Positions 1-38,081 of a stretch of 38,081 nucleotides of DNA are shown piece after piece. Each line of letters begins with the position of its first letter. Positions within the stretch are counted from its first letter, which is position 1. Source of the stretch: Chloroflexota bacterium (GTDB lineage Bacteria > Chloroflexota > Dehalococcoidia > DSTF01 > RBG-16-68-14); the NCBI GenBank assembly GCA_022570885.1, contig JACZYW010000003.1, positions 1 through 38,081 of the forward strand, in the 5' to 3' direction. The position numbers were made by a program, and so were the translations under genes. Under the pieces are notes generated by a model. That model made no database searches and was not told where the DNA came from. It worked only from the letters and a program-made list of their open reading frames with translations.

Positions 1-384
1 CTGGGCCTCGCGGCGCACACGTGACCGTCCGGCCTCGTCGAGCCCCTCCGTCTTGATCACGGCGATCGCCACGTCTCGGTCGAGCCGGCTATCGCGAGCC
101 AGGTAGACACGCTTTCGCCCGCCCTCGCCAAGGAAGCTCTTGACCTGATAGCGGCCTTCGCTGAAGGACGTACCAGGAGTTATCGCTGGTTGGACCGAAG
201 GAGCCAGAGTAGCCGAGGACGGCGTTGCGTCCTTCTCTAGTGAGGCGCCGCACTGGCCGCAGAACCGCTCGCCGGGCTCGGGCTGCGTGCCGCAAGCAGC
301 GCAGACGACGGCCAGGTCAGCACCGCACTGGCCGCAAAACTTGCGCCCCTCACGGTTCTCATGGTCGCAGGCTGGACAATGCAA
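1..384 (-). CDS. Ser/Thr protein kinase with N-terminal double zinc ribbon (5' part only; runs off the left edge)
   Basis: Not in the ORF track; translated by hand. TTG at 384 with GGAGG 9 nt upstream. Reads MHCPACDHENREGRKFCGQCGADLAVVCAACGTQPEPGERFCGQCGAS...FSEGRYQVKSFLGEGGRKRVYLARDSRLDRDVAIAVIKTEGLDEAGRSRVRREAQ: four CxxC pairs, then kinase subdomains I-III. Confidence 0.9.
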   Translation of the reverse strand, partial: MHCPACDHENREGRKFCGQCGADLAVVCAACGTQPEPGERFCGQCGASLEKDATPSSATLAPSVQPAITPGTSFSEGRYQVKSFLGEGGRKRVYLARDSRLDRDVAIAVIKTEGLDEAGRSRVRREAQ

Positions 385-540
385 CTAGTTCGACCTCCAA
401 AAGCGTCTGCGGGCATCAGTATACAGCCAGTCGGAAGTATGCGACACTCCAACGTGTCCGCTGGCTGAGCGACGTGCGCAAGATCGGCGCGGGGAGCTAC
501 TACCCTCCGCTTCGGATGCGACTCGTGGAGGCGGCTTACC

Positions 541-546
541 TATAAT
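541..546 (+). promoter_or_regulatory. putative -10 box (TATAAT) for the aldo/keto reductase
   Basis: Perfect TATAAT ~50 nt upstream of ATG 596, in the divergent intergenic region of GC-rich DNA. Confidence 0.45.
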
Positions 547-595
547 CGGGAGCCTTGCGACGCGTGACCTGCTGAGCATGTGAAGGAGGAATAAG

Positions 596-1453
596 ATGAT
601 CGCTCGATCGCAGTTCGGACGCACCGGACATGAGAGCACGCGGACGATCTTCGGCGCGGCAGCCCTCGGGCGAGCGACCGACGACGAGGCGGCGCCGGTT
701 CTCGAGCTCTTGCTCCAACATGGCATCAACCACATCGACACGGCGGCGATGTACGGTCGCTCGGAACGACGCGTCGGGACGTGGATGGACGGGCACCGCA
801 AGGACTTCTTTCTCGCCACAAAGACCAACGAACGAACCTACGAGAAGGCGCGCGCCCAGTTCCACCACTCGCTTGAGCGGATGCGCGTCGATAGCGTCGA
901 CCTGCTGCAGCTACACAACCTCGTCGAGCCAGACGAGTGGGAGGTCGCGATGGGGCCGGGCGGGGCACTAGAAGCAGCGGTCGAGGCGCGCGACCAAGGC
1001 CTGACCCGCTTCATCGGCGTGACCGGGCACGGCGTCACCGTAGCCCACATGCACCAGCGCAGCCTGGAGCGCTTCCCCTTCGATTCCGTGCTGTTGCCCT
1101 ACAACTTCAGCATGATGCAGAACCAGCGGTACGCCTCGGAATTCTCAGAGCTGGCCGCGCTCTGCCGGGAGCGTGGCGTTGCGATCCAAACGATCAAGGG
1201 ACTGACGCTGGCGCCGTGGAACGACAAGGAGCACACGCACAGCACCTGGTACGAGCCGTTTACGGACCAGGCCGATATCGACCGCGCCGTGCACTACGTG
1301 CTTGGCCTGCCCGGCGTCTTCCTGAACACCGCCGGCGATATCGAGCTGCTGCCGCGGATCCTCGACGCGGCGAGCCGATTCCAGCGCGCGCCGGCGGAGG
1401 AAGACATGCGAGGGATGGCGGCGAGCCGGGCCATGGCGCCGCTGTTCACGTGA
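596..1453 (+). CDS. aldo/keto reductase
   Basis: [12 protein letters not shown] (Asp/Tyr), LATK (Lys), [16 protein letters not shown] (His), RFIGVTGH; AAGGAGG RBS. Confidence 0.93.
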
Positions 1454-1550
1454 CTCAGGTTACCTGCATGGAAGCGGGCGCTCGTTGCTAGCCGTCGGTG
1501 TCGGTGACCAGCAGCAAAACCGTGTACTTCCCTGGTAGCCTCGGCCTTTG

Positions 1551-1559
1551 TGATAGAAT
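1551..1559 (+). promoter_or_regulatory. putative extended -10 promoter (TGaTAGAAT) for the patatin/ABC pair
   Basis: TGnTAGAAT about 120 nt upstream of ATG 1677. Confidence 0.45.
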
Positions 1560-1676
1560 AGCGCCGTCCGAATCCGGCTGGTTCGGTCGGCGGGTGCTCG
1601 CCTTCAAAACGTGACCGCACGGGCCCGTCCGAACGATCTTCGGCCCGGATGCTCTGATGGGAGGAAAGAAGTCCCG

Positions 1677-3416
1677 ATGAAAGAGCAAACGAAGCAAGCT
1701 CAGGCAGGGTCGCTGCTGGACGTGCTCGGCTCAAGCGAATGGGACTCGTTGCGTCGCCATATGGCCCGCCATGCATACGAACCGGGTGATGTGCTCGTAC
1801 ACCAGGGAGCCGTGGAACCTGACTTTCAAGTCATCGTCGAGGGCGTGGCGTCGATATCGGCAACGAGCCCTCTTGGCCAGCACCTAGAGCTGGCACGACT
1901 CGGGCCCGGCGATTCCATCGGCGAGATGTCCTTGCTCACAGGCGAGCCGGCTTCGGCCCAGGTCACGGCCTGGACTCACCTAGAGGCATACGTGATTCCA
2001 GCTGCCAAACTGGTCACCCTAGACCCTGAGTGGCCACAACTTACGCAGGCGCTATCGGCTATCTTAGCCACCCGGCTCGGGAAGGCGAATGACAGGCTGC
2101 TGAGCATGCACACGGCCAAGGTCCAGGTTGTGTGTTGCTCGCCGTCCGATGTGTCCGCTCTGTCCCGGCTGCCTGGAGAGCTTGCTCAAGTGGCATCGGC
2201 ACGAGTGTTGGTGATGACGGTCGGGGACCATTTCGAAAGCACCGGCTTGTTGGACGCATTTGCAGGACGAAACGTCTCCGTGATCGCTATGGGTACGACT
2301 GACTCATCGGAACTGCGAAATCGGATTCACCTGCTTGAGCAGGAGTACGACCAGATCATTCTCTTCGGGGCTGAGGAAACCTTCCGAGAGCTGGAGGACG
2401 AGGTCCACTCCTTTCTGCGTGTTCAGCCAGAAGACCATCCTGACCAGCATGCAGGCGACGGATCGACCGTGGTCGTTACGGAGAAACCATGGACGCGAGC
2501 GGTGATCCAGCAGATCTCGTCAGCGTTGGACCAAACGGTAGTCGGCGTGCTACCGCCAGAGTCGCCGTCCCCCGGCCCTCGCGATCCAGTAGCGAAGCTG
2601 GCCCGCGTACTCGGCGGCCAGCAGGTTGGGATTGCCCTTGGCGCAGGTGGAGCGAAGGGGTTCGCTCATTTAGGCGTGCTACGGGCGCTGGAAGAGCTGG
2701 GCACTCCGATCGACGTGATCAGCGGCTGTAGCATCGGCGCTGCCATCGGTGCAGGATGGGCGGCGGGGCTGTCAGCCGACGAACTCGCGATAGCCGCGAA
2801 GCGGATCGGATCCCGCGCCATCCGGCCAACCATCCCGCTTCACTCGCTCCTCAGCAATAGGGGGATACGCGACGAACTCAAGCGCCTGGGTGCGGGCAAA
2901 CGGTTCGAGGACCTCGATATTCCCCTCGCACTGGTCGCTACGGACATCTACCGCCGCTGCGAAGTGACGTTCACCTCCGGAGTTGTGTGGCCAGCCATCC
3001 TGGCGAGCATGGCGATCCCGGGTATCTATCCGCCGATTCGAGCCAGGCGGAGCTATCTCGTAGACGGCGGAGTGCTGAGTCCAGTTCCGGCTCAGCAGGC
3101 ACGTGCCCTGGGGGCGGGTATTGTTATCGGCGTCAGACTGACGGGCAAGAGCACTTCGCCGACTGAAGAGCTCGACTTTACACCATCGCGACCGCTAGTA
3201 GCGGAGACGATGACCCGCAGCCTGGAGATCATGAACAATCGGATCTCCGAGTTCAGCAAGGACCAAGCAGACGTTACCATCGAGGTTTGCCTTGATGGCG
3301 GTGGGATAGGCGATTTCAACCGCGGCGACGAATACATGGAGGCCGGATACAAAGCGACTATGGAGGCTGCGGAGATGATTAGAGCGGTGCTGCCGTATCT
3401 GAAAGGCGTCGCGTGA
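1677..3416 (+). CDS. cyclic-nucleotide-binding domain + patatin-like phospholipase (NTE/RssA-like)
   Basis: N-terminal cNMP fold (YEPGDVLVHQG...LGPGDSIGEMSLLTGEP); patatin motifs GAGGAKG, GCSIG, DGG. Start moved to ATG 1677, behind GGAGG. Confidence 0.9.
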   Translation: MKEQTKQAQAGSLLDVLGSSEWDSLRRHMARHAYEPGDVLVHQGAVEPDFQVIVEGVASISATSPLGQHLELARLGPGDSIGEMSLLTGEPASAQVTAWTHLEAYVIPAAKLVTLDPEWPQLTQALSAILATRLGKANDRLLSMHTAKVQVVCCSPSDVSALSRLPGELAQVASARVLVMTVGDHFESTGLLDAFAGRNVSVIAMGTTDSSELRNRIHLLEQEYDQIILFGAEETFRELEDEVHSFLRVQPEDHPDQHAGDGSTVVVTEKPWTRAVIQQISSALDQTVVGVLPPESPSPGPRDPVAKLARVLGGQQVGIALGAGGAKGFAHLGVLRALEELGTPIDVISGCSIGAAIGAGWAAGLSADELAIAAKRIGSRAIRPTIPLHSLLSNRGIRDELKRLGAGKRFEDLDIPLALVATDIYRRCEVTFTSGVVWPAILASMAIPGIYPPIRARRSYLVDGGVLSPVPAQQARALGAGIVIGVRLTGKSTSPTEELDFTPSRPLVAETMTRSLEIMNNRISEFSKDQADVTIEVCLDGGGIGDFNRGDEYMEAGYKATMEAAEMIRAVLPYLKGVA

Positions 3417-5854
3417 CCACTGCCGAAGAAGTCCCTGTTCAGTTGCTGAAGCACGTCCCGATCTTTTCGGCCTGCTCCGAGGAAGCGCTGGCGCTGCTTG
3501 CAGCCGTCCTGCAACCACAACAGGTGCAAGCCGGCGAGATCATCTTCAGCGAAGGTGACCCGGGTGACGAACTGTACATCATCGCCTCCGGCCACGCTCG
3601 GGTCGTCTCCGACGTGCACACTGAGAAGATAGTATTCGCACATCTTGGGCCCGGCGAGTTCTTCGGCGAGATGGCCCTCATTACCGGAGAACAGCGTTCC
3701 GCCGGGGTCATCGCGGCGACCGATGCTAAGCTCTGGCGCCTGCGTAAGGCGGACTTCCAGGCCATCCTGCAACAGCATCCGGAGATCGGCATCGAAATGA
3801 CCCGCATCCAAGGCGAGCGCGTCCGGCGGGGAAACGTTCAACGCTTTGAGAACGAAGCCTTCACGTTTCTCACCCTGACGCCAGAGCGGCCGGAAATCAC
3901 CATCGGCCGGTTGCCGGAGAACGATCTCGTGATCAACGATCCCCAGGTCGCTGGCGTACATGCGCGGGTCAGGAATACTGACGGGCGCTGGGTGATCTAT
4001 GACGAGGGCTCCGAGATAGGGACGTACGTGAACCGCCGTCGCGTCAAAGTCGCAGAGCTACAGGACGGCGACGAGATTCTCATCGCCGCTAACAAGATTT
4101 TCCTCGATGGCGTCCAGGTAAAGGGCTTTCGTGGCAGAGAAGGGATCCGCATCGACGCGCTGAATCTCTCCAAGGAGTTGAAAGACGGCCGCTGCATCCT
4201 GAACGATATCTCGCTAAGCATCGCACCCGGAGAGTTCGTGGCAGTCGTCGGCGGGAGCGGCGCCGGGAAGACGTCGCTCCTCCACGCGCTCAACGGCTTT
4301 TCGCCTGGCACGAGTGGCGCCGTCCGCTACAACGGAACAGACCTCTACGAGAACCAGGGCCTCTTTCGAACCGTGCTCGGCTATGTGCCCCAGGACGACA
4401 TCGTCCACGGCGAGCTGACGGTGGAACGCACGCTCTACTATACGGCCAAGCTGCGGCTGCCCAAGGACACAGGCACCGCTGAACTCGATGAGCGCATAGG
4501 AGAGGTGCTCGAAGCAGTCGGGCTCGCGCAACACCGCAAGACCGAAGTGCGCCGCCTCAGCGGAGGCCAGCGCAAGCGCACGAGCGTGGCGATCGAGCTA
4601 CTGGCGCGGCCGCGCGCACTCTACCTCGACGAGCCCACCTCTGGACTCGATCCGTCGCTGGAAGGTCGGATGATGACGCTGTTTCGAGACCTTTCCGACA
4701 GCGGCACCACGGTTGTGATGTCGACCCACGTGACCCAGAACCTGCGCATGTGCGACAGGCTCGCCTGGATGGCGCCGGGTGGGCATCTCGTCTTCTTCGG
4801 CTCACCGCCGGAAGCGCTGCGCCATTTCGGTGTTCAGGATTTCGGTGAGATCTACGGATTGCTCGAAACCCCCGAGGAGAGGGAGCGCTGGTCGGCCGCC
4901 TTCCTTGATTCGGTCGCCTACCGCGTAAACGTGAAAGAGCGCTTGGCGCCAGAGTCCGCAACAGCCGTCGAGACTGAGGACTCAGAGGAGGGAGTCGAGA
5001 GCCATCGGGAGGTGGAACCGGGCAGGAAGCAGAGCCCGCTACGCCAATGGTTCTGGCTCACGGCGCGTTATGCCGAGACGCTCGTTAGGGATGCTCCCAA
5101 CATGGCGCTCCTCGTAGTCCAAGCGCCGGTCATCGCTCTCGCTGTGCTGCTCTTATTCAACAGCGACATCTTCGGCGCTACGACGGAGGAGGGAGGCGAC
5201 GCGTTCCGTGCGCTTATGTCCCTGCACATCCTCACCACAGCGGCGATCTTCCTGGGCTCCTCGAACGCAGCACGCGAGATCACAAAGGAGTCGGCCATCT
5301 ATAGCCGCGAACGGCTGGTCAATCTGGCGGTCGTCCCGTACGTTATGTCCAAAGTGGTCGTGCTCTCGCTCCTCTGCCTATTCCAGGCGGCGGCGCTCGT
5401 CGGCATCTTCGCTCTTGCCGTGGATCTACCCGGGTCTGACCTGGAGCTCTATCCGAAGCTGTTCTCGGCCGTCCTGCTCACGCAGCTGGCCGGACTGAGC
5501 ATGGGGTTGTTAGTCTCCGCCCTTTCGGCGAACTCCGACCGGGCGATGGCTATCGTGCCGGTCCTGCTCATCCCACAGCTCATCTTCGCCGGCGCCCTCG
5601 TCCCACTCGACCACATGTTGGCGCCAGCGAAGGTCATCTCTCAGTTCATGATCAGCAAATGGGCGCTTCAGCTCGCAGGAAGCCTGACCGATCTCAGCGA
5701 ACGGTTCGTGGCCCAGTTCCCGAGCGTCTTCGCTGAGCCATATCGAAACGAACTGGAACCCACCGTTTGGCTACCTTGGGTCGTCTTGGCCGCCTTCACC
5801 GCCGTCATGCTTCTGGCCACCATCCTCGTGCAACTCCGCAAGGACGTTCACTAG
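3413..5854 (+). CDS. cNMP-binding + FHA + ABC ATPase + ABC-2 permease fusion (Rv1747/ABCG-like exporter)
   Basis: cNMP (IFSEGDPGD...GEFFGEMALITGEQRSA); FHA (ITIGR...HARV...GTYVN); Walker A GGSGAGKT, LSGGQ, LYLDEPT; hydrophobic C-terminal permease with EITKE..IY.RER; GTGA overlap with the upstream stop. Confidence 0.92.
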   Translation: MTTAEEVPVQLLKHVPIFSACSEEALALLAAVLQPQQVQAGEIIFSEGDPGDELYIIASGHARVVSDVHTEKIVFAHLGPGEFFGEMALITGEQRSAGVIAATDAKLWRLRKADFQAILQQHPEIGIEMTRIQGERVRRGNVQRFENEAFTFLTLTPERPEITIGRLPENDLVINDPQVAGVHARVRNTDGRWVIYDEGSEIGTYVNRRRVKVAELQDGDEILIAANKIFLDGVQVKGFRGREGIRIDALNLSKELKDGRCILNDISLSIAPGEFVAVVGGSGAGKTSLLHALNGFSPGTSGAVRYNGTDLYENQGLFRTVLGYVPQDDIVHGELTVERTLYYTAKLRLPKDTGTAELDERIGEVLEAVGLAQHRKTEVRRLSGGQRKRTSVAIELLARPRALYLDEPTSGLDPSLEGRMMTLFRDLSDSGTTVVMSTHVTQNLRMCDRLAWMAPGGHLVFFGSPPEALRHFGVQDFGEIYGLLETPEERERWSAAFLDSVAYRVNVKERLAPESATAVETEDSEEGVESHREVEPGRKQSPLRQWFWLTARYAETLVRDAPNMALLVVQAPVIALAVLLLFNSDIFGATTEEGGDAFRALMSLHILTTAAIFLGSSNAAREITKESAIYSRERLVNLAVVPYVMSKVVVLSLLCLFQAAALVGIFALAVDLPGSDLELYPKLFSAVLLTQLAGLSMGLLVSALSANSDRAMAIVPVLLIPQLIFAGALVPLDHMLAPAKVISQFMISKWALQLAGSLTDLSERFVAQFPSVFAEPYRNELEPTVWLPWVVLAAFTAVMLLATILVQLRKDVH

Positions 5855-6017
5855 GCGAGCTGTTCGCCCAATCACTCGGCTGCCAGATTCGAGCTGCCAA
5901 CATCCCGCGCGAGGTGCCCACCGCGTAACGGCGTTCCCTGAGCTCGTTGAACACGCCGTAGGGGGTTGGAAACGCTCTGCTCAGTATGCAGATGGTCGCT
6001 GTTTTGGCGATGACAAA

Positions 6018-6037
6018 GGCCGCCGGAGACGGCGGCC
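6018..6037 (-). terminator. hairpin, probable intrinsic terminator downstream of the tRNA-Gly 3' fragment
   Basis: GGCCGCCG-gaga-CGGCGGCC, a perfect 8-bp stem followed by TTT on the minus strand. Confidence 0.6.
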
Positions 6038-6057
6038 CTATGCATATTGTGCAGGAT

Positions 6058-6102
6058 TGGAGCGGAAGAGGAGATTCGAACTCCCGACCCCCTCCTTGGC
6101 AA
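6058..6102 (-). repeat. tRNA-Gly(GCC) 3' fragment; att-like direct repeat, copy 1
   Basis: Minus strand TTGCCAA GGAGG GGGTC GGGAG TTCGAAT CTCCT CTTCCGC T CCA, i.e. anticodon loop to CCA. No matching 5' half. 6056-6081 is identical to 30623-30648. Confidence 0.85.
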
Positions 6103-6116
6103 ATGGGGCCCGGCTC

Positions 6117-6167
6117 TGCAAGCTGCTACCGACGCTACCACTCCTATTCGGTCGATGCAAGCTGCTA
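6117..6167 (+). repeat. 12-bp direct repeat TGCAAGCTGCTA (6117-6128, 6156-6167); possible integrase arm sites
   Basis: Exact repeat seen next to the att core; function is inferred. Confidence 0.5.
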
Positions 6168-6320
6168 ACAATTAGGGGGTCGCGGAGCGTGTAAGTTAGG
6201 TGGTCTGGCCTAACAGTGGCCTTCAGATCGCTCTACAAGATGGCTGGGAACGGGGCCAAGTCGCCCATCCTCCATTGGCCAACGTCCATGGCTAGCTCAA
6301 AGGCCTAACCTAACCGACCC

Positions 6321-6370
6321 TCTGCTTCCCCAGCAGAGGGTCGACGGTTTGAGTCCGTTCTCCCGCTCCA
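6321..6370 (+). pseudogene. degenerate tRNA-Gly(CCC) 3' fragment (second att-like scar)
   Basis: TCTGC-TTCCCCA-GCAGA anticodon arm, GGGTC, GACGG-TTTGAGT-CCGTT T arm (TTC mutated to TTT), CTCCCGC-T-CCA. No 5' acceptor strand or D arm upstream. Confidence 0.75.
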
Positions 6371-6513
6371 CGATCACAATATTGCCCTCTAGTCACTAGT
6401 CTTTAACCCCTTCGTCTCGGAGGCCTCGGGCCTCGTTGACTGCTGGACGCTGACACGGCCGGCGAAGGAGGGTCATCATAGCTCGGAGGTCGAGACGGAG
6501 AGGGTGGCATGAC

Positions 6514-6700
6514 GTGGACAAGTCCGACATCCGGGTGAGTGAACTGGTGAGTCATTCCTGGTGAACCAGGATGACCGTAACCATTCGCCCAAGAACGTGC
6601 GCTGGTACAGCGACATGCTGAGCCGCTGGGCCGCTTCGCCGCGTCCCTGTCAGCAGAGGCACGGCTGCGCGACATCGACGCCGCTGCAATCCGCGCGGCG
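6514..6700 (+). pseudogene. tyrosine recombinase/integrase N-terminal remnant (frameshifted)
   Basis: Joining three frames gives (M)DKSDIRVSELV / ESFLVNQDDRNHSPKNVRWYSDMLSRWAA / ARLRDIDAAAIRA. This resembles the integrase SAM-like S-P-x-T-(I/V)-x-x-Y signature and lies just 3' of a tRNA fragment. Confidence 0.6.
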
Positions 6701-6855
6701 CTCCGATTCCTGCACCTCGTACCACACCGGCTGCAAGAAAAGATGCTGATGTTCTCACCGCCCGCCGGTATCGTCGACCAGCACCGCCGTATGGTTCCCG
6801 CATGGCTACGGCAGGTGAAAAGCCCTAGACGGCAGGCCATTCGGCCCCCAATGAC

Positions 6856-6873
6856 GGGCCGTTCGGCCCTTTT
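6856..6873 (+). terminator. short intrinsic-terminator-like hairpin upstream of the operon
   Basis: GGGCC-gttc-GGCCC followed by TTTT. Confidence 0.45.
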
Positions 6874-6876
6874 AGC

Positions 6877-6902
6877 CTTAACTTAGCAATTACTAGATTA
6901 AG
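6877..6902. promoter_or_regulatory. AT-rich imperfect palindrome; candidate operator/promoter of the operon
   Basis: CTTAACTTAG-CAATTA-CTAGATTAAG (arms match 8/10), ending 17 nt before the first ATG. Confidence 0.5.
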
Positions 6903-6919
6903 CATCATGGATATCGGTG

Positions 6920-8506
6920 ATGGCTGACGCGACGTTTGACGCTGTCATTATCGGTGCCGGGCACAACGGGATGGCGCTGGGCACCTACTTGGCGAGATGC
7001 GGCTGGGACGTGGCGATCTTTGAGAAGCGCGCCGAAGAGGGCGGGGGCCTCTGCACGGAGGAGCTCACCCGGCCCGGTTTTCTCCACAACGTTCACTGCA
7101 ACTATCACACGCTGGTTGGCGTCTGTCCTGTGTACGACGACCTAGGGCTCTACGACCATGGCCTGGAATACGTTCAGCCACCGGTGCAGATGGGCAGCGT
7201 GTTCCGCGATGGCACCGCTCTCACGGTGCATACGGATATCGACAAGACCTGTGCCTCCTTCGCCCGCTTCTCGGAAAAGGATGCGGAGACGTTCCGGCGG
7301 CTCCATGATGAGGTGAAGGGGTACCTTGACCTCATCTTAAGTACCTTGATGTACTCCCCGCCTATCCCGCTCGTCGATATTACGAAGGCGATGGTCGTTT
7401 GGCAGGTGGCAGACAAGTCGGAGTTCCTCAGTGTTCATCTGCGTAACAAGACGATTAGCGAGTTCTTGGACGAGCACTTCGAGAACGACAAAATCAAGGC
7501 GCAGCTCGCGTTCCAGGCGGCTATCTCCGGCTACGCCACGGACCGCAGAGGGCTGGCCGTCTCCTTCCCGCTGCTGGTGGGCAAGATGGACAACTGGCAC
7601 GTCTGCGTCGGCGGCTCCCACCAGCTAGCCCATTCATTGTGGGAGGCTTTTAGCCACGCTGGCGGAAGCATCTTCCTAAACACGCCGGTCGCCGGCATAT
7701 TGACCGAGAACGGGCGCAGCACCGGCGTCCGTCTCTACGACGGGAGCGAAGTGCGAGCGCGGCACGTCGTTGCCAGCACGATCGACCTCGAGCAGACCTT
7801 CCTGAAAATGCTTCCTCGCGAAAAGCTCGATCCGAAGCTGATCAGTCAGATCGAAAACTCCTCCCACATGGATTGGTCCTACTATAGCGTCCACCTCGCC
7901 ATGCGGGAGCCACCGCAGTATGCGGCGGCCGAGTTCGATCCGGATGTGCAGAACGCGTGGGTGCTGAACGTGGGATACGAGTCGCTAGAGGAGCTGAATG
8001 CAGACTGGCGGGCGGTGCGAGCTGGTAAGCTTCCCGATCCTCGGCCGAACTGCGCCGTCAACACACTCTTCGACCCCTCGGATGCGCCGGATGGCTTTTA
8101 CACCGGCCTCATGCGCCAGTTCGCTCCTATCGATATCGGCCGGGGCGGCATCGAGGCCTGGGATGAGATGGCCAATTCGTACGGCGAGCGTTGCATCGAT
8201 GCTTGGGCGGACTACGCACCTAACATTCGAGATGCCGTGATCGAATGGGTACCCTATACTCCTCTCGATATCTCGCGACGCATGGTGAACATGGTGCGTG
8301 GCGATTGGATGGGTGGCCTCGTCGATCTGGACAATCTGCTAACGGAGCGTCCCTGCCCAGAGCTCTCTCAGTACCGCACGCCGTTCAAAGGTCTCTACCT
8401 GTGCGGCGCCACCCAGCATCCGCACGGATTTATCACCTTTGCGCCGGGCTACAACGCCTTGCAAGTGATCGCGGAAGACTACGGGTTGGACCGATGGTGG
8501 CAGTAG
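6920..8506 (+). CDS. FAD-dependent oxidoreductase, phytoene dehydrogenase-related (COG1233), paralog 1
   Basis: IIGAGHNG dinucleotide motif, EKR..EGG, GGSHQLAHSL, YRTPFKGLYLCGATQHPHG; alternative start GTG 6917. Confidence 0.88.
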   Translation: MADATFDAVIIGAGHNGMALGTYLARCGWDVAIFEKRAEEGGGLCTEELTRPGFLHNVHCNYHTLVGVCPVYDDLGLYDHGLEYVQPPVQMGSVFRDGTALTVHTDIDKTCASFARFSEKDAETFRRLHDEVKGYLDLILSTLMYSPPIPLVDITKAMVVWQVADKSEFLSVHLRNKTISEFLDEHFENDKIKAQLAFQAAISGYATDRRGLAVSFPLLVGKMDNWHVCVGGSHQLAHSLWEAFSHAGGSIFLNTPVAGILTENGRSTGVRLYDGSEVRARHVVASTIDLEQTFLKMLPREKLDPKLISQIENSSHMDWSYYSVHLAMREPPQYAAAEFDPDVQNAWVLNVGYESLEELNADWRAVRAGKLPDPRPNCAVNTLFDPSDAPDGFYTGLMRQFAPIDIGRGGIEAWDEMANSYGERCIDAWADYAPNIRDAVIEWVPYTPLDISRRMVNMVRGDWMGGLVDLDNLLTERPCPELSQYRTPFKGLYLCGATQHPHGFITFAPGYNALQVIAEDYGLDRWWQ

Positions 8507-9033
8507 TGAGCGCCGCTTCAGCGAACGAGGTCTTGCCCGTCACCCTCGCCGCGGGGGACGAGGCCAGCGGCCTGGCCCGCATCATCTGCCAGTACCTGGA
8601 ACAGCTCTTCGCCGATTCGCAGGAGAAACGAGACGAGGCCGCGAGGCTACGCGGCCATCTCGGTCTGCGTGCTCGCGAGGGCGATGTTGCCATCACCGTT
8701 GCTTTTACCGAGGACGGCGTCGCCGTAGAGGAGGGGCTGCGCGAACCGGATGCTGTCGTGAACGGAGAAGTTGAGTTCCTGATGCACGTGCTGGCCGGAC
8801 GGGCGAATCCCGCCTGGGAAGTCCTTAGAGGTACCGTGGCGTTCCAGCCACGGCCCCTCCGTCCGCTGTTTGGCTATCAGGCCTACCGCGTGATGCGTCT
8901 GCCGCACGTGCATCTATGGAGCGGGCTGCCACGCCCACCGGTTGGTCTCCTGGTGGGCACTGCAGTCTTGGTGAGTGCCGTAGTGCTGGCGCGGCGGCGG
9001 CGAGTGCGAGCTTCGGGTGGTGACGATGGCTGA
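8506..9033 (+). CDS. SCP2-like lipid-binding domain protein with C-terminal membrane anchor
   Basis: ITVAF...VAVEEGLREPDAVVNG...LAGRANPAWEVLRGTV resembles SCP2; C-terminal hydrophobic helix followed by RRRR. The real start is probably GTG 8506 (or ATG 8494), not 8245. Confidence 0.6.
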   Translation: MSAASANEVLPVTLAAGDEASGLARIICQYLEQLFADSQEKRDEAARLRGHLGLRAREGDVAITVAFTEDGVAVEEGLREPDAVVNGEVEFLMHVLAGRANPAWEVLRGTVAFQPRPLRPLFGYQAYRVMRLPHVHLWSGLPRPPVGLLVGTAVLVSAVVLARRRRVRASGGDDG

Positions 9034-10639
9034 CGCAACCTTCGACGCGGTGATCATCGGCGCGGGACACAACGGGCTCTGCCTCGCGGCGTACTTGGCC
9101 AAGGCAGGCCTCTCCGTGGGCATCTTCGAACGCCGGCACGAGGACGGCGGCGGCGCCAACACGGAAGAGGCGACCGTCCCTGGGTTCCACCACAATCTCC
9201 ACGGCCAGTACATGGAGTTCATCGACTACATGCCCGTGTATCACGACTTCGAGCTTGAAAAGTTGGGCGCACGCATGATCTACCCGGAAGTGCAGCTCGG
9301 CATTACCTTCGCGGACGGCCGCCCACCCATCGTCATCTACCGGCCAGGCGCCGATCTCGACGAGAAGACCCGCAAGAGCATCGCCCACTACTCCAAGAAC
9401 GACGCTGATGTCTGGCTGGAGCTGAAACGCAAGGTCATGGAGCGTGACCGAACGATAGCCGCCACGCTCTACAGTCCGGCGGAAGCTGAGGACGATGAGC
9501 AAACGCCGGCGGCCATGATGAGCGCTGGGCTGTCCCTTTGGACAGACCTGGGCCTGGCGCCGAACGACATCGGCAAGGCGCCCAAGGTGCTTATCGACCG
9601 GCTCTTCGAATCGACGGAGATGCGTACCCTCCTCTACCGGCAATGCATCGAATGGGGTGCTAACGTGCACGCCGGAAACGGCTACGGATTCCTAATCTCC
9701 GTGCTCTGGCTGAGCGCCATCCACAAGATGTCGGTGGGCGGCACGCATACCCTGGCTCACGCCATGGCGAACGCCTGCATGAAGCAAGGCGTGTCCATTC
9801 GCTTTACCAAGCCGGTCGTGAAGATTGTGATGAAGAACGGGCGGGCGTCCGGCATCCAACTCAAGGACGGAACGGAGATCGAGGCAAGAAAGCTCGTCGC
9901 CTCCAACGTGGACCCAAGGCAGACGTTCGTCGATTTCATCGGCGAGGAGAACCTGACGTCCTTCCGGCGGGAGCGGCTGGCCCACTGGCGCTTCGGGCCG
10001 GAGCATGTGCTGGGCGTGCCATCGTTCGCGCTCCGCGAGGCGCCGAAGTACAAGTCGGCGAGGTGGAACCCGGACATCGACCGCTGCTTCTACACGCTGG
10101 TGGGCTTCGAGGATGAAGAGCAGATGTCAAACTACATTCTCCAGGCGTATGGCGGCGCGATACCGGATCGGCCGGGCGCCGGTACCTGGGTGAACTCTCT
10201 CTGGGACCCGACGCAGGCGCCGCCCGGTAAGCACGCGATGAACGGGTGGTTCTTCTTCCCGCGCGCCTCCTGTCTGTCGCCCGAGGAGTGGGACGAGGTG
10301 CGCGCCACATACAACGATCGCTTCCTCCAACTGTGGGGCGAATACGCGCCCAATATGACCCGCGAGAATGTGATCGCCGACCGGCTCTACACCGCATTCG
10401 ACATCGAGAAGAAGATCGGAATGCCAGAGGGAGACTTCTCCCACGGCCGCTCCGGCAGCGGCATGGGCGGCATCGTCGGCGGCTACCAGTACCGGACGGA
10501 GATCCCCGGCCTCTACCTCTGCGGCGCCTCGGCTGGCGGGGGCGGGATCAGCGCCGCACCCGGTTACAGCGCGTTCAAGGTGATCTGCAAGGATCTCAAG
10601 CTGCCCAAGGTCTGGCAGCAAGAGTATCGGGACTACTAA
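9026..10639 (+). CDS. FAD-dependent oxidoreductase, phytoene dehydrogenase-related (COG1233), paralog 2
   Basis: Same MADATFDAVIIGAGHNG start as paralog 1; GGTHTLAHAM; DPTQAPPGKH; YRTEIPGLYLCGAS. Confidence 0.88.
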   Translation: MADATFDAVIIGAGHNGLCLAAYLAKAGLSVGIFERRHEDGGGANTEEATVPGFHHNLHGQYMEFIDYMPVYHDFELEKLGARMIYPEVQLGITFADGRPPIVIYRPGADLDEKTRKSIAHYSKNDADVWLELKRKVMERDRTIAATLYSPAEAEDDEQTPAAMMSAGLSLWTDLGLAPNDIGKAPKVLIDRLFESTEMRTLLYRQCIEWGANVHAGNGYGFLISVLWLSAIHKMSVGGTHTLAHAMANACMKQGVSIRFTKPVVKIVMKNGRASGIQLKDGTEIEARKLVASNVDPRQTFVDFIGEENLTSFRRERLAHWRFGPEHVLGVPSFALREAPKYKSARWNPDIDRCFYTLVGFEDEEQMSNYILQAYGGAIPDRPGAGTWVNSLWDPTQAPPGKHAMNGWFFFPRASCLSPEEWDEVRATYNDRFLQLWGEYAPNMTRENVIADRLYTAFDIEKKIGMPEGDFSHGRSGSGMGGIVGGYQYRTEIPGLYLCGASAGGGGISAAPGYSAFKVICKDLKLPKVWQQEYRDY

Positions 10640-10649
10640 GGAGCACGTC

Positions 10650-11141
10650 ATGCCCGCCATCTACACAGGACCGTGGTACGACAGCATGAAGGACATCCTC
10701 AACAGCAGCGACGCCGTGACGAAGAACGCGCCACGTGGTGTCTGGCACATCTTGGCCGAGATCCGAGGTGATGGTGCGTCGCCGTACCTCTCGGAAGACG
10801 AGGTGAAGCGCTTCGCCATCGTCCTCAACGACGGCAAGTGCGAAAGCTACGCGGAGCTGACGGAGCCGCCTCCACGCAAGGACTTCCAGTTCATTCTCGA
10901 GCTACCTGCTGTCCTCTTCGAGCGAATCGTCGCCAACCAAGCTGACCCCGTGGAGGCTGGCCTGAAAGGCGCCATCAAGATCATCGGGGACATGCGGGTG
11001 ATGATCCAAAACGCGGAGCTGGTGAAGATCATCTCGGAGATCTACCAGCAGGAGGTCGAGACAGAGTGGCCGAAGGGCATGCCACCGTATCCGGCCTTAG
11101 CGACGGCTCAGGCCGGGGAGTCGATCGGGGGCAGCGCATGA
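10650..11141 (+). CDS. SCP2 sterol-binding-domain-like protein
   Basis: FERIVANQADPVEAGLKGAIKIIGDM matches the SCP2 C-terminal DPxxAxxxGxxKxxGD pattern; AAGGAG RBS. Confidence 0.7.
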   Translation: MPAIYTGPWYDSMKDILNSSDAVTKNAPRGVWHILAEIRGDGASPYLSEDEVKRFAIVLNDGKCESYAELTEPPPRKDFQFILELPAVLFERIVANQADPVEAGLKGAIKIIGDMRVMIQNAELVKIISEIYQQEVETEWPKGMPPYPALATAQAGESIGGSA

Positions 11142-13906
11142 CGTACGCAGGCCTACAGCTCCACGCCCTCGGCACGAAGGAAGCGGGAGAACGCGCTTCA
11201 TACGGTTCATGGCAGGACATCTACCGCGAGAAGTGGACCTGGGACCGGGTGGTGAAGGGAACCTGCAACCGGGCGGACTGCATCTCCGCCTGCTCGCTCA
11301 ACCTGTTCGTGAAAGACGGCATCGTCTGGCGGGAGGAGCAGAACCCGATCTTCGAGCAGACCAACGCCTCGGTCCCGGACTTTAACCCGCGCGGCTGCCA
11401 GAAGGGGATTTGCTACAGCGATCTGATGTACGACCCCTCTCGCATCAAGTACCCGCTGCGCCGCGTGGGCGAACGGGGCTCCGGCAAGTGGGAGCGCATT
11501 TCCTGGGACGAGGCGCTGACCGAGATCGCTGACAAGATCATCGATGTCTGTCTGGAAGACGGGCCGGAGAGCGTCGTCTACGACTTCGGCACGACGAACA
11601 TTGACTTTGGCCCGGGCACTCCGGCTGAGCAGCATCTCACCCGGCTCATAGGCACCACCACGCTGGACGAGTGGGCGGGCGTGGGCGACCTGCCCATGGG
11701 CGCCATCCAGACCTGGGGCCTCTTCAACGCTGACGGCACCTCCGACGACTGGTTCAACGCTGAGACGATCCTCGTTTGGTTGGGCAACCCCGTCTATACT
11801 CGCGTGCCGGACGTCCACTTCATGTGGGAGGCGCGCTACCACGGCACCAAGGTCGTCACCATCGCGCCGGACTACAACGCTACCGCCGTCCATTCCGATC
11901 TCTGGCTGAACCCGCGTGTCGGCACCGACGCCGCACTCGCCCTCGCCATGTGCCAGGTCATCGTAGAGGAAGGGCTGCTCAAGGAGCAGTACGTGCAGGA
12001 ACAGACAGACCTGCCGTTTCTGCTGCGCGAGGACACCCGCCGCTTCCTGCGCCAGTGCGATCTGGTCGAAGGCGGCAAAGAGGATGTCTTCTACGTCTGG
12101 GATCGGGCGTCGAACGAGCCGCGGGAGGCGCCGGGAACGGCCGGACAGGAGGAAGCGTTGATCGCCCTCGGCGATCTCGACCCGGCGCTCGAGGGTAAGT
12201 TCATCGTGAAGCTGGCCGATGGTCAACAGGTATCTGTGCGCCCTGTGTTTGCGCTCCTGCGGGAGCGGCTACGCGACTACACGCCAGAGCTGGCGGCGCA
12301 GATCACCGGCGTCAGCGCCAGCGTGATCCGTCGCCTGGCGCATCAGGTGGCCGAGAGCCGGGCGGTCATGGTCTTCTGCTCCTGGGGCTCCTGTAAGCAC
12401 TACCACATGGACCTCGTCCAGCGCTCGATTATCCTGCTGCTGGCGCTGACAGGCAACACCGGCAAGCGAGGCGCCGGCATGCGTATCGGCGCGTGGTGGA
12501 ACATGTCGCTCAGCTACGACCGCTCCATCGGCTCCCTGGCTGGGGGCGGCGAGCGGGCCAAGGTCCGGGACCTTGAGAAGATGATGAAGGCGCTGATGCG
12601 CGCCAATAGCTCTATGACGCCAGTAATGGTCTGGCTCTACGCGCATGACGAGGGGTATGCCAAGCTCGTCGATACGCCGGCCTACCACGATCCCGACCTC
12701 CCCCGCCCCATAAGCGAGTACATGCGCGAGGCGTTGGACAAGAACTGGATGCCGCTCTATCCGAAGGAAGGCAAAACGCCCCGAGTCTTCCTGTACACCG
12801 GCATGAACCCGCTCCGCCGCTGGCCCGCGCCGGACGTCATCCGCGAGAATCTCTGGGCGAAGCTGGAGCTGATCGTCACCTGGGAGTTCCGTATGTCCAG
12901 CTCGGCTATGTTCTCGGACATCATCCTGCCGGCAGCCGGCTGGCACGAGAAGTCCGGCGTGAAATTCTGCCAGAGCTATGTGCCGTACATCTGCGTGGGC
13001 GAGAAAGCGGTGGAGCCGCTCTACGAGTCGAAGAACGAGTTCGACATTATGGCCAACCTGGCAGCCACGCTCCAGAGGCGCGCGCAGGAGCGGGAGGAAG
13101 GCGTGTATACCGACGCCTTCGGAAACGAGCATGACCTGCGTGAGATCGCTCGCCTCTGGAGCTATGACGGCGAGTTCGGCGAGGGCGATGCGGAGAAGGC
13201 GTTGGAAGTCGCATTCGAGCTCTCGGAGCCGGTCGGCGACGCCTCATGGGCGGATGCGGCGCGCGCCGGCGCGGTACGGGTCAAAAGCACCGGCGGCTAC
13301 GGCCCTATCACTGCCATCACCAGCGATATGCGTGAAGACGAGACCGTCTACCCCTTCGCCTGGTTCGTCGAGGAGAAGGAGCCGTGGCCCACGCTCACCG
13401 GCCGCCAGCAGTTCTACATCGACCACCCGTGGTTCCTAGAGGTAGGCGAGGAGTTGCCGCTGCACAAGGAGCCGCCCCCTGCCGGTGGCAACTACCCGCT
13501 GCGGATGACCGGCGGGCACACCCGTTGGAGCATCCACTCCATCTGGCGCGCCAACCGCACGCTCCTCCGTCTTCAGCGCGGTGAGCCGGTGATGTACGTC
13601 AGCCCGCAGGACGCCGAAGCGCGCGGTCTCAAAGATCATGATCTGGCCCGGGTCCGGAATGATGTGGGCGGGTTCAAGGTTCGCGTCAAGCTGGCGGCTA
13701 GCATTCAGCCTGGGCAGGTGGTGATGTACCACGCCTGGGAGCCGTACCAGTTCGAAGACTGGATAGGCCAGCAAGCGGTCAACGCTTCGCCGTTGAAGCC
13801 GCTTCACCTGGTGGGCGATTATGTCCAGCTCCAGTACCGCTTCGCCCTGGCCCAGCCCAGCCACATCTCACGGGCGATGACGGTGGAGCTAGAGAAGGCA
13901 GACTGA
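11138..13906 (+). CDS. DMSO reductase family type II molybdoenzyme alpha subunit 1 (EbdA/S25dA-like); no Tat signal
   Basis: WQDIYREKWTWD; FS0 GTCNRADCISAC...PRGCQKG; Mo-ligand region WAGVGDLP; TLTGRQQFYIDH; GHTRWSIHS; ATGA coupling to the upstream gene. Confidence 0.93.
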   Translation: MTYAGLQLHALGTKEAGERASYGSWQDIYREKWTWDRVVKGTCNRADCISACSLNLFVKDGIVWREEQNPIFEQTNASVPDFNPRGCQKGICYSDLMYDPSRIKYPLRRVGERGSGKWERISWDEALTEIADKIIDVCLEDGPESVVYDFGTTNIDFGPGTPAEQHLTRLIGTTTLDEWAGVGDLPMGAIQTWGLFNADGTSDDWFNAETILVWLGNPVYTRVPDVHFMWEARYHGTKVVTIAPDYNATAVHSDLWLNPRVGTDAALALAMCQVIVEEGLLKEQYVQEQTDLPFLLREDTRRFLRQCDLVEGGKEDVFYVWDRASNEPREAPGTAGQEEALIALGDLDPALEGKFIVKLADGQQVSVRPVFALLRERLRDYTPELAAQITGVSASVIRRLAHQVAESRAVMVFCSWGSCKHYHMDLVQRSIILLLALTGNTGKRGAGMRIGAWWNMSLSYDRSIGSLAGGGERAKVRDLEKMMKALMRANSSMTPVMVWLYAHDEGYAKLVDTPAYHDPDLPRPISEYMREALDKNWMPLYPKEGKTPRVFLYTGMNPLRRWPAPDVIRENLWAKLELIVTWEFRMSSSAMFSDIILPAAGWHEKSGVKFCQSYVPYICVGEKAVEPLYESKNEFDIMANLAATLQRRAQEREEGVYTDAFGNEHDLREIARLWSYDGEFGEGDAEKALEVAFELSEPVGDASWADAARAGAVRVKSTGGYGPITAITSDMREDETVYPFAWFVEEKEPWPTLTGRQQFYIDHPWFLEVGEELPLHKEPPPAGGNYPLRMTGGHTRWSIHSIWRANRTLLRLQRGEPVMYVSPQDAEARGLKDHDLARVRNDVGGFKVRVKLAASIQPGQVVMYHAWEPYQFEDWIGQQAVNASPLKPLHLVGDYVQLQYRFALAQPSHISRAMTVELEKAD

Positions 13907-13922
13907 GGAAAGGAGCGAAGCC

Positions 13923-14573
13923 ATGCTCGTAAAACGCGTCGAGGTGAACCGTGAGGACCTGTTGGATCCAACCAATGAGGCGTGGCGGCGGACCCGGGGA
14001 AGCAAGACGGTACTTTCGCCAATACCGTTGGCGATGCAGCCCGCGGAGTATGTGCGCGTCTCCTGGGAAGACCGCCCCTATGGCGTGGTGACCAGCATGA
14101 GAGTGACCGCCTTTCACAATGGTCAGGAGATCTTCTTTCGCCTTGTGTGGGACGACGCCACTGTGGACAAGCAGATCGCGGACATCGATCAGTTTGTGGA
14201 TGCCGCGGCCGTGCTATTCCCTGTGGTGCCCGATGCGCCCCTCATCGGCATGGGGGCCGAAGGCAAGCCCGTCAACGCCTGGCTCTGGCGCGCTGACTGG
14301 GAGCAACCGAAGAACGTGGTGGCGGAAGGGATGGGCACAACCAAACGTCGAGAGGATCCTGCCCTCGTCTCGAAAGCCAAGCACCAGCGTGGGCGTTGGG
14401 TGGTGGTCATCTCGCGTTCGTTGAACGGAAAGGACTCGCCGGCTGGAACGGTGAGATTGGAACCGGGCGCCACATCCAAGGTCGCGTTCGCCATCTGGCA
14501 GGGCTCCAACCAAGAGCGAGCTGGCATCAAGGCCTTCTCGCCGGCCTGGCAGGAGCTGGAGATCGAAGCGTAG
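13923..14573 (+). CDS. type II DMSO reductase heme b (gamma) subunit, EbdC-like
   Basis: IFFRLVWDD, FVDAAAVLFP, LIGMG (Met ligand), VNAWLWRA, AFAIWQGSNQERAGIK (Lys ligand). Confidence 0.9.
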   Translation: MLVKRVEVNREDLLDPTNEAWRRTRGSKTVLSPIPLAMQPAEYVRVSWEDRPYGVVTSMRVTAFHNGQEIFFRLVWDDATVDKQIADIDQFVDAAAVLFPVVPDAPLIGMGAEGKPVNAWLWRADWEQPKNVVAEGMGTTKRREDPALVSKAKHQRGRWVVVISRSLNGKDSPAGTVRLEPGATSKVAFAIWQGSNQERAGIKAFSPAWQELEIEA

Positions 14574-14590
14574 CAGAAAGCAGGGCTCTC

Positions 14591-15661
14591 ATGCCTGAGC
14601 AACAGATCGAGCGGCAATTAGCCTTCGTCTTTGACCTCAATAAATGTCTCGGCTGCCAGACGTGCACCATCTCGTGCAAGACGCTCTGGACCGACCAGCC
14701 CGGCATGGAGTATATGTGGTGGAACATCGTCAACACCATGCCTGGCCGGGGCACGCCGCGCGACCGCGACCAGTCCGGCGGCGGGTTCGACGCGCAGGGC
14801 AAAGCGCAAGCCGGCATCTTGCCGAGCGCGCGTGACTTCGGCGAGGCGTGGGAGTTCAACTACGACGAGGTATTCTACGGAGGGAAAGGCCAGTCCGCCT
14901 ACCTCCATCCCCGCCGTCCGGGCAGCAACGGCGATAGCGCGGACGAGGCGCCGGACTGGGGCCCCAATTGGGACGAGGACCAAGGCGCCGGGGAATACCC
15001 CAACAGCTACTACTTCTACCTACCCACCATCTGCATGCACTGCACCAACCCCGCCTGCATGGAGGCCTGTCCTCGCGAGGCGATCTTCAAACGCCAGGAA
15101 GACGGGATCGTCCTCATCGACGAGGAACGATGCTCCGGCTACCGCTTCTGCATGGAGGCCTGTCCTTACAAGCGGATCTACTTCAACCCTAAGCGGTTCA
15201 TCTCGCAGAAGTGCGTGATGTGCTTCGCCCGGCTGGAGCAGGGCGTGGCGCCCGCTTGCGTCCGCCAGTGCCCGGGGCGGGTCCGCCACTTCGGCTACCT
15301 GGACGACCAGGAGAGCGACGTCTACAAGCTAGTGAAGACGTGGAAGGTGGCGATACCCCTCCATCCCGAGTTCGGCACCCAACCCAACGTCTACTACGTG
15401 CCACCGCTCGCTCCGCCTCGTTTCGACGAGAACGGCGATATCGACGAGGAGAATCCGCGCATCCCCATGGAGTACCTCCGTTCGCTCTTCGGCCCCGAGG
15501 TGGATGGGGCGCTGGCCGTACTCAAACAGGAGATGGAGAAGACGCGCAGCGGCGAGCGATCAGAGCTGATGGACCTGCTCATTGCCTACCGCTGGCAGGA
15601 CATGTTCACGCCCTTTGTCGAAGACCCGGGCAAGCTGGATCGGTCACAGGTACGATCGTGA
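14591..15661 (+). CDS. type II DMSO reductase Fe-S (beta) subunit 1, EbdB/NarH-like
   Basis: FDLNKCLGCQTCTISC, CMHCTNPACMEACP, CSGYRFCMEACPY, CVMC...ACVRQCP; WGPNWDED. Confidence 0.94.
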   Translation: MPEQQIERQLAFVFDLNKCLGCQTCTISCKTLWTDQPGMEYMWWNIVNTMPGRGTPRDRDQSGGGFDAQGKAQAGILPSARDFGEAWEFNYDEVFYGGKGQSAYLHPRRPGSNGDSADEAPDWGPNWDEDQGAGEYPNSYYFYLPTICMHCTNPACMEACPREAIFKRQEDGIVLIDEERCSGYRFCMEACPYKRIYFNPKRFISQKCVMCFARLEQGVAPACVRQCPGRVRHFGYLDDQESDVYKLVKTWKVAIPLHPEFGTQPNVYYVPPLAPPRFDENGDIDEENPRIPMEYLRSLFGPEVDGALAVLKQEMEKTRSGERSELMDLLIAYRWQDMFTPFVEDPGKLDRSQVRS

Positions 15662-16338
15662 TGCAGATCGATGCTCTGACGACGCCAGAGGAAGAGACGG
15701 CCGCCGCCCGCAGCAGCCTCTACCGGCTTCTGGCCGATGGCTTCGTCTATCCAGATAAGGCCTGCTTCGCCGCCATCAAGGCGGGCCGCTATCGAGATGA
15801 CGCGCAGGGAATCTGTGACGCTCTTCCCTATGATCTGGAGCCCGCCTACGATGGCCTCGTCGCTTCCGGCACCTACATGGACTTTCAGGCCGAGTACCTG
15901 CGGTTGTTCGAGCTTGGCACAGGCATGCCGCCGTGCCCCCTCTTCAGCGGCCTGTTTCAGGGTGGCCGCAAGGCAGTGATGGAGGAGCTCACCCGCTTCT
16001 ACCACTTCTTCGGCCTCTCGATCGAGCAGGGCAGCGGCGAGCTGCCGGACCACATCACGACCGAGCTTGAGTTCATGCACTTTCTTACGTTCAAGGAGCT
16101 GATGGCGCTACGGCAGGGCGAGGACGCGGTTCCCTGCCGCCGGGCGCAGGCGGACTTCCTGGAACGGCAGCTCGTATCGTGGCTGCCGGCGCTGGAGGAG
16201 CGACTGCAGAAGCTGGAGCCGCCGACGTTCTACGTTGCGTTGGTCTGGCTGACGAGCGCCGTTACCCGGGCCGAACTCGATTCGCTCCGCCAGACACTGG
16301 AACGAACCGCCACGATCCCCCTGGAGGTACGGGCATGA
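15661..16338 (+). CDS. TorD/DmsD-family chaperone (delta subunit, EbdD-like)
   Basis: EYLRLF, ELTRFYHFFGL, ELPDHITTELEFMHFL, QADFLERQLVSW; stop/start overlap with the beta gene. Confidence 0.9.
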   Translation: MQIDALTTPEEETAAARSSLYRLLADGFVYPDKACFAAIKAGRYRDDAQGICDALPYDLEPAYDGLVASGTYMDFQAEYLRLFELGTGMPPCPLFSGLFQGGRKAVMEELTRFYHFFGLSIEQGSGELPDHITTELEFMHFLTFKELMALRQGEDAVPCRRAQADFLERQLVSWLPALEERLQKLEPPTFYVALVWLTSAVTRAELDSLRQTLERTATIPLEVRA

Positions 16339-17450
16339 CCGCTGCCATCTGCATCGTAGGAAGCAAGAACGCCGGAAAGACGTCGCTTATCGAGCGATTG
16401 TTGCCGGAGTTGATAGCCCGCGGCCGCCGGGTAGCCACCATCAAGCACGATGCCCATGACTTCGAGATCGACCTGCCCGGAAAGGACACATGGCGTCACC
16501 GCCAGGCTGGAAGTGGCACGACGATCATCGCCTCTTCTACCAAAGTCGCCATGGTGCGGCTGACGGAACGAGAGGCACCACTGGAGGAGCTGCTTCGTCT
16601 GGTGGACCGCTCCTACGACTTGGTGCTCGTCGAAGGTCTACGCCGTAGTCCGCTGCCGAAGATCCTCGTCCACCGATCGGAACTGGGGCTCGAGCCGCCC
16701 CATGTGCTCGGCGAGGTATGGGCCGTCGTCTCGAACGGCAAGACTGACGTCGCGCCAGCAGCGCCGCGGTTCCGGCCGGACGAGGTAGCTGCCCTGGCCG
16801 ACCTGATCGAGCAGCGGCTGCTGGGCGGGCCGTCGCAGACGCCGGCCTGGAATCTCCCGGCGCTGCTGGCGGAGGCTGGCCGGATGCACGGCCACCTCTG
16901 TCCGGGACAGGTGCTCGGCGTGCGCATGGCGATCCTGGGCTGCGAACGTCTCGGCATCTTCGACCCGAAGTTGTCGAAGCGGCTGATCGCGTTCGTCGAA
17001 ACTGACCGGTGCGGCGCTGACGCCGTCCAGACGGTCACCGGCTGCACACTGGGCAAGCGCACGCTGAAGTTCGTCGATTATGGCAAGCTGGCAGCGACCT
17101 TCCTCGATACCGAAACTGGCCGGGCGGTGCGGGTCGCTGCCCGCGAGAGCGCGCGGGGGGCGTCGGAAAGGTTCGCTCCAGAGGAGTTGGACCCGCATCA
17201 GGCGCAGCTTCGCGCCTACAAAGCCCTGCCCGACGACGAGCTGTTCGCCGTCGAAGAGGTGCGCGTCGCCCTCAGCGAGGCCGACTTGCCCGGGCGGCCA
17301 CGCCATCGCGTGGTGTGTGACTCATGTGGCGAAGAGGTGAACGACGGCCGCGACGTATCGGAGGGCGGCCGGACGCACTGCCGCGCCTGCGCAACCGGCG
17401 CATACTACGCGCCGGTCGGAGAGGCGCAACGAAAGCAGGTGCGGGCATGA
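16335..17450 (+). CDS. mobB: MobB (MGD biosynthesis adaptor) fused to an FmdE/FwdE domain and zinc finger
   Basis: MobB: GSKNAGKT, KHDAHDFEIDLPGKDTWRH, DLVLVEG. FmdE: HGHLCPGQVLG, ETDRCGADA, TGCTLGK. C-terminal CDSC...CRAC. Confidence 0.88.
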   Translation: MTAAICIVGSKNAGKTSLIERLLPELIARGRRVATIKHDAHDFEIDLPGKDTWRHRQAGSGTTIIASSTKVAMVRLTEREAPLEELLRLVDRSYDLVLVEGLRRSPLPKILVHRSELGLEPPHVLGEVWAVVSNGKTDVAPAAPRFRPDEVAALADLIEQRLLGGPSQTPAWNLPALLAEAGRMHGHLCPGQVLGVRMAILGCERLGIFDPKLSKRLIAFVETDRCGADAVQTVTGCTLGKRTLKFVDYGKLAATFLDTETGRAVRVAARESARGASERFAPEELDPHQAQLRAYKALPDDELFAVEEVRVALSEADLPGRPRHRVVCDSCGEEVNDGRDVSEGGRTHCRACATGAYYAPVGEAQRKQVRA

Positions 17451-18106
17451 CAGGCGAAGTGATGGGCGCGGTGCTGGCCGGAGGCCGCGGCCGTCGCATC
17501 GGCGGTGACAAGCCGTCGCTGGAGGTGGGCGGGCAAACGATGGTGCGCCACGCCGTCGATGCTCTGCGTCTGGCAAGGCTAGATGTCACCTTGGTGCTGC
17601 GCGCTCATCAGCCGGTGCCACTCACTGCCCATACGTTTGCTGTCGTCCGAGACGAGGTGGAGAACGCCGGCCCCTTGGGCGGCCTACATGCCCTTCTGCG
17701 CTGGCTGCCGATGGAGTGGACGTTGGTCGTACCATGCGATCAGCCTTTCCTGACGCCGGATCTACTGCGCGGGCTGCTGGTGCAACCGAGGGGAGGCGTC
17801 GACGCCATCGTGGGGCGGCCAGCCAACCTGCCTGAGCCGCTGCCCGGCCTCTACCGCCACACTTGCCTTGGCGCTATCGAAGAGGCGCTAACCCAAGGCG
17901 AGCGCAGCCTCCGGGAGCTCCTCACCAAGCTCCGGCTAAGCGAAGTCCCTAAGACGACGCTCTGCCGGTGGGACCCCCGGCTCCTCTCGTATCTGAACGT
18001 TAACACCCCGGCCGACCTAGAGCGGGCGCGCGCCCTCGCCACGCCGGTCGCGCCGGTTAATAGCGAACACCGCGAGCTTCAAGAGGCCATGAACCATCGG
18101 AGGTGA
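17447..18106 (+). CDS. mobA: molybdenum cofactor guanylyltransferase
   Basis: LAGGRGRRIGGDK, GPLGGL, PCDQPF, EPLPGLY, NVNTPADL; ATGA coupling. Confidence 0.9.
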   Translation: MTGEVMGAVLAGGRGRRIGGDKPSLEVGGQTMVRHAVDALRLARLDVTLVLRAHQPVPLTAHTFAVVRDEVENAGPLGGLHALLRWLPMEWTLVVPCDQPFLTPDLLRGLLVQPRGGVDAIVGRPANLPEPLPGLYRHTCLGAIEEALTQGERSLRELLTKLRLSEVPKTTLCRWDPRLLSYLNVNTPADLERARALATPVAPVNSEHRELQEAMNHRR

Positions 18107-18108
18107 GC

Positions 18109-20940
18109 ATGCCTGGTCGAACGAAAGCCAAGACGAAAGCACCATCGACAGCCGACCGTTATCGCCAGCGCTGGCGCTGGGACAGCGTCGCCTGGGGCAG
18201 CCATTGTGTGGACTGCTATCCCAGCAACTGTCCGTACCGTGTCTTTGTCCGCGATGGCAAGGTGGTGCGGGAGGAGCAGTCGGGCACCTTCTCCACGATC
18301 GAGCCCGGCGTACCGGACATGAACCCCGCCGGCTGTCAGAAGGGCGCCATGTGGAGCCAGATGCTCTACGGCCAGGAGCGGGCTCTCTACCCGATGAAAC
18401 GGACGGGGCCTCGCGGCTCCGGCAAATGGCAACGCGTCTCCTGGGATCAGGCGTTGACTGAGATCGCCGACAAGCTCATCGATACGATCCAGGAGGTCGG
18501 GCCGGAGTCCATCGTACGCATTGGCGCGCCGGCCGAGGGGGGCATGCAGGTGCTCGTCTGCGCGAGCGCGCTGATCAGCCGCCTCGGCGGTATCTCGACA
18601 GACGTGCAGGCGGAGATCAACGACTTCAGCCCCGGCCTCTACACGACCTTCGGCAAGTTCGATCCGGCGCCCAGCGTGGACGACTACTTCCACTCTGAGC
18701 TGATCCTTATCTGGCACTGCAACCCCATCTACACCATCATTCCCTGGTACCACTTTGTCGCCGAGGCGCGCTACAACGGCGCGGAGGTCGCGCTGATTGC
18801 GCCCGACTACAGCCCCTCCGCCCTCCACACCGATATCTTCGCGCCGGTTCGCGTGGGGACAGACGCGGCGTTGGCGCTCGGCATGTGCCAGATCATCATC
18901 GAGGAGGGGCTCTACCACGCCGGCTTCGTGAAAGACCAGACCGACCTGCCGCTGCTGGTGCGGCTCGATAACAGGCGCTTCCTCCGCGCCAGCGATGTGG
19001 ACGGCGGCCGGGACGACCAGTTCTACTGGTTCGACACGAAGACGGAGAGCGTGGTCGAGGCGCCTCGTGGCACCCTTGCCCTGGGCGACGTCGATCCTGC
19101 TCTCGAGGGAGCATTCGAGGCGACGCTGTCTGACGGCTCGAAGGTGCAGGTAACGCCCGTCTTTGTCCTCCTGCGCGAGCTGCTGAACAAGGACTACACG
19201 CCGGAGAAGGCTTCCAAGATCTGCGATGTCCACCCGGACGTGATGCGGCGTATCGCCCGCACGGCGGCCCGCAAGCGTACACGTCTCCTTATGGGCTGGA
19301 ACTCCGGCAAGTACTACCACGGCGACCTGATGGAACGCTCTATGGCGCTGTTCTTGGCCCTCACCGGAAACTGGGGAAAGAAGGGCACAGGCGCTCGCTC
19401 CTGGGCCGTAGGCATGTTCGATGGGATGGGCATCACGCCCGCGAAGGCGGCCCCCGGCCCGGAGGCCGCTCGCCAGATGCTCGCGATGCGCGACCAGGGC
19501 CTGGACGCCCTCAAGGCGGAAGACCCCACGATGACCGACGAGATCGCCGTGGCCGAGCAGGGCTACCGCGCCGCGCGCCTGGGTGGCATGGTGCCGCCCG
19601 TCTTCTTCTGGTACTACCACTGCGGCTACCGCGAGCGCTGGAACAAGGCGGAATGGAACGACCCCAGCATGAAGCGCACGTTCGACGAGTATGTCGAAGA
19701 GGGCATCGAGCGCGGCTGGTGGGAGGGATTCCGCACGCCCGACGAGAAGACGCCGCCCCAGGTGATCTTCGAGATCGGCAGCAATCTGTTACGCCGCCAG
19801 CGCGGCGGCGCGAACGTGCTGCTGAAAGAGCTGTGGCCTAAGCTCAAGCTCATCGTCACGATCGACTGGCGGATGAACACCACCGGCCTCTACTCGGACT
19901 ACATCCTGCCGGCGGCCCATCATTACGAGAAGCCGAATCTCTGCTACCCCGTCCCTGACATCCTCAACATCACGCTCTCGGACAAAGCGGCCGAACCGCC
20001 CGGAGAGGCGAAGTCCGAGTGGCAGATCACGCTCGCCCTGGCAAAGAAGATCGAGGAGCGGGCGAAGGCGCGCAACTTCGTTGAGTATCAGACGCGCGGG
20101 TTTTCCATCCGCCTGGACACGCTGTACAACTCGCTCACGAAAAACGGCGCCCTCGCCGAAGACGACCGGTTCATGGACGAGATGATTCGCGATAGCGTCG
20201 TCGCAGGGGTGCTGCCCAAGGGAACCAATCTGAAGACCCTACGCAAGAAGGGACACGTGCGATTCATCGACTGGGGCAAGAGTCCGATGGCGCTGGCCCA
20301 GGCGTCGGACTTGAAGCCCGACGAGACCATGGCCCCATTCCGCTGGCATACCGAGAAGAAGCAGCCCTTCCCCACGCTCACCCGCCGCGCCCAGTTCTAC
20401 ATTGACCACGACTGGTTCTTGGAGGCCGGCGAGGAGCTGCCCATGCACAAGGAGACGCCCATGCAGGGCGGCGACTATCCGTTCCAGCTCACGTCAGGCC
20501 ACCCGCGGCACAGCATCCACTCGATGAACATGACGAACAAAATAATACTGGAGACGCACCGCGGCCATCCCTTCATGTTCATGAACCCGGACGACGCTCG
20601 CACCTGCGGCGTCGAGGACGATGAGGAGGTGAGCGTCCACAACGACGTGGCGTCCATCCAGATAGCGGTCAAGATCTCCGCCACAGTACGCCCCGGCCAG
20701 GTCATTATCTACAACGGCTGGGAACCCTACCAGTTCCGCAAGTGGAGAGGCGCCGAGAACGTAGAGCCGGGAATGGTGAAATGGCTGCACTTGGCGGGCG
20801 GCTATGGCCACCTCCAGTACCGAAGCATCCATTGGCAGCCGATACCCATCGACCGCGCCATTCACGTAGACGTCACGAAGATCAAGCCGAAGTCCCGGGC
20901 AGTGAACGGCGCTAAGACAAGCCGTCGCCGCCGGCGGTAG
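18109..20940 (+). CDS. DMSO reductase family type II molybdoenzyme alpha subunit 2 (EbdA-like); no Tat signal
   Basis: YRQRWRWD; FS0 GSHCVDCYPSNC...GCQKG; Mo-ligand region AEINDFSPG; KYYHGDLMERS; SGHPRHSIHS. GGAGG precedes ATG 18109 (alternative GTG 18103). Confidence 0.93.
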   Translation: MPGRTKAKTKAPSTADRYRQRWRWDSVAWGSHCVDCYPSNCPYRVFVRDGKVVREEQSGTFSTIEPGVPDMNPAGCQKGAMWSQMLYGQERALYPMKRTGPRGSGKWQRVSWDQALTEIADKLIDTIQEVGPESIVRIGAPAEGGMQVLVCASALISRLGGISTDVQAEINDFSPGLYTTFGKFDPAPSVDDYFHSELILIWHCNPIYTIIPWYHFVAEARYNGAEVALIAPDYSPSALHTDIFAPVRVGTDAALALGMCQIIIEEGLYHAGFVKDQTDLPLLVRLDNRRFLRASDVDGGRDDQFYWFDTKTESVVEAPRGTLALGDVDPALEGAFEATLSDGSKVQVTPVFVLLRELLNKDYTPEKASKICDVHPDVMRRIARTAARKRTRLLMGWNSGKYYHGDLMERSMALFLALTGNWGKKGTGARSWAVGMFDGMGITPAKAAPGPEAARQMLAMRDQGLDALKAEDPTMTDEIAVAEQGYRAARLGGMVPPVFFWYYHCGYRERWNKAEWNDPSMKRTFDEYVEEGIERGWWEGFRTPDEKTPPQVIFEIGSNLLRRQRGGANVLLKELWPKLKLIVTIDWRMNTTGLYSDYILPAAHHYEKPNLCYPVPDILNITLSDKAAEPPGEAKSEWQITLALAKKIEERAKARNFVEYQTRGFSIRLDTLYNSLTKNGALAEDDRFMDEMIRDSVVAGVLPKGTNLKTLRKKGHVRFIDWGKSPMALAQASDLKPDETMAPFRWHTEKKQPFPTLTRRAQFYIDHDWFLEAGEELPMHKETPMQGGDYPFQLTSGHPRHSIHSMNMTNKIILETHRGHPFMFMNPDDARTCGVEDDEEVSVHNDVASIQIAVKISATVRPGQVIIYNGWEPYQFRKWRGAENVEPGMVKWLHLAGGYGHLQYRSIHWQPIPIDRAIHVDVTKIKPKSRAVNGAKTSRRRRR

Positions 20941-20954
20941 CAAAGGAGGCAATC

Positions 20955-21998
20955 ATGGCAGCGAAACAATCACAGACTGCTCCACTGAAGCAGATAGCGA
21001 TGGTGTTCGACCTGAACAAGTGCATCGGCTGCCAGACCTGCTCGGTCGCCTGCAAGGTGCTCTGGACCCAAGAGGAGGGCGAGGAGTACCAGTGGTGGTG
21101 CACGGTCAACACGTTGCCTGGCCGCGGCCATCCCAAGGATTGGGAGCAGATGGGAGGCGGCTATGGTAGCGGTGGTTCCCCTGCAGCCGGACGTCTTCCA
21201 TCTCGAGCGGAGTTCGGCGGCGGCTGGGAATACAACTACGAGGAGGTCTACACCAGTAAGGAACACATCCCGCTCCGGCCTGTCGATAGCAACGGTACGA
21301 CCAGTTGGGGCCCCAACTGGGACGAGGATGAAGGTGGCGGCGAATACCCCAACAGCTACTTCTTCTACATGCCCCGGCTCTGCAACCACTGCACCCGTCC
21401 CGTCTGCGTGGAGGCGTGTCCTCGGGGCGCCATGTCCAAGCGTCCCAAGGACGGCATCGTCCTGCGAGACGAGGACGAATGTCGGGGGTACCGGTTCTGC
21501 ATGGAGGCCTGCCCCTACAAGAAGATCTACTTCAACCTGGCGCGACAGGTAAGCCAGCACTGCATCCTGTGCTTTCCCCGGCTGGAGAAGAACGTCGCGC
21601 CTGCCTGCGTGCGCCAGTGTCCCGGACGTCTCGTCTTTGTCGGATACCTGGACGACGAGGAGGGCCCGATCCACAAGCTGGTGAATCAGTGGCGGGTGGC
21701 ACTGCCCCTGCATCCCGAGTACGGCACCGGCGCGAACATCTTCTACATCCCGCCGCTCGCGCCGTACCGGCTCAACGAGGACAGCAGCCTGGACGAATCA
21801 ACGCCGCGCATCCCCATGGCGGAGCTGGAGCGGCTCTTCGGCCCGCGGGTGGGCTCGGCCCTGGACACGATGCGAACAGAGATGGAGAAGAAGCGACGCG
21901 GGGAGCCATCCGAGTTGATGGATACGCTCATCGTCTATCACTGGAACGAACTGCTGGGCCCCTGGACCCGAGACCCGGCGAGCATCCACTGGCGCTGA
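20955..21998 (+). CDS. type II DMSO reductase Fe-S (beta) subunit 2
   Basis: FDLNKCIGCQTCSVAC, CNHCTRPVCVEACP, CRGYRFCMEACPY, CILC...ACVRQCP; AAGGAGG RBS. Confidence 0.94.
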   Translation: MAAKQSQTAPLKQIAMVFDLNKCIGCQTCSVACKVLWTQEEGEEYQWWCTVNTLPGRGHPKDWEQMGGGYGSGGSPAAGRLPSRAEFGGGWEYNYEEVYTSKEHIPLRPVDSNGTTSWGPNWDEDEGGGEYPNSYFFYMPRLCNHCTRPVCVEACPRGAMSKRPKDGIVLRDEDECRGYRFCMEACPYKKIYFNLARQVSQHCILCFPRLEKNVAPACVRQCPGRLVFVGYLDDEEGPIHKLVNQWRVALPLHPEYGTGANIFYIPPLAPYRLNEDSSLDESTPRIPMAELERLFGPRVGSALDTMRTEMEKKRRGEPSELMDTLIVYHWNELLGPWTRDPASIHWR

Positions 21999-22064
21999 GG
22001 CCGGCGCAATGACGCTTGCCAGACCTTCGGGCCGGGCGCAGGCCTCGACGTCGAAGGAGGCGAG

Positions 22065-25064
22065 ATGTCAAGTAAGCGCGAGCGGCAACTGACGAAAAGC
22101 TCAGGCGACGCGTCGCTTCAGCTTTTGGGCCAGCACATCACCCGCAGGAGCTTCCTAAAGGGCGCCTCGCTGGGTGTGGCCGCACTCTACCTGACGCAGT
22201 TGGGCTGCCGGGGTGGCGAGGAAGGCATCCGCCGCGTCGTCGAGCAGAGCTCCCTCTACGGCAACTGGACCGACCTCTACCGTCAGAAGTGGACCTGGGA
22301 CAAGGTCACCTGGGGGACGCATCTCATCGACTGCTACCCGGGGAGCTGCCTCTTCCGCGTCTACACCAAGGACGGCGTCGTCTGGCGCGAGGAGCAGGCG
22401 GGCCTCTACCCGGAGATCGAGCCCGGCGTGCCGGACATGAACCCCCGTGGCTGCCAGAAGGGCGCCTGCTTCAGCGACGTCATGTACGGGCCAGAGCGAT
22501 TGCGCCACCCTCTGCGGCGTGTTGGCGAACGGGGCGCCGGCAAGTGGGAGCGCATCTCCTGGGACGAGGCGCTCACCGTGGTCGCAGACGGCATGCTCGA
22601 TGCGATGGAGGAGGTGGGGCCGGAGTCGATCATCTACGAGACCGGCCCCGGCAACGGCGGCATCGTCAACGGGCCGCTGCCCGGCTGGCGCCTCTCTCGG
22701 CTGATCGGGGCAACGGTGCTCGATACCAACGGCATGATCGGCGATTTCAACGTCGGCCTCTACGAAACGTTCGGCAAGTTTCAGTTCGTCTCGTCCGTCG
22801 ATGACTGGTTTCACGCCGATCTGATCCTCACCTGGCACATGAACCCTGTCTTCACCCGAATCCCCAGCGCCCACTTTATCTACGAGGCGCGTTACCACGG
22901 CACTCAAGTCGTCAACATCTCGCCGGACTACAACGCCTCTGCCGTTCACGCCGACCTCTGGGTGCCCGTCGAGCCGGGGTCGGACGCGGCGCTGGCACTG
23001 GCCATGTGCCGGATCATCATCGACGAGGGGTGGGTGAACCATGACTTCGTCGTAGAGCAGACGGACCTCCCCCTCCTGGTTCGGCTGGATAACCGCCGCT
23101 ACCTGCGCCAGACCGACCTCGAGCCTGAGGAGCCGGACGCGCGCGATGACCAGTTCTACGTGTGGGATGAGGAGTCCGGCGGACCTGCGCTCGCACCGCG
23201 CGACACGCTGCGAATGAAAGTCCGCCCGGCGCTGGAAGGCCGCTTCGCCGTCGCCCTTCCCGGCGGCGAGCAGATAGAGGTCACGACAGTCTTCGAGCTG
23301 CTGCGCGAGCGGCTGGACGCCTACACGCCAGAGCATGCAGCGTCCATTACCGGTGTTCGGCCTTCGATCATCCGGCGCCTGGCGAAGATGGTTGCGGAGG
23401 CGAAGCGCGTTCACATCTTGCAGGGCTGGAACGTCAATAAGTACTACCACGGCGACCTGATCGAGCGCTCGCAGGCGCTGCTGCTGGCGCTCACCGGCAA
23501 CTTTGGCCGCAAGGGCACGGGCATGCGCGGCTTCAACACCGGCCAGCTCCAGGTGGGAACAGTGGTGAAAGACCACGCCGGCATCGAGGGCTTCATCAAG
23601 CTCGCCGAAAACGTGCTGAGCGTTGAAGAGGAGCTGCTCGCGGAAGATCCCACGCTCACGGAGGAGATGCTCGCCATCGGCGTGGAGCAGGCGGAGTCGC
23701 AGCGGCGGGTGCTCCTGCCTTACCCGTCCGGACCGCTGACTGTCCCAGCCGCCTTCTACTGGTACTGGCACGCCGGCTATAAGGAGGTTTGGAACCGGCC
23801 AGAGTGGTCGGACCCGGCGATGAAGCGGCCGTTGGGCGAGTACTTGGATGAGGCCGTCGCGAAAGGCTGGTGGGAGGGTGTTGCACTACCGCCTCCGGAC
23901 CGGCCGCCGCGCGTGCTCATGGAAGTTGGCTGCTCTACGCTGCGGCGAACTCGGGGTGGCTACAAGATCCTGCGCGAGCGCCTCTGGCCGCAGCTCAAAC
24001 TCATCACCACGGTCGATGTGCGAATGAGCGCCACCGCTCGCCAGTCGGACATCGTGCTGCCGGCGGCAGGCTTCTACGAGAAGACGGACTTTCGCTTCCC
24101 TACGGCCCATATCAATTTCCTCACCTTTACCGAGCAAGCGGTGAAACCCGTCGGCGAGTCGAAGCCCGAGTGGGAGATCTTCTCGCTGCTTGCCAGCAAG
24201 ATTCAGGAGCGCGCCCAGGCCCGCGGCATGACGACGGTCACCGACGCCGACGGCCGCGAGTTCCCGCTCGACCAGCTCGTCGAGCGCTTCTCCATGCACG
24301 GCGCGGTGCGCGAGCACGACGGCGAGGCCCTGGCCGAGGACATGGTGCGCGATACCGTGCGCGTCGGCGCGCTGCCGGAGCGCACCTCTCTCGAGACGTT
24401 TCGCAAGAAGGGCATCGTACGCTTCACGGGCCTGGGCCAGACGGCAGAAGGGCTCAACATGGCGACGGACATCAAGCAAAACGAGACAGTCTCGCCCCTG
24501 CGCTGGCACATCGAGCGGAAGATGCCCTATCCCACTCTCACCCGCCGCATCCAGTTCTACATCGACCATGAGTGGTTCCTGGAGGCGGACGAGGCGCTGC
24601 CTCGCCACAAGCCCAACCCCCGGATGGGCGGCTCGTTTCCCCTCACCATGGTGAGCGGCCATCTCAGATGGAGCATTCACTCCACTTGGGTGGCGAACCG
24701 ACTGATGCTCCAGACACACCGAGGCGAACCATTCCTCATGATGAACCCTCAGGACGCCGTCGCGAGAGGCTTGGCTGATAACGACGAGGTGCGCGTGTAC
24801 AACGACTTCGACGACTTCCATGTGCGCGTTAAGTTCTCGCCGTCGGTGCGGCCTGGGGAGGTGATCATCTACCACGCATGGGAGCCTTACCAGTACCGCA
24901 ACTGGAAGCCGTACGACACCGTGATCCCCGGCATGATCAAGTGGCTCCACCTAGCGGGCGGCTACGGCCATCTCAAGTTCTGGCGCAACAACTGGCAGCC
25001 CCAGCAGGCCGACCGGGCCATTGCCGTAGACGTAGAGAAATCGTCCTCGGAGGCAGTAGTGTGA
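22065..25064 (+). CDS. DMSO reductase family type II molybdoenzyme alpha subunit 3 (EbdA-like) with twin-arginine signal peptide
   Basis: ITRRSFLKG plus h-region; FS0 GTHLIDCYPGSC...PRGCQKG; Mo-ligand region GMIGDFNVG; SGHLRWSIHS; AAGGAGG RBS. Confidence 0.94.
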   Translation: MSSKRERQLTKSSGDASLQLLGQHITRRSFLKGASLGVAALYLTQLGCRGGEEGIRRVVEQSSLYGNWTDLYRQKWTWDKVTWGTHLIDCYPGSCLFRVYTKDGVVWREEQAGLYPEIEPGVPDMNPRGCQKGACFSDVMYGPERLRHPLRRVGERGAGKWERISWDEALTVVADGMLDAMEEVGPESIIYETGPGNGGIVNGPLPGWRLSRLIGATVLDTNGMIGDFNVGLYETFGKFQFVSSVDDWFHADLILTWHMNPVFTRIPSAHFIYEARYHGTQVVNISPDYNASAVHADLWVPVEPGSDAALALAMCRIIIDEGWVNHDFVVEQTDLPLLVRLDNRRYLRQTDLEPEEPDARDDQFYVWDEESGGPALAPRDTLRMKVRPALEGRFAVALPGGEQIEVTTVFELLRERLDAYTPEHAASITGVRPSIIRRLAKMVAEAKRVHILQGWNVNKYYHGDLIERSQALLLALTGNFGRKGTGMRGFNTGQLQVGTVVKDHAGIEGFIKLAENVLSVEEELLAEDPTLTEEMLAIGVEQAESQRRVLLPYPSGPLTVPAAFYWYWHAGYKEVWNRPEWSDPAMKRPLGEYLDEAVAKGWWEGVALPPPDRPPRVLMEVGCSTLRRTRGGYKILRERLWPQLKLITTVDVRMSATARQSDIVLPAAGFYEKTDFRFPTAHINFLTFTEQAVKPVGESKPEWEIFSLLASKIQERAQARGMTTVTDADGREFPLDQLVERFSMHGAVREHDGEALAEDMVRDTVRVGALPERTSLETFRKKGIVRFTGLGQTAEGLNMATDIKQNETVSPLRWHIERKMPYPTLTRRIQFYIDHEWFLEADEALPRHKPNPRMGGSFPLTMVSGHLRWSIHSTWVANRLMLQTHRGEPFLMMNPQDAVARGLADNDEVRVYNDFDDFHVRVKFSPSVRPGEVIIYHAWEPYQYRNWKPYDTVIPGMIKWLHLAGGYGHLKFWRNNWQPQQADRAIAVDVEKSSSEAVV

Positions 25065-26497
25065 TGGCGCTTCTCGACCTCGGCAGCGAGGCTCCGGCCC
25101 GCCGCCTGCCGCTCCGCTTCGACGAGCTGGAGCGGACGACGGCTGAGGCGCTGGCCGACGCCGACCGGCCGCTGGGCACGCTAGGCCACCTGGCGCTGTG
25201 GGCCAACCTGGGCACAGGCCTCTACCTGCTGGTCGTCGGCGCCTGGCTGGTGCCGGCGCTCAGCATCCCCCAGGCGATCGTCGCCACCGTCATCGGCGCC
25301 TCGCTGGGCTCAGCGATGGTGGCCGCGGCGGTGCGGTTGGGGGCGGCCGAGAACCGGCCGGGCGTGGCACTCCACCGAGATGCTCTGGGCAAATCCGGCG
25401 CGAACGTCTACGGCGTCCTCGCAGGCTTTCGACACCTGGCCTGGGGTGCGATCCAGCTCGCCATCGCCGCCGAGGTAGCCGCCGTCGTGATGGCCCGCCA
25501 GGGCATGGGCGGCGGCCGGCCGCTCTGGGCGGCGATCTTCGGAGCGCTGGTGCTCCTCATGGTGCTCGCCGGGCCGAGCACGGTGATCCGTCGCTGGCTG
25601 GTGCCGAGCGTGGCGCTCACGCTGCTCATCGCCGCCGTCTTCGCCTACTCGGCCTGGTCCGACTTCGGCATTTCGGCGATGCTCAAGCGCGAGCCGACGG
25701 GCGGCTGGCCGGGCATGACCGGCGCCGTCGACATCGTCGCTGCCGTCGCTCTCATCTCGCTTCCCGTCGCCACAGACCTTGGACGGCTGGGGAGCGCGCG
25801 GCGGGCAGGCCGCGCCGCCTTCGCCGGACTGGCGGGCATGACGATATGGTTCGTCCTCCTGGGCGTACTCTTCGTGCCGGCTGTCGATGGCCGCGACCTG
25901 GCGGGCTTCCTGCTCGCGACGCCGGCCGGCGCTCTGGTACTGATACTGCTGGTCGTACTCGAACTGGACGGCGCGTTCGTCAGCCTCTACGCGCTGTCTT
26001 CGACAGTGCGCGGCTGGGCGCCGAAGGCGAACGCCGCCCTGCCGGTGGCAGTCGGGGGTGCGGCGGTCTTCGCGCTGGGTGCGGCGCTCCTCGACCCGTT
26101 CAACTTTGGCGACGCGCTCCTGCTGCTGGGCGCTGCCTTCGCGCCACTGCTCGGCGTGCTGCTGGCAGTCAGGCTGGTGCGTCGCTGGTGGTTCCAGGTG
26201 ACGGGGGAAACTCGGCTGCGGCCTGACGGACGGTTGGAGATCATCAGCGGGAGTGTATCGCTGCCAGTACTGGGTGGCGCCTTTGCCTGGGCGATGGGCT
26301 TTCTGCTCTACAACTGGGCGGCGCCGCTAGAGGTGCCTGGATGGACAGCAGCGATGTCGGTCCTCTTTCAAGATGTCCTGCGGCTCCCCTTCCCGGCGGG
26401 CGTGCCTGGCCTGAGCGCTACCGCTCTGGGCTTCGCTGTCGCGTTCGTGGTGGCTGGGGGGTCAACGGCGCTTGGGGCGCGGCGGCATGCCGCCTGA
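25064..26497 (+). CDS. NCS1-family (cytosine/purine, CytX-like) permease
   Basis: About 12 hydrophobic segments; HLALWANLG, LG..GANVYGVL...RHLAWGAIQ, LPVATDLGR, LLGAAFAPLLGVLLA; TGATG coupling. Confidence 0.75.
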   Translation: MALLDLGSEAPARRLPLRFDELERTTAEALADADRPLGTLGHLALWANLGTGLYLLVVGAWLVPALSIPQAIVATVIGASLGSAMVAAAVRLGAAENRPGVALHRDALGKSGANVYGVLAGFRHLAWGAIQLAIAAEVAAVVMARQGMGGGRPLWAAIFGALVLLMVLAGPSTVIRRWLVPSVALTLLIAAVFAYSAWSDFGISAMLKREPTGGWPGMTGAVDIVAAVALISLPVATDLGRLGSARRAGRAAFAGLAGMTIWFVLLGVLFVPAVDGRDLAGFLLATPAGALVLILLVVLELDGAFVSLYALSSTVRGWAPKANAALPVAVGGAAVFALGAALLDPFNFGDALLLLGAAFAPLLGVLLAVRLVRRWWFQVTGETRLRPDGRLEIISGSVSLPVLGGAFAWAMGFLLYNWAAPLEVPGWTAAMSVLFQDVLRLPFPAGVPGLSATALGFAVAFVVAGGSTALGARRHAA

Positions 26498-26513
26498 GGC
26501 TGTGGGAAACGCG

Positions 26514-28265
26514 ATGTTCAACAGCAACGTACAATCAATGGCGCCAGAGAAACCGGACGGTAGCCGCGTCTTGGTCATCGCCGCCGTGATGGCAGCACTC
26601 TTCGTATCGGCCATCAGTCAGACGGTGGTAACGACAGCGCTGCCGCGCATGATCGGCGATCTGGGCGGGCTGAGCCTCTATAGCTGGGTGCTCACGTCAT
26701 CGATGCTCGCCGCTACCGTGGCCATGCCTCTGGTGGGCAAGCTCTCCGATCTCTACGGACGCAAGCCGTTCCTGATGGGTGGTATCGCCCTCTTCATGGT
26801 CGCCTCGGCCTTTACTGGGGCCTCACAGAACATGTTGCAGCTCATCGGTTTCCGGGCCGTGCAGGGGCTGGCAGGCGGGACGATCATGGCCAGCGCCTTC
26901 GCCACCATCGGTGATCTCTTCCCGCCGGCGGAACGCGGACGGTACTTCGGACTCTTCACCGGCGTCTTCGGTCTCGCCAGCGTCGCCGGGCCGCTCCTCG
27001 GCGGTTTCGTCACCGACCACTGGGGCTGGCGCTGGGTCTTCTACATAAACGTGCCCTTTGGCCTGCTGGCGTTGGCGGTGCTGACAAAAGGGATGCGCTG
27101 GCAGCGCCCAGACGAGTCGGAGCGTCGGGCGGTGCCTATCGATTGGATGGGGATGGTCGCCCTCCTCTGGGCCGTGATCCCTCTGCTGCTGGCGTTGGCC
27201 TGGGCGGGCGACCGCTTCCCATGGGTCTCCGCCCCGATCGGAGCGTTGCTGGGGATAGCAGGACTGGGTTTCTTCGCCTTCCTCGCGATCGAGCGTGGAG
27301 CAGCGGACCCGGTGCTCCCGCTCTCCCTCTTTCGCGTGCGGACGTTCGTGGTGGCATCCGCCGCCGCCTTCCTGACGGGCATCGGGTTGTTCGGAGCGCT
27401 CAGCTACATGCCGCTGTTCATCCAGGGCGTGCTGGGCGCTTCGGCGACGAACTCCGGCCTGGTCAATATGCCGCTGATGCTCGGCTTGACCGCCGCCAGC
27501 CTTGCCTCCGGCATGGTGGCCAGCCGGACAGGCCGCTATCGATGGATGGTCATCGCCGGTGGCTTTGTGCTGGTGGGCGGGATGGCCATCATGGCTACGC
27601 TGGACGAGCAGGCCAGCCTGGCCCTGCCCATCGTGGGGATGATCGTGGTGGGCCTGGGACTGGGGCTCAGCATGCCGCTGCTCGGCCTCGCCGTCCAGAA
27701 CGCCCTAGACGACCGTTTGCTCGGCGTGGCGACAGCATCGAGTCAGTTCTTCCGCCAGATCGGCGGCACGCTGGGTATCGCCCTCTTCGGCACCATCATC
27801 ACGACGCAGATCCAGGGCGGCCTTATTGGACGGCTGCCAGAGGAGGTGACCAGCGTTGCGCCACCAGAAGCGCTCCGCCAACTGGAGGAGCCGCGCATCC
27901 TGCTCAGCCCCCAGGCGCTGGAGCAGCTACGCGGGACGTTCGCAGCCTTCGGCGACACTGGGCCCGCGCTCTACGATCAGACGCTCGCTGCGATGCGCGG
28001 TGTCCTGGCGGACGGCCTGCAAGAAGTCTTCCTCGTAGGGCTCTTGGTGGCGGTCCTCGCTTTCGCCGTTAGCGTCTTCCTTCCGGAGCTGCCGCTGCGA
28101 ACGCGAGCGTCTGGAGAGCAAGAGCGGGCGTCTGCGCCGGCCGACTTGATCTGGGACGACGCATCGTGGATACGCGAGGGACGCACCCTCCACGAGGTGC
28201 CAGTCGATGAAGCACCGCCACACGCGGCAGCGGTCCCCCAAGCCGGAGAGGCAGGTGACAGCTAA
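26514..28265 (+). CDS. MFS DHA2 (14-TMS, EmrB/QacA-like) efflux transporter
   Basis: QTVVTTALP, GKLSDLYGRK, FRAVQGLAGG, GPLLGG, WRWVFYINVP, FFRQIGG. Start uncertain (26487, 26514 or 26538). Confidence 0.9.
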   Translation: MFNSNVQSMAPEKPDGSRVLVIAAVMAALFVSAISQTVVTTALPRMIGDLGGLSLYSWVLTSSMLAATVAMPLVGKLSDLYGRKPFLMGGIALFMVASAFTGASQNMLQLIGFRAVQGLAGGTIMASAFATIGDLFPPAERGRYFGLFTGVFGLASVAGPLLGGFVTDHWGWRWVFYINVPFGLLALAVLTKGMRWQRPDESERRAVPIDWMGMVALLWAVIPLLLALAWAGDRFPWVSAPIGALLGIAGLGFFAFLAIERGAADPVLPLSLFRVRTFVVASAAAFLTGIGLFGALSYMPLFIQGVLGASATNSGLVNMPLMLGLTAASLASGMVASRTGRYRWMVIAGGFVLVGGMAIMATLDEQASLALPIVGMIVVGLGLGLSMPLLGLAVQNALDDRLLGVATASSQFFRQIGGTLGIALFGTIITTQIQGGLIGRLPEEVTSVAPPEALRQLEEPRILLSPQALEQLRGTFAAFGDTGPALYDQTLAAMRGVLADGLQEVFLVGLLVAVLAFAVSVFLPELPLRTRASGEQERASAPADLIWDDASWIREGRTLHEVPVDEAPPHAAAVPQAGEAGDS

Positions 28266-29260
28266 TGCGAGCGAACTTGGTTGCGATACAGGTGCGGGCG
28301 AGTATCGAAGATTACGCAAGTGGCGATACGTTTCGCCGCCGCATGGAAGGACTCATGGAGCAGGCGGCGACGAAGGTAGATTTCAACCTGCCAACCATCG
28401 TCTGCTTCCCGGAGACGGTCGGGCTATGGCTGAGCTTCGTTCCCGAGATCTATGACAACATCCGAGACTGTACGACGATTCAGCAGGCGATCGTACGGGG
28501 CATTCCACCCAATTGGAGACGCTTCCTTCGAGCTTGCTGGCGCTTCCGCACGATCGGCGTCACCACGATCTTCCTTGAGACGGCGCTGGACGCTGAGGCG
28601 ATCTACCGGAAGACTTTTTCGGATCTTGCCAAGCGCTATGGCTGCTACCTGCAAGCGGGCACGATCTACATTCCTACGATCGAAGACGAGCCAGTGAAGG
28701 GCCGTCATGTCCTCGGTCGAAAGGTGTACAACATCGCATATCTGTTCAACCCGAAGGGTGTTATCCTACAGCGTGTGCCCAAGCGCAACCTATCGCCGCC
28801 TCTCGAGCGACGCTTCCATTTCTCCCCCGGCGACCGCTTGGACCTCCACCCCGTGAATACCGCGCTCGGCCGCATGGGCATCCTTATCTGCTACGACGGG
28901 TTCCACGAATCGCTTGTGGAGCATTACGACAGTCTCGGCGTGGAGATCATCCTGAATCCTTCTCACAGCGATCGCAACTGGGAGCAGCCCGCTGGCTTCA
29001 ACCACGCCATCACCGTAGGCGAGGCCTGGGAGCAACATGGCGTTGGAGCGATGATCCAGGGGAGACCGAACATTCAGTACGCGATCGTACCCATGATGGC
29101 GGGCCGCATCCTCGACCTGGAAGGTCAGGGATGCTCCCACATCGCCGGTAACACGGGGGAGGTAGGAGCGCCGGCCGCTCGCTTCCTGCTGGCCCGGGCT
29201 ACTTCGCACACCGGCGAGGAGATCGTGGCGGCCACCGTTGAGCTACCAGAGGGCTGCTAG
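28265..29260 (+). CDS. carbon-nitrogen hydrolase (nitrilase superfamily)
   Basis: Catalytic triad FPE, VPKRNL, ICYD; YNIAYLFNPKG; TAATG coupling. Confidence 0.85.
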   Translation: MRANLVAIQVRASIEDYASGDTFRRRMEGLMEQAATKVDFNLPTIVCFPETVGLWLSFVPEIYDNIRDCTTIQQAIVRGIPPNWRRFLRACWRFRTIGVTTIFLETALDAEAIYRKTFSDLAKRYGCYLQAGTIYIPTIEDEPVKGRHVLGRKVYNIAYLFNPKGVILQRVPKRNLSPPLERRFHFSPGDRLDLHPVNTALGRMGILICYDGFHESLVEHYDSLGVEIILNPSHSDRNWEQPAGFNHAITVGEAWEQHGVGAMIQGRPNIQYAIVPMMAGRILDLEGQGCSHIAGNTGEVGAPAARFLLARATSHTGEEIVAATVELPEGC

Positions 29261-29299
29261 GAGGAAGAGGCACCGGCAGCATCACAGGAGGGCGCAGCA

Positions 29300-30091
29300 A
29301 TGGAGCAAGACATTATCTCGTCTGGCTACGACGCAGTGTATGGGAGCACGGCCAAAAGCCCTACGTTGCGCCGGTTGTGGCACAAGTATGCGGAAGGCCT
29401 CGACTTCCCAGAGGAGTTCAGCCACATCAGTCTTACGACGCTGCCGGAGCTCCAACGAATATCCGCCGAACTTCGGCTTAGCGCTGACGAGACGTTCGTC
29501 GACCTCGGCTGCGGCATGGCCGGGCCAGCGCTATGGGTGGCACGCGAGACGGGCGCGCAACTCATCGGTGTAGACCTCTCGCGTGTCGCGACGGAGCAGG
29601 CAAGCGCCCGCGCGGCCGAGCTTGGGCTGGCTGAGCAGGCGCAGTTCGTCGTTGGTTCGTTCACTGATACTGGCCTGGAGGCCAATGTAGCCGCGGGGCT
29701 CATGAGCGAGGACGCCATCCAGTACGCGCCCGACAAGCGGGCCGCTATGGTTGAGGCCGCGCGTATCCTGCGCCGTGGCGGCCGGTTCGTCTTCACTGTC
29801 TACGAACTCGATCCGGATCGCGCCGCCGGCCTCCCGATCCTCGGGGCTGATCTAGTCGATGACTATCGACCGCTGTTGGCGGATGCGGGATTTCGCGTGG
29901 AGACCTACGAGGAGACTCCGGGCTGGCCGGAGCCGATGACGACGACGTACTCGGCTCTTCTCGACGAAAAGGAGGCGCTGACCGAAGAGATGGGCGAGGC
30001 CGCCGCCGGCGCGCTAATCGTTGAGCTTTCGCTGACGCTCGAGCATCGGCCGTACCGGCGGCGTGTGCTAATCGTGGCGACGAGGGAGTGA
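29300..30091 (+). CDS. class I SAM-dependent methyltransferase
   Basis: VDLGCGMAGP, GVDLS, EAARILRRGGRFVF; AGGAGG RBS. Confidence 0.88.
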   Translation: MEQDIISSGYDAVYGSTAKSPTLRRLWHKYAEGLDFPEEFSHISLTTLPELQRISAELRLSADETFVDLGCGMAGPALWVARETGAQLIGVDLSRVATEQASARAAELGLAEQAQFVVGSFTDTGLEANVAAGLMSEDAIQYAPDKRAAMVEAARILRRGGRFVFTVYELDPDRAAGLPILGADLVDDYRPLLADAGFRVETYEETPGWPEPMTTTYSALLDEKEALTEEMGEAAAGALIVELSLTLEHRPYRRRVLIVATRE

Positions 30092-30315
30092 CGTAATCCA
30101 GAGGCAGCGCGCTATGATCTCGAGTTTAATCGGCGATAGAGAGCAACTCGTCACTTGTCTAGGCCAGGCCAGGAACCACCCCCGCGAGGAGAGCCGTGGG
30201 AGATAGGCCAAACGCCCCGGCTGAGGGATCGCTCGAAGATCGATTGGCCGCATACCTCAGCGAGCGGCTGCCGAGCGCAGAGGACGTCCGAGGGGAAGCG
30301 CAGGTGCCCATGCGA

Positions 30316-30483
30316 GGCGGCCACATGCTAGCGGGTCAGCCTGGTTAGGCTCGGCATCTCCCTGCGCGCGCGTGAAGCCAACAGCTAGCGTACCGAATCA
30401 AAGTAGCCTTTGATCGTTTTCGGGCTCTTGCCCTCGGCCCTGAGGAAGACCTGCCAGCTCGTGAGCAAATCTTCATCGAGATC
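30316..30483 (-). pseudogene. tyrosine recombinase/integrase N-terminal remnant with two in-frame stops
   Basis: Hand translation: DLDEDLLTSWQVFLRAEGKSPKTIKGYFDSVR*LLASRARREMPSLTRLTR*HVAA (TAG at 30385-87 and 30328-30); typical integrase SAM-like motif, directly 3' of the tRNA fragment. Confidence 0.75.
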
Positions 30484-30622
30484 TAATTGATCACCTTCGA
30501 GTAGATAATTAGGGTGTCGCGGATGCTGGCTGCTAACGTTAAGGCGCACGGCGCACGGCCCACCTCCCCCTCCGACCGAAAAACGGCCAGATCTAGATTC
30601 GAGCCGTGCGTCTTATTGTTTT

Positions 30623-30704
30623 ATTGGAGCGGAAGAGGAGATTCGAACCCACGGGCGGACCCCGACGGGCCCCGTCCAGGGGCGTCTGCCCGAACTCCCG
30701 ACCC
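30623..30704 (-). repeat. tRNA-Gly 3' fragment (att-like repeat, copy 2) interrupted in the T loop by a palindromic insertion
   Basis: 30623-30648 is identical to 6056-6081; identity resumes (TCCCGACCC) at 30696 after 47 extra nt. Confidence 0.85.
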
Positions 30705-30743
30705 TCTGCCCTGAGCGAAACGGGCCGGTTGTCGTGTCGCTGG

Positions 30744-31181
30744 TTACCGGGTCGGCTCCAGGACGACAACCGGAATCTGTCGATCCGTGTTGGCCTGGTA
30801 ATCCGCGTACGCCGGCCAAGCGTCGAGAGCCAGCGCCCACCAGCGCGCCTTCTCATCCCCCTGCACCTCGCGAGCCGCCATTTCGTAGACGTTCGCGCCG
30901 TCCTGCAACGTCACCGCCGGTGAGGCGATCAGGTTGAGGTACCAGACCGGATGCTTCGGAGCGCCGCCCATCGAAGCGATGACGGCGTATGTTCCGTTCT
31001 GCTCGACGCGCATCAGGGGCGACTTGCGCACCTTGCCGCTATGGCGACCCCGAGTGCCGAGGATGACGACTGGCTTGTCCTGGAGTGTCCCACCCTCCTT
31101 GCCACCGGTAGCCTCGTAGAGCGCCACCTGATCAGCGACGAACTTCGCCGGGCTCGGCTCGTACTCTCCTTGGATGGGCAC
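30744..31181 (-). CDS. deazaflavin (F420)-dependent nitroreductase family protein (Ddn-like)
   Basis: YEATGGKEG, TRGRHSGKVRKSPL, ASMGGAPKHPVWYLNL, YADYQANTDRQIPVVVLEP; start GTG 31181. Confidence 0.92.
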   Translation of the reverse strand: MPIQGEYEPSPAKFVADQVALYEATGGKEGGTLQDKPVVILGTRGRHSGKVRKSPLMRVEQNGTYAVIASMGGAPKHPVWYLNLIASPAVTLQDGANVYEMAAREVQGDEKARWWALALDAWPAYADYQANTDRQIPVVVLEPTR

Positions 31182-31381
31182 GTGGCGATCGTACCGCGAA
31201 GCCAGCGTAGCTGCAAGCTGGCAGGCGATTGCGCTGACACGGTTGGTGAGCACCGCCCCTAGAGAGTGCGGGTACGGACGAGCGTCCTAGCATCGCGCCA
31301 CAGTTCGCCGGGCGCAACGGCGACGAAGCAACTCTGTTCCGGCTGGCGACGCAGCTCAACGAGCGCCTGCCGCAACGTTCC

Positions 31382-32683
<1,302 letters not shown>

Positions 32684-32867
32684 GCCAGGGCATTGTATCG
32701 GGGCGCGAGAGGAACTGAAAGCGCGGGCTTGCGGCAGCCGGGGCTCGCAGTTAGCATACGCGGCGCAACCCAAGAGACCGCCAACAGATCCTCTCGCTGC
32801 TGCGCCAAGATGCGCCGCGGCTCCATTCGCATGGCCTATTCGACAAGAAAGTCGCTACACTGAGCGG

Positions 32868-33827
32868 GTGCAGCAACACTCTTTCGGCACGACCGACCTG
32901 ACCGTATCGCAGCTCTGCATGGGCACCATGCAGTTTGGCTGGACGGCGGACGAACGTTCATCGTTCGCCGTGCTAGACGCTTTCGTCGACGCGGGCGGCA
33001 ACTTCCTGGATACCGCCGACATGTACAGCAGCTGGACGCCGGGTAACCCAGGCGGCGTCTCCGAGGAGATCCTGGGGCGCTGGCTGAAGGAGCGAGGCAA
33101 CCGCGACCGGATGGTCATCGCCACCAAGGTGCGGGCCAAGATGTGGGACGGGCCGGATGGAGAAGGGCTGAGTCGCTCCCACATTCTCCGCGCGGCAGAG
33201 GAAAGCCTCCGCCGCCTCCAAATCGAGACGATCGACCACTACCAGTGCCACTGGCCTGACGAAGACACGCCCATCGAGGAGACACTGGCCGCGTTCGAGG
33301 AGTTGATCGACGCCGGTAAAGTGCGCTACATCGGCGTCTCAAACTACTCACCGGCGCTACTGGCGGAGGCGCTGCGCACGGCTGACGAAAAGCACCTCTC
33401 CCGCTTCGTTTCGTTCCAGCCCCACTACAACCTGATGAACCGCTCTGAATTCGAGGGTGCGCTCGCCGATCTTTGCGACAGCGAGCGGCTCGCGGTGATC
33501 CCCTATAGCCCGCTCGCCGGTGGCTTCCTCACCGGCAAGTACCAGCGCGGCCAACCCCTACCGGATAGCGCGAGGGCCGAGCGAACGAAACGCCACATGA
33601 CCGTGCGGGGATTCCGCGTCGTCGATGCGTTAGACGCCGTGGCGAGAGCCCATGGCGTGAAGCCCGCCGCCATAGCGATTGCCTGGCTGTTACACCAGCC
33701 GACGGTCACGGCGCCGATCATCAGCGCGAACACCCCAGAGCAACTCGCCGATCTGTTGCCTGCGGCTGAACTACGGCTCAGTCCGGAGGAGCTGGGTTCG
33801 CTGAATGAAGCGAGCGCGGACGAATAG
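32868..33827 (+). CDS. aldo/keto reductase
   Basis: GGNFLDTADMYS, IATKV, SLRRLQIETIDHYQCH, GKVRYIGVSN, YSPLAGGFLTGKY; start GTG 32868. Confidence 0.93.
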   Translation: MQQHSFGTTDLTVSQLCMGTMQFGWTADERSSFAVLDAFVDAGGNFLDTADMYSSWTPGNPGGVSEEILGRWLKERGNRDRMVIATKVRAKMWDGPDGEGLSRSHILRAAEESLRRLQIETIDHYQCHWPDEDTPIEETLAAFEELIDAGKVRYIGVSNYSPALLAEALRTADEKHLSRFVSFQPHYNLMNRSEFEGALADLCDSERLAVIPYSPLAGGFLTGKYQRGQPLPDSARAERTKRHMTVRGFRVVDALDAVARAHGVKPAAIAIAWLLHQPTVTAPIISANTPEQLADLLPAAELRLSPEELGSLNEASADE

Positions 33828-34039
33828 CGCGGGAGGGCAGACGAGACTCACCTACGAGGCCTCCTGGGCCTATCGGCGCAGGTAAACCAGGCGCTGATCG
33901 ATGACGGGATCATCTGCGATAGGCACCGCCGCAGTAGAGCGCCCTGCTGGCGTTGGCTATGTGATATGTGCACAGCCATGGTCCATCGGGGTATGATCCG
34001 GGAGATGGGCGAACAGATGAATGCCTTGGCGGCATGTGC

Positions 34040-34639
34040 ATGACACCCGAAAGATCGAACCGTTGGCTGAAGAACCGGAACGTCTCCGGCGACATCTACG
34101 ACGCGACCTATGAGTCCCGCGCCGCTGCCGGCGAGAACGTCCACGGTGAAGCCGACTTCGTCGAGCGGTTCGCGCCGGCATCCGTGCTCGATGCCGGTTG
34201 CGGAACCGGTCGTGTCGGGCGCGAGCTCGCTCGTCGCGGACTGGACGTTGTTGGCGTCGACCTCGACCCAGCGATGCTCGCTACGGCGCGACGAAAGGCG
34301 CCTCGCATAGACTGGCATCTGGCTGACCTTGCGACTGTTGACCTTGCCCGTTCGTTCGACGCCGCCGTCCTTGCCGGCAACGTCATGATATTCCTGACGC
34401 CGGGGAGCGAGCCGGCCGTTGTCGCGAACATCGCACGCCATCTGCGGCCAGGGGGCTTGCTCATCGCCGGGTTCCAGATTATGCCTGGCCAACTCACCAT
34501 CGAACGGTACGACGAGATCGCTGGCCTTGCGGACCTCGTCCTCGCCGAGCGATGGTCAACCTGGGATCGCGACAGCTGGGATGCAGGGCACGACTACGCG
34601 GTGTCCGTTCATCAGAGGCCCACCGGCAGTCCCGAATAG
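34040..34639 (+). CDS. class I SAM-dependent methyltransferase
   Basis: VHGEADFV, VLDAGCGTGR, GVDLD, AGNVMIF, HLRPGG; start uncertain. Confidence 0.88.
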   Translation: MTPERSNRWLKNRNVSGDIYDATYESRAAAGENVHGEADFVERFAPASVLDAGCGTGRVGRELARRGLDVVGVDLDPAMLATARRKAPRIDWHLADLATVDLARSFDAAVLAGNVMIFLTPGSEPAVVANIARHLRPGGLLIAGFQIMPGQLTIERYDEIAGLADLVLAERWSTWDRDSWDAGHDYAVSVHQRPTGSPE

Positions 34640-34647
34640 TCTAGAAC

Positions 34648-34676
34648 GAGGAGCGTCCCGACTTAGGACGCTCCTC
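34648..34676 (+). terminator. hairpin terminator
   Basis: GAGGAGCGTCC-cgactta-GGACGCTCCTC, a perfect 11-bp stem 8 nt after the stop; weak U tail. Confidence 0.6.
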
Positions 34677-34739
34677 TTCGTGACCGGGGCGCTGCCTAGC
34701 CGCCCGTGCTGCACTCTGACGACCACAGAAGGAGGTGGC

Positions 34740-34847
34740 GTGACGAATGTTCGCACTTTAGCACCCGTAGTGATGACATCAGTAGTGCTGGTGTTTGGTC
34801 TGGCCTGCGCCGGTAGCAGGCGCACCCCGCGGCCGCCCTTGACCTGA
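34740..34847 (+). CDS. 35-aa signal-peptide-like small ORF (mini-lipoprotein or truncated gene)
   Basis: AAGGAGGT RBS plus GTG; MTNVRTLAPVVMTSVVLVFGLACAGSRRTPRPPLT. Confidence 0.35.
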   Translation: MTNVRTLAPVVMTSVVLVFGLACAGSRRTPRPPLT

Positions 34848-34858
34848 GGTTGCTAGGA

Positions 34859-35767
34859 ATGAGAGATTCCCTTAGAGAAGGGGGCCAGCCCCGCAGCAGC
34901 CCCGTGTCCCCTACCGGCCGGGGGTGGCGAGGCCCGTTCCTGCGACGGGGATTGCTCTACCTGGGCCTGCCGCTGGCCTTGCTCGTGGCTCTCATCTTCG
35001 TGACGATTCGGTGTGAAGTGATCGAGCGCTACTTCATCTACTTTCCTGAGAAGGACCTCGTCGCCGACCCCGCCCAGGTGGGGCTGTCGTTTGAGGAGGT
35101 GTACTTCGTAACCAGCGACGGCGTGCGCCTCCACGGTTGGTTCGTGCCCGGCCGCCGAGATGTGACCTGGCTCTGGTTCCACGGCAACGCCGGGAACATC
35201 AGCCATCGACTTGAGAACCTGAAGCTCCTCCACGACGAACTGGGCGTGAGCATCTTCCTTTTCGACTACCGGGGCTATGGCCAAAGCCAGGGGAAGCCCT
35301 CGGAGGAGGGGAGCTATCGGGATGCCCAGGCGGCGCTGACCTACCTGCGTTCGCGGGGAGATACCGACCCGGAGCGGATCGTCTACTTCGGCCGCTCTCT
35401 TGGGGCAGGGGTGGCAGTCGAGCTGGCGACCCGCGAGCCGCCGCTGGCCCTCATCCTGGAGTCGTCCTTCCCCTCTATCCCGGCCCTGGCCCGGCACCTC
35501 TATCCCTTCCTGCCCATTGGGCCTCTCTTGCGCACCAAGTACGATTCCCTCGCAAAGATCGGCAGCGTCGAGGTGCCACTCCTGATGCTTCACGGTGATA
35601 GCGACGAGATCGTTCCACTCAAAGCTGGGAGGAGCCTTTTCGAGGCCGCACGGGAGCCGAAGCAGTTTCATGTCATCCAGGGCGCGGGCCATAACGACAC
35701 CTATCTAGTGGGAGGCAAGGAGTACCTCCGAGTGCTGCGGCGGTTCCTGGATAACCTGGGCAGGTAA
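34859..35767 (+). CDS. membrane-anchored alpha/beta hydrolase (Bem46/ABHD13-like)
   Basis: N-terminal TM helix, FHGNAGNI, DYRGYG, GRSLG, HGDSDE, GAGHND; start uncertain (34850 or 34859). Confidence 0.88.
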   Translation: MRDSLREGGQPRSSPVSPTGRGWRGPFLRRGLLYLGLPLALLVALIFVTIRCEVIERYFIYFPEKDLVADPAQVGLSFEEVYFVTSDGVRLHGWFVPGRRDVTWLWFHGNAGNISHRLENLKLLHDELGVSIFLFDYRGYGQSQGKPSEEGSYRDAQAALTYLRSRGDTDPERIVYFGRSLGAGVAVELATREPPLALILESSFPSIPALARHLYPFLPIGPLLRTKYDSLAKIGSVEVPLLMLHGDSDEIVPLKAGRSLFEAAREPKQFHVIQGAGHNDTYLVGGKEYLRVLRRFLDNLGR

Positions 35768-35856
35768 AGCGGGCGTCCCAGCCCGCGCGGTCACCTTCGC
35801 AGTGCCCTATCGAGCGGCCCTAGCCTAACGCAGCTCGTCCGCGCTACCATCGGCAC

Positions 35857-36729
35857 GTGAACGAGAGCGAGCCCTGGACGCACCACGAGGCCGTGGTCAA
35901 CGGCGTACGGCTTCACTTCGTCGAGCAAGGCGAGGGCCCGCTCGTCGTGCTGCTGCACGGCTTTCCCGAATTTTGGTACTCCTGGCGGCACCAGATCCCG
36001 GCCCTCGCCGAGGCCGGCTTCCGCGTGATCGCACCCGACCAGCGCGGCTACAACACATCCGAGAAGCCCCCAGGCGTCCGGAGCTACCGCATCGAGCACC
36101 TCGTCGACGATGTTGCTGCCCTCATCGAGCACGCTGGTGAATCGCGCGCGGTGGTGATTGGGCACGACTGGGGCGGCGTGGTTGCCTGGGCGGTCTCGAT
36201 GCTGCGCCCTGAGGTGGTCGAGAAGCTCGTCGTGCTGAACGCGCCCCATCCAGGAGCCTTGCAACGAGAGTTCCGCCGGCTCCGGCAGCTCGCGAGGTCT
36301 TGGTACGTCTTCTTCTTCCAGTTGCCGTGGCTGCCGGAGGCGGCCATTCGGTTCCGCGGCTACCGGATGCTAGATCGCGGGCTGAGACGCGAGTCGACGC
36401 GGCCGGGCGCCTTCAGCGATGAAGACATCGCCGCGTACAAGAACGCGCTCGCGCAGCCCGGCGCGCTCACGGCGGCGATCAACTACTACCGGGCCGCTGT
36501 GCGCCGGAACCCCTTTGAATCCGCACGAATGCTTCGCCAGATCGACGTGCCCGCACTGCTCATCTGGGGTGAGCAAGATCCTTACCTGGGCATTGAGCTC
36601 ACCGAGGGCTTGGAGCGATGGGTTCCAGGCATCCGGGTGGAGCGTATCCCGGAAGCGAGCCACTGGGTGCAGGTGGATGCTGCGGAACGCGTGAACGAGC
36701 TTATGATTGAGTTCCTACGAGAAGGCTAG
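35857..36729 (+). CDS. epoxide hydrolase-like alpha/beta hydrolase
   Basis: LLHGFPE, PDQRGY, GHDWGG (Asp nucleophile), SWY and NYYRA tyrosines, ASHWV. Confidence 0.9.
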   Translation: MNESEPWTHHEAVVNGVRLHFVEQGEGPLVVLLHGFPEFWYSWRHQIPALAEAGFRVIAPDQRGYNTSEKPPGVRSYRIEHLVDDVAALIEHAGESRAVVIGHDWGGVVAWAVSMLRPEVVEKLVVLNAPHPGALQREFRRLRQLARSWYVFFFQLPWLPEAAIRFRGYRMLDRGLRRESTRPGAFSDEDIAAYKNALAQPGALTAAINYYRAAVRRNPFESARMLRQIDVPALLIWGEQDPYLGIELTEGLERWVPGIRVERIPEASHWVQVDAAERVNELMIEFLREG

Positions 36730-36780
36730 TCGGAGAGGGCAGTCTCAAGAGCAGAGATTAGCCCGCAGCAAGGAGGCAAT

Positions 36781-37713
36781 ATGGGGCACAAGTTTCGGTT
36801 CGGGATCCAAACCTCTCACGCCAACTCAGCCGAGGAGTGGGCCGCGAAGGCCAAGCAGATAGAGGAGCTGGGCTACTCCACGCTCTTCATCCCCGATCAC
36901 TTCACCGAACAGTTCGCACCGGTTCCCGCACTGATGGCGGCCGCGGACGCTACATCGACGCTGCGGCTCGGCACCATGGTGCTCGATAACGACTACCGGC
37001 ATCCTCTGGTGCTCGCCAAGGAGATCGCTACGCTGGACATTCTGTCGGGCGGCCGCGTAGAGCTAGGCTTAGGAGCTGGCTGGATGCGCAGCGACTATGA
37101 GCAGTCCGGCATACCGTATGACCGGCCCGGCGTCCGCATCCGGCGGTTTGAAGAGGGCTTGCAGGTCATCAAGGGAATGTTCGCGGACGGCCCCTTCTCT
37201 TTCTCCGGCGAGTTCTATAACATCACTGACCACGATGCCTTGCCGAAGCCAGTGCAGAAGCCGCATCCGCCTATTCTCGTTGGAGGTGGCGGTAGGCGCG
37301 TGCTCTCCATCGCCGCGCGAGAGGCGGACATCGTTGGCGTGAACTTCTCGCTGGCCGAGGGCGAGGTGAACCCAGTGGTCGCTGCCACCGGTACCGCCGA
37401 GGCGACTCGCGAGAAGATTGCCTGGATCCGTGAAGCAGCGGGGGAGCGGTTAGGCGCGATCGAAATGAACGTGACGGTCTTCGTCTGCGTGGTGACGGAC
37501 GATCGTGAAGCGATGGCCGAGCGCGTCGCGGGCGGATTTGGCCTTAGCCCCGACGAAGTGAAGGCGACGCCTCACGTCCTCGTCGGAACGGTCGACCAGA
37601 TCACGGAGGATCTGGAGCAACGCAGAGACGAGTTCGGATTCTCGTATGTAGTTCTGTCTGGAGACGTATTCGAGGCGATGGCGCCGGTGGTGAAACGGCT
37701 CGCCGGAACGTAG
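36781..37713 (+). CDS. LLM-class, probably F420-dependent oxidoreductase (MSMEG_2516-like)
   Basis: FRFG start, PDHF, VLDNDYRHP, LSGGRVELGLGAGW, PVQKPHPPILVGGGG; AAGGAGG RBS. Confidence 0.9.
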   Translation: MGHKFRFGIQTSHANSAEEWAAKAKQIEELGYSTLFIPDHFTEQFAPVPALMAAADATSTLRLGTMVLDNDYRHPLVLAKEIATLDILSGGRVELGLGAGWMRSDYEQSGIPYDRPGVRIRRFEEGLQVIKGMFADGPFSFSGEFYNITDHDALPKPVQKPHPPILVGGGGRRVLSIAAREADIVGVNFSLAEGEVNPVVAATGTAEATREKIAWIREAAGERLGAIEMNVTVFVCVVTDDREAMAERVAGGFGLSPDEVKATPHVLVGTVDQITEDLEQRRDEFGFSYVVLSGDVFEAMAPVVKRLAGT

Positions 37714-37799
37714 GGCGCGCCATATTGCGCTCGCGCGGCGCGATGTCTAGTGCCTAGCAGCTGCTGCTAGCGGGTGCCCGTTCCAGGGGGAAGCCGCAC

Positions 37800-38081
37800 T
37801 TAGGTTTGCGCGCCGTGGGCCTCCGGCAGGCTCAGGGACCAGCGGCGGAAGAGCTTCGCGTACTCGCCATCGAGCGCGAGCAGCTCGTCATGGTGGCCGT
37901 CCTCGATCACGCGGCCATCGTCGATCAGCAACACCCGCTCTGCGTGTTCAGCCGTGCTCAGCCGGTGCGCGACGACGACGCTCGTGCGGCCGGCGAGTAG
38001 CTGGCGCATCGCCACCTCGACGAGCACTTCGGTGCCCGGATCGAGGCTCGAAGTCGCCTCGTCCAGAATCAGCACGGCCGG
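37800..38081 (-). CDS. ABC transporter ATP-binding domain, C-terminal part (starts beyond the right edge)
   Basis: Walker B LILDEATSSLD, H-loop VAHRLST, EDGHHDELL. Confidence 0.9.
   Translation of the reverse strand, partial: PAVLILDEATSSLDPGTEVLVEVAMRQLLAGRTSVVVAHRLSTAEHAERVLLIDDGRVIEDGHHDELLALDGEYAKLFRRWSLSLPEAHGAQT

Follow-up and report, generated by a model that had tools for sequence, protein, structure and literature searches.

Results

The locus and its operon

The window, by which we mean the whole stretch of 38,081 nucleotides analyzed here (contig C87 of the source genome, G000), carries an operon enclosed between two copies of a short direct repeat (Table 1). Judging from its predicted products, this is an EBDH-type molybdenum hydroxylase operon with cofactor-maturation genes. 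Alpha-1 matches, over its full length, type II DMSO-reductase family enzymes of the EBDH and perchlorate-reductase kind (PDB 2ivf, 4ydd and 5e7o; E about 1e-175), and the likeness to EBDH extends to the presence of EB_dh gamma, 4Fe-4S beta and delta chaperone genes; unlike the known enzymes, three alpha paralogs reside here in one cluster. The EBDH-type alpha family is expanded in relatives, with 6 to 14 matches per genome. Among the cargo ORFs, neither recombinase nor transfer domains were found.

Table 1. Coordinates of the features at the two ends of the segment and of its cargo
Position	Strand	Feature	Support
5927-6055	-	Outer flank of copy 1: GC-rich hairpin, then T run (terminator-like)	94% to C153:11230-11513, arm included
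6056-6081	-	Direct repeat copy 1, 26 bp	Exact match
6058-6102	-	attR-type core: 45-nt 3' part of tRNA-Gly(GCC), anticodon loop to CCA	100% to C107:4417-4491, tRNA positions 31-75
6103-6267	-	P-type arm, repeated CCNCCTAAYT and TAGCAGCTTGCA motifs	93-94% to C107:21034-21200 and C153:11230-11339
6321-6370	+	tRNA-Gly(CCC) 3' fragment, 50 nt, back to back with copy 1	96% to C106:4416-4491, positions 27-76
6917-11141	+	Cargo, first part: two FAD-dependent oxidoreductases, each followed by an SCP2-like ORF	Pfam DAO, Amino_oxidase, SCP2
11066-25064	+	Cargo core: three EBDH-type (type II DMSO-reductase family) alpha subunits, EB_dh gamma	Pfam
11066-25064	+	Cargo core, rest: two 4Fe-4S beta subunits, delta chaperone, MobB-FmdE fusion, MobA	Pfam
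24878-30091	+	Cargo, last part: unknown 539-aa ORF, MFS transporter, CN-hydrolase, methyltransferase	Pfam
30298-30480	-	Tyrosine-integrase N-terminal remnant, about 60 codons, two in-frame TAG, no catalytic domain	
30455-30622	-	P'-type arm, overlapping the start of the integrase frame	About 90% to C107 sequence after the intact tRNA and after the fragment
30623-30648	-	Direct repeat copy 2, 26 bp: tRNA positions 52-75 plus 2 nt	Exact match
30649-30709	-	Scrambled tRNA-like remnant: 42 GC-rich bases, then 14 nt of tRNA positions 43-56, GTTCG duplicated	

The direct repeats are 3' ends of tRNA-Gly(GCC)

The two 26-bp copies are identical and were both found on the + strand. The window holds no further match to the 26-mer at up to three mismatches, and none of 100 dinucleotide shuffles gave any match. 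ARAGORN predicted 43 tRNAs in the genome (238 contigs, about 91% complete), among them a single tRNA-Gly(GCC), on C107; within the window, no intact tRNA was detected by ARAGORN or by Rfam at the gathering cut-off. Both repeats correspond to the 3' end of this gene in the same orientation, as the preliminary description had proposed from the window alone, and the genomic gene that it called for matches them at 100%: positions 52 to 75 (24 nt) of the tRNA are found at 30625-30648, and the last two bases of the 26-mer fall past the CCA. Both ends of the segment are thus occupied by the 3' part of a host tRNA gene. At copy 1 the match is longer and begins at tRNA position 31, the first base of the 7-nt anticodon loop (the anticodon itself begins at position 33), which bears out the earlier remark that this copy reaches exactly to the loop.

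Attachment-site arms flank both repeats

The inner sides of the two copies have distinct relatives elsewhere in the genome. That of copy 1 (6057-6267) is 93 to 94% identical to the DNA preceding two other tRNA-Gly(GCC) fragments (C107:21034-21246 and C153:11230-11513), and that of copy 2 (30547-30622) shows about 90% identity to the DNA following the intact tRNA (C107:4468-4532) and to that following the C107 fragment. On C107, attL-type and attR-type arms flank a 16.7-kb segment beside the intact gene. The two ends therefore represent different halves of an attP. Their order and orientation are those expected for attL-element-attR, and these attP-derived arms, recognizable at both ends, are common to other copies of the element family.

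Orthologous sites are found beyond this genome. Among the matches listed, the P arm together with the tRNA fragment is present in at least 15 of the 92 relatives compared within this order of Dehalococcoidia, spread over four of its five families; the P-type arm is 73 to 83% identical to that of the window. In seven of these relatives the pair resides 2.8 to 28 kb downstream of a tRNA-Gly(GCC) sequence on the same contig; ARAGORN recognized an intact gene in five of them, and the remaining two, G011 and G071, have a tRNA truncated at the beginning of the contig. The P'-type arm is 83 to 84.5% identical to its counterparts in G010 and G011, compared with 71 to 73.5% for the adjacent acetyl-CoA-synthetase coding DNA (G000 versus G010 and G009). 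Such conservation of the arms over a neighboring housekeeping gene argues for either constraint or a recent spread of the element. Outside copy 1, the terminator-like flank resembles, at 70 to 75%, the DNA downstream of tRNA-Gly(CCC) genes in G003, G011 and G043, and its hairpin is also visible in Rfam alignments.

A truncated integrase within the segment

The frame at 30298-30480 corresponds to the SAM-like N-terminal region of tyrosine recombinases and is interrupted by TAG stops at 30385-30387 and 30328-30330. Its Pfam match (Phage_int_SAM_4, E = 0.04) is below the cut-off and weak alone; it aligns over 86 residues, at 37% identity (E = 2e-11), with residues 56 to 141 of the G058 integrase, an intact protein of 375 aa (PF00589, E = 4.8e-33) whose gene adjoins a tRNA-Gly(CCC) gene. 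The remnant is located at the attL end, the tRNA-proximal end of the segment, about 140 nt from copy 2, and reads inward. The preliminary description had recognized an integrase remnant next to copy 2 but placed it directly 3' of the repeat: the remnant is real and lies inside the bounded segment, while 30649-30704 is 14 nt of tRNA sequence plus 42 unrelated GC-rich bases, and not integrase. The stretch 30100-30290, also considered as integrase, was rejected, its counterpart being a repeat found on C153, ahead of an APH-family gene.

Similar stumps (open frames of 73 to 282 aa) follow tRNA-Gly(GCC) sequences in seven relatives; the tRNA is a gene called by ARAGORN in five and a contig-cut or partial copy in the rest. 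All cognate tRNA-Gly(GCC) integrases examined in the order are stumps, and the islands that they bound have no recombinase. Intact homologs (325 to 377 aa) occur beside tRNA-Gly(CCC) in three relatives. In the source genome, no PF00589 or PF00239 gene is present on C87, C107 or C153: PF00589 matches are confined to C163, C8 and C224, and the sole PF00239 match is on C39. No intact cognate integrase was found on C87 or beside the other tRNA-Gly fragments of the genome, and next to attL only the N-terminal codons remain, without the catalytic domain. Of the integrases in the genome, that of C224 is the best candidate for a helper, sharing 40% identity with one that adjoins a tRNA-Gly(CCC) gene. 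An integrated element with decayed mobility genes, as first suggested, fits the arms, the stump and this lack of an intact cognate integrase at tRNA-Gly fragments.

The copy 2 junction is rearranged

Copy 2 does not terminate an intact tRNA gene, and it lies outside any. The order tRNA, integrase, cargo and displaced fragment that the preliminary description had read here therefore does not hold, the only tRNA-Gly(GCC) gene predicted by ARAGORN in this assembly being that of C107, whose upstream neighbors are syntenic with those in G009 and G010. Beyond the repeat, the pentamer GTTCG stands on both sides of the 42 GC-rich bases. This tRNA-like remnant is polymorphic: one contig in run X9 passes from 30650 to 30705 through 13 different letters. 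Upstream of copy 2, the sequence matches neither a tRNA nor a P arm. Its reading as a decayed tRNA 5' half was rejected, as the D-arm similarity is not significant (304 of 2,000 shuffles reach the score); Rfam gave a tRNA-Sec match of 15.6 bits (E = 3), and by eye the sequence resembles part of a 98-nt pseudo-tRNA-Gly(CCC) of G013.

The cargo looks native to the family

The GC content is flat (about 0.60 to 0.68) and typical of the genome, and the tetranucleotide distance of the island falls at the 68th percentile of 22 windows of the same size, so that the profile proposed earlier as a check for foreignness turned out to be genome-typical. The identity of alpha-1 follows taxonomy: 80 to 83% within the family, 61 to 69% for the best copies in two other families, and about 45% in a third. 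The whole operon is present in three genera of the same family, with 54 to 86% amino acid identity per gene, a range overlapping that of neighboring core genes in relatives (about 40 to 84%). It is syntenic, core included, in three of the four same-family relatives compared (G002, G005 and G013), where the two FAD enzymes are 80 to 86% and the two SCP2-like ORFs 54 to 84% identical; for two of the last cargo genes, the MFS transporter and the methyltransferase, the clusters of the relatives offer no counterpart at E ≤ 1e-3.

In these three relatives the operon is accompanied by neither tRNA nor att scars, and its neighborhood differs. The G000 orthologs of the genes flanking it there are on C185, C191, C156 and C199, that is, on contigs other than C87, and hence the operon occupies a different locus in the source genome. 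Scar-free operons, which the preliminary description had named as evidence against an island if found in the same context, thus exist in three relatives, in a context other than that of C87. The difference in locus is compatible with mobilization, and equally with relocation inside the lineage. Duplicated tRNA-Gly(TCC) genes on C185 and C199, next to the orthologs of the relatives' operon flanks, were considered and set aside, their orientation being inconsistent. Because composition, phylogenetic pattern and synteny in relatives agree, the cargo appears to belong to the lineage; from these sequence comparisons, the operon looks native to the family, a case of capture or relocation inside the lineage and not of import from afar. 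The initial proposal that it had arrived horizontally is not sustained by these data.

Search for an empty site

No empty site emerged from the relatives and metagenome loci examined. The relatives compared are all of other genera, and flank synteny is lost at family level. The ABC1 kinase of the right flank has orthologs at 60 to 67% in 11 of 15 family genomes; synteny is limited to the gene itself, and no tRNA-Gly was found near any of the 11 loci. On the left, the ABC transporter found its best match in another family (58%, against about 40% in its own), and the search by this route failed. No tRNA-Gly or att arm was seen near homologs of the F420H2-quinone reductase at 80 metagenome loci (52 to 85% identity), many of which are short. 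A methyltransferase gene adjoins this reductase in the metagenome loci and is 2.7 kb further away in C87. An apparent synteny of tRNA-Gly(GCC) followed by a kinase in G009 was downgraded: the G009 kinase is a paralog-level match (62%) in a multi-copy family.

Discussion

A probable decayed integrative element at tRNA-Gly

We consider it probable, at roughly 60%, that 6056-30648 is one unit of a decayed, cis-mobilizable-element-like (CIME-like) integrative-element region at tRNA-Gly. An element whose tyrosine integrase targets the 3' half of tRNA-Gly(GCC) would have left an attL-type site (tRNA end, P' arm and start of the integrase gene) and an attR-type site (P arm and 45 nt of tRNA), with a crossover probably in the anticodon loop. 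The integrase would later have been reduced to an N-terminal remnant that contains stop codons, and the attL core broken, leaving 26 contiguous bases with no adjoining tRNA gene. As no cognate integrase was found in the assembly, the segment would be a CIME-like fossil incapable of autonomous movement. The element would belong to a tRNA-Gly(GCC) family, with a sister family at tRNA-Gly(CCC), widespread in the order and represented by several scars in this genome. That one integration event made both ends, the position of the crossover and the immobility are inferred.

CIMEs, as defined in the part of PMC5704250 that describes them, retain attL and attR and have lost the genes for integration and transfer. 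The segment agrees with this in keeping its sites without those genes, and, like the accretion arrays of ICEs and IMEs in the same text, it is a unit among att-bounded units at a tRNA 3' end; it differs in its truncated attL core (26 of 45 nt contiguous, no adjoining tRNA gene). Moreover, CIMEs are defined there in Firmicutes, with conjugative helper elements, whereas no conjugation genes were seen here. ICEclc likewise targets a tRNA-Gly 3' end, with a tyrosine-type integrase on the tRNA side and catabolic cargo. This likeness is one of layout, and ICEclc is an active, self-transmissible ICE; here the integrase is a stump, the host belongs to the Chloroflexota, and Pfam scans gave no conjugation or relaxase domain in any of the 21 cargo ORFs between 6403 and 30091. 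Closest in host are the ssrA islands of Dehalococcoides, a member of the same bacterial class: according to the sections of PMC3146451 that deal with them, they are arranged in tandem, flanked by direct repeats that derive from a small RNA gene's 3' end, inserted in a loop of its tRNA-like domain and loaded with respiratory or catabolic cargo, and some units without integration genes are discussed by the authors as possibly cis-mobilizable or fixed. Both kinds of segment are bounded by small-RNA 3'-end repeats. The Dehalococcoides islands, in those sections, rely on the serine recombinase DsiB, an ssrA target and a 20-bp repeat; in our case the remnant is of a tyrosine recombinase, the repeat is from tRNA-Gly and the only serine-recombinase domain match (PF00239) is on C39, so that the segment is not an island of this type.

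Alternative histories of the segment

The segment could instead be an internal unit of a long accretion array, or of a variable hot spot at tRNA-Gly genes, with flanks that are variable too; copy 2 would then be the scar of an att site within that array or hot spot, its partner on the upstream side having been deleted. We regard this as rather unlikely, and it refines the preferred explanation more than it contradicts it. The segment is one of several att-bounded units, a tRNA-Gly(CCC) fragment is present just inside it, and the flank of copy 1 resembles those of tRNA-Gly(CCC) genes. C107 itself runs from the tRNA through 16.7 kb, a P arm, a fragment and a P' arm, an attP-like junction typical of tandem elements, into more DNA. 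For the kinase gene at the left end of C87, the best orthologs are those of G011:C6 and G013:C239, both directly preceded by tRNA-Gly(CCC)-derived pieces; the one in G011 is also preceded by an ortholog of a gene near the tRNA-Gly(CCC) of G000 on C106, and the homology between the two genomes ends inside a degenerate anticodon arm (C106:6879). The taxonomic displacement of the left-flank ABC transporter points the same way. Against this, the kinase family is multi-copy (up to eight matches per genome), and the right-flank ABC1 kinase, given its distribution in the family, looks core. The ends of C87 have no word of 21 or more bases in common with another contig, and the ORFs at the ends of C106 and C87 encode different proteins; linkage of C87 to any contig by end overlap or split genes, C106 included, was sought and not found.

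A second alternative is that the repeats are scars of two unrelated, independently decayed elements, and the operon ordinary chromosome that was never mobile cargo. Its native composition and taxonomy-like identity would fit, and with five GCC-type and at least six CCC-type tRNA-Gly fragments in the genome, bracketing by chance is possible. We nevertheless hold this to be very unlikely: the arm types at the two ends are complementary and are ordered and oriented exactly as in a single element, the integrase stump reads inward from the attL end, and all three relatives with the full operon have it elsewhere without scars.

An artefact of assembly or binning, in which a chimeric join arose at repeated att modules of about 100 to 290 bp or C87 and C153 stem from two co-binned strains, is highly improbable. 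In its favor, the assembly is a MAG of 238 contigs with 4.3% estimated contamination, the modules recur at 93 to 94% on three contigs, C87 and C153 share attR and its flank at 94% before diverging, C153 has short colinear 'ghost' pieces of the C87 segment, summed depth in the 30106-30772 bin exceeds that of the preceding cargo bins in runs X1, X6 and X9 (not X2), and the longest pieces listed over the copy 2 stretch end at 30107 in X1 and X2, one in X6 reaching 30258. Against it, copies differing by about 6% are normally resolved by assemblers, words from 5400-7000, which spans copy 1, are present at 0.5 to 0.77 in 10 runs, and contigs of four runs from four studies contain 99% or more of the cargo and of the flanks. 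The 5400-7000 stretch is at least partly present in 20 runs from eight studies, and among the public Logan contigs, which are short, none was seen to bridge the copy 2 junction (18100-38081 compared).

Implications

The 24.5-kb block looks like an ordinary, now immobile integrated element, and att scars around an operon do not by themselves prove a foreign origin. A bolder possibility, which we think quite unlikely, is a standing system of cassette exchange, in which integrase-less, att-flanked blocks, including whole EBDH-type operons, would be excised and re-integrated in trans by tRNA-Gly(CCC) integrases; the tRNA-Gly fragments would then be working recombination sites and not fossils. In the order, the tRNA-Gly(GCC) att arms and the first integrase codons are kept at higher identity than neighboring housekeeping DNA.

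The island biology of Dehalococcoidia has until now been known mainly from the ssrA/serine-recombinase islands of Dehalococcoides, to which this study adds a mostly integrase-less family of tyrosine-integrase elements specific for tRNA-Gly. It also locates, within an att-bounded unit, a large operon of the anaerobic-hydroxylase type from an uncultured lineage of marine sediments, and offers a hypothesis as to how expanded enzyme clusters may be shuffled between loci.

The element and its attachment sites

Our main conclusion is that the segment between the two copies of a 26-bp direct repeat is a decayed integrated element, as read from a fragmented metagenome assembly (G000) in which att modules are repeated. 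The window spans the entire contig C87 of this assembly (2.34 Mb in 238 contigs, estimated to be 90.8% complete and 4.3% contaminated). The preliminary description of the repeat was borne out: it is exact at both sites, no further copy exists in the window at up to three mismatches, and shuffled sequences gave no match. Neither ARAGORN nor Rfam detects a tRNA in the window, and the 3' end of the sole tRNA-Gly(GCC) gene of the genome, on contig C107, matches both copies perfectly. At copy 1 the match begins at tRNA position 31, and the anticodon begins at position 33; copy 1 therefore starts at the first base of the anticodon loop, and extends as far as had been claimed.

Coordinates of features in the window (C87), in other contigs of G000, and in two relatives of the same order (G011 and G013)
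Feature	Contig	Position	Strand	Remark
26-bp repeat, copy 1	C87	6056-6081	+	
26-bp repeat, copy 2	C87	30623-30648	+	
tRNA-Gly(GCC) positions 31-75	C87	6058-6102	-	100% identity
tRNA-Gly(GCC) positions 52-75	C87	30625-30648		100% identity
tRNA-Gly(CCC) 3' fragment, 50 nt	C87	6321-6370	+	96% to C106 gene
Three alpha paralogs	C87	11066-25064		41-57% mutual identity (genome search)
MobB-FmdE ORF	C87	16179-17450		
539-aa ORF	C87	24878-26497		71% GC stretch
Quinone reductase stop codon	C87	30744		
tRNA-Gly(GCC) gene	C107	4417-4491		ARAGORN
tRNA and 16.7-kb cargo	C107	4417-21323		
Inverted partial copy of arm and fragment	C107	19247-19396		
tRNA-Gly(GCC) fragment	C107	21201-21245		
tRNA-Gly(GCC) fragment	C153	11340-11384		
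Pieces colinear with the segment	C153	19422-25306		window 30290-30194, 28926-28853, 8749-8647, 6969-6904; 82-90% identity
Redoxin-like frame	C106	4500-5560		downstream of tRNA-Gly(CCC)
tRNA-Gly(TCC) stretch	C185	17519-17673		95.5% over 155 bp to C199
tRNA-Gly(TCC) stretch	C199	1650-1804		
98-nt tRNA-Gly(CCC)	G013:C239	941-1038		ARAGORN
Smallest island of the family	G011:C124	1-2948		2.8 kb in all

In tRNA orientation, the P arm occupies ~165 bases before copy 1, is 93-94% identical to the sequences preceding the tRNA-Gly(GCC) fragments of C107 and C153, and bears short recurring motifs that resemble, and putatively are, arm-type binding sites. The P' arm, ~75-170 bases after copy 2 (- strand), is ~90% like the sequence that follows the intact C107 tRNA and that after the second C107 fragment. 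On C107 the tRNA and a P' arm form an attL; after 16.7 kb, a P arm, the fragment and a further P' arm make up an attP-like junction, an arrangement known from tandem elements. These matches and this order identify the two ends of the C87 segment as different halves of an attP (attL ... attR). The C107 cargo encodes PD40-repeat proteins, a DsbD-like protein and a GAF histidine kinase with a LuxR-type regulator; no integrase was found in this stretch.

Just inside the P' arm, a frame on the - strand reads as a tyrosine-recombinase N-terminus (SAM-like region) and is interrupted by two TAG codons. The Pfam match alone is weak (E = 0.04); against the intact 375-aa integrase of another genome of the order (G058), whose catalytic domain lies at residues 195-353 (Pfam), the frame aligns with residues 56-141 at 37% identity over 86 residues (E = 2e-11). 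The integrase remnant previously placed beside copy 2 is upheld; similarity stops beyond ~30298, and bases 30194-30290 match a C153 repeat in place of integrase. Elsewhere the genome has three PF00589 genes (on C163, C8 and C224) and one PF00239 gene (C39). Contigs of two public sequencing runs (X1 and X6) have loose ends at 30411, suggesting an integrase N-terminus variant with a 21-base indel. At least part of the stretch 5400-7000, which spans copy 1, is contained in public runs of eight studies.

Upstream of copy 2 lies the gene of an F420H2-dependent quinone reductase, and from its stop codon toward the repeat come a 52-base spacer, 14 bases identical to tRNA positions 43-56, 42 GC-rich bases flanked on both sides by a duplicated GTTCG, and the 26-base copy. 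No tRNA gene was found upstream of copy 2, and similarity to the tRNA 5' half does not exceed chance. This stretch is polymorphic, because one contig of public run X9 joins 30650 to 30705 via 13 other letters in place of most of it, so that another population lacks both the GC-rich bases and the 14-nt tRNA piece. The 45-nt fragments suggest the anticodon loop as the crossover site, in which case attL of C87 would have lost it.

The cargo operon and its origin

The cargo begins with two FAD oxidoreductases, each accompanied by an SCP2-like ORF, and includes three alpha subunits of ethylbenzene-dehydrogenase (EBDH)/perchlorate-reductase type, an EB_dh gamma, two beta subunits, a delta chaperone, and MobB-FmdE and MobA for cofactor maturation. 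Its last part comprises the 539-aa ORF without assigned function, an MFS transporter, a CN-hydrolase and a methyltransferase. The alpha paralogs lie in one cluster, and relatives in the order have 6-14 matches per genome, a marked family expansion. The MobB-FmdE ORF adjoins MobA and also contains a DksA/TraR-type zinc finger, an unusual fusion of molybdenum-cofactor maturation domains kept in relatives at 70-82%; the 539-aa ORF, with no Pfam match, holds the same operon position in three relatives (66-77% conserved).

The operon had been proposed to have arrived horizontally and to be now immobilized. This reading is partly supported: the element is decayed, whereas horizontal arrival was not shown, and a foreign origin is unsupported, the composition being typical and the operon shared with members of the family. 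GC content is flat along the window, and the tetranucleotide profile gives no foreign signal either, since the distance between segment and genome ranks at the 68th percentile among 22 windows of equal size; the 5-kb att-region window alone is somewhat atypical (90th percentile). Alpha-1 occurs in 29/93 genomes of the order (E ≤ 1e-50) and in 7/15 within the family, where identity is 80-83%; it is 61-69% for the best copies of two other families and ~45% for a third.

The part of the operon that begins with the first FAD enzyme and ends with the CN-hydrolase is colinear in three of the four relatives with fetched loci (G002, G005 and G013, representing three genera), with 54-86% amino-acid identity per gene. 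MobA has no match in G005 or G013, which also lack the second beta-subunit gene in place; the CN-hydrolase match of G002 is split in two; and for G007, alpha-1 is all that was found in the 35 kb fetched. Compared to the relatives' clusters, C87 has the MFS transporter and the methyltransferase as extras. No tRNA or att-like sequence was found in the relatives' fetched stretches (0/8), and the genes flanking their operons have G000 orthologs on C185, C191, C156 and C199, not on C87. The operon is therefore at another locus in these relatives, and none was found with it in the same context without att scars. It is an operon of the bacterial family that occupies a different locus in G000. Near the orthologs of the relatives' operon flanks, C185 and C199 carry two identical tRNA-Gly(TCC) genes, each with ~80 bp of similar upstream sequence.

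A hot spot of tRNA-Gly fragments

Five fragments of tRNA-Gly(GCC) and at least six of tRNA-Gly(CCC) occur in the genome. One CCC-type fragment is placed back to back with copy 1, and this pair recurs on C153. The 129 bases outside copy 1 also have a counterpart on C153 (94%), and this outer flank resembles that of relatives' tRNA-Gly(CCC) genes. For the kinase gene at the left end of C87, the best orthologs are those of G011 and G013, and tRNA-Gly(CCC)-derived pieces directly precede both. The gene that comes next in G011 is orthologous to one close to the tRNA-Gly(CCC) gene that G000 has on C106, and the homology breaks off within a degenerate anticodon arm. The fragments and the kinase-locus pattern suggest accretion at tRNA-Gly sites, and much of C87 may be variable DNA accumulated in this way. 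Neither end overlaps nor split genes linked C87 to other contigs, C106 included.

The C153 pieces colinear with the segment, interspersed with unrelated genes (an APH-family kinase, an SDR and a 586-aa unknown), look like the remains of a second copy that has eroded, or like sequence from a co-binned strain. The redoxin-like frame of C106 has an in-frame TGA within a W-x-G-C motif, possibly a selenocysteine codon. The 98-nt tRNA-Gly(CCC) of G013, with a hairpin inserted in its variable region and a poor 5' part, sits between a kinase gene and an EBDH-type alpha gene.

An element family across the order

The C87 unit conforms throughout to what is known of how tRNA-targeting tyrosine-integrase elements work. 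Cis-mobilizable elements (CIMEs) within accretion arrays likewise keep att sites and have lost integration and transfer genes (PMC5704250); the C87 unit would be a candidate for mobilization in trans. Dehalococcoides ssrA islands are from the same bacterial class, tandem with direct-repeat bounds, but use a serine recombinase and an ssrA target (PMC3146451). ICEclc shares the tRNA-Gly target and catabolic cargo (PMC4063739); it is an active ICE, whereas no conjugation genes were seen in the C87 unit.

We searched 93 genomes of the order with window 5927-6270 (counts include G000 and the unpublished G060). Among the matches listed, P arm plus fragment occurs in 15 relatives of four families, and in seven of these the same contig has tRNA-Gly(GCC) sequence 2.8-28 kb upstream of it. 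Five of the seven have an intact gene according to ARAGORN, the tRNA of G011 and G071 being cut by the contig start; in the five genomes of this kind that were checked, no PF00589 match lies inside the island. In the smallest island (G011), genes for a 499-aa DUF2779 protein and a 226-aa unknown lie between tRNA-Gly(GCC) with a P' arm (~10 integrase codons) and P arm plus fragment.

Seven relatives have stumps like that of C87, with open frames of 73-282 aa, after a tRNA-Gly(GCC) sequence (an ARAGORN-called gene in 5/7). Among full-length homologs, the best (325-377 aa, in G026, G056 and G058) adjoin tRNA-Gly(CCC) genes. The unusual point is this order-wide conservation of att arms together with truncation of all cognate integrases examined. 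The attL and attR arms, which are non-coding or pseudogene DNA, are better conserved (83-84.5% identity, G000 versus G010/G011) than the housekeeping acetyl-CoA-synthetase genes adjoining the tRNA (71-73.5% DNA identity, G000 versus G010/G009), which points to constraint on the arms, or to a later common ancestry that the element would owe to its horizontal spread.

What the first reader, a model, noticed from the sequence alone, without database searches (positions are those of the whole stretch)
6920..30091. Candidate new anaerobic hydroxylation pathway: three EBDH-like Mo enzymes with lipid carriers and desaturase-like flavoproteins in one gene run
Seen: 17 co-directional genes, many with overlapping stop/start codons. 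Order: FAD-OR, SCP2-TM, FAD-OR, SCP2, alpha1, gamma, beta1, delta, mobB-fmdE, mobA, alpha2, beta2, alpha3, NCS1, MFS, nitrilase, MTase. Known: type II DMSO-reductase enzymes with a soluble Met/Lys heme-b gamma subunit include the O2-independent C-H hydroxylases (ethylbenzene, p-cymene and steroid C25 dehydrogenases), normally encoded as a single alpha-beta-gamma-delta set. Inference: a 3:2:1:1 set co-expressed with SCP2 proteins and COG1233 flavoenzymes points to sequential oxidation of a hydrophobic substrate (steroid, terpenoid/carotenoid or N-containing aromatic). I do not recognise this arrangement from characterised systems.
Basis: partly seen in the sequence, partly recalled or inferred. 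Interest (0 to 1): 0.9.

Follow-up and report, generated by a model that had tools for sequence, protein, structure and literature searches.

The report
Oxygen-free lipid-oxidising operon in sediment Chloroflexota
A marine-sediment Chloroflexota genome carries one operon that joins a limonene-dehydrogenase-like flavoenzyme, two lipid-carrier proteins and three ethylbenzene-dehydrogenase-like molybdenum enzymes, most likely to oxidise greasy isoprenoid molecules with water instead of oxygen, a known chemistry in a new host and layout.

Summary
There are 17 co-directional genes at 6917-30091. With my chosen starts, 10 of 16 junctions overlap and the largest gap is 66 nt. Every family call was confirmed.

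- **Flavoproteins.** The two "desaturase-like" proteins carry the histidine motif of the CtmAB limonene dehydrogenase / delta-24 steroid desaturase family. In Sterolibacterium that family already works with an EBDH-family molybdenum hydroxylase.
- **Subunit ratios.** Several alpha subunits sharing fewer beta/gamma subunits and one chaperone is also known from Sterolibacterium.
- **Alpha subunits.** Alpha2 and alpha3 are much nearer to EbdA than to reductases. Alpha1 belongs to a separate clade whose placement is unresolved.

What is new:
- The host is a marine-sediment Chloroflexota.
- Both enzyme systems are fused into one operon.
- A four-gene flavoprotein + SCP2 module is conserved across phyla, with one SCP2 membrane-tethered.
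- Alpha1 and alpha2 lack TAT signals.
- Alpha3 has a TAT signal and is paired with a lineage-specific NCS1-like permease.
- Sister genomes carry 5-15 alpha paralogs.
- Among 40 relatives, all 9 with the flavoprotein also have alphas.

The substrate is unknown. An isoprenoid lipid is inferred, not shown. I rate it a new variant of a known kind.

The parts
6917..8506 (+). Flavoprotein subunit 1 (529 aa), CtmA/B / delta-24 desaturase-like; motif GFLHNVHC
   Evidence: Pfam DAO and Amino_oxidase. Best NCBIfam match is CrtO, 243 bits, below its cut-off of 1000. The His motif was read and compared with the motif printed in PMC11061730. Relatives are 60-97% identical.
8494..9033 (+). SCP2-fold protein with a C-terminal membrane helix (179 aa)
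   Evidence: Pfam SCP2 22.6 bits. AlphaFold pLDDT 83.4 with helix 150-174. Foldseek top hits are SCP2 and UbiJ-SCP2. The start is inferred.
9017..10639 (+). Flavoprotein subunit 2 (540 aa), 35% identical to subunit 1; motif GFHHNLHG
10650..11141 (+). Soluble SCP2-fold protein (163 aa)
   Evidence: Pfam SCP2 21.6 bits. AlphaFold pLDDT 71.9. Foldseek hits 1wfr and 2cx7 with TM 0.66-0.81.
11138..13906 (+). Mo-bisPGD alpha1 (922 aa), no TAT signal, separate clade
13923..14573 (+). Heme-b gamma subunit (216 aa), EB_dh family; Met110 and Lys203 align with EbdC M108 and K201
   Evidence: Pfam EB_dh 108 bits. TIGR03477 180.9 bits, above its cut-off of 169.85. Alignment to 2ivf_C.
14591..15661 (+). Fe-S beta1 (356 aa)
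   Evidence: Pfam Fer4_11. It is 58% identical to beta2. The start is inferred.
15661..16338 (+). Delta assembly chaperone (225 aa)
   Evidence: Pfam Nitrate_red_del 62 bits.
16335..17450 (+). MobB-FmdE-zinc ribbon fusion (371 aa)
   Evidence: Pfam MobB, FmdE and zf-dskA_traR. It is kept in the four sister operons.
17447..18106 (+). MobA (219 aa)
   Evidence: Pfam NTP_transf_3. It is kept in only 1 of 4 sister operons.
18103..20940 (+). Mo-bisPGD alpha2 (945 aa), EbdA-like, no TAT signal
20955..21998 (+). Fe-S beta2 (347 aa)
   Evidence: Pfam Fer4_11. TIGR03478 478.5 bits against a cut-off of 480.7.
22065..25064 (+). Mo-bisPGD alpha3 (999 aa), EbdA-like, TAT motif TRRSFLKG followed by the conserved LTQLGC
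25064..26497 (+). NCS1/CytX-like 477-aa membrane protein, start overlapping the alpha3 stop
   Evidence: NCBIfam TIGR02358 98.6 bits, below its cut-off. It follows alpha3 in five other genomes. The family is narrow.
26472..28265 (+). MFS transporter (597 aa); not part of the conserved operon
   Evidence: Pfam MFS_1 179.7 bits. It is absent from the four sister operons.
28265..29260 (+). CN_hydrolase (nitrilase superfamily) protein (331 aa)
   Evidence: Pfam 46.7 bits. It is kept after the permease in 4 of 4 sister operons.
29300..30091 (+). SAM-dependent methyltransferase (263 aa); membership in the unit is uncertain
   Evidence: Pfam Methyltransf_11. A 68% homolog lies beside another alpha in G003.

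Best explanation
This is an operon for oxygen-independent oxidation of hydrophobic substrates, most likely isoprenoid-type (sterol or terpenoid side chains or similar lipids), in a marine-sediment Chloroflexota.

**Inferred mechanism**
1. The membrane-tethered SCP2 and the soluble SCP2 take the lipid from the membrane and present it to a heteromeric flavoenzyme made of the two CtmAB / delta-24-desaturase-like subunits.
2. That flavoenzyme dehydrogenates or hydroxylates an allylic carbon.
3. Three Mo-bisPGD catalytic subunits then add water-derived hydroxyl groups to activated C-H positions. Alpha1 and alpha2 act in the cytoplasm. Alpha3 is TAT-exported and perhaps lipid-anchored.
4. Electrons leave through the shared Fe-S beta and heme-b gamma subunits.
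5. Delta, MobB-FmdE and MobA mature the cofactor.

**What is shown:** gene content, family membership, conserved synteny and genome-level co-occurrence.

**What is inferred:** the chemistry, the order of steps, the substrate, and the roles of the permease and the CN-hydrolase.
For: **Flavoproteins**
- Both carry the histidine of the covalent-flavin motif printed for delta-24-SD and CtmAB: GFLHNVHC and GFHHNLHG, against G-F-L/R-X-N/S-T/L-H-A.
- They are 35% identical to each other. CtmA/B are 27% identical and the delta-24-SD subunits 26%.
- A strict form of the motif is found in 70 of 88 family ORFs. Most of the rest show G-Y variants with the His, or have mis-called starts.
- The paper names Acidimicrobiales and Deltaproteobacteria among the nearest relatives of delta-24-SD. 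Those are among the taxa that hold this module.

**SCP2 proteins**
- Both folds were confirmed.
- 56 of 64 related loci have an SCP2-type hit beside the flavoprotein genes.
- In the loci inspected, each flavoprotein gene is followed by its own SCP2 gene in either gene order.

**Alpha subunits**
- Alpha2 phmmer bits: alpha3 1031, EbdA 814, alpha1 703, PcrA 505, ClrA 479, NarG 186-190.
- Alpha3 scores 792 bits to EbdA and 499 to PcrA.
- The Asp and Lys equivalent to EbdA D223 and K450 are kept in all three alphas.
- The gamma subunit keeps the Met and Lys.

**Context in other genomes**
- Neighbours of the module elsewhere include acyl-CoA dehydrogenase, SCPx-type thiolase, CoA-transferase, ADH, ALDH, enoyl-CoA hydratase, CoA ligase and GMC oxidoreductase.
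- The alpha-rich island of a sister MAG adds 5 acyl-CoA dehydrogenases, 4 CoA-transferases, a carboxyltransferase, a biotin carboxylase-type domain and an AOR.
- Relatives with a match carry 5-15 alpha-like matches per genome.
- 9 of 9 relatives with the flavoprotein hold alphas, against 3 of 31 without it.
- Precedents for both couplings are in PMC11061730 and PMC6016249.
Against: - No direct comparison with CtmA/B, delta-24-SD, S25DH, S26DH, CmdA or AhyA sequences was possible. Family placement rests on a motif, a Pfam/COG class, and bit scores to EbdA and PcrA.
- Alpha1 is equidistant from PcrA (595 bits) and EbdA (586 bits). Its relation to ClrA is unresolved in the tree.
- The Asp/Lys pair is also present in ClrA, so it does not separate hydroxylases from reductases.
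- Alpha1 and alpha2 lack the TAT signal. S25DH alpha1 carries one and S25DH is proposed to be periplasmic.
- The window itself holds no beta-oxidation, alcohol dehydrogenase or aldehyde dehydrogenase genes.
- The conserved NCS1-like permease and the CN-hydrolase are not explained by a lipid substrate.
- The genome has a COX1 gene, so the host need not be anaerobic.
- The last residue of the flavin motif is Cys or Gly, not Ala.
Confidence: 0.6

Rival explanations
1. The cluster is biosynthetic rather than catabolic. It would modify the cell's own isoprenoid lipids or pigments (carotenoid, quinone or hopanoid-type) without oxygen. The flavoproteins would act like CrtO-type ketolases or desaturases, and the Mo enzymes would act as water-dependent hydroxylases.
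For: - The best NCBIfam match of both flavoproteins is beta-carotene ketolase CrtO, at 243 and 160 bits over the full length.
- UbiJ-SCP2 of the ubiquinone pathway is among the top fold hits of the membrane-tethered SCP2.
- A methyltransferase closes the gene run.
- An ABC1/UbiB-type kinase lies downstream.
Against: - The CrtO scores are far below the cut-off of 1000.
- Neighbours in other lineages are CoA-dependent catabolic enzymes.
- 5-15 alpha paralogs and a patchy presence within one family (7 of 15 genomes) fit an accessory catabolic island better than a housekeeping lipid pathway.
- No carotenoid or quinone synthesis genes were seen in the window.
Confidence: 0.12
2. The true substrate is a nitrogen-containing compound, such as an alkylated N-heterocycle, an amide or a nitrile. 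The NCS1-like permease would import it. The Mo enzymes and flavoenzyme would oxidise its alkyl part, and the CN-hydrolase would cleave a C-N bond.
For: - The permease gene overlaps the alpha3 stop. It follows alpha3 in four sister MAGs and in a more distant one, at 38% identity.
- The CN-hydrolase follows the permease in 4 of 4 sister operons.
- Read from the sequence, the CN-hydrolase appears to have a Glu, Lys, Cys triad. The motif itself is recalled, not tested.
Against: - The permease is only a distant NCS1 relative, at 98.6 bits against a cut-off of 309.85, with no Pfam hit.
- Its family is narrow, so no substrate can be read from it.
- The two SCP2 proteins and the CtmAB-like enzyme point to a lipid.
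- The CN-hydrolase is absent next to alpha3 in G005.
Confidence: 0.1
3. Alpha1 with gamma, beta1 and delta is a respiratory or detoxifying oxyanion reductase (chlorate, perchlorate, selenate or nitrate type). It would be merely co-located with the other genes.
For: - Alpha1 scores marginally higher to perchlorate reductase PcrA (595 bits) than to EbdA (586 bits).
- Its clade is not resolved from ClrA in the tree.
Against: - The window has no TAT signal on alpha1, no chlorite dismutase and no membrane anchor gene.
- The PcrA gate residues F164 and Y165 align with Glu and Trp in alpha1. The alignment is; the role of these residues is recalled.
- Alpha1 is closer to alpha2 (703 bits) than alpha2 is to ClrA or PcrA (479-505 bits).
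- Alpha1-clade genes sit directly after the flavoprotein/SCP2 module in Chloroflexota and Myxococcota, and directly before it in one Microthrixaceae locus.
- One relative is named 'steroid C-25 hydroxylase alpha subunit' by JGI's automatic annotation.
Confidence: 0.06

Closest known systems
Anaerobic sterol side-chain oxidation of Sterolibacterium denitrificans (S25DH1-4, S26DH1-3, delta-24 steroid desaturase)
   Same: - It combines a two-subunit CtmAB-like flavoenzyme bearing the His motif with EBDH-family Mo hydroxylases.
- Many alpha paralogs share beta/gamma subunits and one chaperone.
- The gamma-then-beta gene order also occurs there.

Sources: PMC11061730 and PMC6016249.
   Different: - The host here is a Chloroflexota, not a betaproteobacterium.
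- Flavoenzyme, SCP2 and Mo enzyme genes form one operon.
- Two SCP2 genes are integral to the module.
- Alpha1 and alpha2 lack TAT signals.
- No direct sequence comparison could be made.
- Whether the Sterolibacterium genes are clustered, or have SCP2 partners, was not seen. Supplements are closed.
Limonene dehydrogenase CtmAB of Castellaniella defragrans
   Same: - Two adjacent COG1233-type flavoprotein genes with low mutual identity (27% there, 35% here).
- The same flavin-binding His motif.
- Oxidation of an allylic methyl group without oxygen.

Sources: PMC4109377 passages; PMC11061730.
   Different: - The ctm cluster has a ferredoxin and a ferredoxin reductase (ctmEF) and two hypothetical genes (ctmCD). 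No ferredoxin pair is present here.
- No Mo enzyme is reported in the passages read on the ctm cluster.
Ethylbenzene dehydrogenase EbdABCD of Aromatoleum aromaticum (PDB 2IVF)
   Same: - Alpha2 and alpha3 align end to end with EbdA, at 814 and 792 bits.
- The Asp223 and Lys450 equivalents are kept.
- The gamma subunit aligns with EbdC and keeps the Met and Lys.

   Different: - These are not orthologs: the NF042978 scores of 861, 830 and 629 bits fall far below the cut-off of 2000.
- The His192 equivalent is Pro or Thr.
- There are three alphas for one gamma.
- Two of the alphas have no export signal.
[quoted passage not shown]
   Same: It is an uncharacterised EBDH-like enzyme from an anaerobe. 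Many metagenomic sequences from sediments and aquifers group with it according to PMC7803848. His192 is replaced by Pro there, as in alpha2 and alpha3.
   Different: - In my alignment Pro at that position is also found in ClrA and NarG, so it is not diagnostic.
- No Ahy sequence was available to compare.
SCP2 proteins UbiJ/UbiT of ubiquinone biosynthesis (works-like analogy only)
   Same: An SCP2 domain holds an isoprenoid lipid for soluble flavin hydroxylases. UbiJ-SCP2 is among the top fold hits. The role of UbiJ is recalled.
   Different: It belongs to a different pathway and has different enzyme partners. Sequence identity is 14-16%.

Membership tests
Type II DMSO-reductase family alpha subunit (TIGR03479) | Molybdopterin + Molydop_binding domains and a family HMM score at or above the cut-off | tested here: met
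   All three alphas have both Pfam domains. TIGR03479 scores are 997.0 for alpha3 (above the cut-off of 984.75), and 970.6 for alpha1 and 940.3 for alpha2 (both just below it).
Type II DMSO-reductase family alpha subunit (TIGR03479) | Asp ligand of Mo (EbdA D223, PcrA D170) and an N-terminal FS0 cluster motif | tested here: met
   The Asp is kept in all three alphas. Alpha2 and alpha3 keep the His and Cys ligands. Alpha1 has Cys-x4-Cys-x3-Cys, with Cys in place of the His.
EBDH/S25DH-type C-H hydroxylase subclade | Closer to characterised hydroxylases than to oxyanion reductases | tested here: inconclusive
   The test is met for alpha2 (EbdA 814 bits against PcrA 505) and alpha3 (792 against 499). 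It is not resolved for alpha1 (586 against 595). Only EbdA was available as a hydroxylase reference.
EBDH/S25DH-type C-H hydroxylase subclade | TAT signal on alpha (periplasmic enzyme) | tested here: not met
   Only alpha3 has TRRSFLKG. Alpha1 and alpha2 have none. Apart from two hits in over-extended upstream frames, their Chloroflexota orthologs also have none.
EBDH/S25DH-type C-H hydroxylase subclade | Soluble heme-b gamma with Met/Lys ligation | tested here: met
   Met110 and Lys203 align with EbdC M108 and K201. The ligand identities are recalled from the EBDH structure paper. TIGR03477 scores 180.9 bits, above its cut-off.
EBDH/S25DH-type C-H hydroxylase subclade | Water-dependent hydroxylation of a C-H bond | not testable with these tools
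   This needs an enzyme assay.
Ethylbenzene dehydrogenase proper (NF042978 equivalog) | Score at or above 2000 bits | tested here: not met
   Scores are 861.1, 830.3 and 628.6 bits.
CtmAB / delta-24 steroid desaturase flavoenzymes | Two adjacent paralogous COG1233-type subunits of low mutual identity | tested here: met
   The two proteins are 529 and 540 aa and 35% identical. The pair is conserved in related loci.
CtmAB / delta-24 steroid desaturase flavoenzymes | N-terminal motif G-F-L/R-X-N/S-T/L-H-A with the flavinylated His | tested here: met
   The motifs are GFLHNVHC and GFHHNLHG. The His is present, but the final Ala is replaced, and position 3 is His in subunit 2. The motif is found in 70 of 88 family ORFs under a strict pattern.
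CtmAB / delta-24 steroid desaturase flavoenzymes | Direct sequence similarity to CtmA/B or the delta-24-SD subunits | not tested
PDB has only distant CrtD and CrtI hits, at 39.7 and 31.1 bits.
CtmAB / delta-24 steroid desaturase flavoenzymes | Covalently bound FMN | not testable with these tools
   This needs the protein.
SCP2 sterol-carrier fold | SCP2 alpha/beta fold with a lipid tunnel | tested here: met
   Pfam scores are marginal, at 22.6 and 21.6 bits against 21.3. Foldseek top hits are all SCP2 proteins, with E-values of 7.5e-9 and 4.1e-7. Lipid binding was not tested.
NCS1 / CytX transporters | Family HMM score at or above the cut-off | tested here: not met
   TIGR02358 scores 98.6 bits against 309.85, and TIGR00800 scores 34.2 against 353.1. 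There is no Pfam hit. It is a distant relative only.
CN_hydrolase (nitrilase superfamily) | Pfam PF00795 above its cut-off | tested here: met
   The score is 46.7 bits against 23.2. The Glu-Lys-Cys triad was read by eye; the motif is recalled.

The most novel reading that the evidence does not exclude
A family of marine-sediment Chloroflexota carries a modular, largely cytoplasmic toolbox for oxidising C-H bonds without oxygen.

Its core would be a previously undescribed four-component enzyme: two CtmAB-like flavoprotein subunits, each with its own SCP2 subunit, one of them membrane-tethered. This core extracts membrane or sedimentary isoprenoid lipids. It then hands them to a radiating set of 5-15 EBDH-like molybdenum hydroxylases, including a new alpha1 clade that travels with the module across phyla.

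If so, these bacteria would be a missing sink for sterols, hopanoids, phytol-derived and other lipid biomarkers in anoxic sediments.
Probability: 0.3. Interest if true: 0.8.

Novelty: new variant of a known kind. Interest (0 to 1): 0.62.

Why it matters
Water-dependent hydroxylation of unactivated C-H bonds is known from only a handful of cultured Proteobacteria.

This operon, and the 5-15 alpha paralogs found in relatives that hold such genes, suggest that the same chemistry is widespread in uncultured Chloroflexota of marine sediments. The operon DNA recurs near-identically in metagenomes of several studies.

It gives concrete, testable candidates for two open questions: what subsurface Dehalococcoidia-type bacteria eat, and how sterol and isoprenoid biomarkers are degraded without oxygen.

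It also points to two features not yet studied:
- SCP2 proteins as built-in partners of CtmAB-type flavoenzymes.
- EBDH-like enzymes that lack an export signal.

Finally, it offers new regio- and stereoselective hydroxylases for biocatalysis.

Tried and rejected
**Steps that led nowhere**
- Rfam scan of the whole window: 0 matches, so no Moco riboswitch in the 1,062-nt gap upstream.
- Promoter and terminator scans at both ends of the run: nothing above the shuffled controls.
- Pfam on ORFs after the Myxococcota alpha1-like gene (L065) and before the Microthrixaceae one (L036): 8 of 9 had no family and one was DUF2804. Most were probably spurious high-GC ORFs.
- Protein atlas for flavoprotein 1: only generic names.
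- tblastn of flavoprotein 1 on plasmids: only 30-33% relatives.
- APH-family kinases: 3 lie in the sister island. They were considered as 25-hydroxysteroid-kinase analogues (PMC8449060). The family rings in 13 of 14 control genomes and 6 times in G000, so it says nothing.
- EbdA His192, Asp223 and Lys450 as a hydroxylase signature: rejected, because ClrA shows the same Pro/Asp/Lys pattern.

**RNA evidence.** Contigs of three RNA libraries from two studies lie on parts of the operon. Some match with 0 differences, including two that span the gamma-beta1 junction. Contigs cannot show a transcript, and DNA carry-over is possible, so this is a weak hint at most. The parts without cover prove nothing.

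**Literature**
- Search one search was badly designed, because synonyms satisfied min_terms.
- Judged from titles and abstract starts only, searches listed no paper that describes this cluster in Chloroflexota or Dehalococcoidia.
- One search ('steroid C25 dehydrogenase' + SCP2) found 0 papers.
- The library lacks most subscription journals, and supplements were closed. Figs S10 and S11 of PMC11061730 and Fig. S1 of PMC6016249 could bear on family placement.

**Not done.** I did not build the phylogeny against EbdA, CmdA, S25dA, AhyA, PcrA, SerA or DdhA. Only ClrA, a haloarchaeal NarG and a Paracoccus NarG could be fetched as named references. EbdA and PcrA entered only as PDB bit scores and printed alignments.

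Full report
**1. Observation**

The window is the whole contig C87 of a metagenome-assembled genome. The genome is 2,344,064 bases in 238 contigs, 90.83% complete and 4.33% contaminated.

Seventeen ORFs lie on the + strand between 6917 and 30091. I chose starts from the translations. With those starts, 10 of 16 junctions overlap by 1-26 nt, and the remaining gaps are 10-66 nt.

- The two SCP2 calls are marginal in Pfam, at 22.6 and 21.6 bits against a cut-off of 21.3. I folded both proteins on alignments of their orthologs (pLDDT 83.4 and 71.9). The top Foldseek hits of both were SCP2 proteins. The first also has a C-terminal helix at residues 150-174, consistent with a membrane anchor.
- The 'NCS1' ORF has no Pfam hit, and its match to CytX is sub-threshold at 98.6 bits against 309.85.

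**2. The flavoproteins are CtmAB / delta-24-desaturase-like**

A literature search led to PMC11061730; I read its outline, Results and Discussion. That paper describes the delta-24 steroid desaturase of Sterolibacterium denitrificans:
- It has two adjacent subunits that are 26% identical.
- Its nearest characterised relative is limonene dehydrogenase CtmAB.
- Each subunit carries covalent FMN on a His in the motif G-F-L/R-X-N/S-T/L-H-A.
- Its diene product is hydroxylated at C26 by the molybdenum enzyme S26DH2.

The window's two flavoproteins are 35% identical to each other. They carry GFLHNVHC and GFHHNLHG at the corresponding N-terminal position. A strict form of the motif occurs in 70 of 88 family ORFs from related loci. 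Most of the rest show G-Y variants that keep the His, or have mis-called starts.

CtmA and CtmB are COG1233 proteins that are 27% identical (PMC4109377, passages). I could not compare sequences directly. PDB holds only distant CrtD and CrtI relatives.

**3. The molybdenum subunits**

| Query | EbdA (2IVF) | PcrA | E. coli NarG |
|---|---|---|---|
| alpha2 | 814 bits | 505 | 190 |
| alpha3 | 792 | 499 | 243 |
| alpha1 | 586 | 595 | 282 |

On the same phmmer scale, alpha2 scores 1031 to alpha3, 703 to alpha1, 479 to ClrA, 480 to a haloarchaeal NarG and 186 to a Paracoccus NarG. EbdA is therefore nearer to alpha2 than alpha1 is. Alpha1 is in turn nearer to alpha2 than the reductases are.

I built a quick maximum-likelihood tree of 51 rows. 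These were the 3 window alphas, 45 alphas from related loci, and the three named references. ORFs under 780 aa, alignments under 750 residues, and duplicates were left out. The tree gives two fully supported clades:
- An alpha1 clade of 12 rows (Chloroflexota, Myxococcota and one Microthrixaceae).
- An alpha2/alpha3 clade of 36 rows.

Their relation to ClrA is unresolved, and long branches were flagged.

Residue checks:
- The equivalents of EbdA Asp223 and Lys450 are kept in all three alphas. ClrA keeps them too, so they do not discriminate (residue roles from PMC7803848).
- The gamma subunit aligns end to end with EbdC and keeps the Met and Lys at the positions of M108 and K201.

Export signals:
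- Only alpha3 has a TAT motif (TRRSFLKG). It is followed by LTQLGC, which is conserved in 5 of 5 orthologs with a usable N-terminus.
- No real TAT motif was seen in the alpha2-clade rows. One hit lies in an over-extended upstream frame.
- The Chloroflexota alpha1 rows have none either, again with one hit in an over-extended frame.
- The Myxococcota alpha1-like proteins do have one.

**4. Precedent for the 3:2:1:1 set**

S. denitrificans has eight alpha paralogs. Alpha1-4 were produced with beta3gamma3 or beta4gamma4 and one chaperone, SdhD. The gamma3beta3 genes were amplified as one fragment (PMC6016249, passages). So several alphas sharing fewer electron-transfer subunits is known.

**5. Synteny elsewhere**

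A scan of species-representative genomes with flavoprotein 1 gave 64 loci. tblastn with the 17 window proteins showed:
- An SCP2-type hit lies beside the flavoprotein genes in 56 of 64 loci.
- The order is flavoprotein1-SCP2TM-flavoprotein2-SCP2 in Chloroflexota, Myxococcota, Binataceae and Abyssobacteria.
- The order is flavoprotein2-SCP2-flavoprotein1(-SCP2TM) in Actinomycetota.
- A Mo alpha lies within the fetched 10-kb flanks in 20 of 64 loci. Mo-enzyme subunit genes lie there in 10 of 12 Chloroflexota-labelled loci. Many loci are short contigs.

The module is therefore the constant unit, and its link to Mo enzymes is recurrent but not obligatory.

Four sister MAGs keep the whole order from flavoprotein 1 to alpha3, the permease and the CN-hydrolase. 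The differences are these:
- The MFS gene is absent in all four.
- MobA is present in only one.
- Alpha1 is moved elsewhere in one.
- Beta2 is missing in two.

A more distant MAG, whose flavoprotein 1 is 69% identical, keeps alpha3 directly followed by the permease, which is 38% identical there.

**6. Genome-level co-occurrence and paralog expansion**

Among 40 relatives (15 of the same family, 25 of the same order):
- 9 hold flavoprotein 1 (E <= 1e-50).
- 12 hold alpha2-like genes (E <= 1e-150).
- All 9 flavoprotein genomes hold alphas, against 3 of the 31 others.

Within the family, the same 7 of 15 genomes hold both. Kin are not independent, so this is a description and not a test.

Genomes with a match hold 5-15 alpha matches. 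The five genomes reached through loci gave 7, 15, 15, 6 and 7 by my count of near-full-length matches, counting a split alpha1 match as one. G000 itself has only the three alphas on C87.

In one sister MAG, a 120-kb stretch holds at least 12 alphas. I called genes between them with a simple GC3 rule and scanned 62 of them against Pfam. Among them were:
- 5 acyl-CoA dehydrogenases;
- 4 CoA-transferases;
- 2 SCPx-type thiolases;
- a carboxyltransferase and a biotin carboxylase-type domain;
- an aldehyde:ferredoxin oxidoreductase;
- 3 radical SAM, 3 HD and 3 APH-family proteins.

Recurrent neighbours of the module in other phyla are likewise CoA-dependent catabolic enzymes. The window's own flanks hold none of these.

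**7. Habitat and expression**

Half or more of the sampled words of 18103-25064 are held by 11 runs from marine or sediment metagenomes. The 20 runs that hold any part of the stretch come from 10 studies. One of those runs may be the source sample.

Contigs of three RNA libraries lie on parts of the operon, some without a difference. That is not proof of transcription.

G000 has a heme-copper oxidase subunit I gene. 'Oxygen-independent' therefore describes the enzymes, not necessarily the organism. The ctm mutants of C. defragrans also fail on limonene both aerobically and anaerobically.

**8. Reading**

The best-supported explanation is an accessory catabolic operon for oxygen-independent oxidation of hydrophobic, probably isoprenoid, substrates. 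It works like the Sterolibacterium sterol side-chain system, with a CtmAB-type flavoenzyme served by its own SCP2 proteins. I put this at 0.6.

Unexplained features:
- The conserved pairing of the exported alpha3 with a lineage-specific NCS1-like permease. Of the 49 hits with E <= 1e-10, 46 are at least 61% identical; then there is a gap to 29-32%.
- The conserved CN-hydrolase.
- The absence of TAT signals on alpha1 and alpha2.
- The placement of the alpha1 clade.

**9. Novelty**

The chemistry and both couplings are in print, so this is not a new kind of system. The following appear new:
- the host phylum;
- the single-operon fusion;
- the four-gene flavoprotein/SCP2 module conserved across phyla;
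- the alpha1 clade that travels with that module;
- the signal-less alphas;
- the size of the paralog families.

Judged from titles and abstract starts only, no paper listed by my searches describes this cluster in Chloroflexota. The library is incomplete and supplements were closed.

The tools search of earlier findings and complex prediction were closed or unavailable.

Noticed in passing
G000:C232:14471-15106 (locus L002): A second EB_dh-domain ORF (70 bits) lies near a contig end. No further Mo alpha of this type was found in G000 outside C87.
   Followed up: no
window 1611-5854: Two unusual architectures lie upstream of the operon. One is a cNMP-binding + patatin-like phospholipase (601 aa). 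The other is a single 813-aa ORF that combines cNMP-binding, FHA, an ABC ATPase and an ABC-2 permease domain.
   Followed up: no
window 5855-6916: There is a 1,062-nt gap before the operon with no Rfam match and no convincing promoter. It holds only a low-complexity minus-strand ORF at 6403-6840.
   Followed up: partly
window 22140-22205 (alpha3 residues 26-47): After the TAT motif, all five alpha3 orthologs with a usable N-terminus keep the sequence LTQLGC. This may be a lipoprotein-type anchor for an exported enzyme.
   Followed up: partly
window about 11250-11290 (alpha1 N-terminus): The Chloroflexota alpha1 proteins have Cys-x4-Cys-x3-Cys. The alpha1-like proteins of Myxococcota and Microthrixaceae, and the other type II enzymes aligned, have His as the first FS0 ligand.
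   Followed up: partly
G003:C9:100000-218000 (loci L092-L097): This sister-MAG island holds at least 12 EBDH-like alpha genes and several beta genes, interleaved with CoA-dependent catabolic genes, an AOR, and radical SAM and HD-domain proteins.
   Followed up: partly
sister MAG alpha paralogs: Many alpha matches are flagged with one internal TGA, TAG or TAA. These may be match overruns into neighbouring genes, pseudogenes or recoding. They were not examined.
   Followed up: no
G000:C209:6375-7739: A heme-copper oxidase subunit I gene (COX1, 535 bits) is present, so the organism is probably not a strict anaerobe.
   Followed up: no
G000:C4:2-442: A MobA fragment 76% identical to the window's MobA lies at a contig edge. 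It may reflect strain heterogeneity or a second copy.
   Followed up: no
window 31382-37713: The downstream genes are an ABC1/UbiB-type kinase (minus strand), an aldo-keto reductase, a methyltransferase, two alpha/beta hydrolases and a luciferase-like oxidoreductase. Their relation to the operon is unknown.
   Followed up: no

Follow-up and report, generated by a model that had tools for sequence, protein, structure and literature searches.

An operon for three ethylbenzene dehydrogenase-type molybdenum enzymes in a Chloroflexota bacterium, one with a Tat leader and two without, and the probable sharing of their partner subunits

Only one of the three molybdenum-dependent catalytic subunits encoded by a single operon of a marine-sediment Dehalococcoidia-like Chloroflexi bacterium carries a twin-arginine (Tat) leader, and none of its electron-transfer partners does. 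The operon (11138-25064) lies in a stretch of 38,081 nucleotides of contig JACZYW010000003.1, hereafter the window, and comprises genes for three type II Mo-bisPGD alpha subunits (alpha1 to alpha3), two beta subunits, one heme b subunit (gamma) and one chaperone (delta). On balance, we favour the reading that the alpha1 and alpha2 enzymes are cytoplasmic, that the alpha3 enzyme is exported, and that they hold their partner subunits in common.

Gene content and family membership

All genes of the operon are on the + strand. The first module consists of alpha1 (11138..13906, 922 amino acids from the ATG), gamma (13923..14573), beta1 (14591..15661) and delta (15661..16338), whose start overlaps the stop of beta1. 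It is followed by a gene encoding a MobB-FmdE fusion with a DksA/TraR-type zinc finger (16335..17450; Pfam PF03205, PF02663 and PF01258), assigned by its domains to Mo cofactor maturation, and by a gene encoding a MobA-like molybdenum cofactor guanylyltransferase (17447..18106; PF12804; TIGR02665 with 102.5 bits, the cut-off of 151.85 being unreached). Then come alpha2 (18109..20940, 943 amino acids), beta2 (20955..21998), alpha3 (22065..25064) and an NCS1/CytX-like permease (25064..26497), whose annotation relies on TIGR02358 (98.6 bits, far under the cut-off) and a weak match to TIGR00800. Coding regions overlap at the beta1/delta, delta/mobB, mobB/mobA and alpha3/permease junctions. Contigs from RNA libraries overlap parts of gamma/beta1, alpha2 and alpha3, which is no proof of transcription. 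Genome-wide, these three alphas, these two betas and this one strong gamma are the only ones found in an assembly that is 90.8% complete, so that a further beta or gamma could sit in the missing part.

The proteins match the profiles of a DMSO reductase type II set, namely alpha, beta, gamma and a NarJ/EbdD-type chaperone. With TIGR03479 (cut-off 984.75 bits), alpha3 scores 997.0 bits and aligns from the first position of the profile, while alpha1 (970.7 bits) and alpha2 (940.3 bits) fall slightly short and align from positions 34 and 46, and thus miss only the leader columns. Following the conserved W-x-W-D, each alpha has an N-terminal His/Cys-x3-4-Cys-x3-4-Cys motif (GTCNRADCISAC in alpha1, GSHCVDCYPSNC in alpha2 and GTHLIDCYPGSC in alpha3), which we take to bind the FS0 cluster. 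The two betas share 58% sequence identity and both possess four Cys groups; beta1 scores 518.9 bits with TIGR03478 and beta2 478.5 bits, 2 bits under the cut-off of 480.7. Gamma (TIGR03477, 180.9 bits for a cut-off of 169.85) and delta (TIGR03482, 160.9 bits for a cut-off of 152.3) both pass. The narG model gives only 227-324 bits for the three alphas, against a cut-off of 1084.

The overall design, with an alpha carrying Mo-bisPGD and FS0, a beta with four Fe-S groups, a heme b gamma with Met/Lys and a delta chaperone, is that of EbdABCD, the ethylbenzene dehydrogenase (EBDH) of Aromatoleum aromaticum (PDB 2IVF). Alpha2 aligns with 2ivf_A from chain residue 53 with 814 bits, alpha3 with 792 bits, and gamma aligns end to end with 2ivf_C (138 bits; residues 2-214 with EbdC residues 2-212). 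Met110 and Lys203 of gamma fall at EbdC M108 and K201 and are presumably the axial heme b ligands. Unlike in EBDH, the gene order is alpha-gamma-beta-delta and all alphas stay under the EbdA equivalog cut-off of 2000 bits (NF042978: 628.6, 861.1 and 830.3 bits for alpha1, alpha2 and alpha3); likewise, the operon proteins are all under the cut-offs of the EbdB, EbdC and EbdD models. The best solved matches of alpha1 are PcrA (4ydd, 595 bits) and EBDH (2ivf, 586 bits). PcrA is a Tat-exported oxyanion reductase; unlike in PcrAB (PDB 4YDD), alpha1 is leaderless and has a Cys in place of His at the first FS0 ligand position, and the function of PcrA cannot be transferred to it.

The Tat leader of alpha3

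Tat leaders were called from HMM matches and from a rule of our own, which combines RRx[FGAVMLIST][LITMVFA] with a window of 12 residues whose mean Kyte-Doolittle hydropathy is 1.0 or more. The N-terminus of alpha3 reads MSSKRERQ...ITRRSFLKGASLGVAALYLTQLGC. Over residues 25-43, TIGR01409 (TAT_signal_seq; cut-off 16.7) gives a passing score of 22.3 bits, and PF10518 gives 20.3 bits, slightly short of 22.7. The leader presents the full T-R-R-S-F-L-K consensus and a 15-residue uncharged h-region, after which comes Cys48. It is kept together with QLGC in 11/11 of the closest alpha3 homologues, and a leader is present in 90 of the 103 remaining matches. In the genomes of relatives, the leader-bearing alpha, read in each of the nine, has RRxFLK, an h-region and QLGC in nine out of nine cases. 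TatC and TatA are encoded in the host genome.

So are Lgt and LspA. The sequence LTQLGC is conserved in the same 11 closest homologues and nine relatives, with Gln at -3, which is atypical compared with the usual lipobox pattern. Because all close orthologues have a Cys after the leader, alpha3 is perhaps a lipoprotein in which this residue is lipid-modified. In orthologues at 60-66% identity the Cys is mostly absent. In other open reading frames of the host genome with a Tat motif, a lipobox-like Cys likewise stands at the end, and a G/S/D-rich linker comes after it.

Leaderless alpha1, alpha2 and partner subunits

The sequence-only reading had placed a Tat leader on alpha3 alone, noting that alpha1 and alpha2 reach the conserved WxWD early, that there is no room for a leader upstream of them, and that gamma and both betas lack a signal. 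These points held throughout. WTWD is found at residue 33 of alpha1 and WRWD at residue 22 of alpha2. Upstream of the two genes, the frame is open only from 10946 and from 18064, respectively, and nowhere in these open frames does an RR precede an uncharged hydrophobic stretch; Tat models gave no match to either N-terminus at E <= 10. The ATG of alpha1 and the stop codon of the SCP2-like gene before it overlap as ATGA, and alpha1 orthologues share the same start Met. As for the partners, no signal was detected on gamma, beta1 or beta2; the frame of gamma is open for 10 codons upstream of its ATG and that of beta2 for 13, and a leader was found in none of 43 gamma homologues in related loci.

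Signal-free gamma and beta subunits with the leader on an alpha, here alpha3, are what EBDH has. The end-to-end alignment of gamma with the leaderless EbdC fits the premise of the sequence-only reading that in EBDH the leader of alpha exports the whole complex. The present operon differs from EBDH in that two of its three alphas are leaderless and three alphas go with two betas and one gamma. Since alpha1 and alpha2 miss the Tat leader, they are relatives, and not members, of the group of periplasmic EBDH/S25DH-type enzymes.

Conservation of the pattern among relatives

It is very improbable that the starts of alpha1 and alpha2 were mis-called, or that their leaders were lost recently in this metagenome-assembled genome. 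Start calls are generally unreliable, and alpha1 has an alternative GTG start at 11066 with a good AGGAGG upstream of it; yet even the longest open frames are free of a leader, and the ATG of alpha1 is coupled to the upstream stop. Moreover, leaders are absent from 49/49 alpha1 homologues sharing at least 60% identity, and from all of the 120 best alpha2 homologues, about 12 of which start with MF(G/T)ASLG.. and could be truncated gene calls hiding a leader. Among the more distant alpha1 matches, 65 out of 71 have a leader. At the DNA level, open frames in 53 related loci gave 54 leaderless alpha2-type genes, four without a call and none with a leader, and a leader for 18/18 alpha3-type genes; 14 alpha1-type genes were leaderless, and two more, flagged by the crude rule, were rejected on reading. 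We rejected the explanation by artefact or recent decay on these homologue and DNA-level counts. The sequence-only reading had named Tat leaders as the norm among alpha1 and alpha2 orthologues as the finding that would refute it, and the orthologues do not show this norm.

A FastTree phylogeny (156 rows, leader columns removed) groups the leaderless sequences into an alpha1 clade (25/25, support 99) and an alpha2 clade (43/43, support 100), while 54 of the 55 members of the sister clade that holds alpha3 have a leader. The tree needs three changes of leader state, one of which is a truncated gene call, leaving two real ones. Genomes carrying these alphas number 10 of the 31 of the order, the host included; in every one of them a single alpha aligns with the profile from position 1, and a single alpha has a leader. 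In the genomes G005 and G007, the open upstream frames of the other 14 alphas (type II alphas in G007) contain no leader. All these organisms are kin, and there is probably overlap between the genomes and the named loci; the counts are therefore not independent. As read from these comparisons, the lack of a leader in alpha1 and alpha2 is ancient and stably maintained.

The alpha1 clade has lost the RR motif and half of the h-region. The segment AGLQLHAL of alpha1 aligns, over a short length, with the distal part of the h-region in sister sequences that have a Tat leader, and deeper members of the clade retain LRRL; alpha1 thus looks to have retained a remnant of the distal half of the leader. 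A parallel may be found in NarGHJI, a type II, cytoplasm-facing enzyme whose alpha lost export: NarG of Escherichia coli keeps a remnant Tat peptide, bound by NarJ (PMC10609526). The heme subunit differs, being here of the soluble EB_dh type and not the membrane-bound NarI.

The NarG case also raises the question of whether the leader of alpha3 could be a chaperone-binding or inner-face membrane-tethering segment, all three enzymes being cytoplasmic. NarG shows that a Tat-derived N-terminus may be retained solely for chaperone binding (PMC10609526); in addition, every partner subunit of the operon is leaderless, as are all the other alphas of the family in G005, G007 and the genomes of the order. 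We nonetheless consider this explanation unlikely, given the intact consensus, h-region and Cys of alpha3 in its 11 closest homologues and in nine relatives' genomes, its score above the TIGR01409 cut-off, the presence of TatA and TatC, and the look of a true remnant in the alpha1 clade.

Subunit ratios and arrangement of the loci

EBDH-type alpha, beta and gamma subunits stand at 3:2:1 here and at about 7:3:2, 15:6:2, 16:4:2 and 12:4-5:2 in relatives; wherever these enzymes occur, in 10 genomes, alphas exceed both betas and gammas. As the sequence-only reading had noted for this operon, alpha3 is without its own beta; in 18/18 loci the leader-bearing alpha3 lacks a dedicated beta and adjoins a leaderless alpha2-type gene. 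In L039 and L043 the order is alpha2-gamma-beta2-delta-alpha3, which assigns beta2 to the alpha2 module; L047 has the same five genes ordered gamma-beta2-delta-alpha2-alpha3. In the close relatives L011, L012 and L020, beta2 is missing from the interval between alpha2 and alpha3 and from the operon, and only a divergent beta-alpha pair lies downstream. L010 has lost alpha1 and kept gamma, beta1 and delta. In Binatia and deltaproteobacterial loci, one beta accompanies a leaderless and a leader-bearing alpha; the Binatia-type loci show no gamma or delta within 10 kb.

The sequence-only reading had left two interpretations side by side, of which the sharing of subunits is favoured by the gene content of the relatives, and a supercomplex exported on alpha3 is unsupported. 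In the latter, alpha1 and/or alpha2 complexes would bind that of alpha3 in the cytoplasm and be exported on its leader, so that all three enzymes would work outside. The invariable proximity of alpha3 to a leaderless alpha2-type gene, often with a single beta between them, and the Binatia and deltaproteobacterial pairing of one beta with two kinds of alpha would suit such an assembly, and beta and gamma must themselves ride along if alpha3 is exported. It is, however, hard to reconcile with the 14 leaderless type II alphas facing a single leader-bearing one in G005 as in G007, with leaderless alpha2-type genes that have no Tat alpha within 10 kb (e.g. L028, L030, L041 and L055), and with two leaderless clades as deep and uniform as a settled cytoplasmic location would give. 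The solved relatives 2IVF, 4YDD and 1Q16 also have one alpha per beta. We thus regard it as highly unlikely. Scarcely more probable is the narrower proposal that leaderless alpha2, a single beta and leader-bearing alpha3, a triad conserved in 18/18 loci, form one physical unit; we know of no such alpha-alpha' hitch-hiking complex in the Mo-bisPGD family. If it were true, a leaderless Mo hydroxylase would leave the cell on the Tat leader of a paralogue, one signal would export two different catalytic subunits, and these would share one electron-transfer set on the outside.

A less extensive sharing is also conceivable, and we judge it rather improbable: alpha3 could be exported with beta2 only, or alone, and pass its electrons to another acceptor outside, gamma being restricted to the cytoplasmic enzymes and each beta to particular alphas. 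The order alpha2-beta2-alpha3 would permit an alpha3-beta2 pair, the only gamma of the window is located in the alpha1 module, and the Binatia-type loci do without a nearby gamma or delta. On the other hand, L011, L012 and L020 keep alpha3 without an adjoining beta2, in more distant relatives a gamma and a beta, both leaderless, separate alpha2 from alpha3, and the solved enzyme nearest to alpha3, EBDH, is built of alpha, beta and gamma.

Proposed organization of the enzymes

The sharing of subunits as such has a precedent in Sterolibacterium denitrificans S25DH/S26DH, for which published descriptions report numerous alpha paralogues and a smaller number of beta-gamma genes. The authors of one study conclude that different S25DH alphas use common beta-gamma components, and one chaperone, SdhD, serves them (PMC6016249). 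S25DH and S26DH were placed in the periplasm from their TAT sequences (PMC7411048), so that subunit sharing there occurs within one compartment; here, unlike in that system, most alphas are leaderless and only one has an export signal. Our literature search found no precedent for subunit sharing across the membrane. The Sterolibacterium sterol pathway is described as alternating between periplasm and cytoplasm (PMC7411048), and a further report describes a two-subunit flavoprotein desaturase working with the Mo hydroxylases of that system (PMC11061730).

Flanking genes give a hint as to the substrate. Upstream of the operon and in the same direction, a block (6917..11141) contains two genes for CrtI/CrtO-family flavoproteins (6917-8506 and 9017-10639), each followed by one for an SCP2-like protein (~8500-9033 and 10650-11141), as annotated with Pfam and NCBIfam; it is kept upstream of the alpha1 module in L010, L011, L020 and L051. 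Since such flavoproteins and SCP2-like proteins flank the operon, a hydrophobic, isoprenoid-like molecule is the probable substrate. At the other end, a homologue of the permease lies at most 4.5 kb from alpha3 in 14 of the 15 loci having at least 4.4 kb downstream, and this conserved neighbour could link outside and inside steps.

We return to the reading in which partner subunits are shared between compartments. The operon would make three EBDH/S25DH-type molybdenum enzymes from a reduced set of partners. Alpha1 and alpha2 would assemble with beta and gamma, aided by delta and by the MobA and MobB proteins encoded between them, and their enzymes would remain in the cytoplasm. Alpha3 would assemble with the same leaderless gamma and beta (beta2 or beta1), and the folded complex would cross the membrane by means of its own twin-arginine leader, as ethylbenzene dehydrogenase does, and probably stay on the outer face of the membrane. 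As only one of the three enzymes has an export signal, enzymes inside and outside the membrane probably draw on one and the same small set of electron-transfer subunits.

Gene content and organization of the operon

The operon lies on a 38-kb contig, covered entirely by the window, of a metagenome-assembled genome (G000; 2.34 Mb, 238 contigs, 90.8% complete), and the nearest homologues of its products are labelled Chloroflexi or Dehalococcoidia by their sources. All genes between position 6917 and about 29260 share one direction, with overlapping stop and start codons at several junctions. The block opens with two CrtI/CrtO-family flavoprotein genes, each with an SCP2-like gene behind it, followed on the plus strand by alpha1 (11138-13906), gamma (13923-14573), beta1 (14591-15661), delta (15661-16338), a MobB-FmdE fusion (16335-17450), MobA (17447-18106), alpha2 (18109-20940), beta2 (20955-21998) and alpha3 (22065-25064), and closes with an NCS1/CytX-like permease (25064-26497), an MFS transporter and a CN-hydrolase (28265-29260). 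All three alphas are full-length type II Mo-bisPGD subunits (TIGR03479; 970.7, 940.3 and 997.0 bits for alpha1, alpha2 and alpha3), sharing 41% (alpha1/alpha2), 44% (alpha1/alpha3) and 50% (alpha2/alpha3) sequence identity. The two betas are 58% identical and each keeps the four cysteine groups. The closest solved structure to alpha2 (814 bits) and alpha3 (792 bits) is the ethylbenzene dehydrogenase (EBDH) of Aromatoleum aromaticum (2ivf_A), and alpha1 is about equidistant from perchlorate reductase (595 bits) and EBDH (586 bits). Gamma aligns end to end with EbdC, the EBDH gamma subunit, with Met and Lys kept at the positions of M108 and K201.

Within the 90.8% complete G000, no type II alpha or beta was found beyond the set of the window, and no second strong gamma. 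A weak EB_dh match (C232:14441-15097, 41.5 bits) was rejected as a possible outside gamma partner of alpha3, as it falls in a repeat-like, Asp/Thr-rich frame at a contig end; this open frame (C232:14276-15160) has a weak EB_dh-like domain between near-identical ...ETDKGWTDA.H.QS...W..VTLP ends and the look of a repeat protein. Two other features of the contig deserve mention. MobB, encoded inside the structural operon with the chaperone gene and MobA on either side, also carries an FmdE domain and a DksA/TraR-type C4 zinc finger, a fusion kept in related loci. Upstream, positions 1611-5854 encode a cNMP-binding patatin-like phospholipase, then a protein with cNMP-binding, FHA and ABC-transporter (ATPase and ABC-2 membrane) domains.

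A single alpha subunit carries a Tat leader

The sequence-only reading had placed a twin-arginine (Tat) leader on alpha3 alone and left no room for one upstream of alpha1 or alpha2; profile scores and open frames bear out both points. The N-terminus of alpha3 reads ITRRSFLKG, followed by a 15-residue uncharged stretch and a Cys; it passes TIGR01409 (22.3 bits, cut-off 16.7) and falls just short of PF10518 (20.3 bits, cut-off 22.7). By comparison, alpha1 and alpha2 reach the W-x-W-D motif at residues 33 and 22, respectively, and gave no match to the Tat models even at E <= 10. Their frames stay open upstream for only 64 and 15 codons, respectively, and hold nothing leader-like. The match to TIGR03479 begins at profile position 1 in alpha3, 34 in alpha1 and 46 in alpha2. 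Inspection of the frames of gamma, beta1 and beta2 also confirmed that none has a signal. TatA and TatC are encoded in G000.

The leader pattern is conserved among homologues

Homologues were retrieved from 5.8 billion proteins and scored with our own Tat rule. A leader was found in none of the 49 alpha1 homologues with at least 60% identity and in 65 of the 71 more distant matches; of the six exceptions, two are fragments or odd proteins, two are calls cut off within the leader and two lack a leader. None of the best 120 alpha2 matches (59-100% identity) has one; three of these are N-terminally truncated calls, and about 12 begin with MF(G/T)ASLG.. and are possible truncated calls. For alpha3, the leader is present in all 11 closest matches and in 90 of 103 others (exceptions: eight fragments or start-truncated calls, four proteins without a leader and the ambiguous call P0269). 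Open frames read directly from the DNA of 53 related loci made the counts independent of gene callers: 18/18 alpha3-type genes have a leader, compared with none of the alpha2-type genes (54 leaderless, four undetermined), and 14 alpha1-type genes (at least 60% identity) are leaderless. Two further alpha1-type genes flagged by the rule, in loci L020 and L051, were rejected, since the RR precedes any start codon or charged residues come after it. Homologous clusters thus keep the Tat pattern of the window. The alternative that orthologues of alpha1 and alpha2 normally carry leaders fails on these counts, and the leaderless state is not a recent decay.

A FastTree phylogeny was computed from 156 rows (880-1100 residues, N-terminus removed), including the three alphas of the window, every second alpha1 and alpha3 match and every third alpha2 match. 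It needs three changes of leader state, one of them a truncated call. The alpha1 clade (25/25 leaderless, support 99) lies nested within lineages that carry leaders, and the alpha2 clade (43/43 leaderless, support 100) is sister to a leader-bearing clade that contains alpha3 (54/55). From this nesting in an unrooted tree, the changes are inferred to be losses. In a short alignment, AGLQLHAL of alpha1 matches the distal h-region of the sister sequences that bear leaders, and LRRL is kept in deeper members of the clade, which suggests that the alpha1 N-terminus may be a leader remnant. Passages of PMC10609526 describe NarJ binding to the remnant leader of the cytoplasmic NarG. The first FS0 ligand position, in GTCNRADCISAC of alpha1 (11240-11275), is Cys across the leaderless alpha1 clade and His in its leader-bearing sisters, in alpha2 and in alpha3.

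Ten of the 31 genomes of the order, G000 included, carry these alphas, and in each of the ten the profile match starts at position 1 for exactly one alpha. In all nine relatives this alpha displays RRxFLK, an h-region and (T/L)QLGC. Eight alpha matches starting at profile positions 14-33 proved leaderless on reading. In the two alpha-richest genomes, G005 and G007, the remaining alphas are leaderless in 14/14 cases each; G007 additionally encodes one Tat protein from another Mo family. Because the genomes are related to one another and probably recur among the titled loci, these counts should not be treated as independent.

Beta, gamma and delta subunits appear to be shared

Leaderless EBDH-type alphas have expanded to about 15, 15 and 12 per 3-4 Mb genome in G005, G007 and G010; in G005 many crowd one contig region (C9, 100-218 kb). 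Tallied from match tables, and approximate owing to fragments, the alpha:beta:gamma ratio is 3:2:1 in G000, 7:3:2 in G002 and G018, 15:6:2 in G005, 16:4:2 in G007, 12:4-5:2 in G010, 7:3:1 in G013 and 5:3:2 in G022.

At 60-68% identity, most loci read alpha2-gamma-beta2-alpha3. Two (L039, L043) read alpha2-gamma-beta2-delta-alpha3, and L047 has these five genes in the order gamma-beta2-delta-alpha2-alpha3. The alpha2 module thus repeats the order of the alpha1 module (alpha-gamma-beta-delta) with alpha3 appended, and for this reason beta2 is assigned to alpha2. Alpha3 lacks a beta of its own in 18/18 loci. One could propose that alpha3 takes beta2 only; however, relatives without beta2 exist. 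Indeed, the closest relatives, like the window, have lost the second gamma and delta, and in L011, L012 and L020 beta2 is gone too, so that alpha2 abuts alpha3. In L010 it is alpha1 that is missing, with gamma, beta1 and delta retained. This stepwise loss of duplicates with all alphas kept argues most strongly for beta, gamma and delta being interchangeable between leaderless and leader-bearing alphas. All 43 gamma homologues in the loci, those adjoining alpha3 included, are leaderless. Loci from MAGs titled Binatia, Deltaproteobacteria or Desulfurellales (L027-L038, L042, L045, L049, L052, L057) combine one beta with one leaderless alpha2-type subunit and one or two alphas that carry a Tat leader, and within 10 kb of these neither gamma nor delta was found; by gene content, the Binatia and Deltaproteobacteria loci are a parallel design to the window.

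Two explanations had been left standing by the sequence-only reading: a supercomplex hitch-hiking on the alpha3 leader, or cytoplasmic and exported enzymes sharing subunits. As a general scheme a supercomplex is unlikely, since alpha2-type genes also occur in loci without any Tat alpha and there are 14 leaderless alphas for a single leader-bearing one; for the specific alpha2 orthologue that is always beside alpha3, it is a remote possibility. Shared subunits in two compartments, favored by the loss of duplicate electron-transfer genes with the alphas kept, are the preferred explanation. That all three enzymes are cytoplasmic is at odds with the intact, conserved consensus leader of alpha3. 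In the two-compartment scheme, beta and gamma bound to alpha1 or alpha2 would stay inside, and those bound to alpha3 would exit with it via Tat. In an EBDH-type complex the alpha leader is the sole signal, and the leaderless EbdC fits this.

A possible membrane anchor, the permease and neighboring genes

The Cys after the alpha3 leader (residues 41-48, ALYLTQLGC, positions 22185-22208) is present without exception in the 11 closest homologues and the nine relatives' genomes. G000 encodes Lgt and LspA, and seven other Tat-motif ORFs of this genome (on C55, C80, C94, C116, C204, C207 and C238) end in a classic lipobox-like Cys and then a linker rich in Gly, Ser and Asp. For these reasons, a lipid anchor making alpha3 a Tat-exported lipoprotein is plausible, although its putative lipobox has an atypical Gln at -3 and the Cys is mostly missing in orthologues of 60-66% identity.

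The permease start overlaps the alpha3 stop, and the permease neighbors alpha3 in 14 of the 15 loci that extend far enough downstream; both it and the CN-hydrolase are kept as neighbors of alpha3 even at 60-67% alpha3 identity. This arrangement suggests a role for the permease in importing what the outer step produces for the inner enzymes, which would parallel the Sterolibacterium pathway, proposed in PMC7411048 to alternate between periplasm and cytoplasm.

In the block 6917-11141, an SCP2-like gene lies behind each of the two adjacent flavoprotein genes (products of 529 and 540 aa), and the first SCP2-like protein has a C-terminal hydrophobic segment, then RRRR. By their pairing, the flavoproteins recall the two-subunit delta-24 steroid desaturase and limonene dehydrogenase that work with Mo hydroxylases, as outlined in parts of PMC11061730.

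Occurrence in sequencing runs

Window sequence occurs in 20 runs from 10 studies, with at least half of the sampled words in 11 runs; all are labelled sediment, marine or marine-sediment metagenome, except one plain 'metagenome'. Contigs from two RNA libraries match the operon identically over the gamma/beta1 junction (14407-14827) and within alpha2 (19577-19905), and one library also yields an alpha3 piece (22695-23024), a weak hint that the operon is transcribed, since RNA libraries can contain DNA. Stretches of the operon that these contigs leave uncovered carry no weight either way. A joint from 15551 to 17914, found in runs X1 and X19 (one DNA, one RNA library), skips 2362 bases, from the end of beta1 through most of mobA, with 16 other letters between the sides. 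With a depth of about 3.5 and a side of 21 letters, it was too weak to be accepted as a variant without delta through mobA; it may come from a related organism.

Significance for the enzyme family

To our knowledge, all members of the ethylbenzene/steroid-C25 dehydrogenase group that have been studied biochemically are regarded as periplasmic, and their high-potential heme b is thought to hand electrons to a periplasmic cytochrome c. The Chloroflexi family reverses the periplasmic rule, with up to about 15 leaderless paralogues per genome and exactly one with a leader, all of them probably served by a small set of beta and gamma subunits. That paralogous alphas can share beta-gamma has been published: passages of PMC6016249 describe steroid C25 dehydrogenase alphas that share beta-gamma and one chaperone. 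In the open-access literature we found no description of leaderless EBDH-type alphas or clades, in Chloroflexi or otherwise, nor of one beta-gamma set serving leaderless and exported alphas; a precedent for sorting shared beta/gamma across a membrane was likewise not found in the open-access literature.

The leader pattern is real and conserved, and the alpha family can serve as a clean natural experiment on the loss of a Tat leader and on the traces that such a loss leaves. The localization is predicted and the subunit sharing is proposed, both on good arguments. If this topology is true, the same iron-sulfur and heme subunits would be sorted to either side of the membrane by the bound alpha alone, and a cytoplasmic electron acceptor for the EB_dh heme b subunit must exist. 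The substrates are probably hydrophobic and isoprenoid, and oxygen-independent hydroxylation in marine sediments would then be split into outer and inner steps, linked by a conserved permease.
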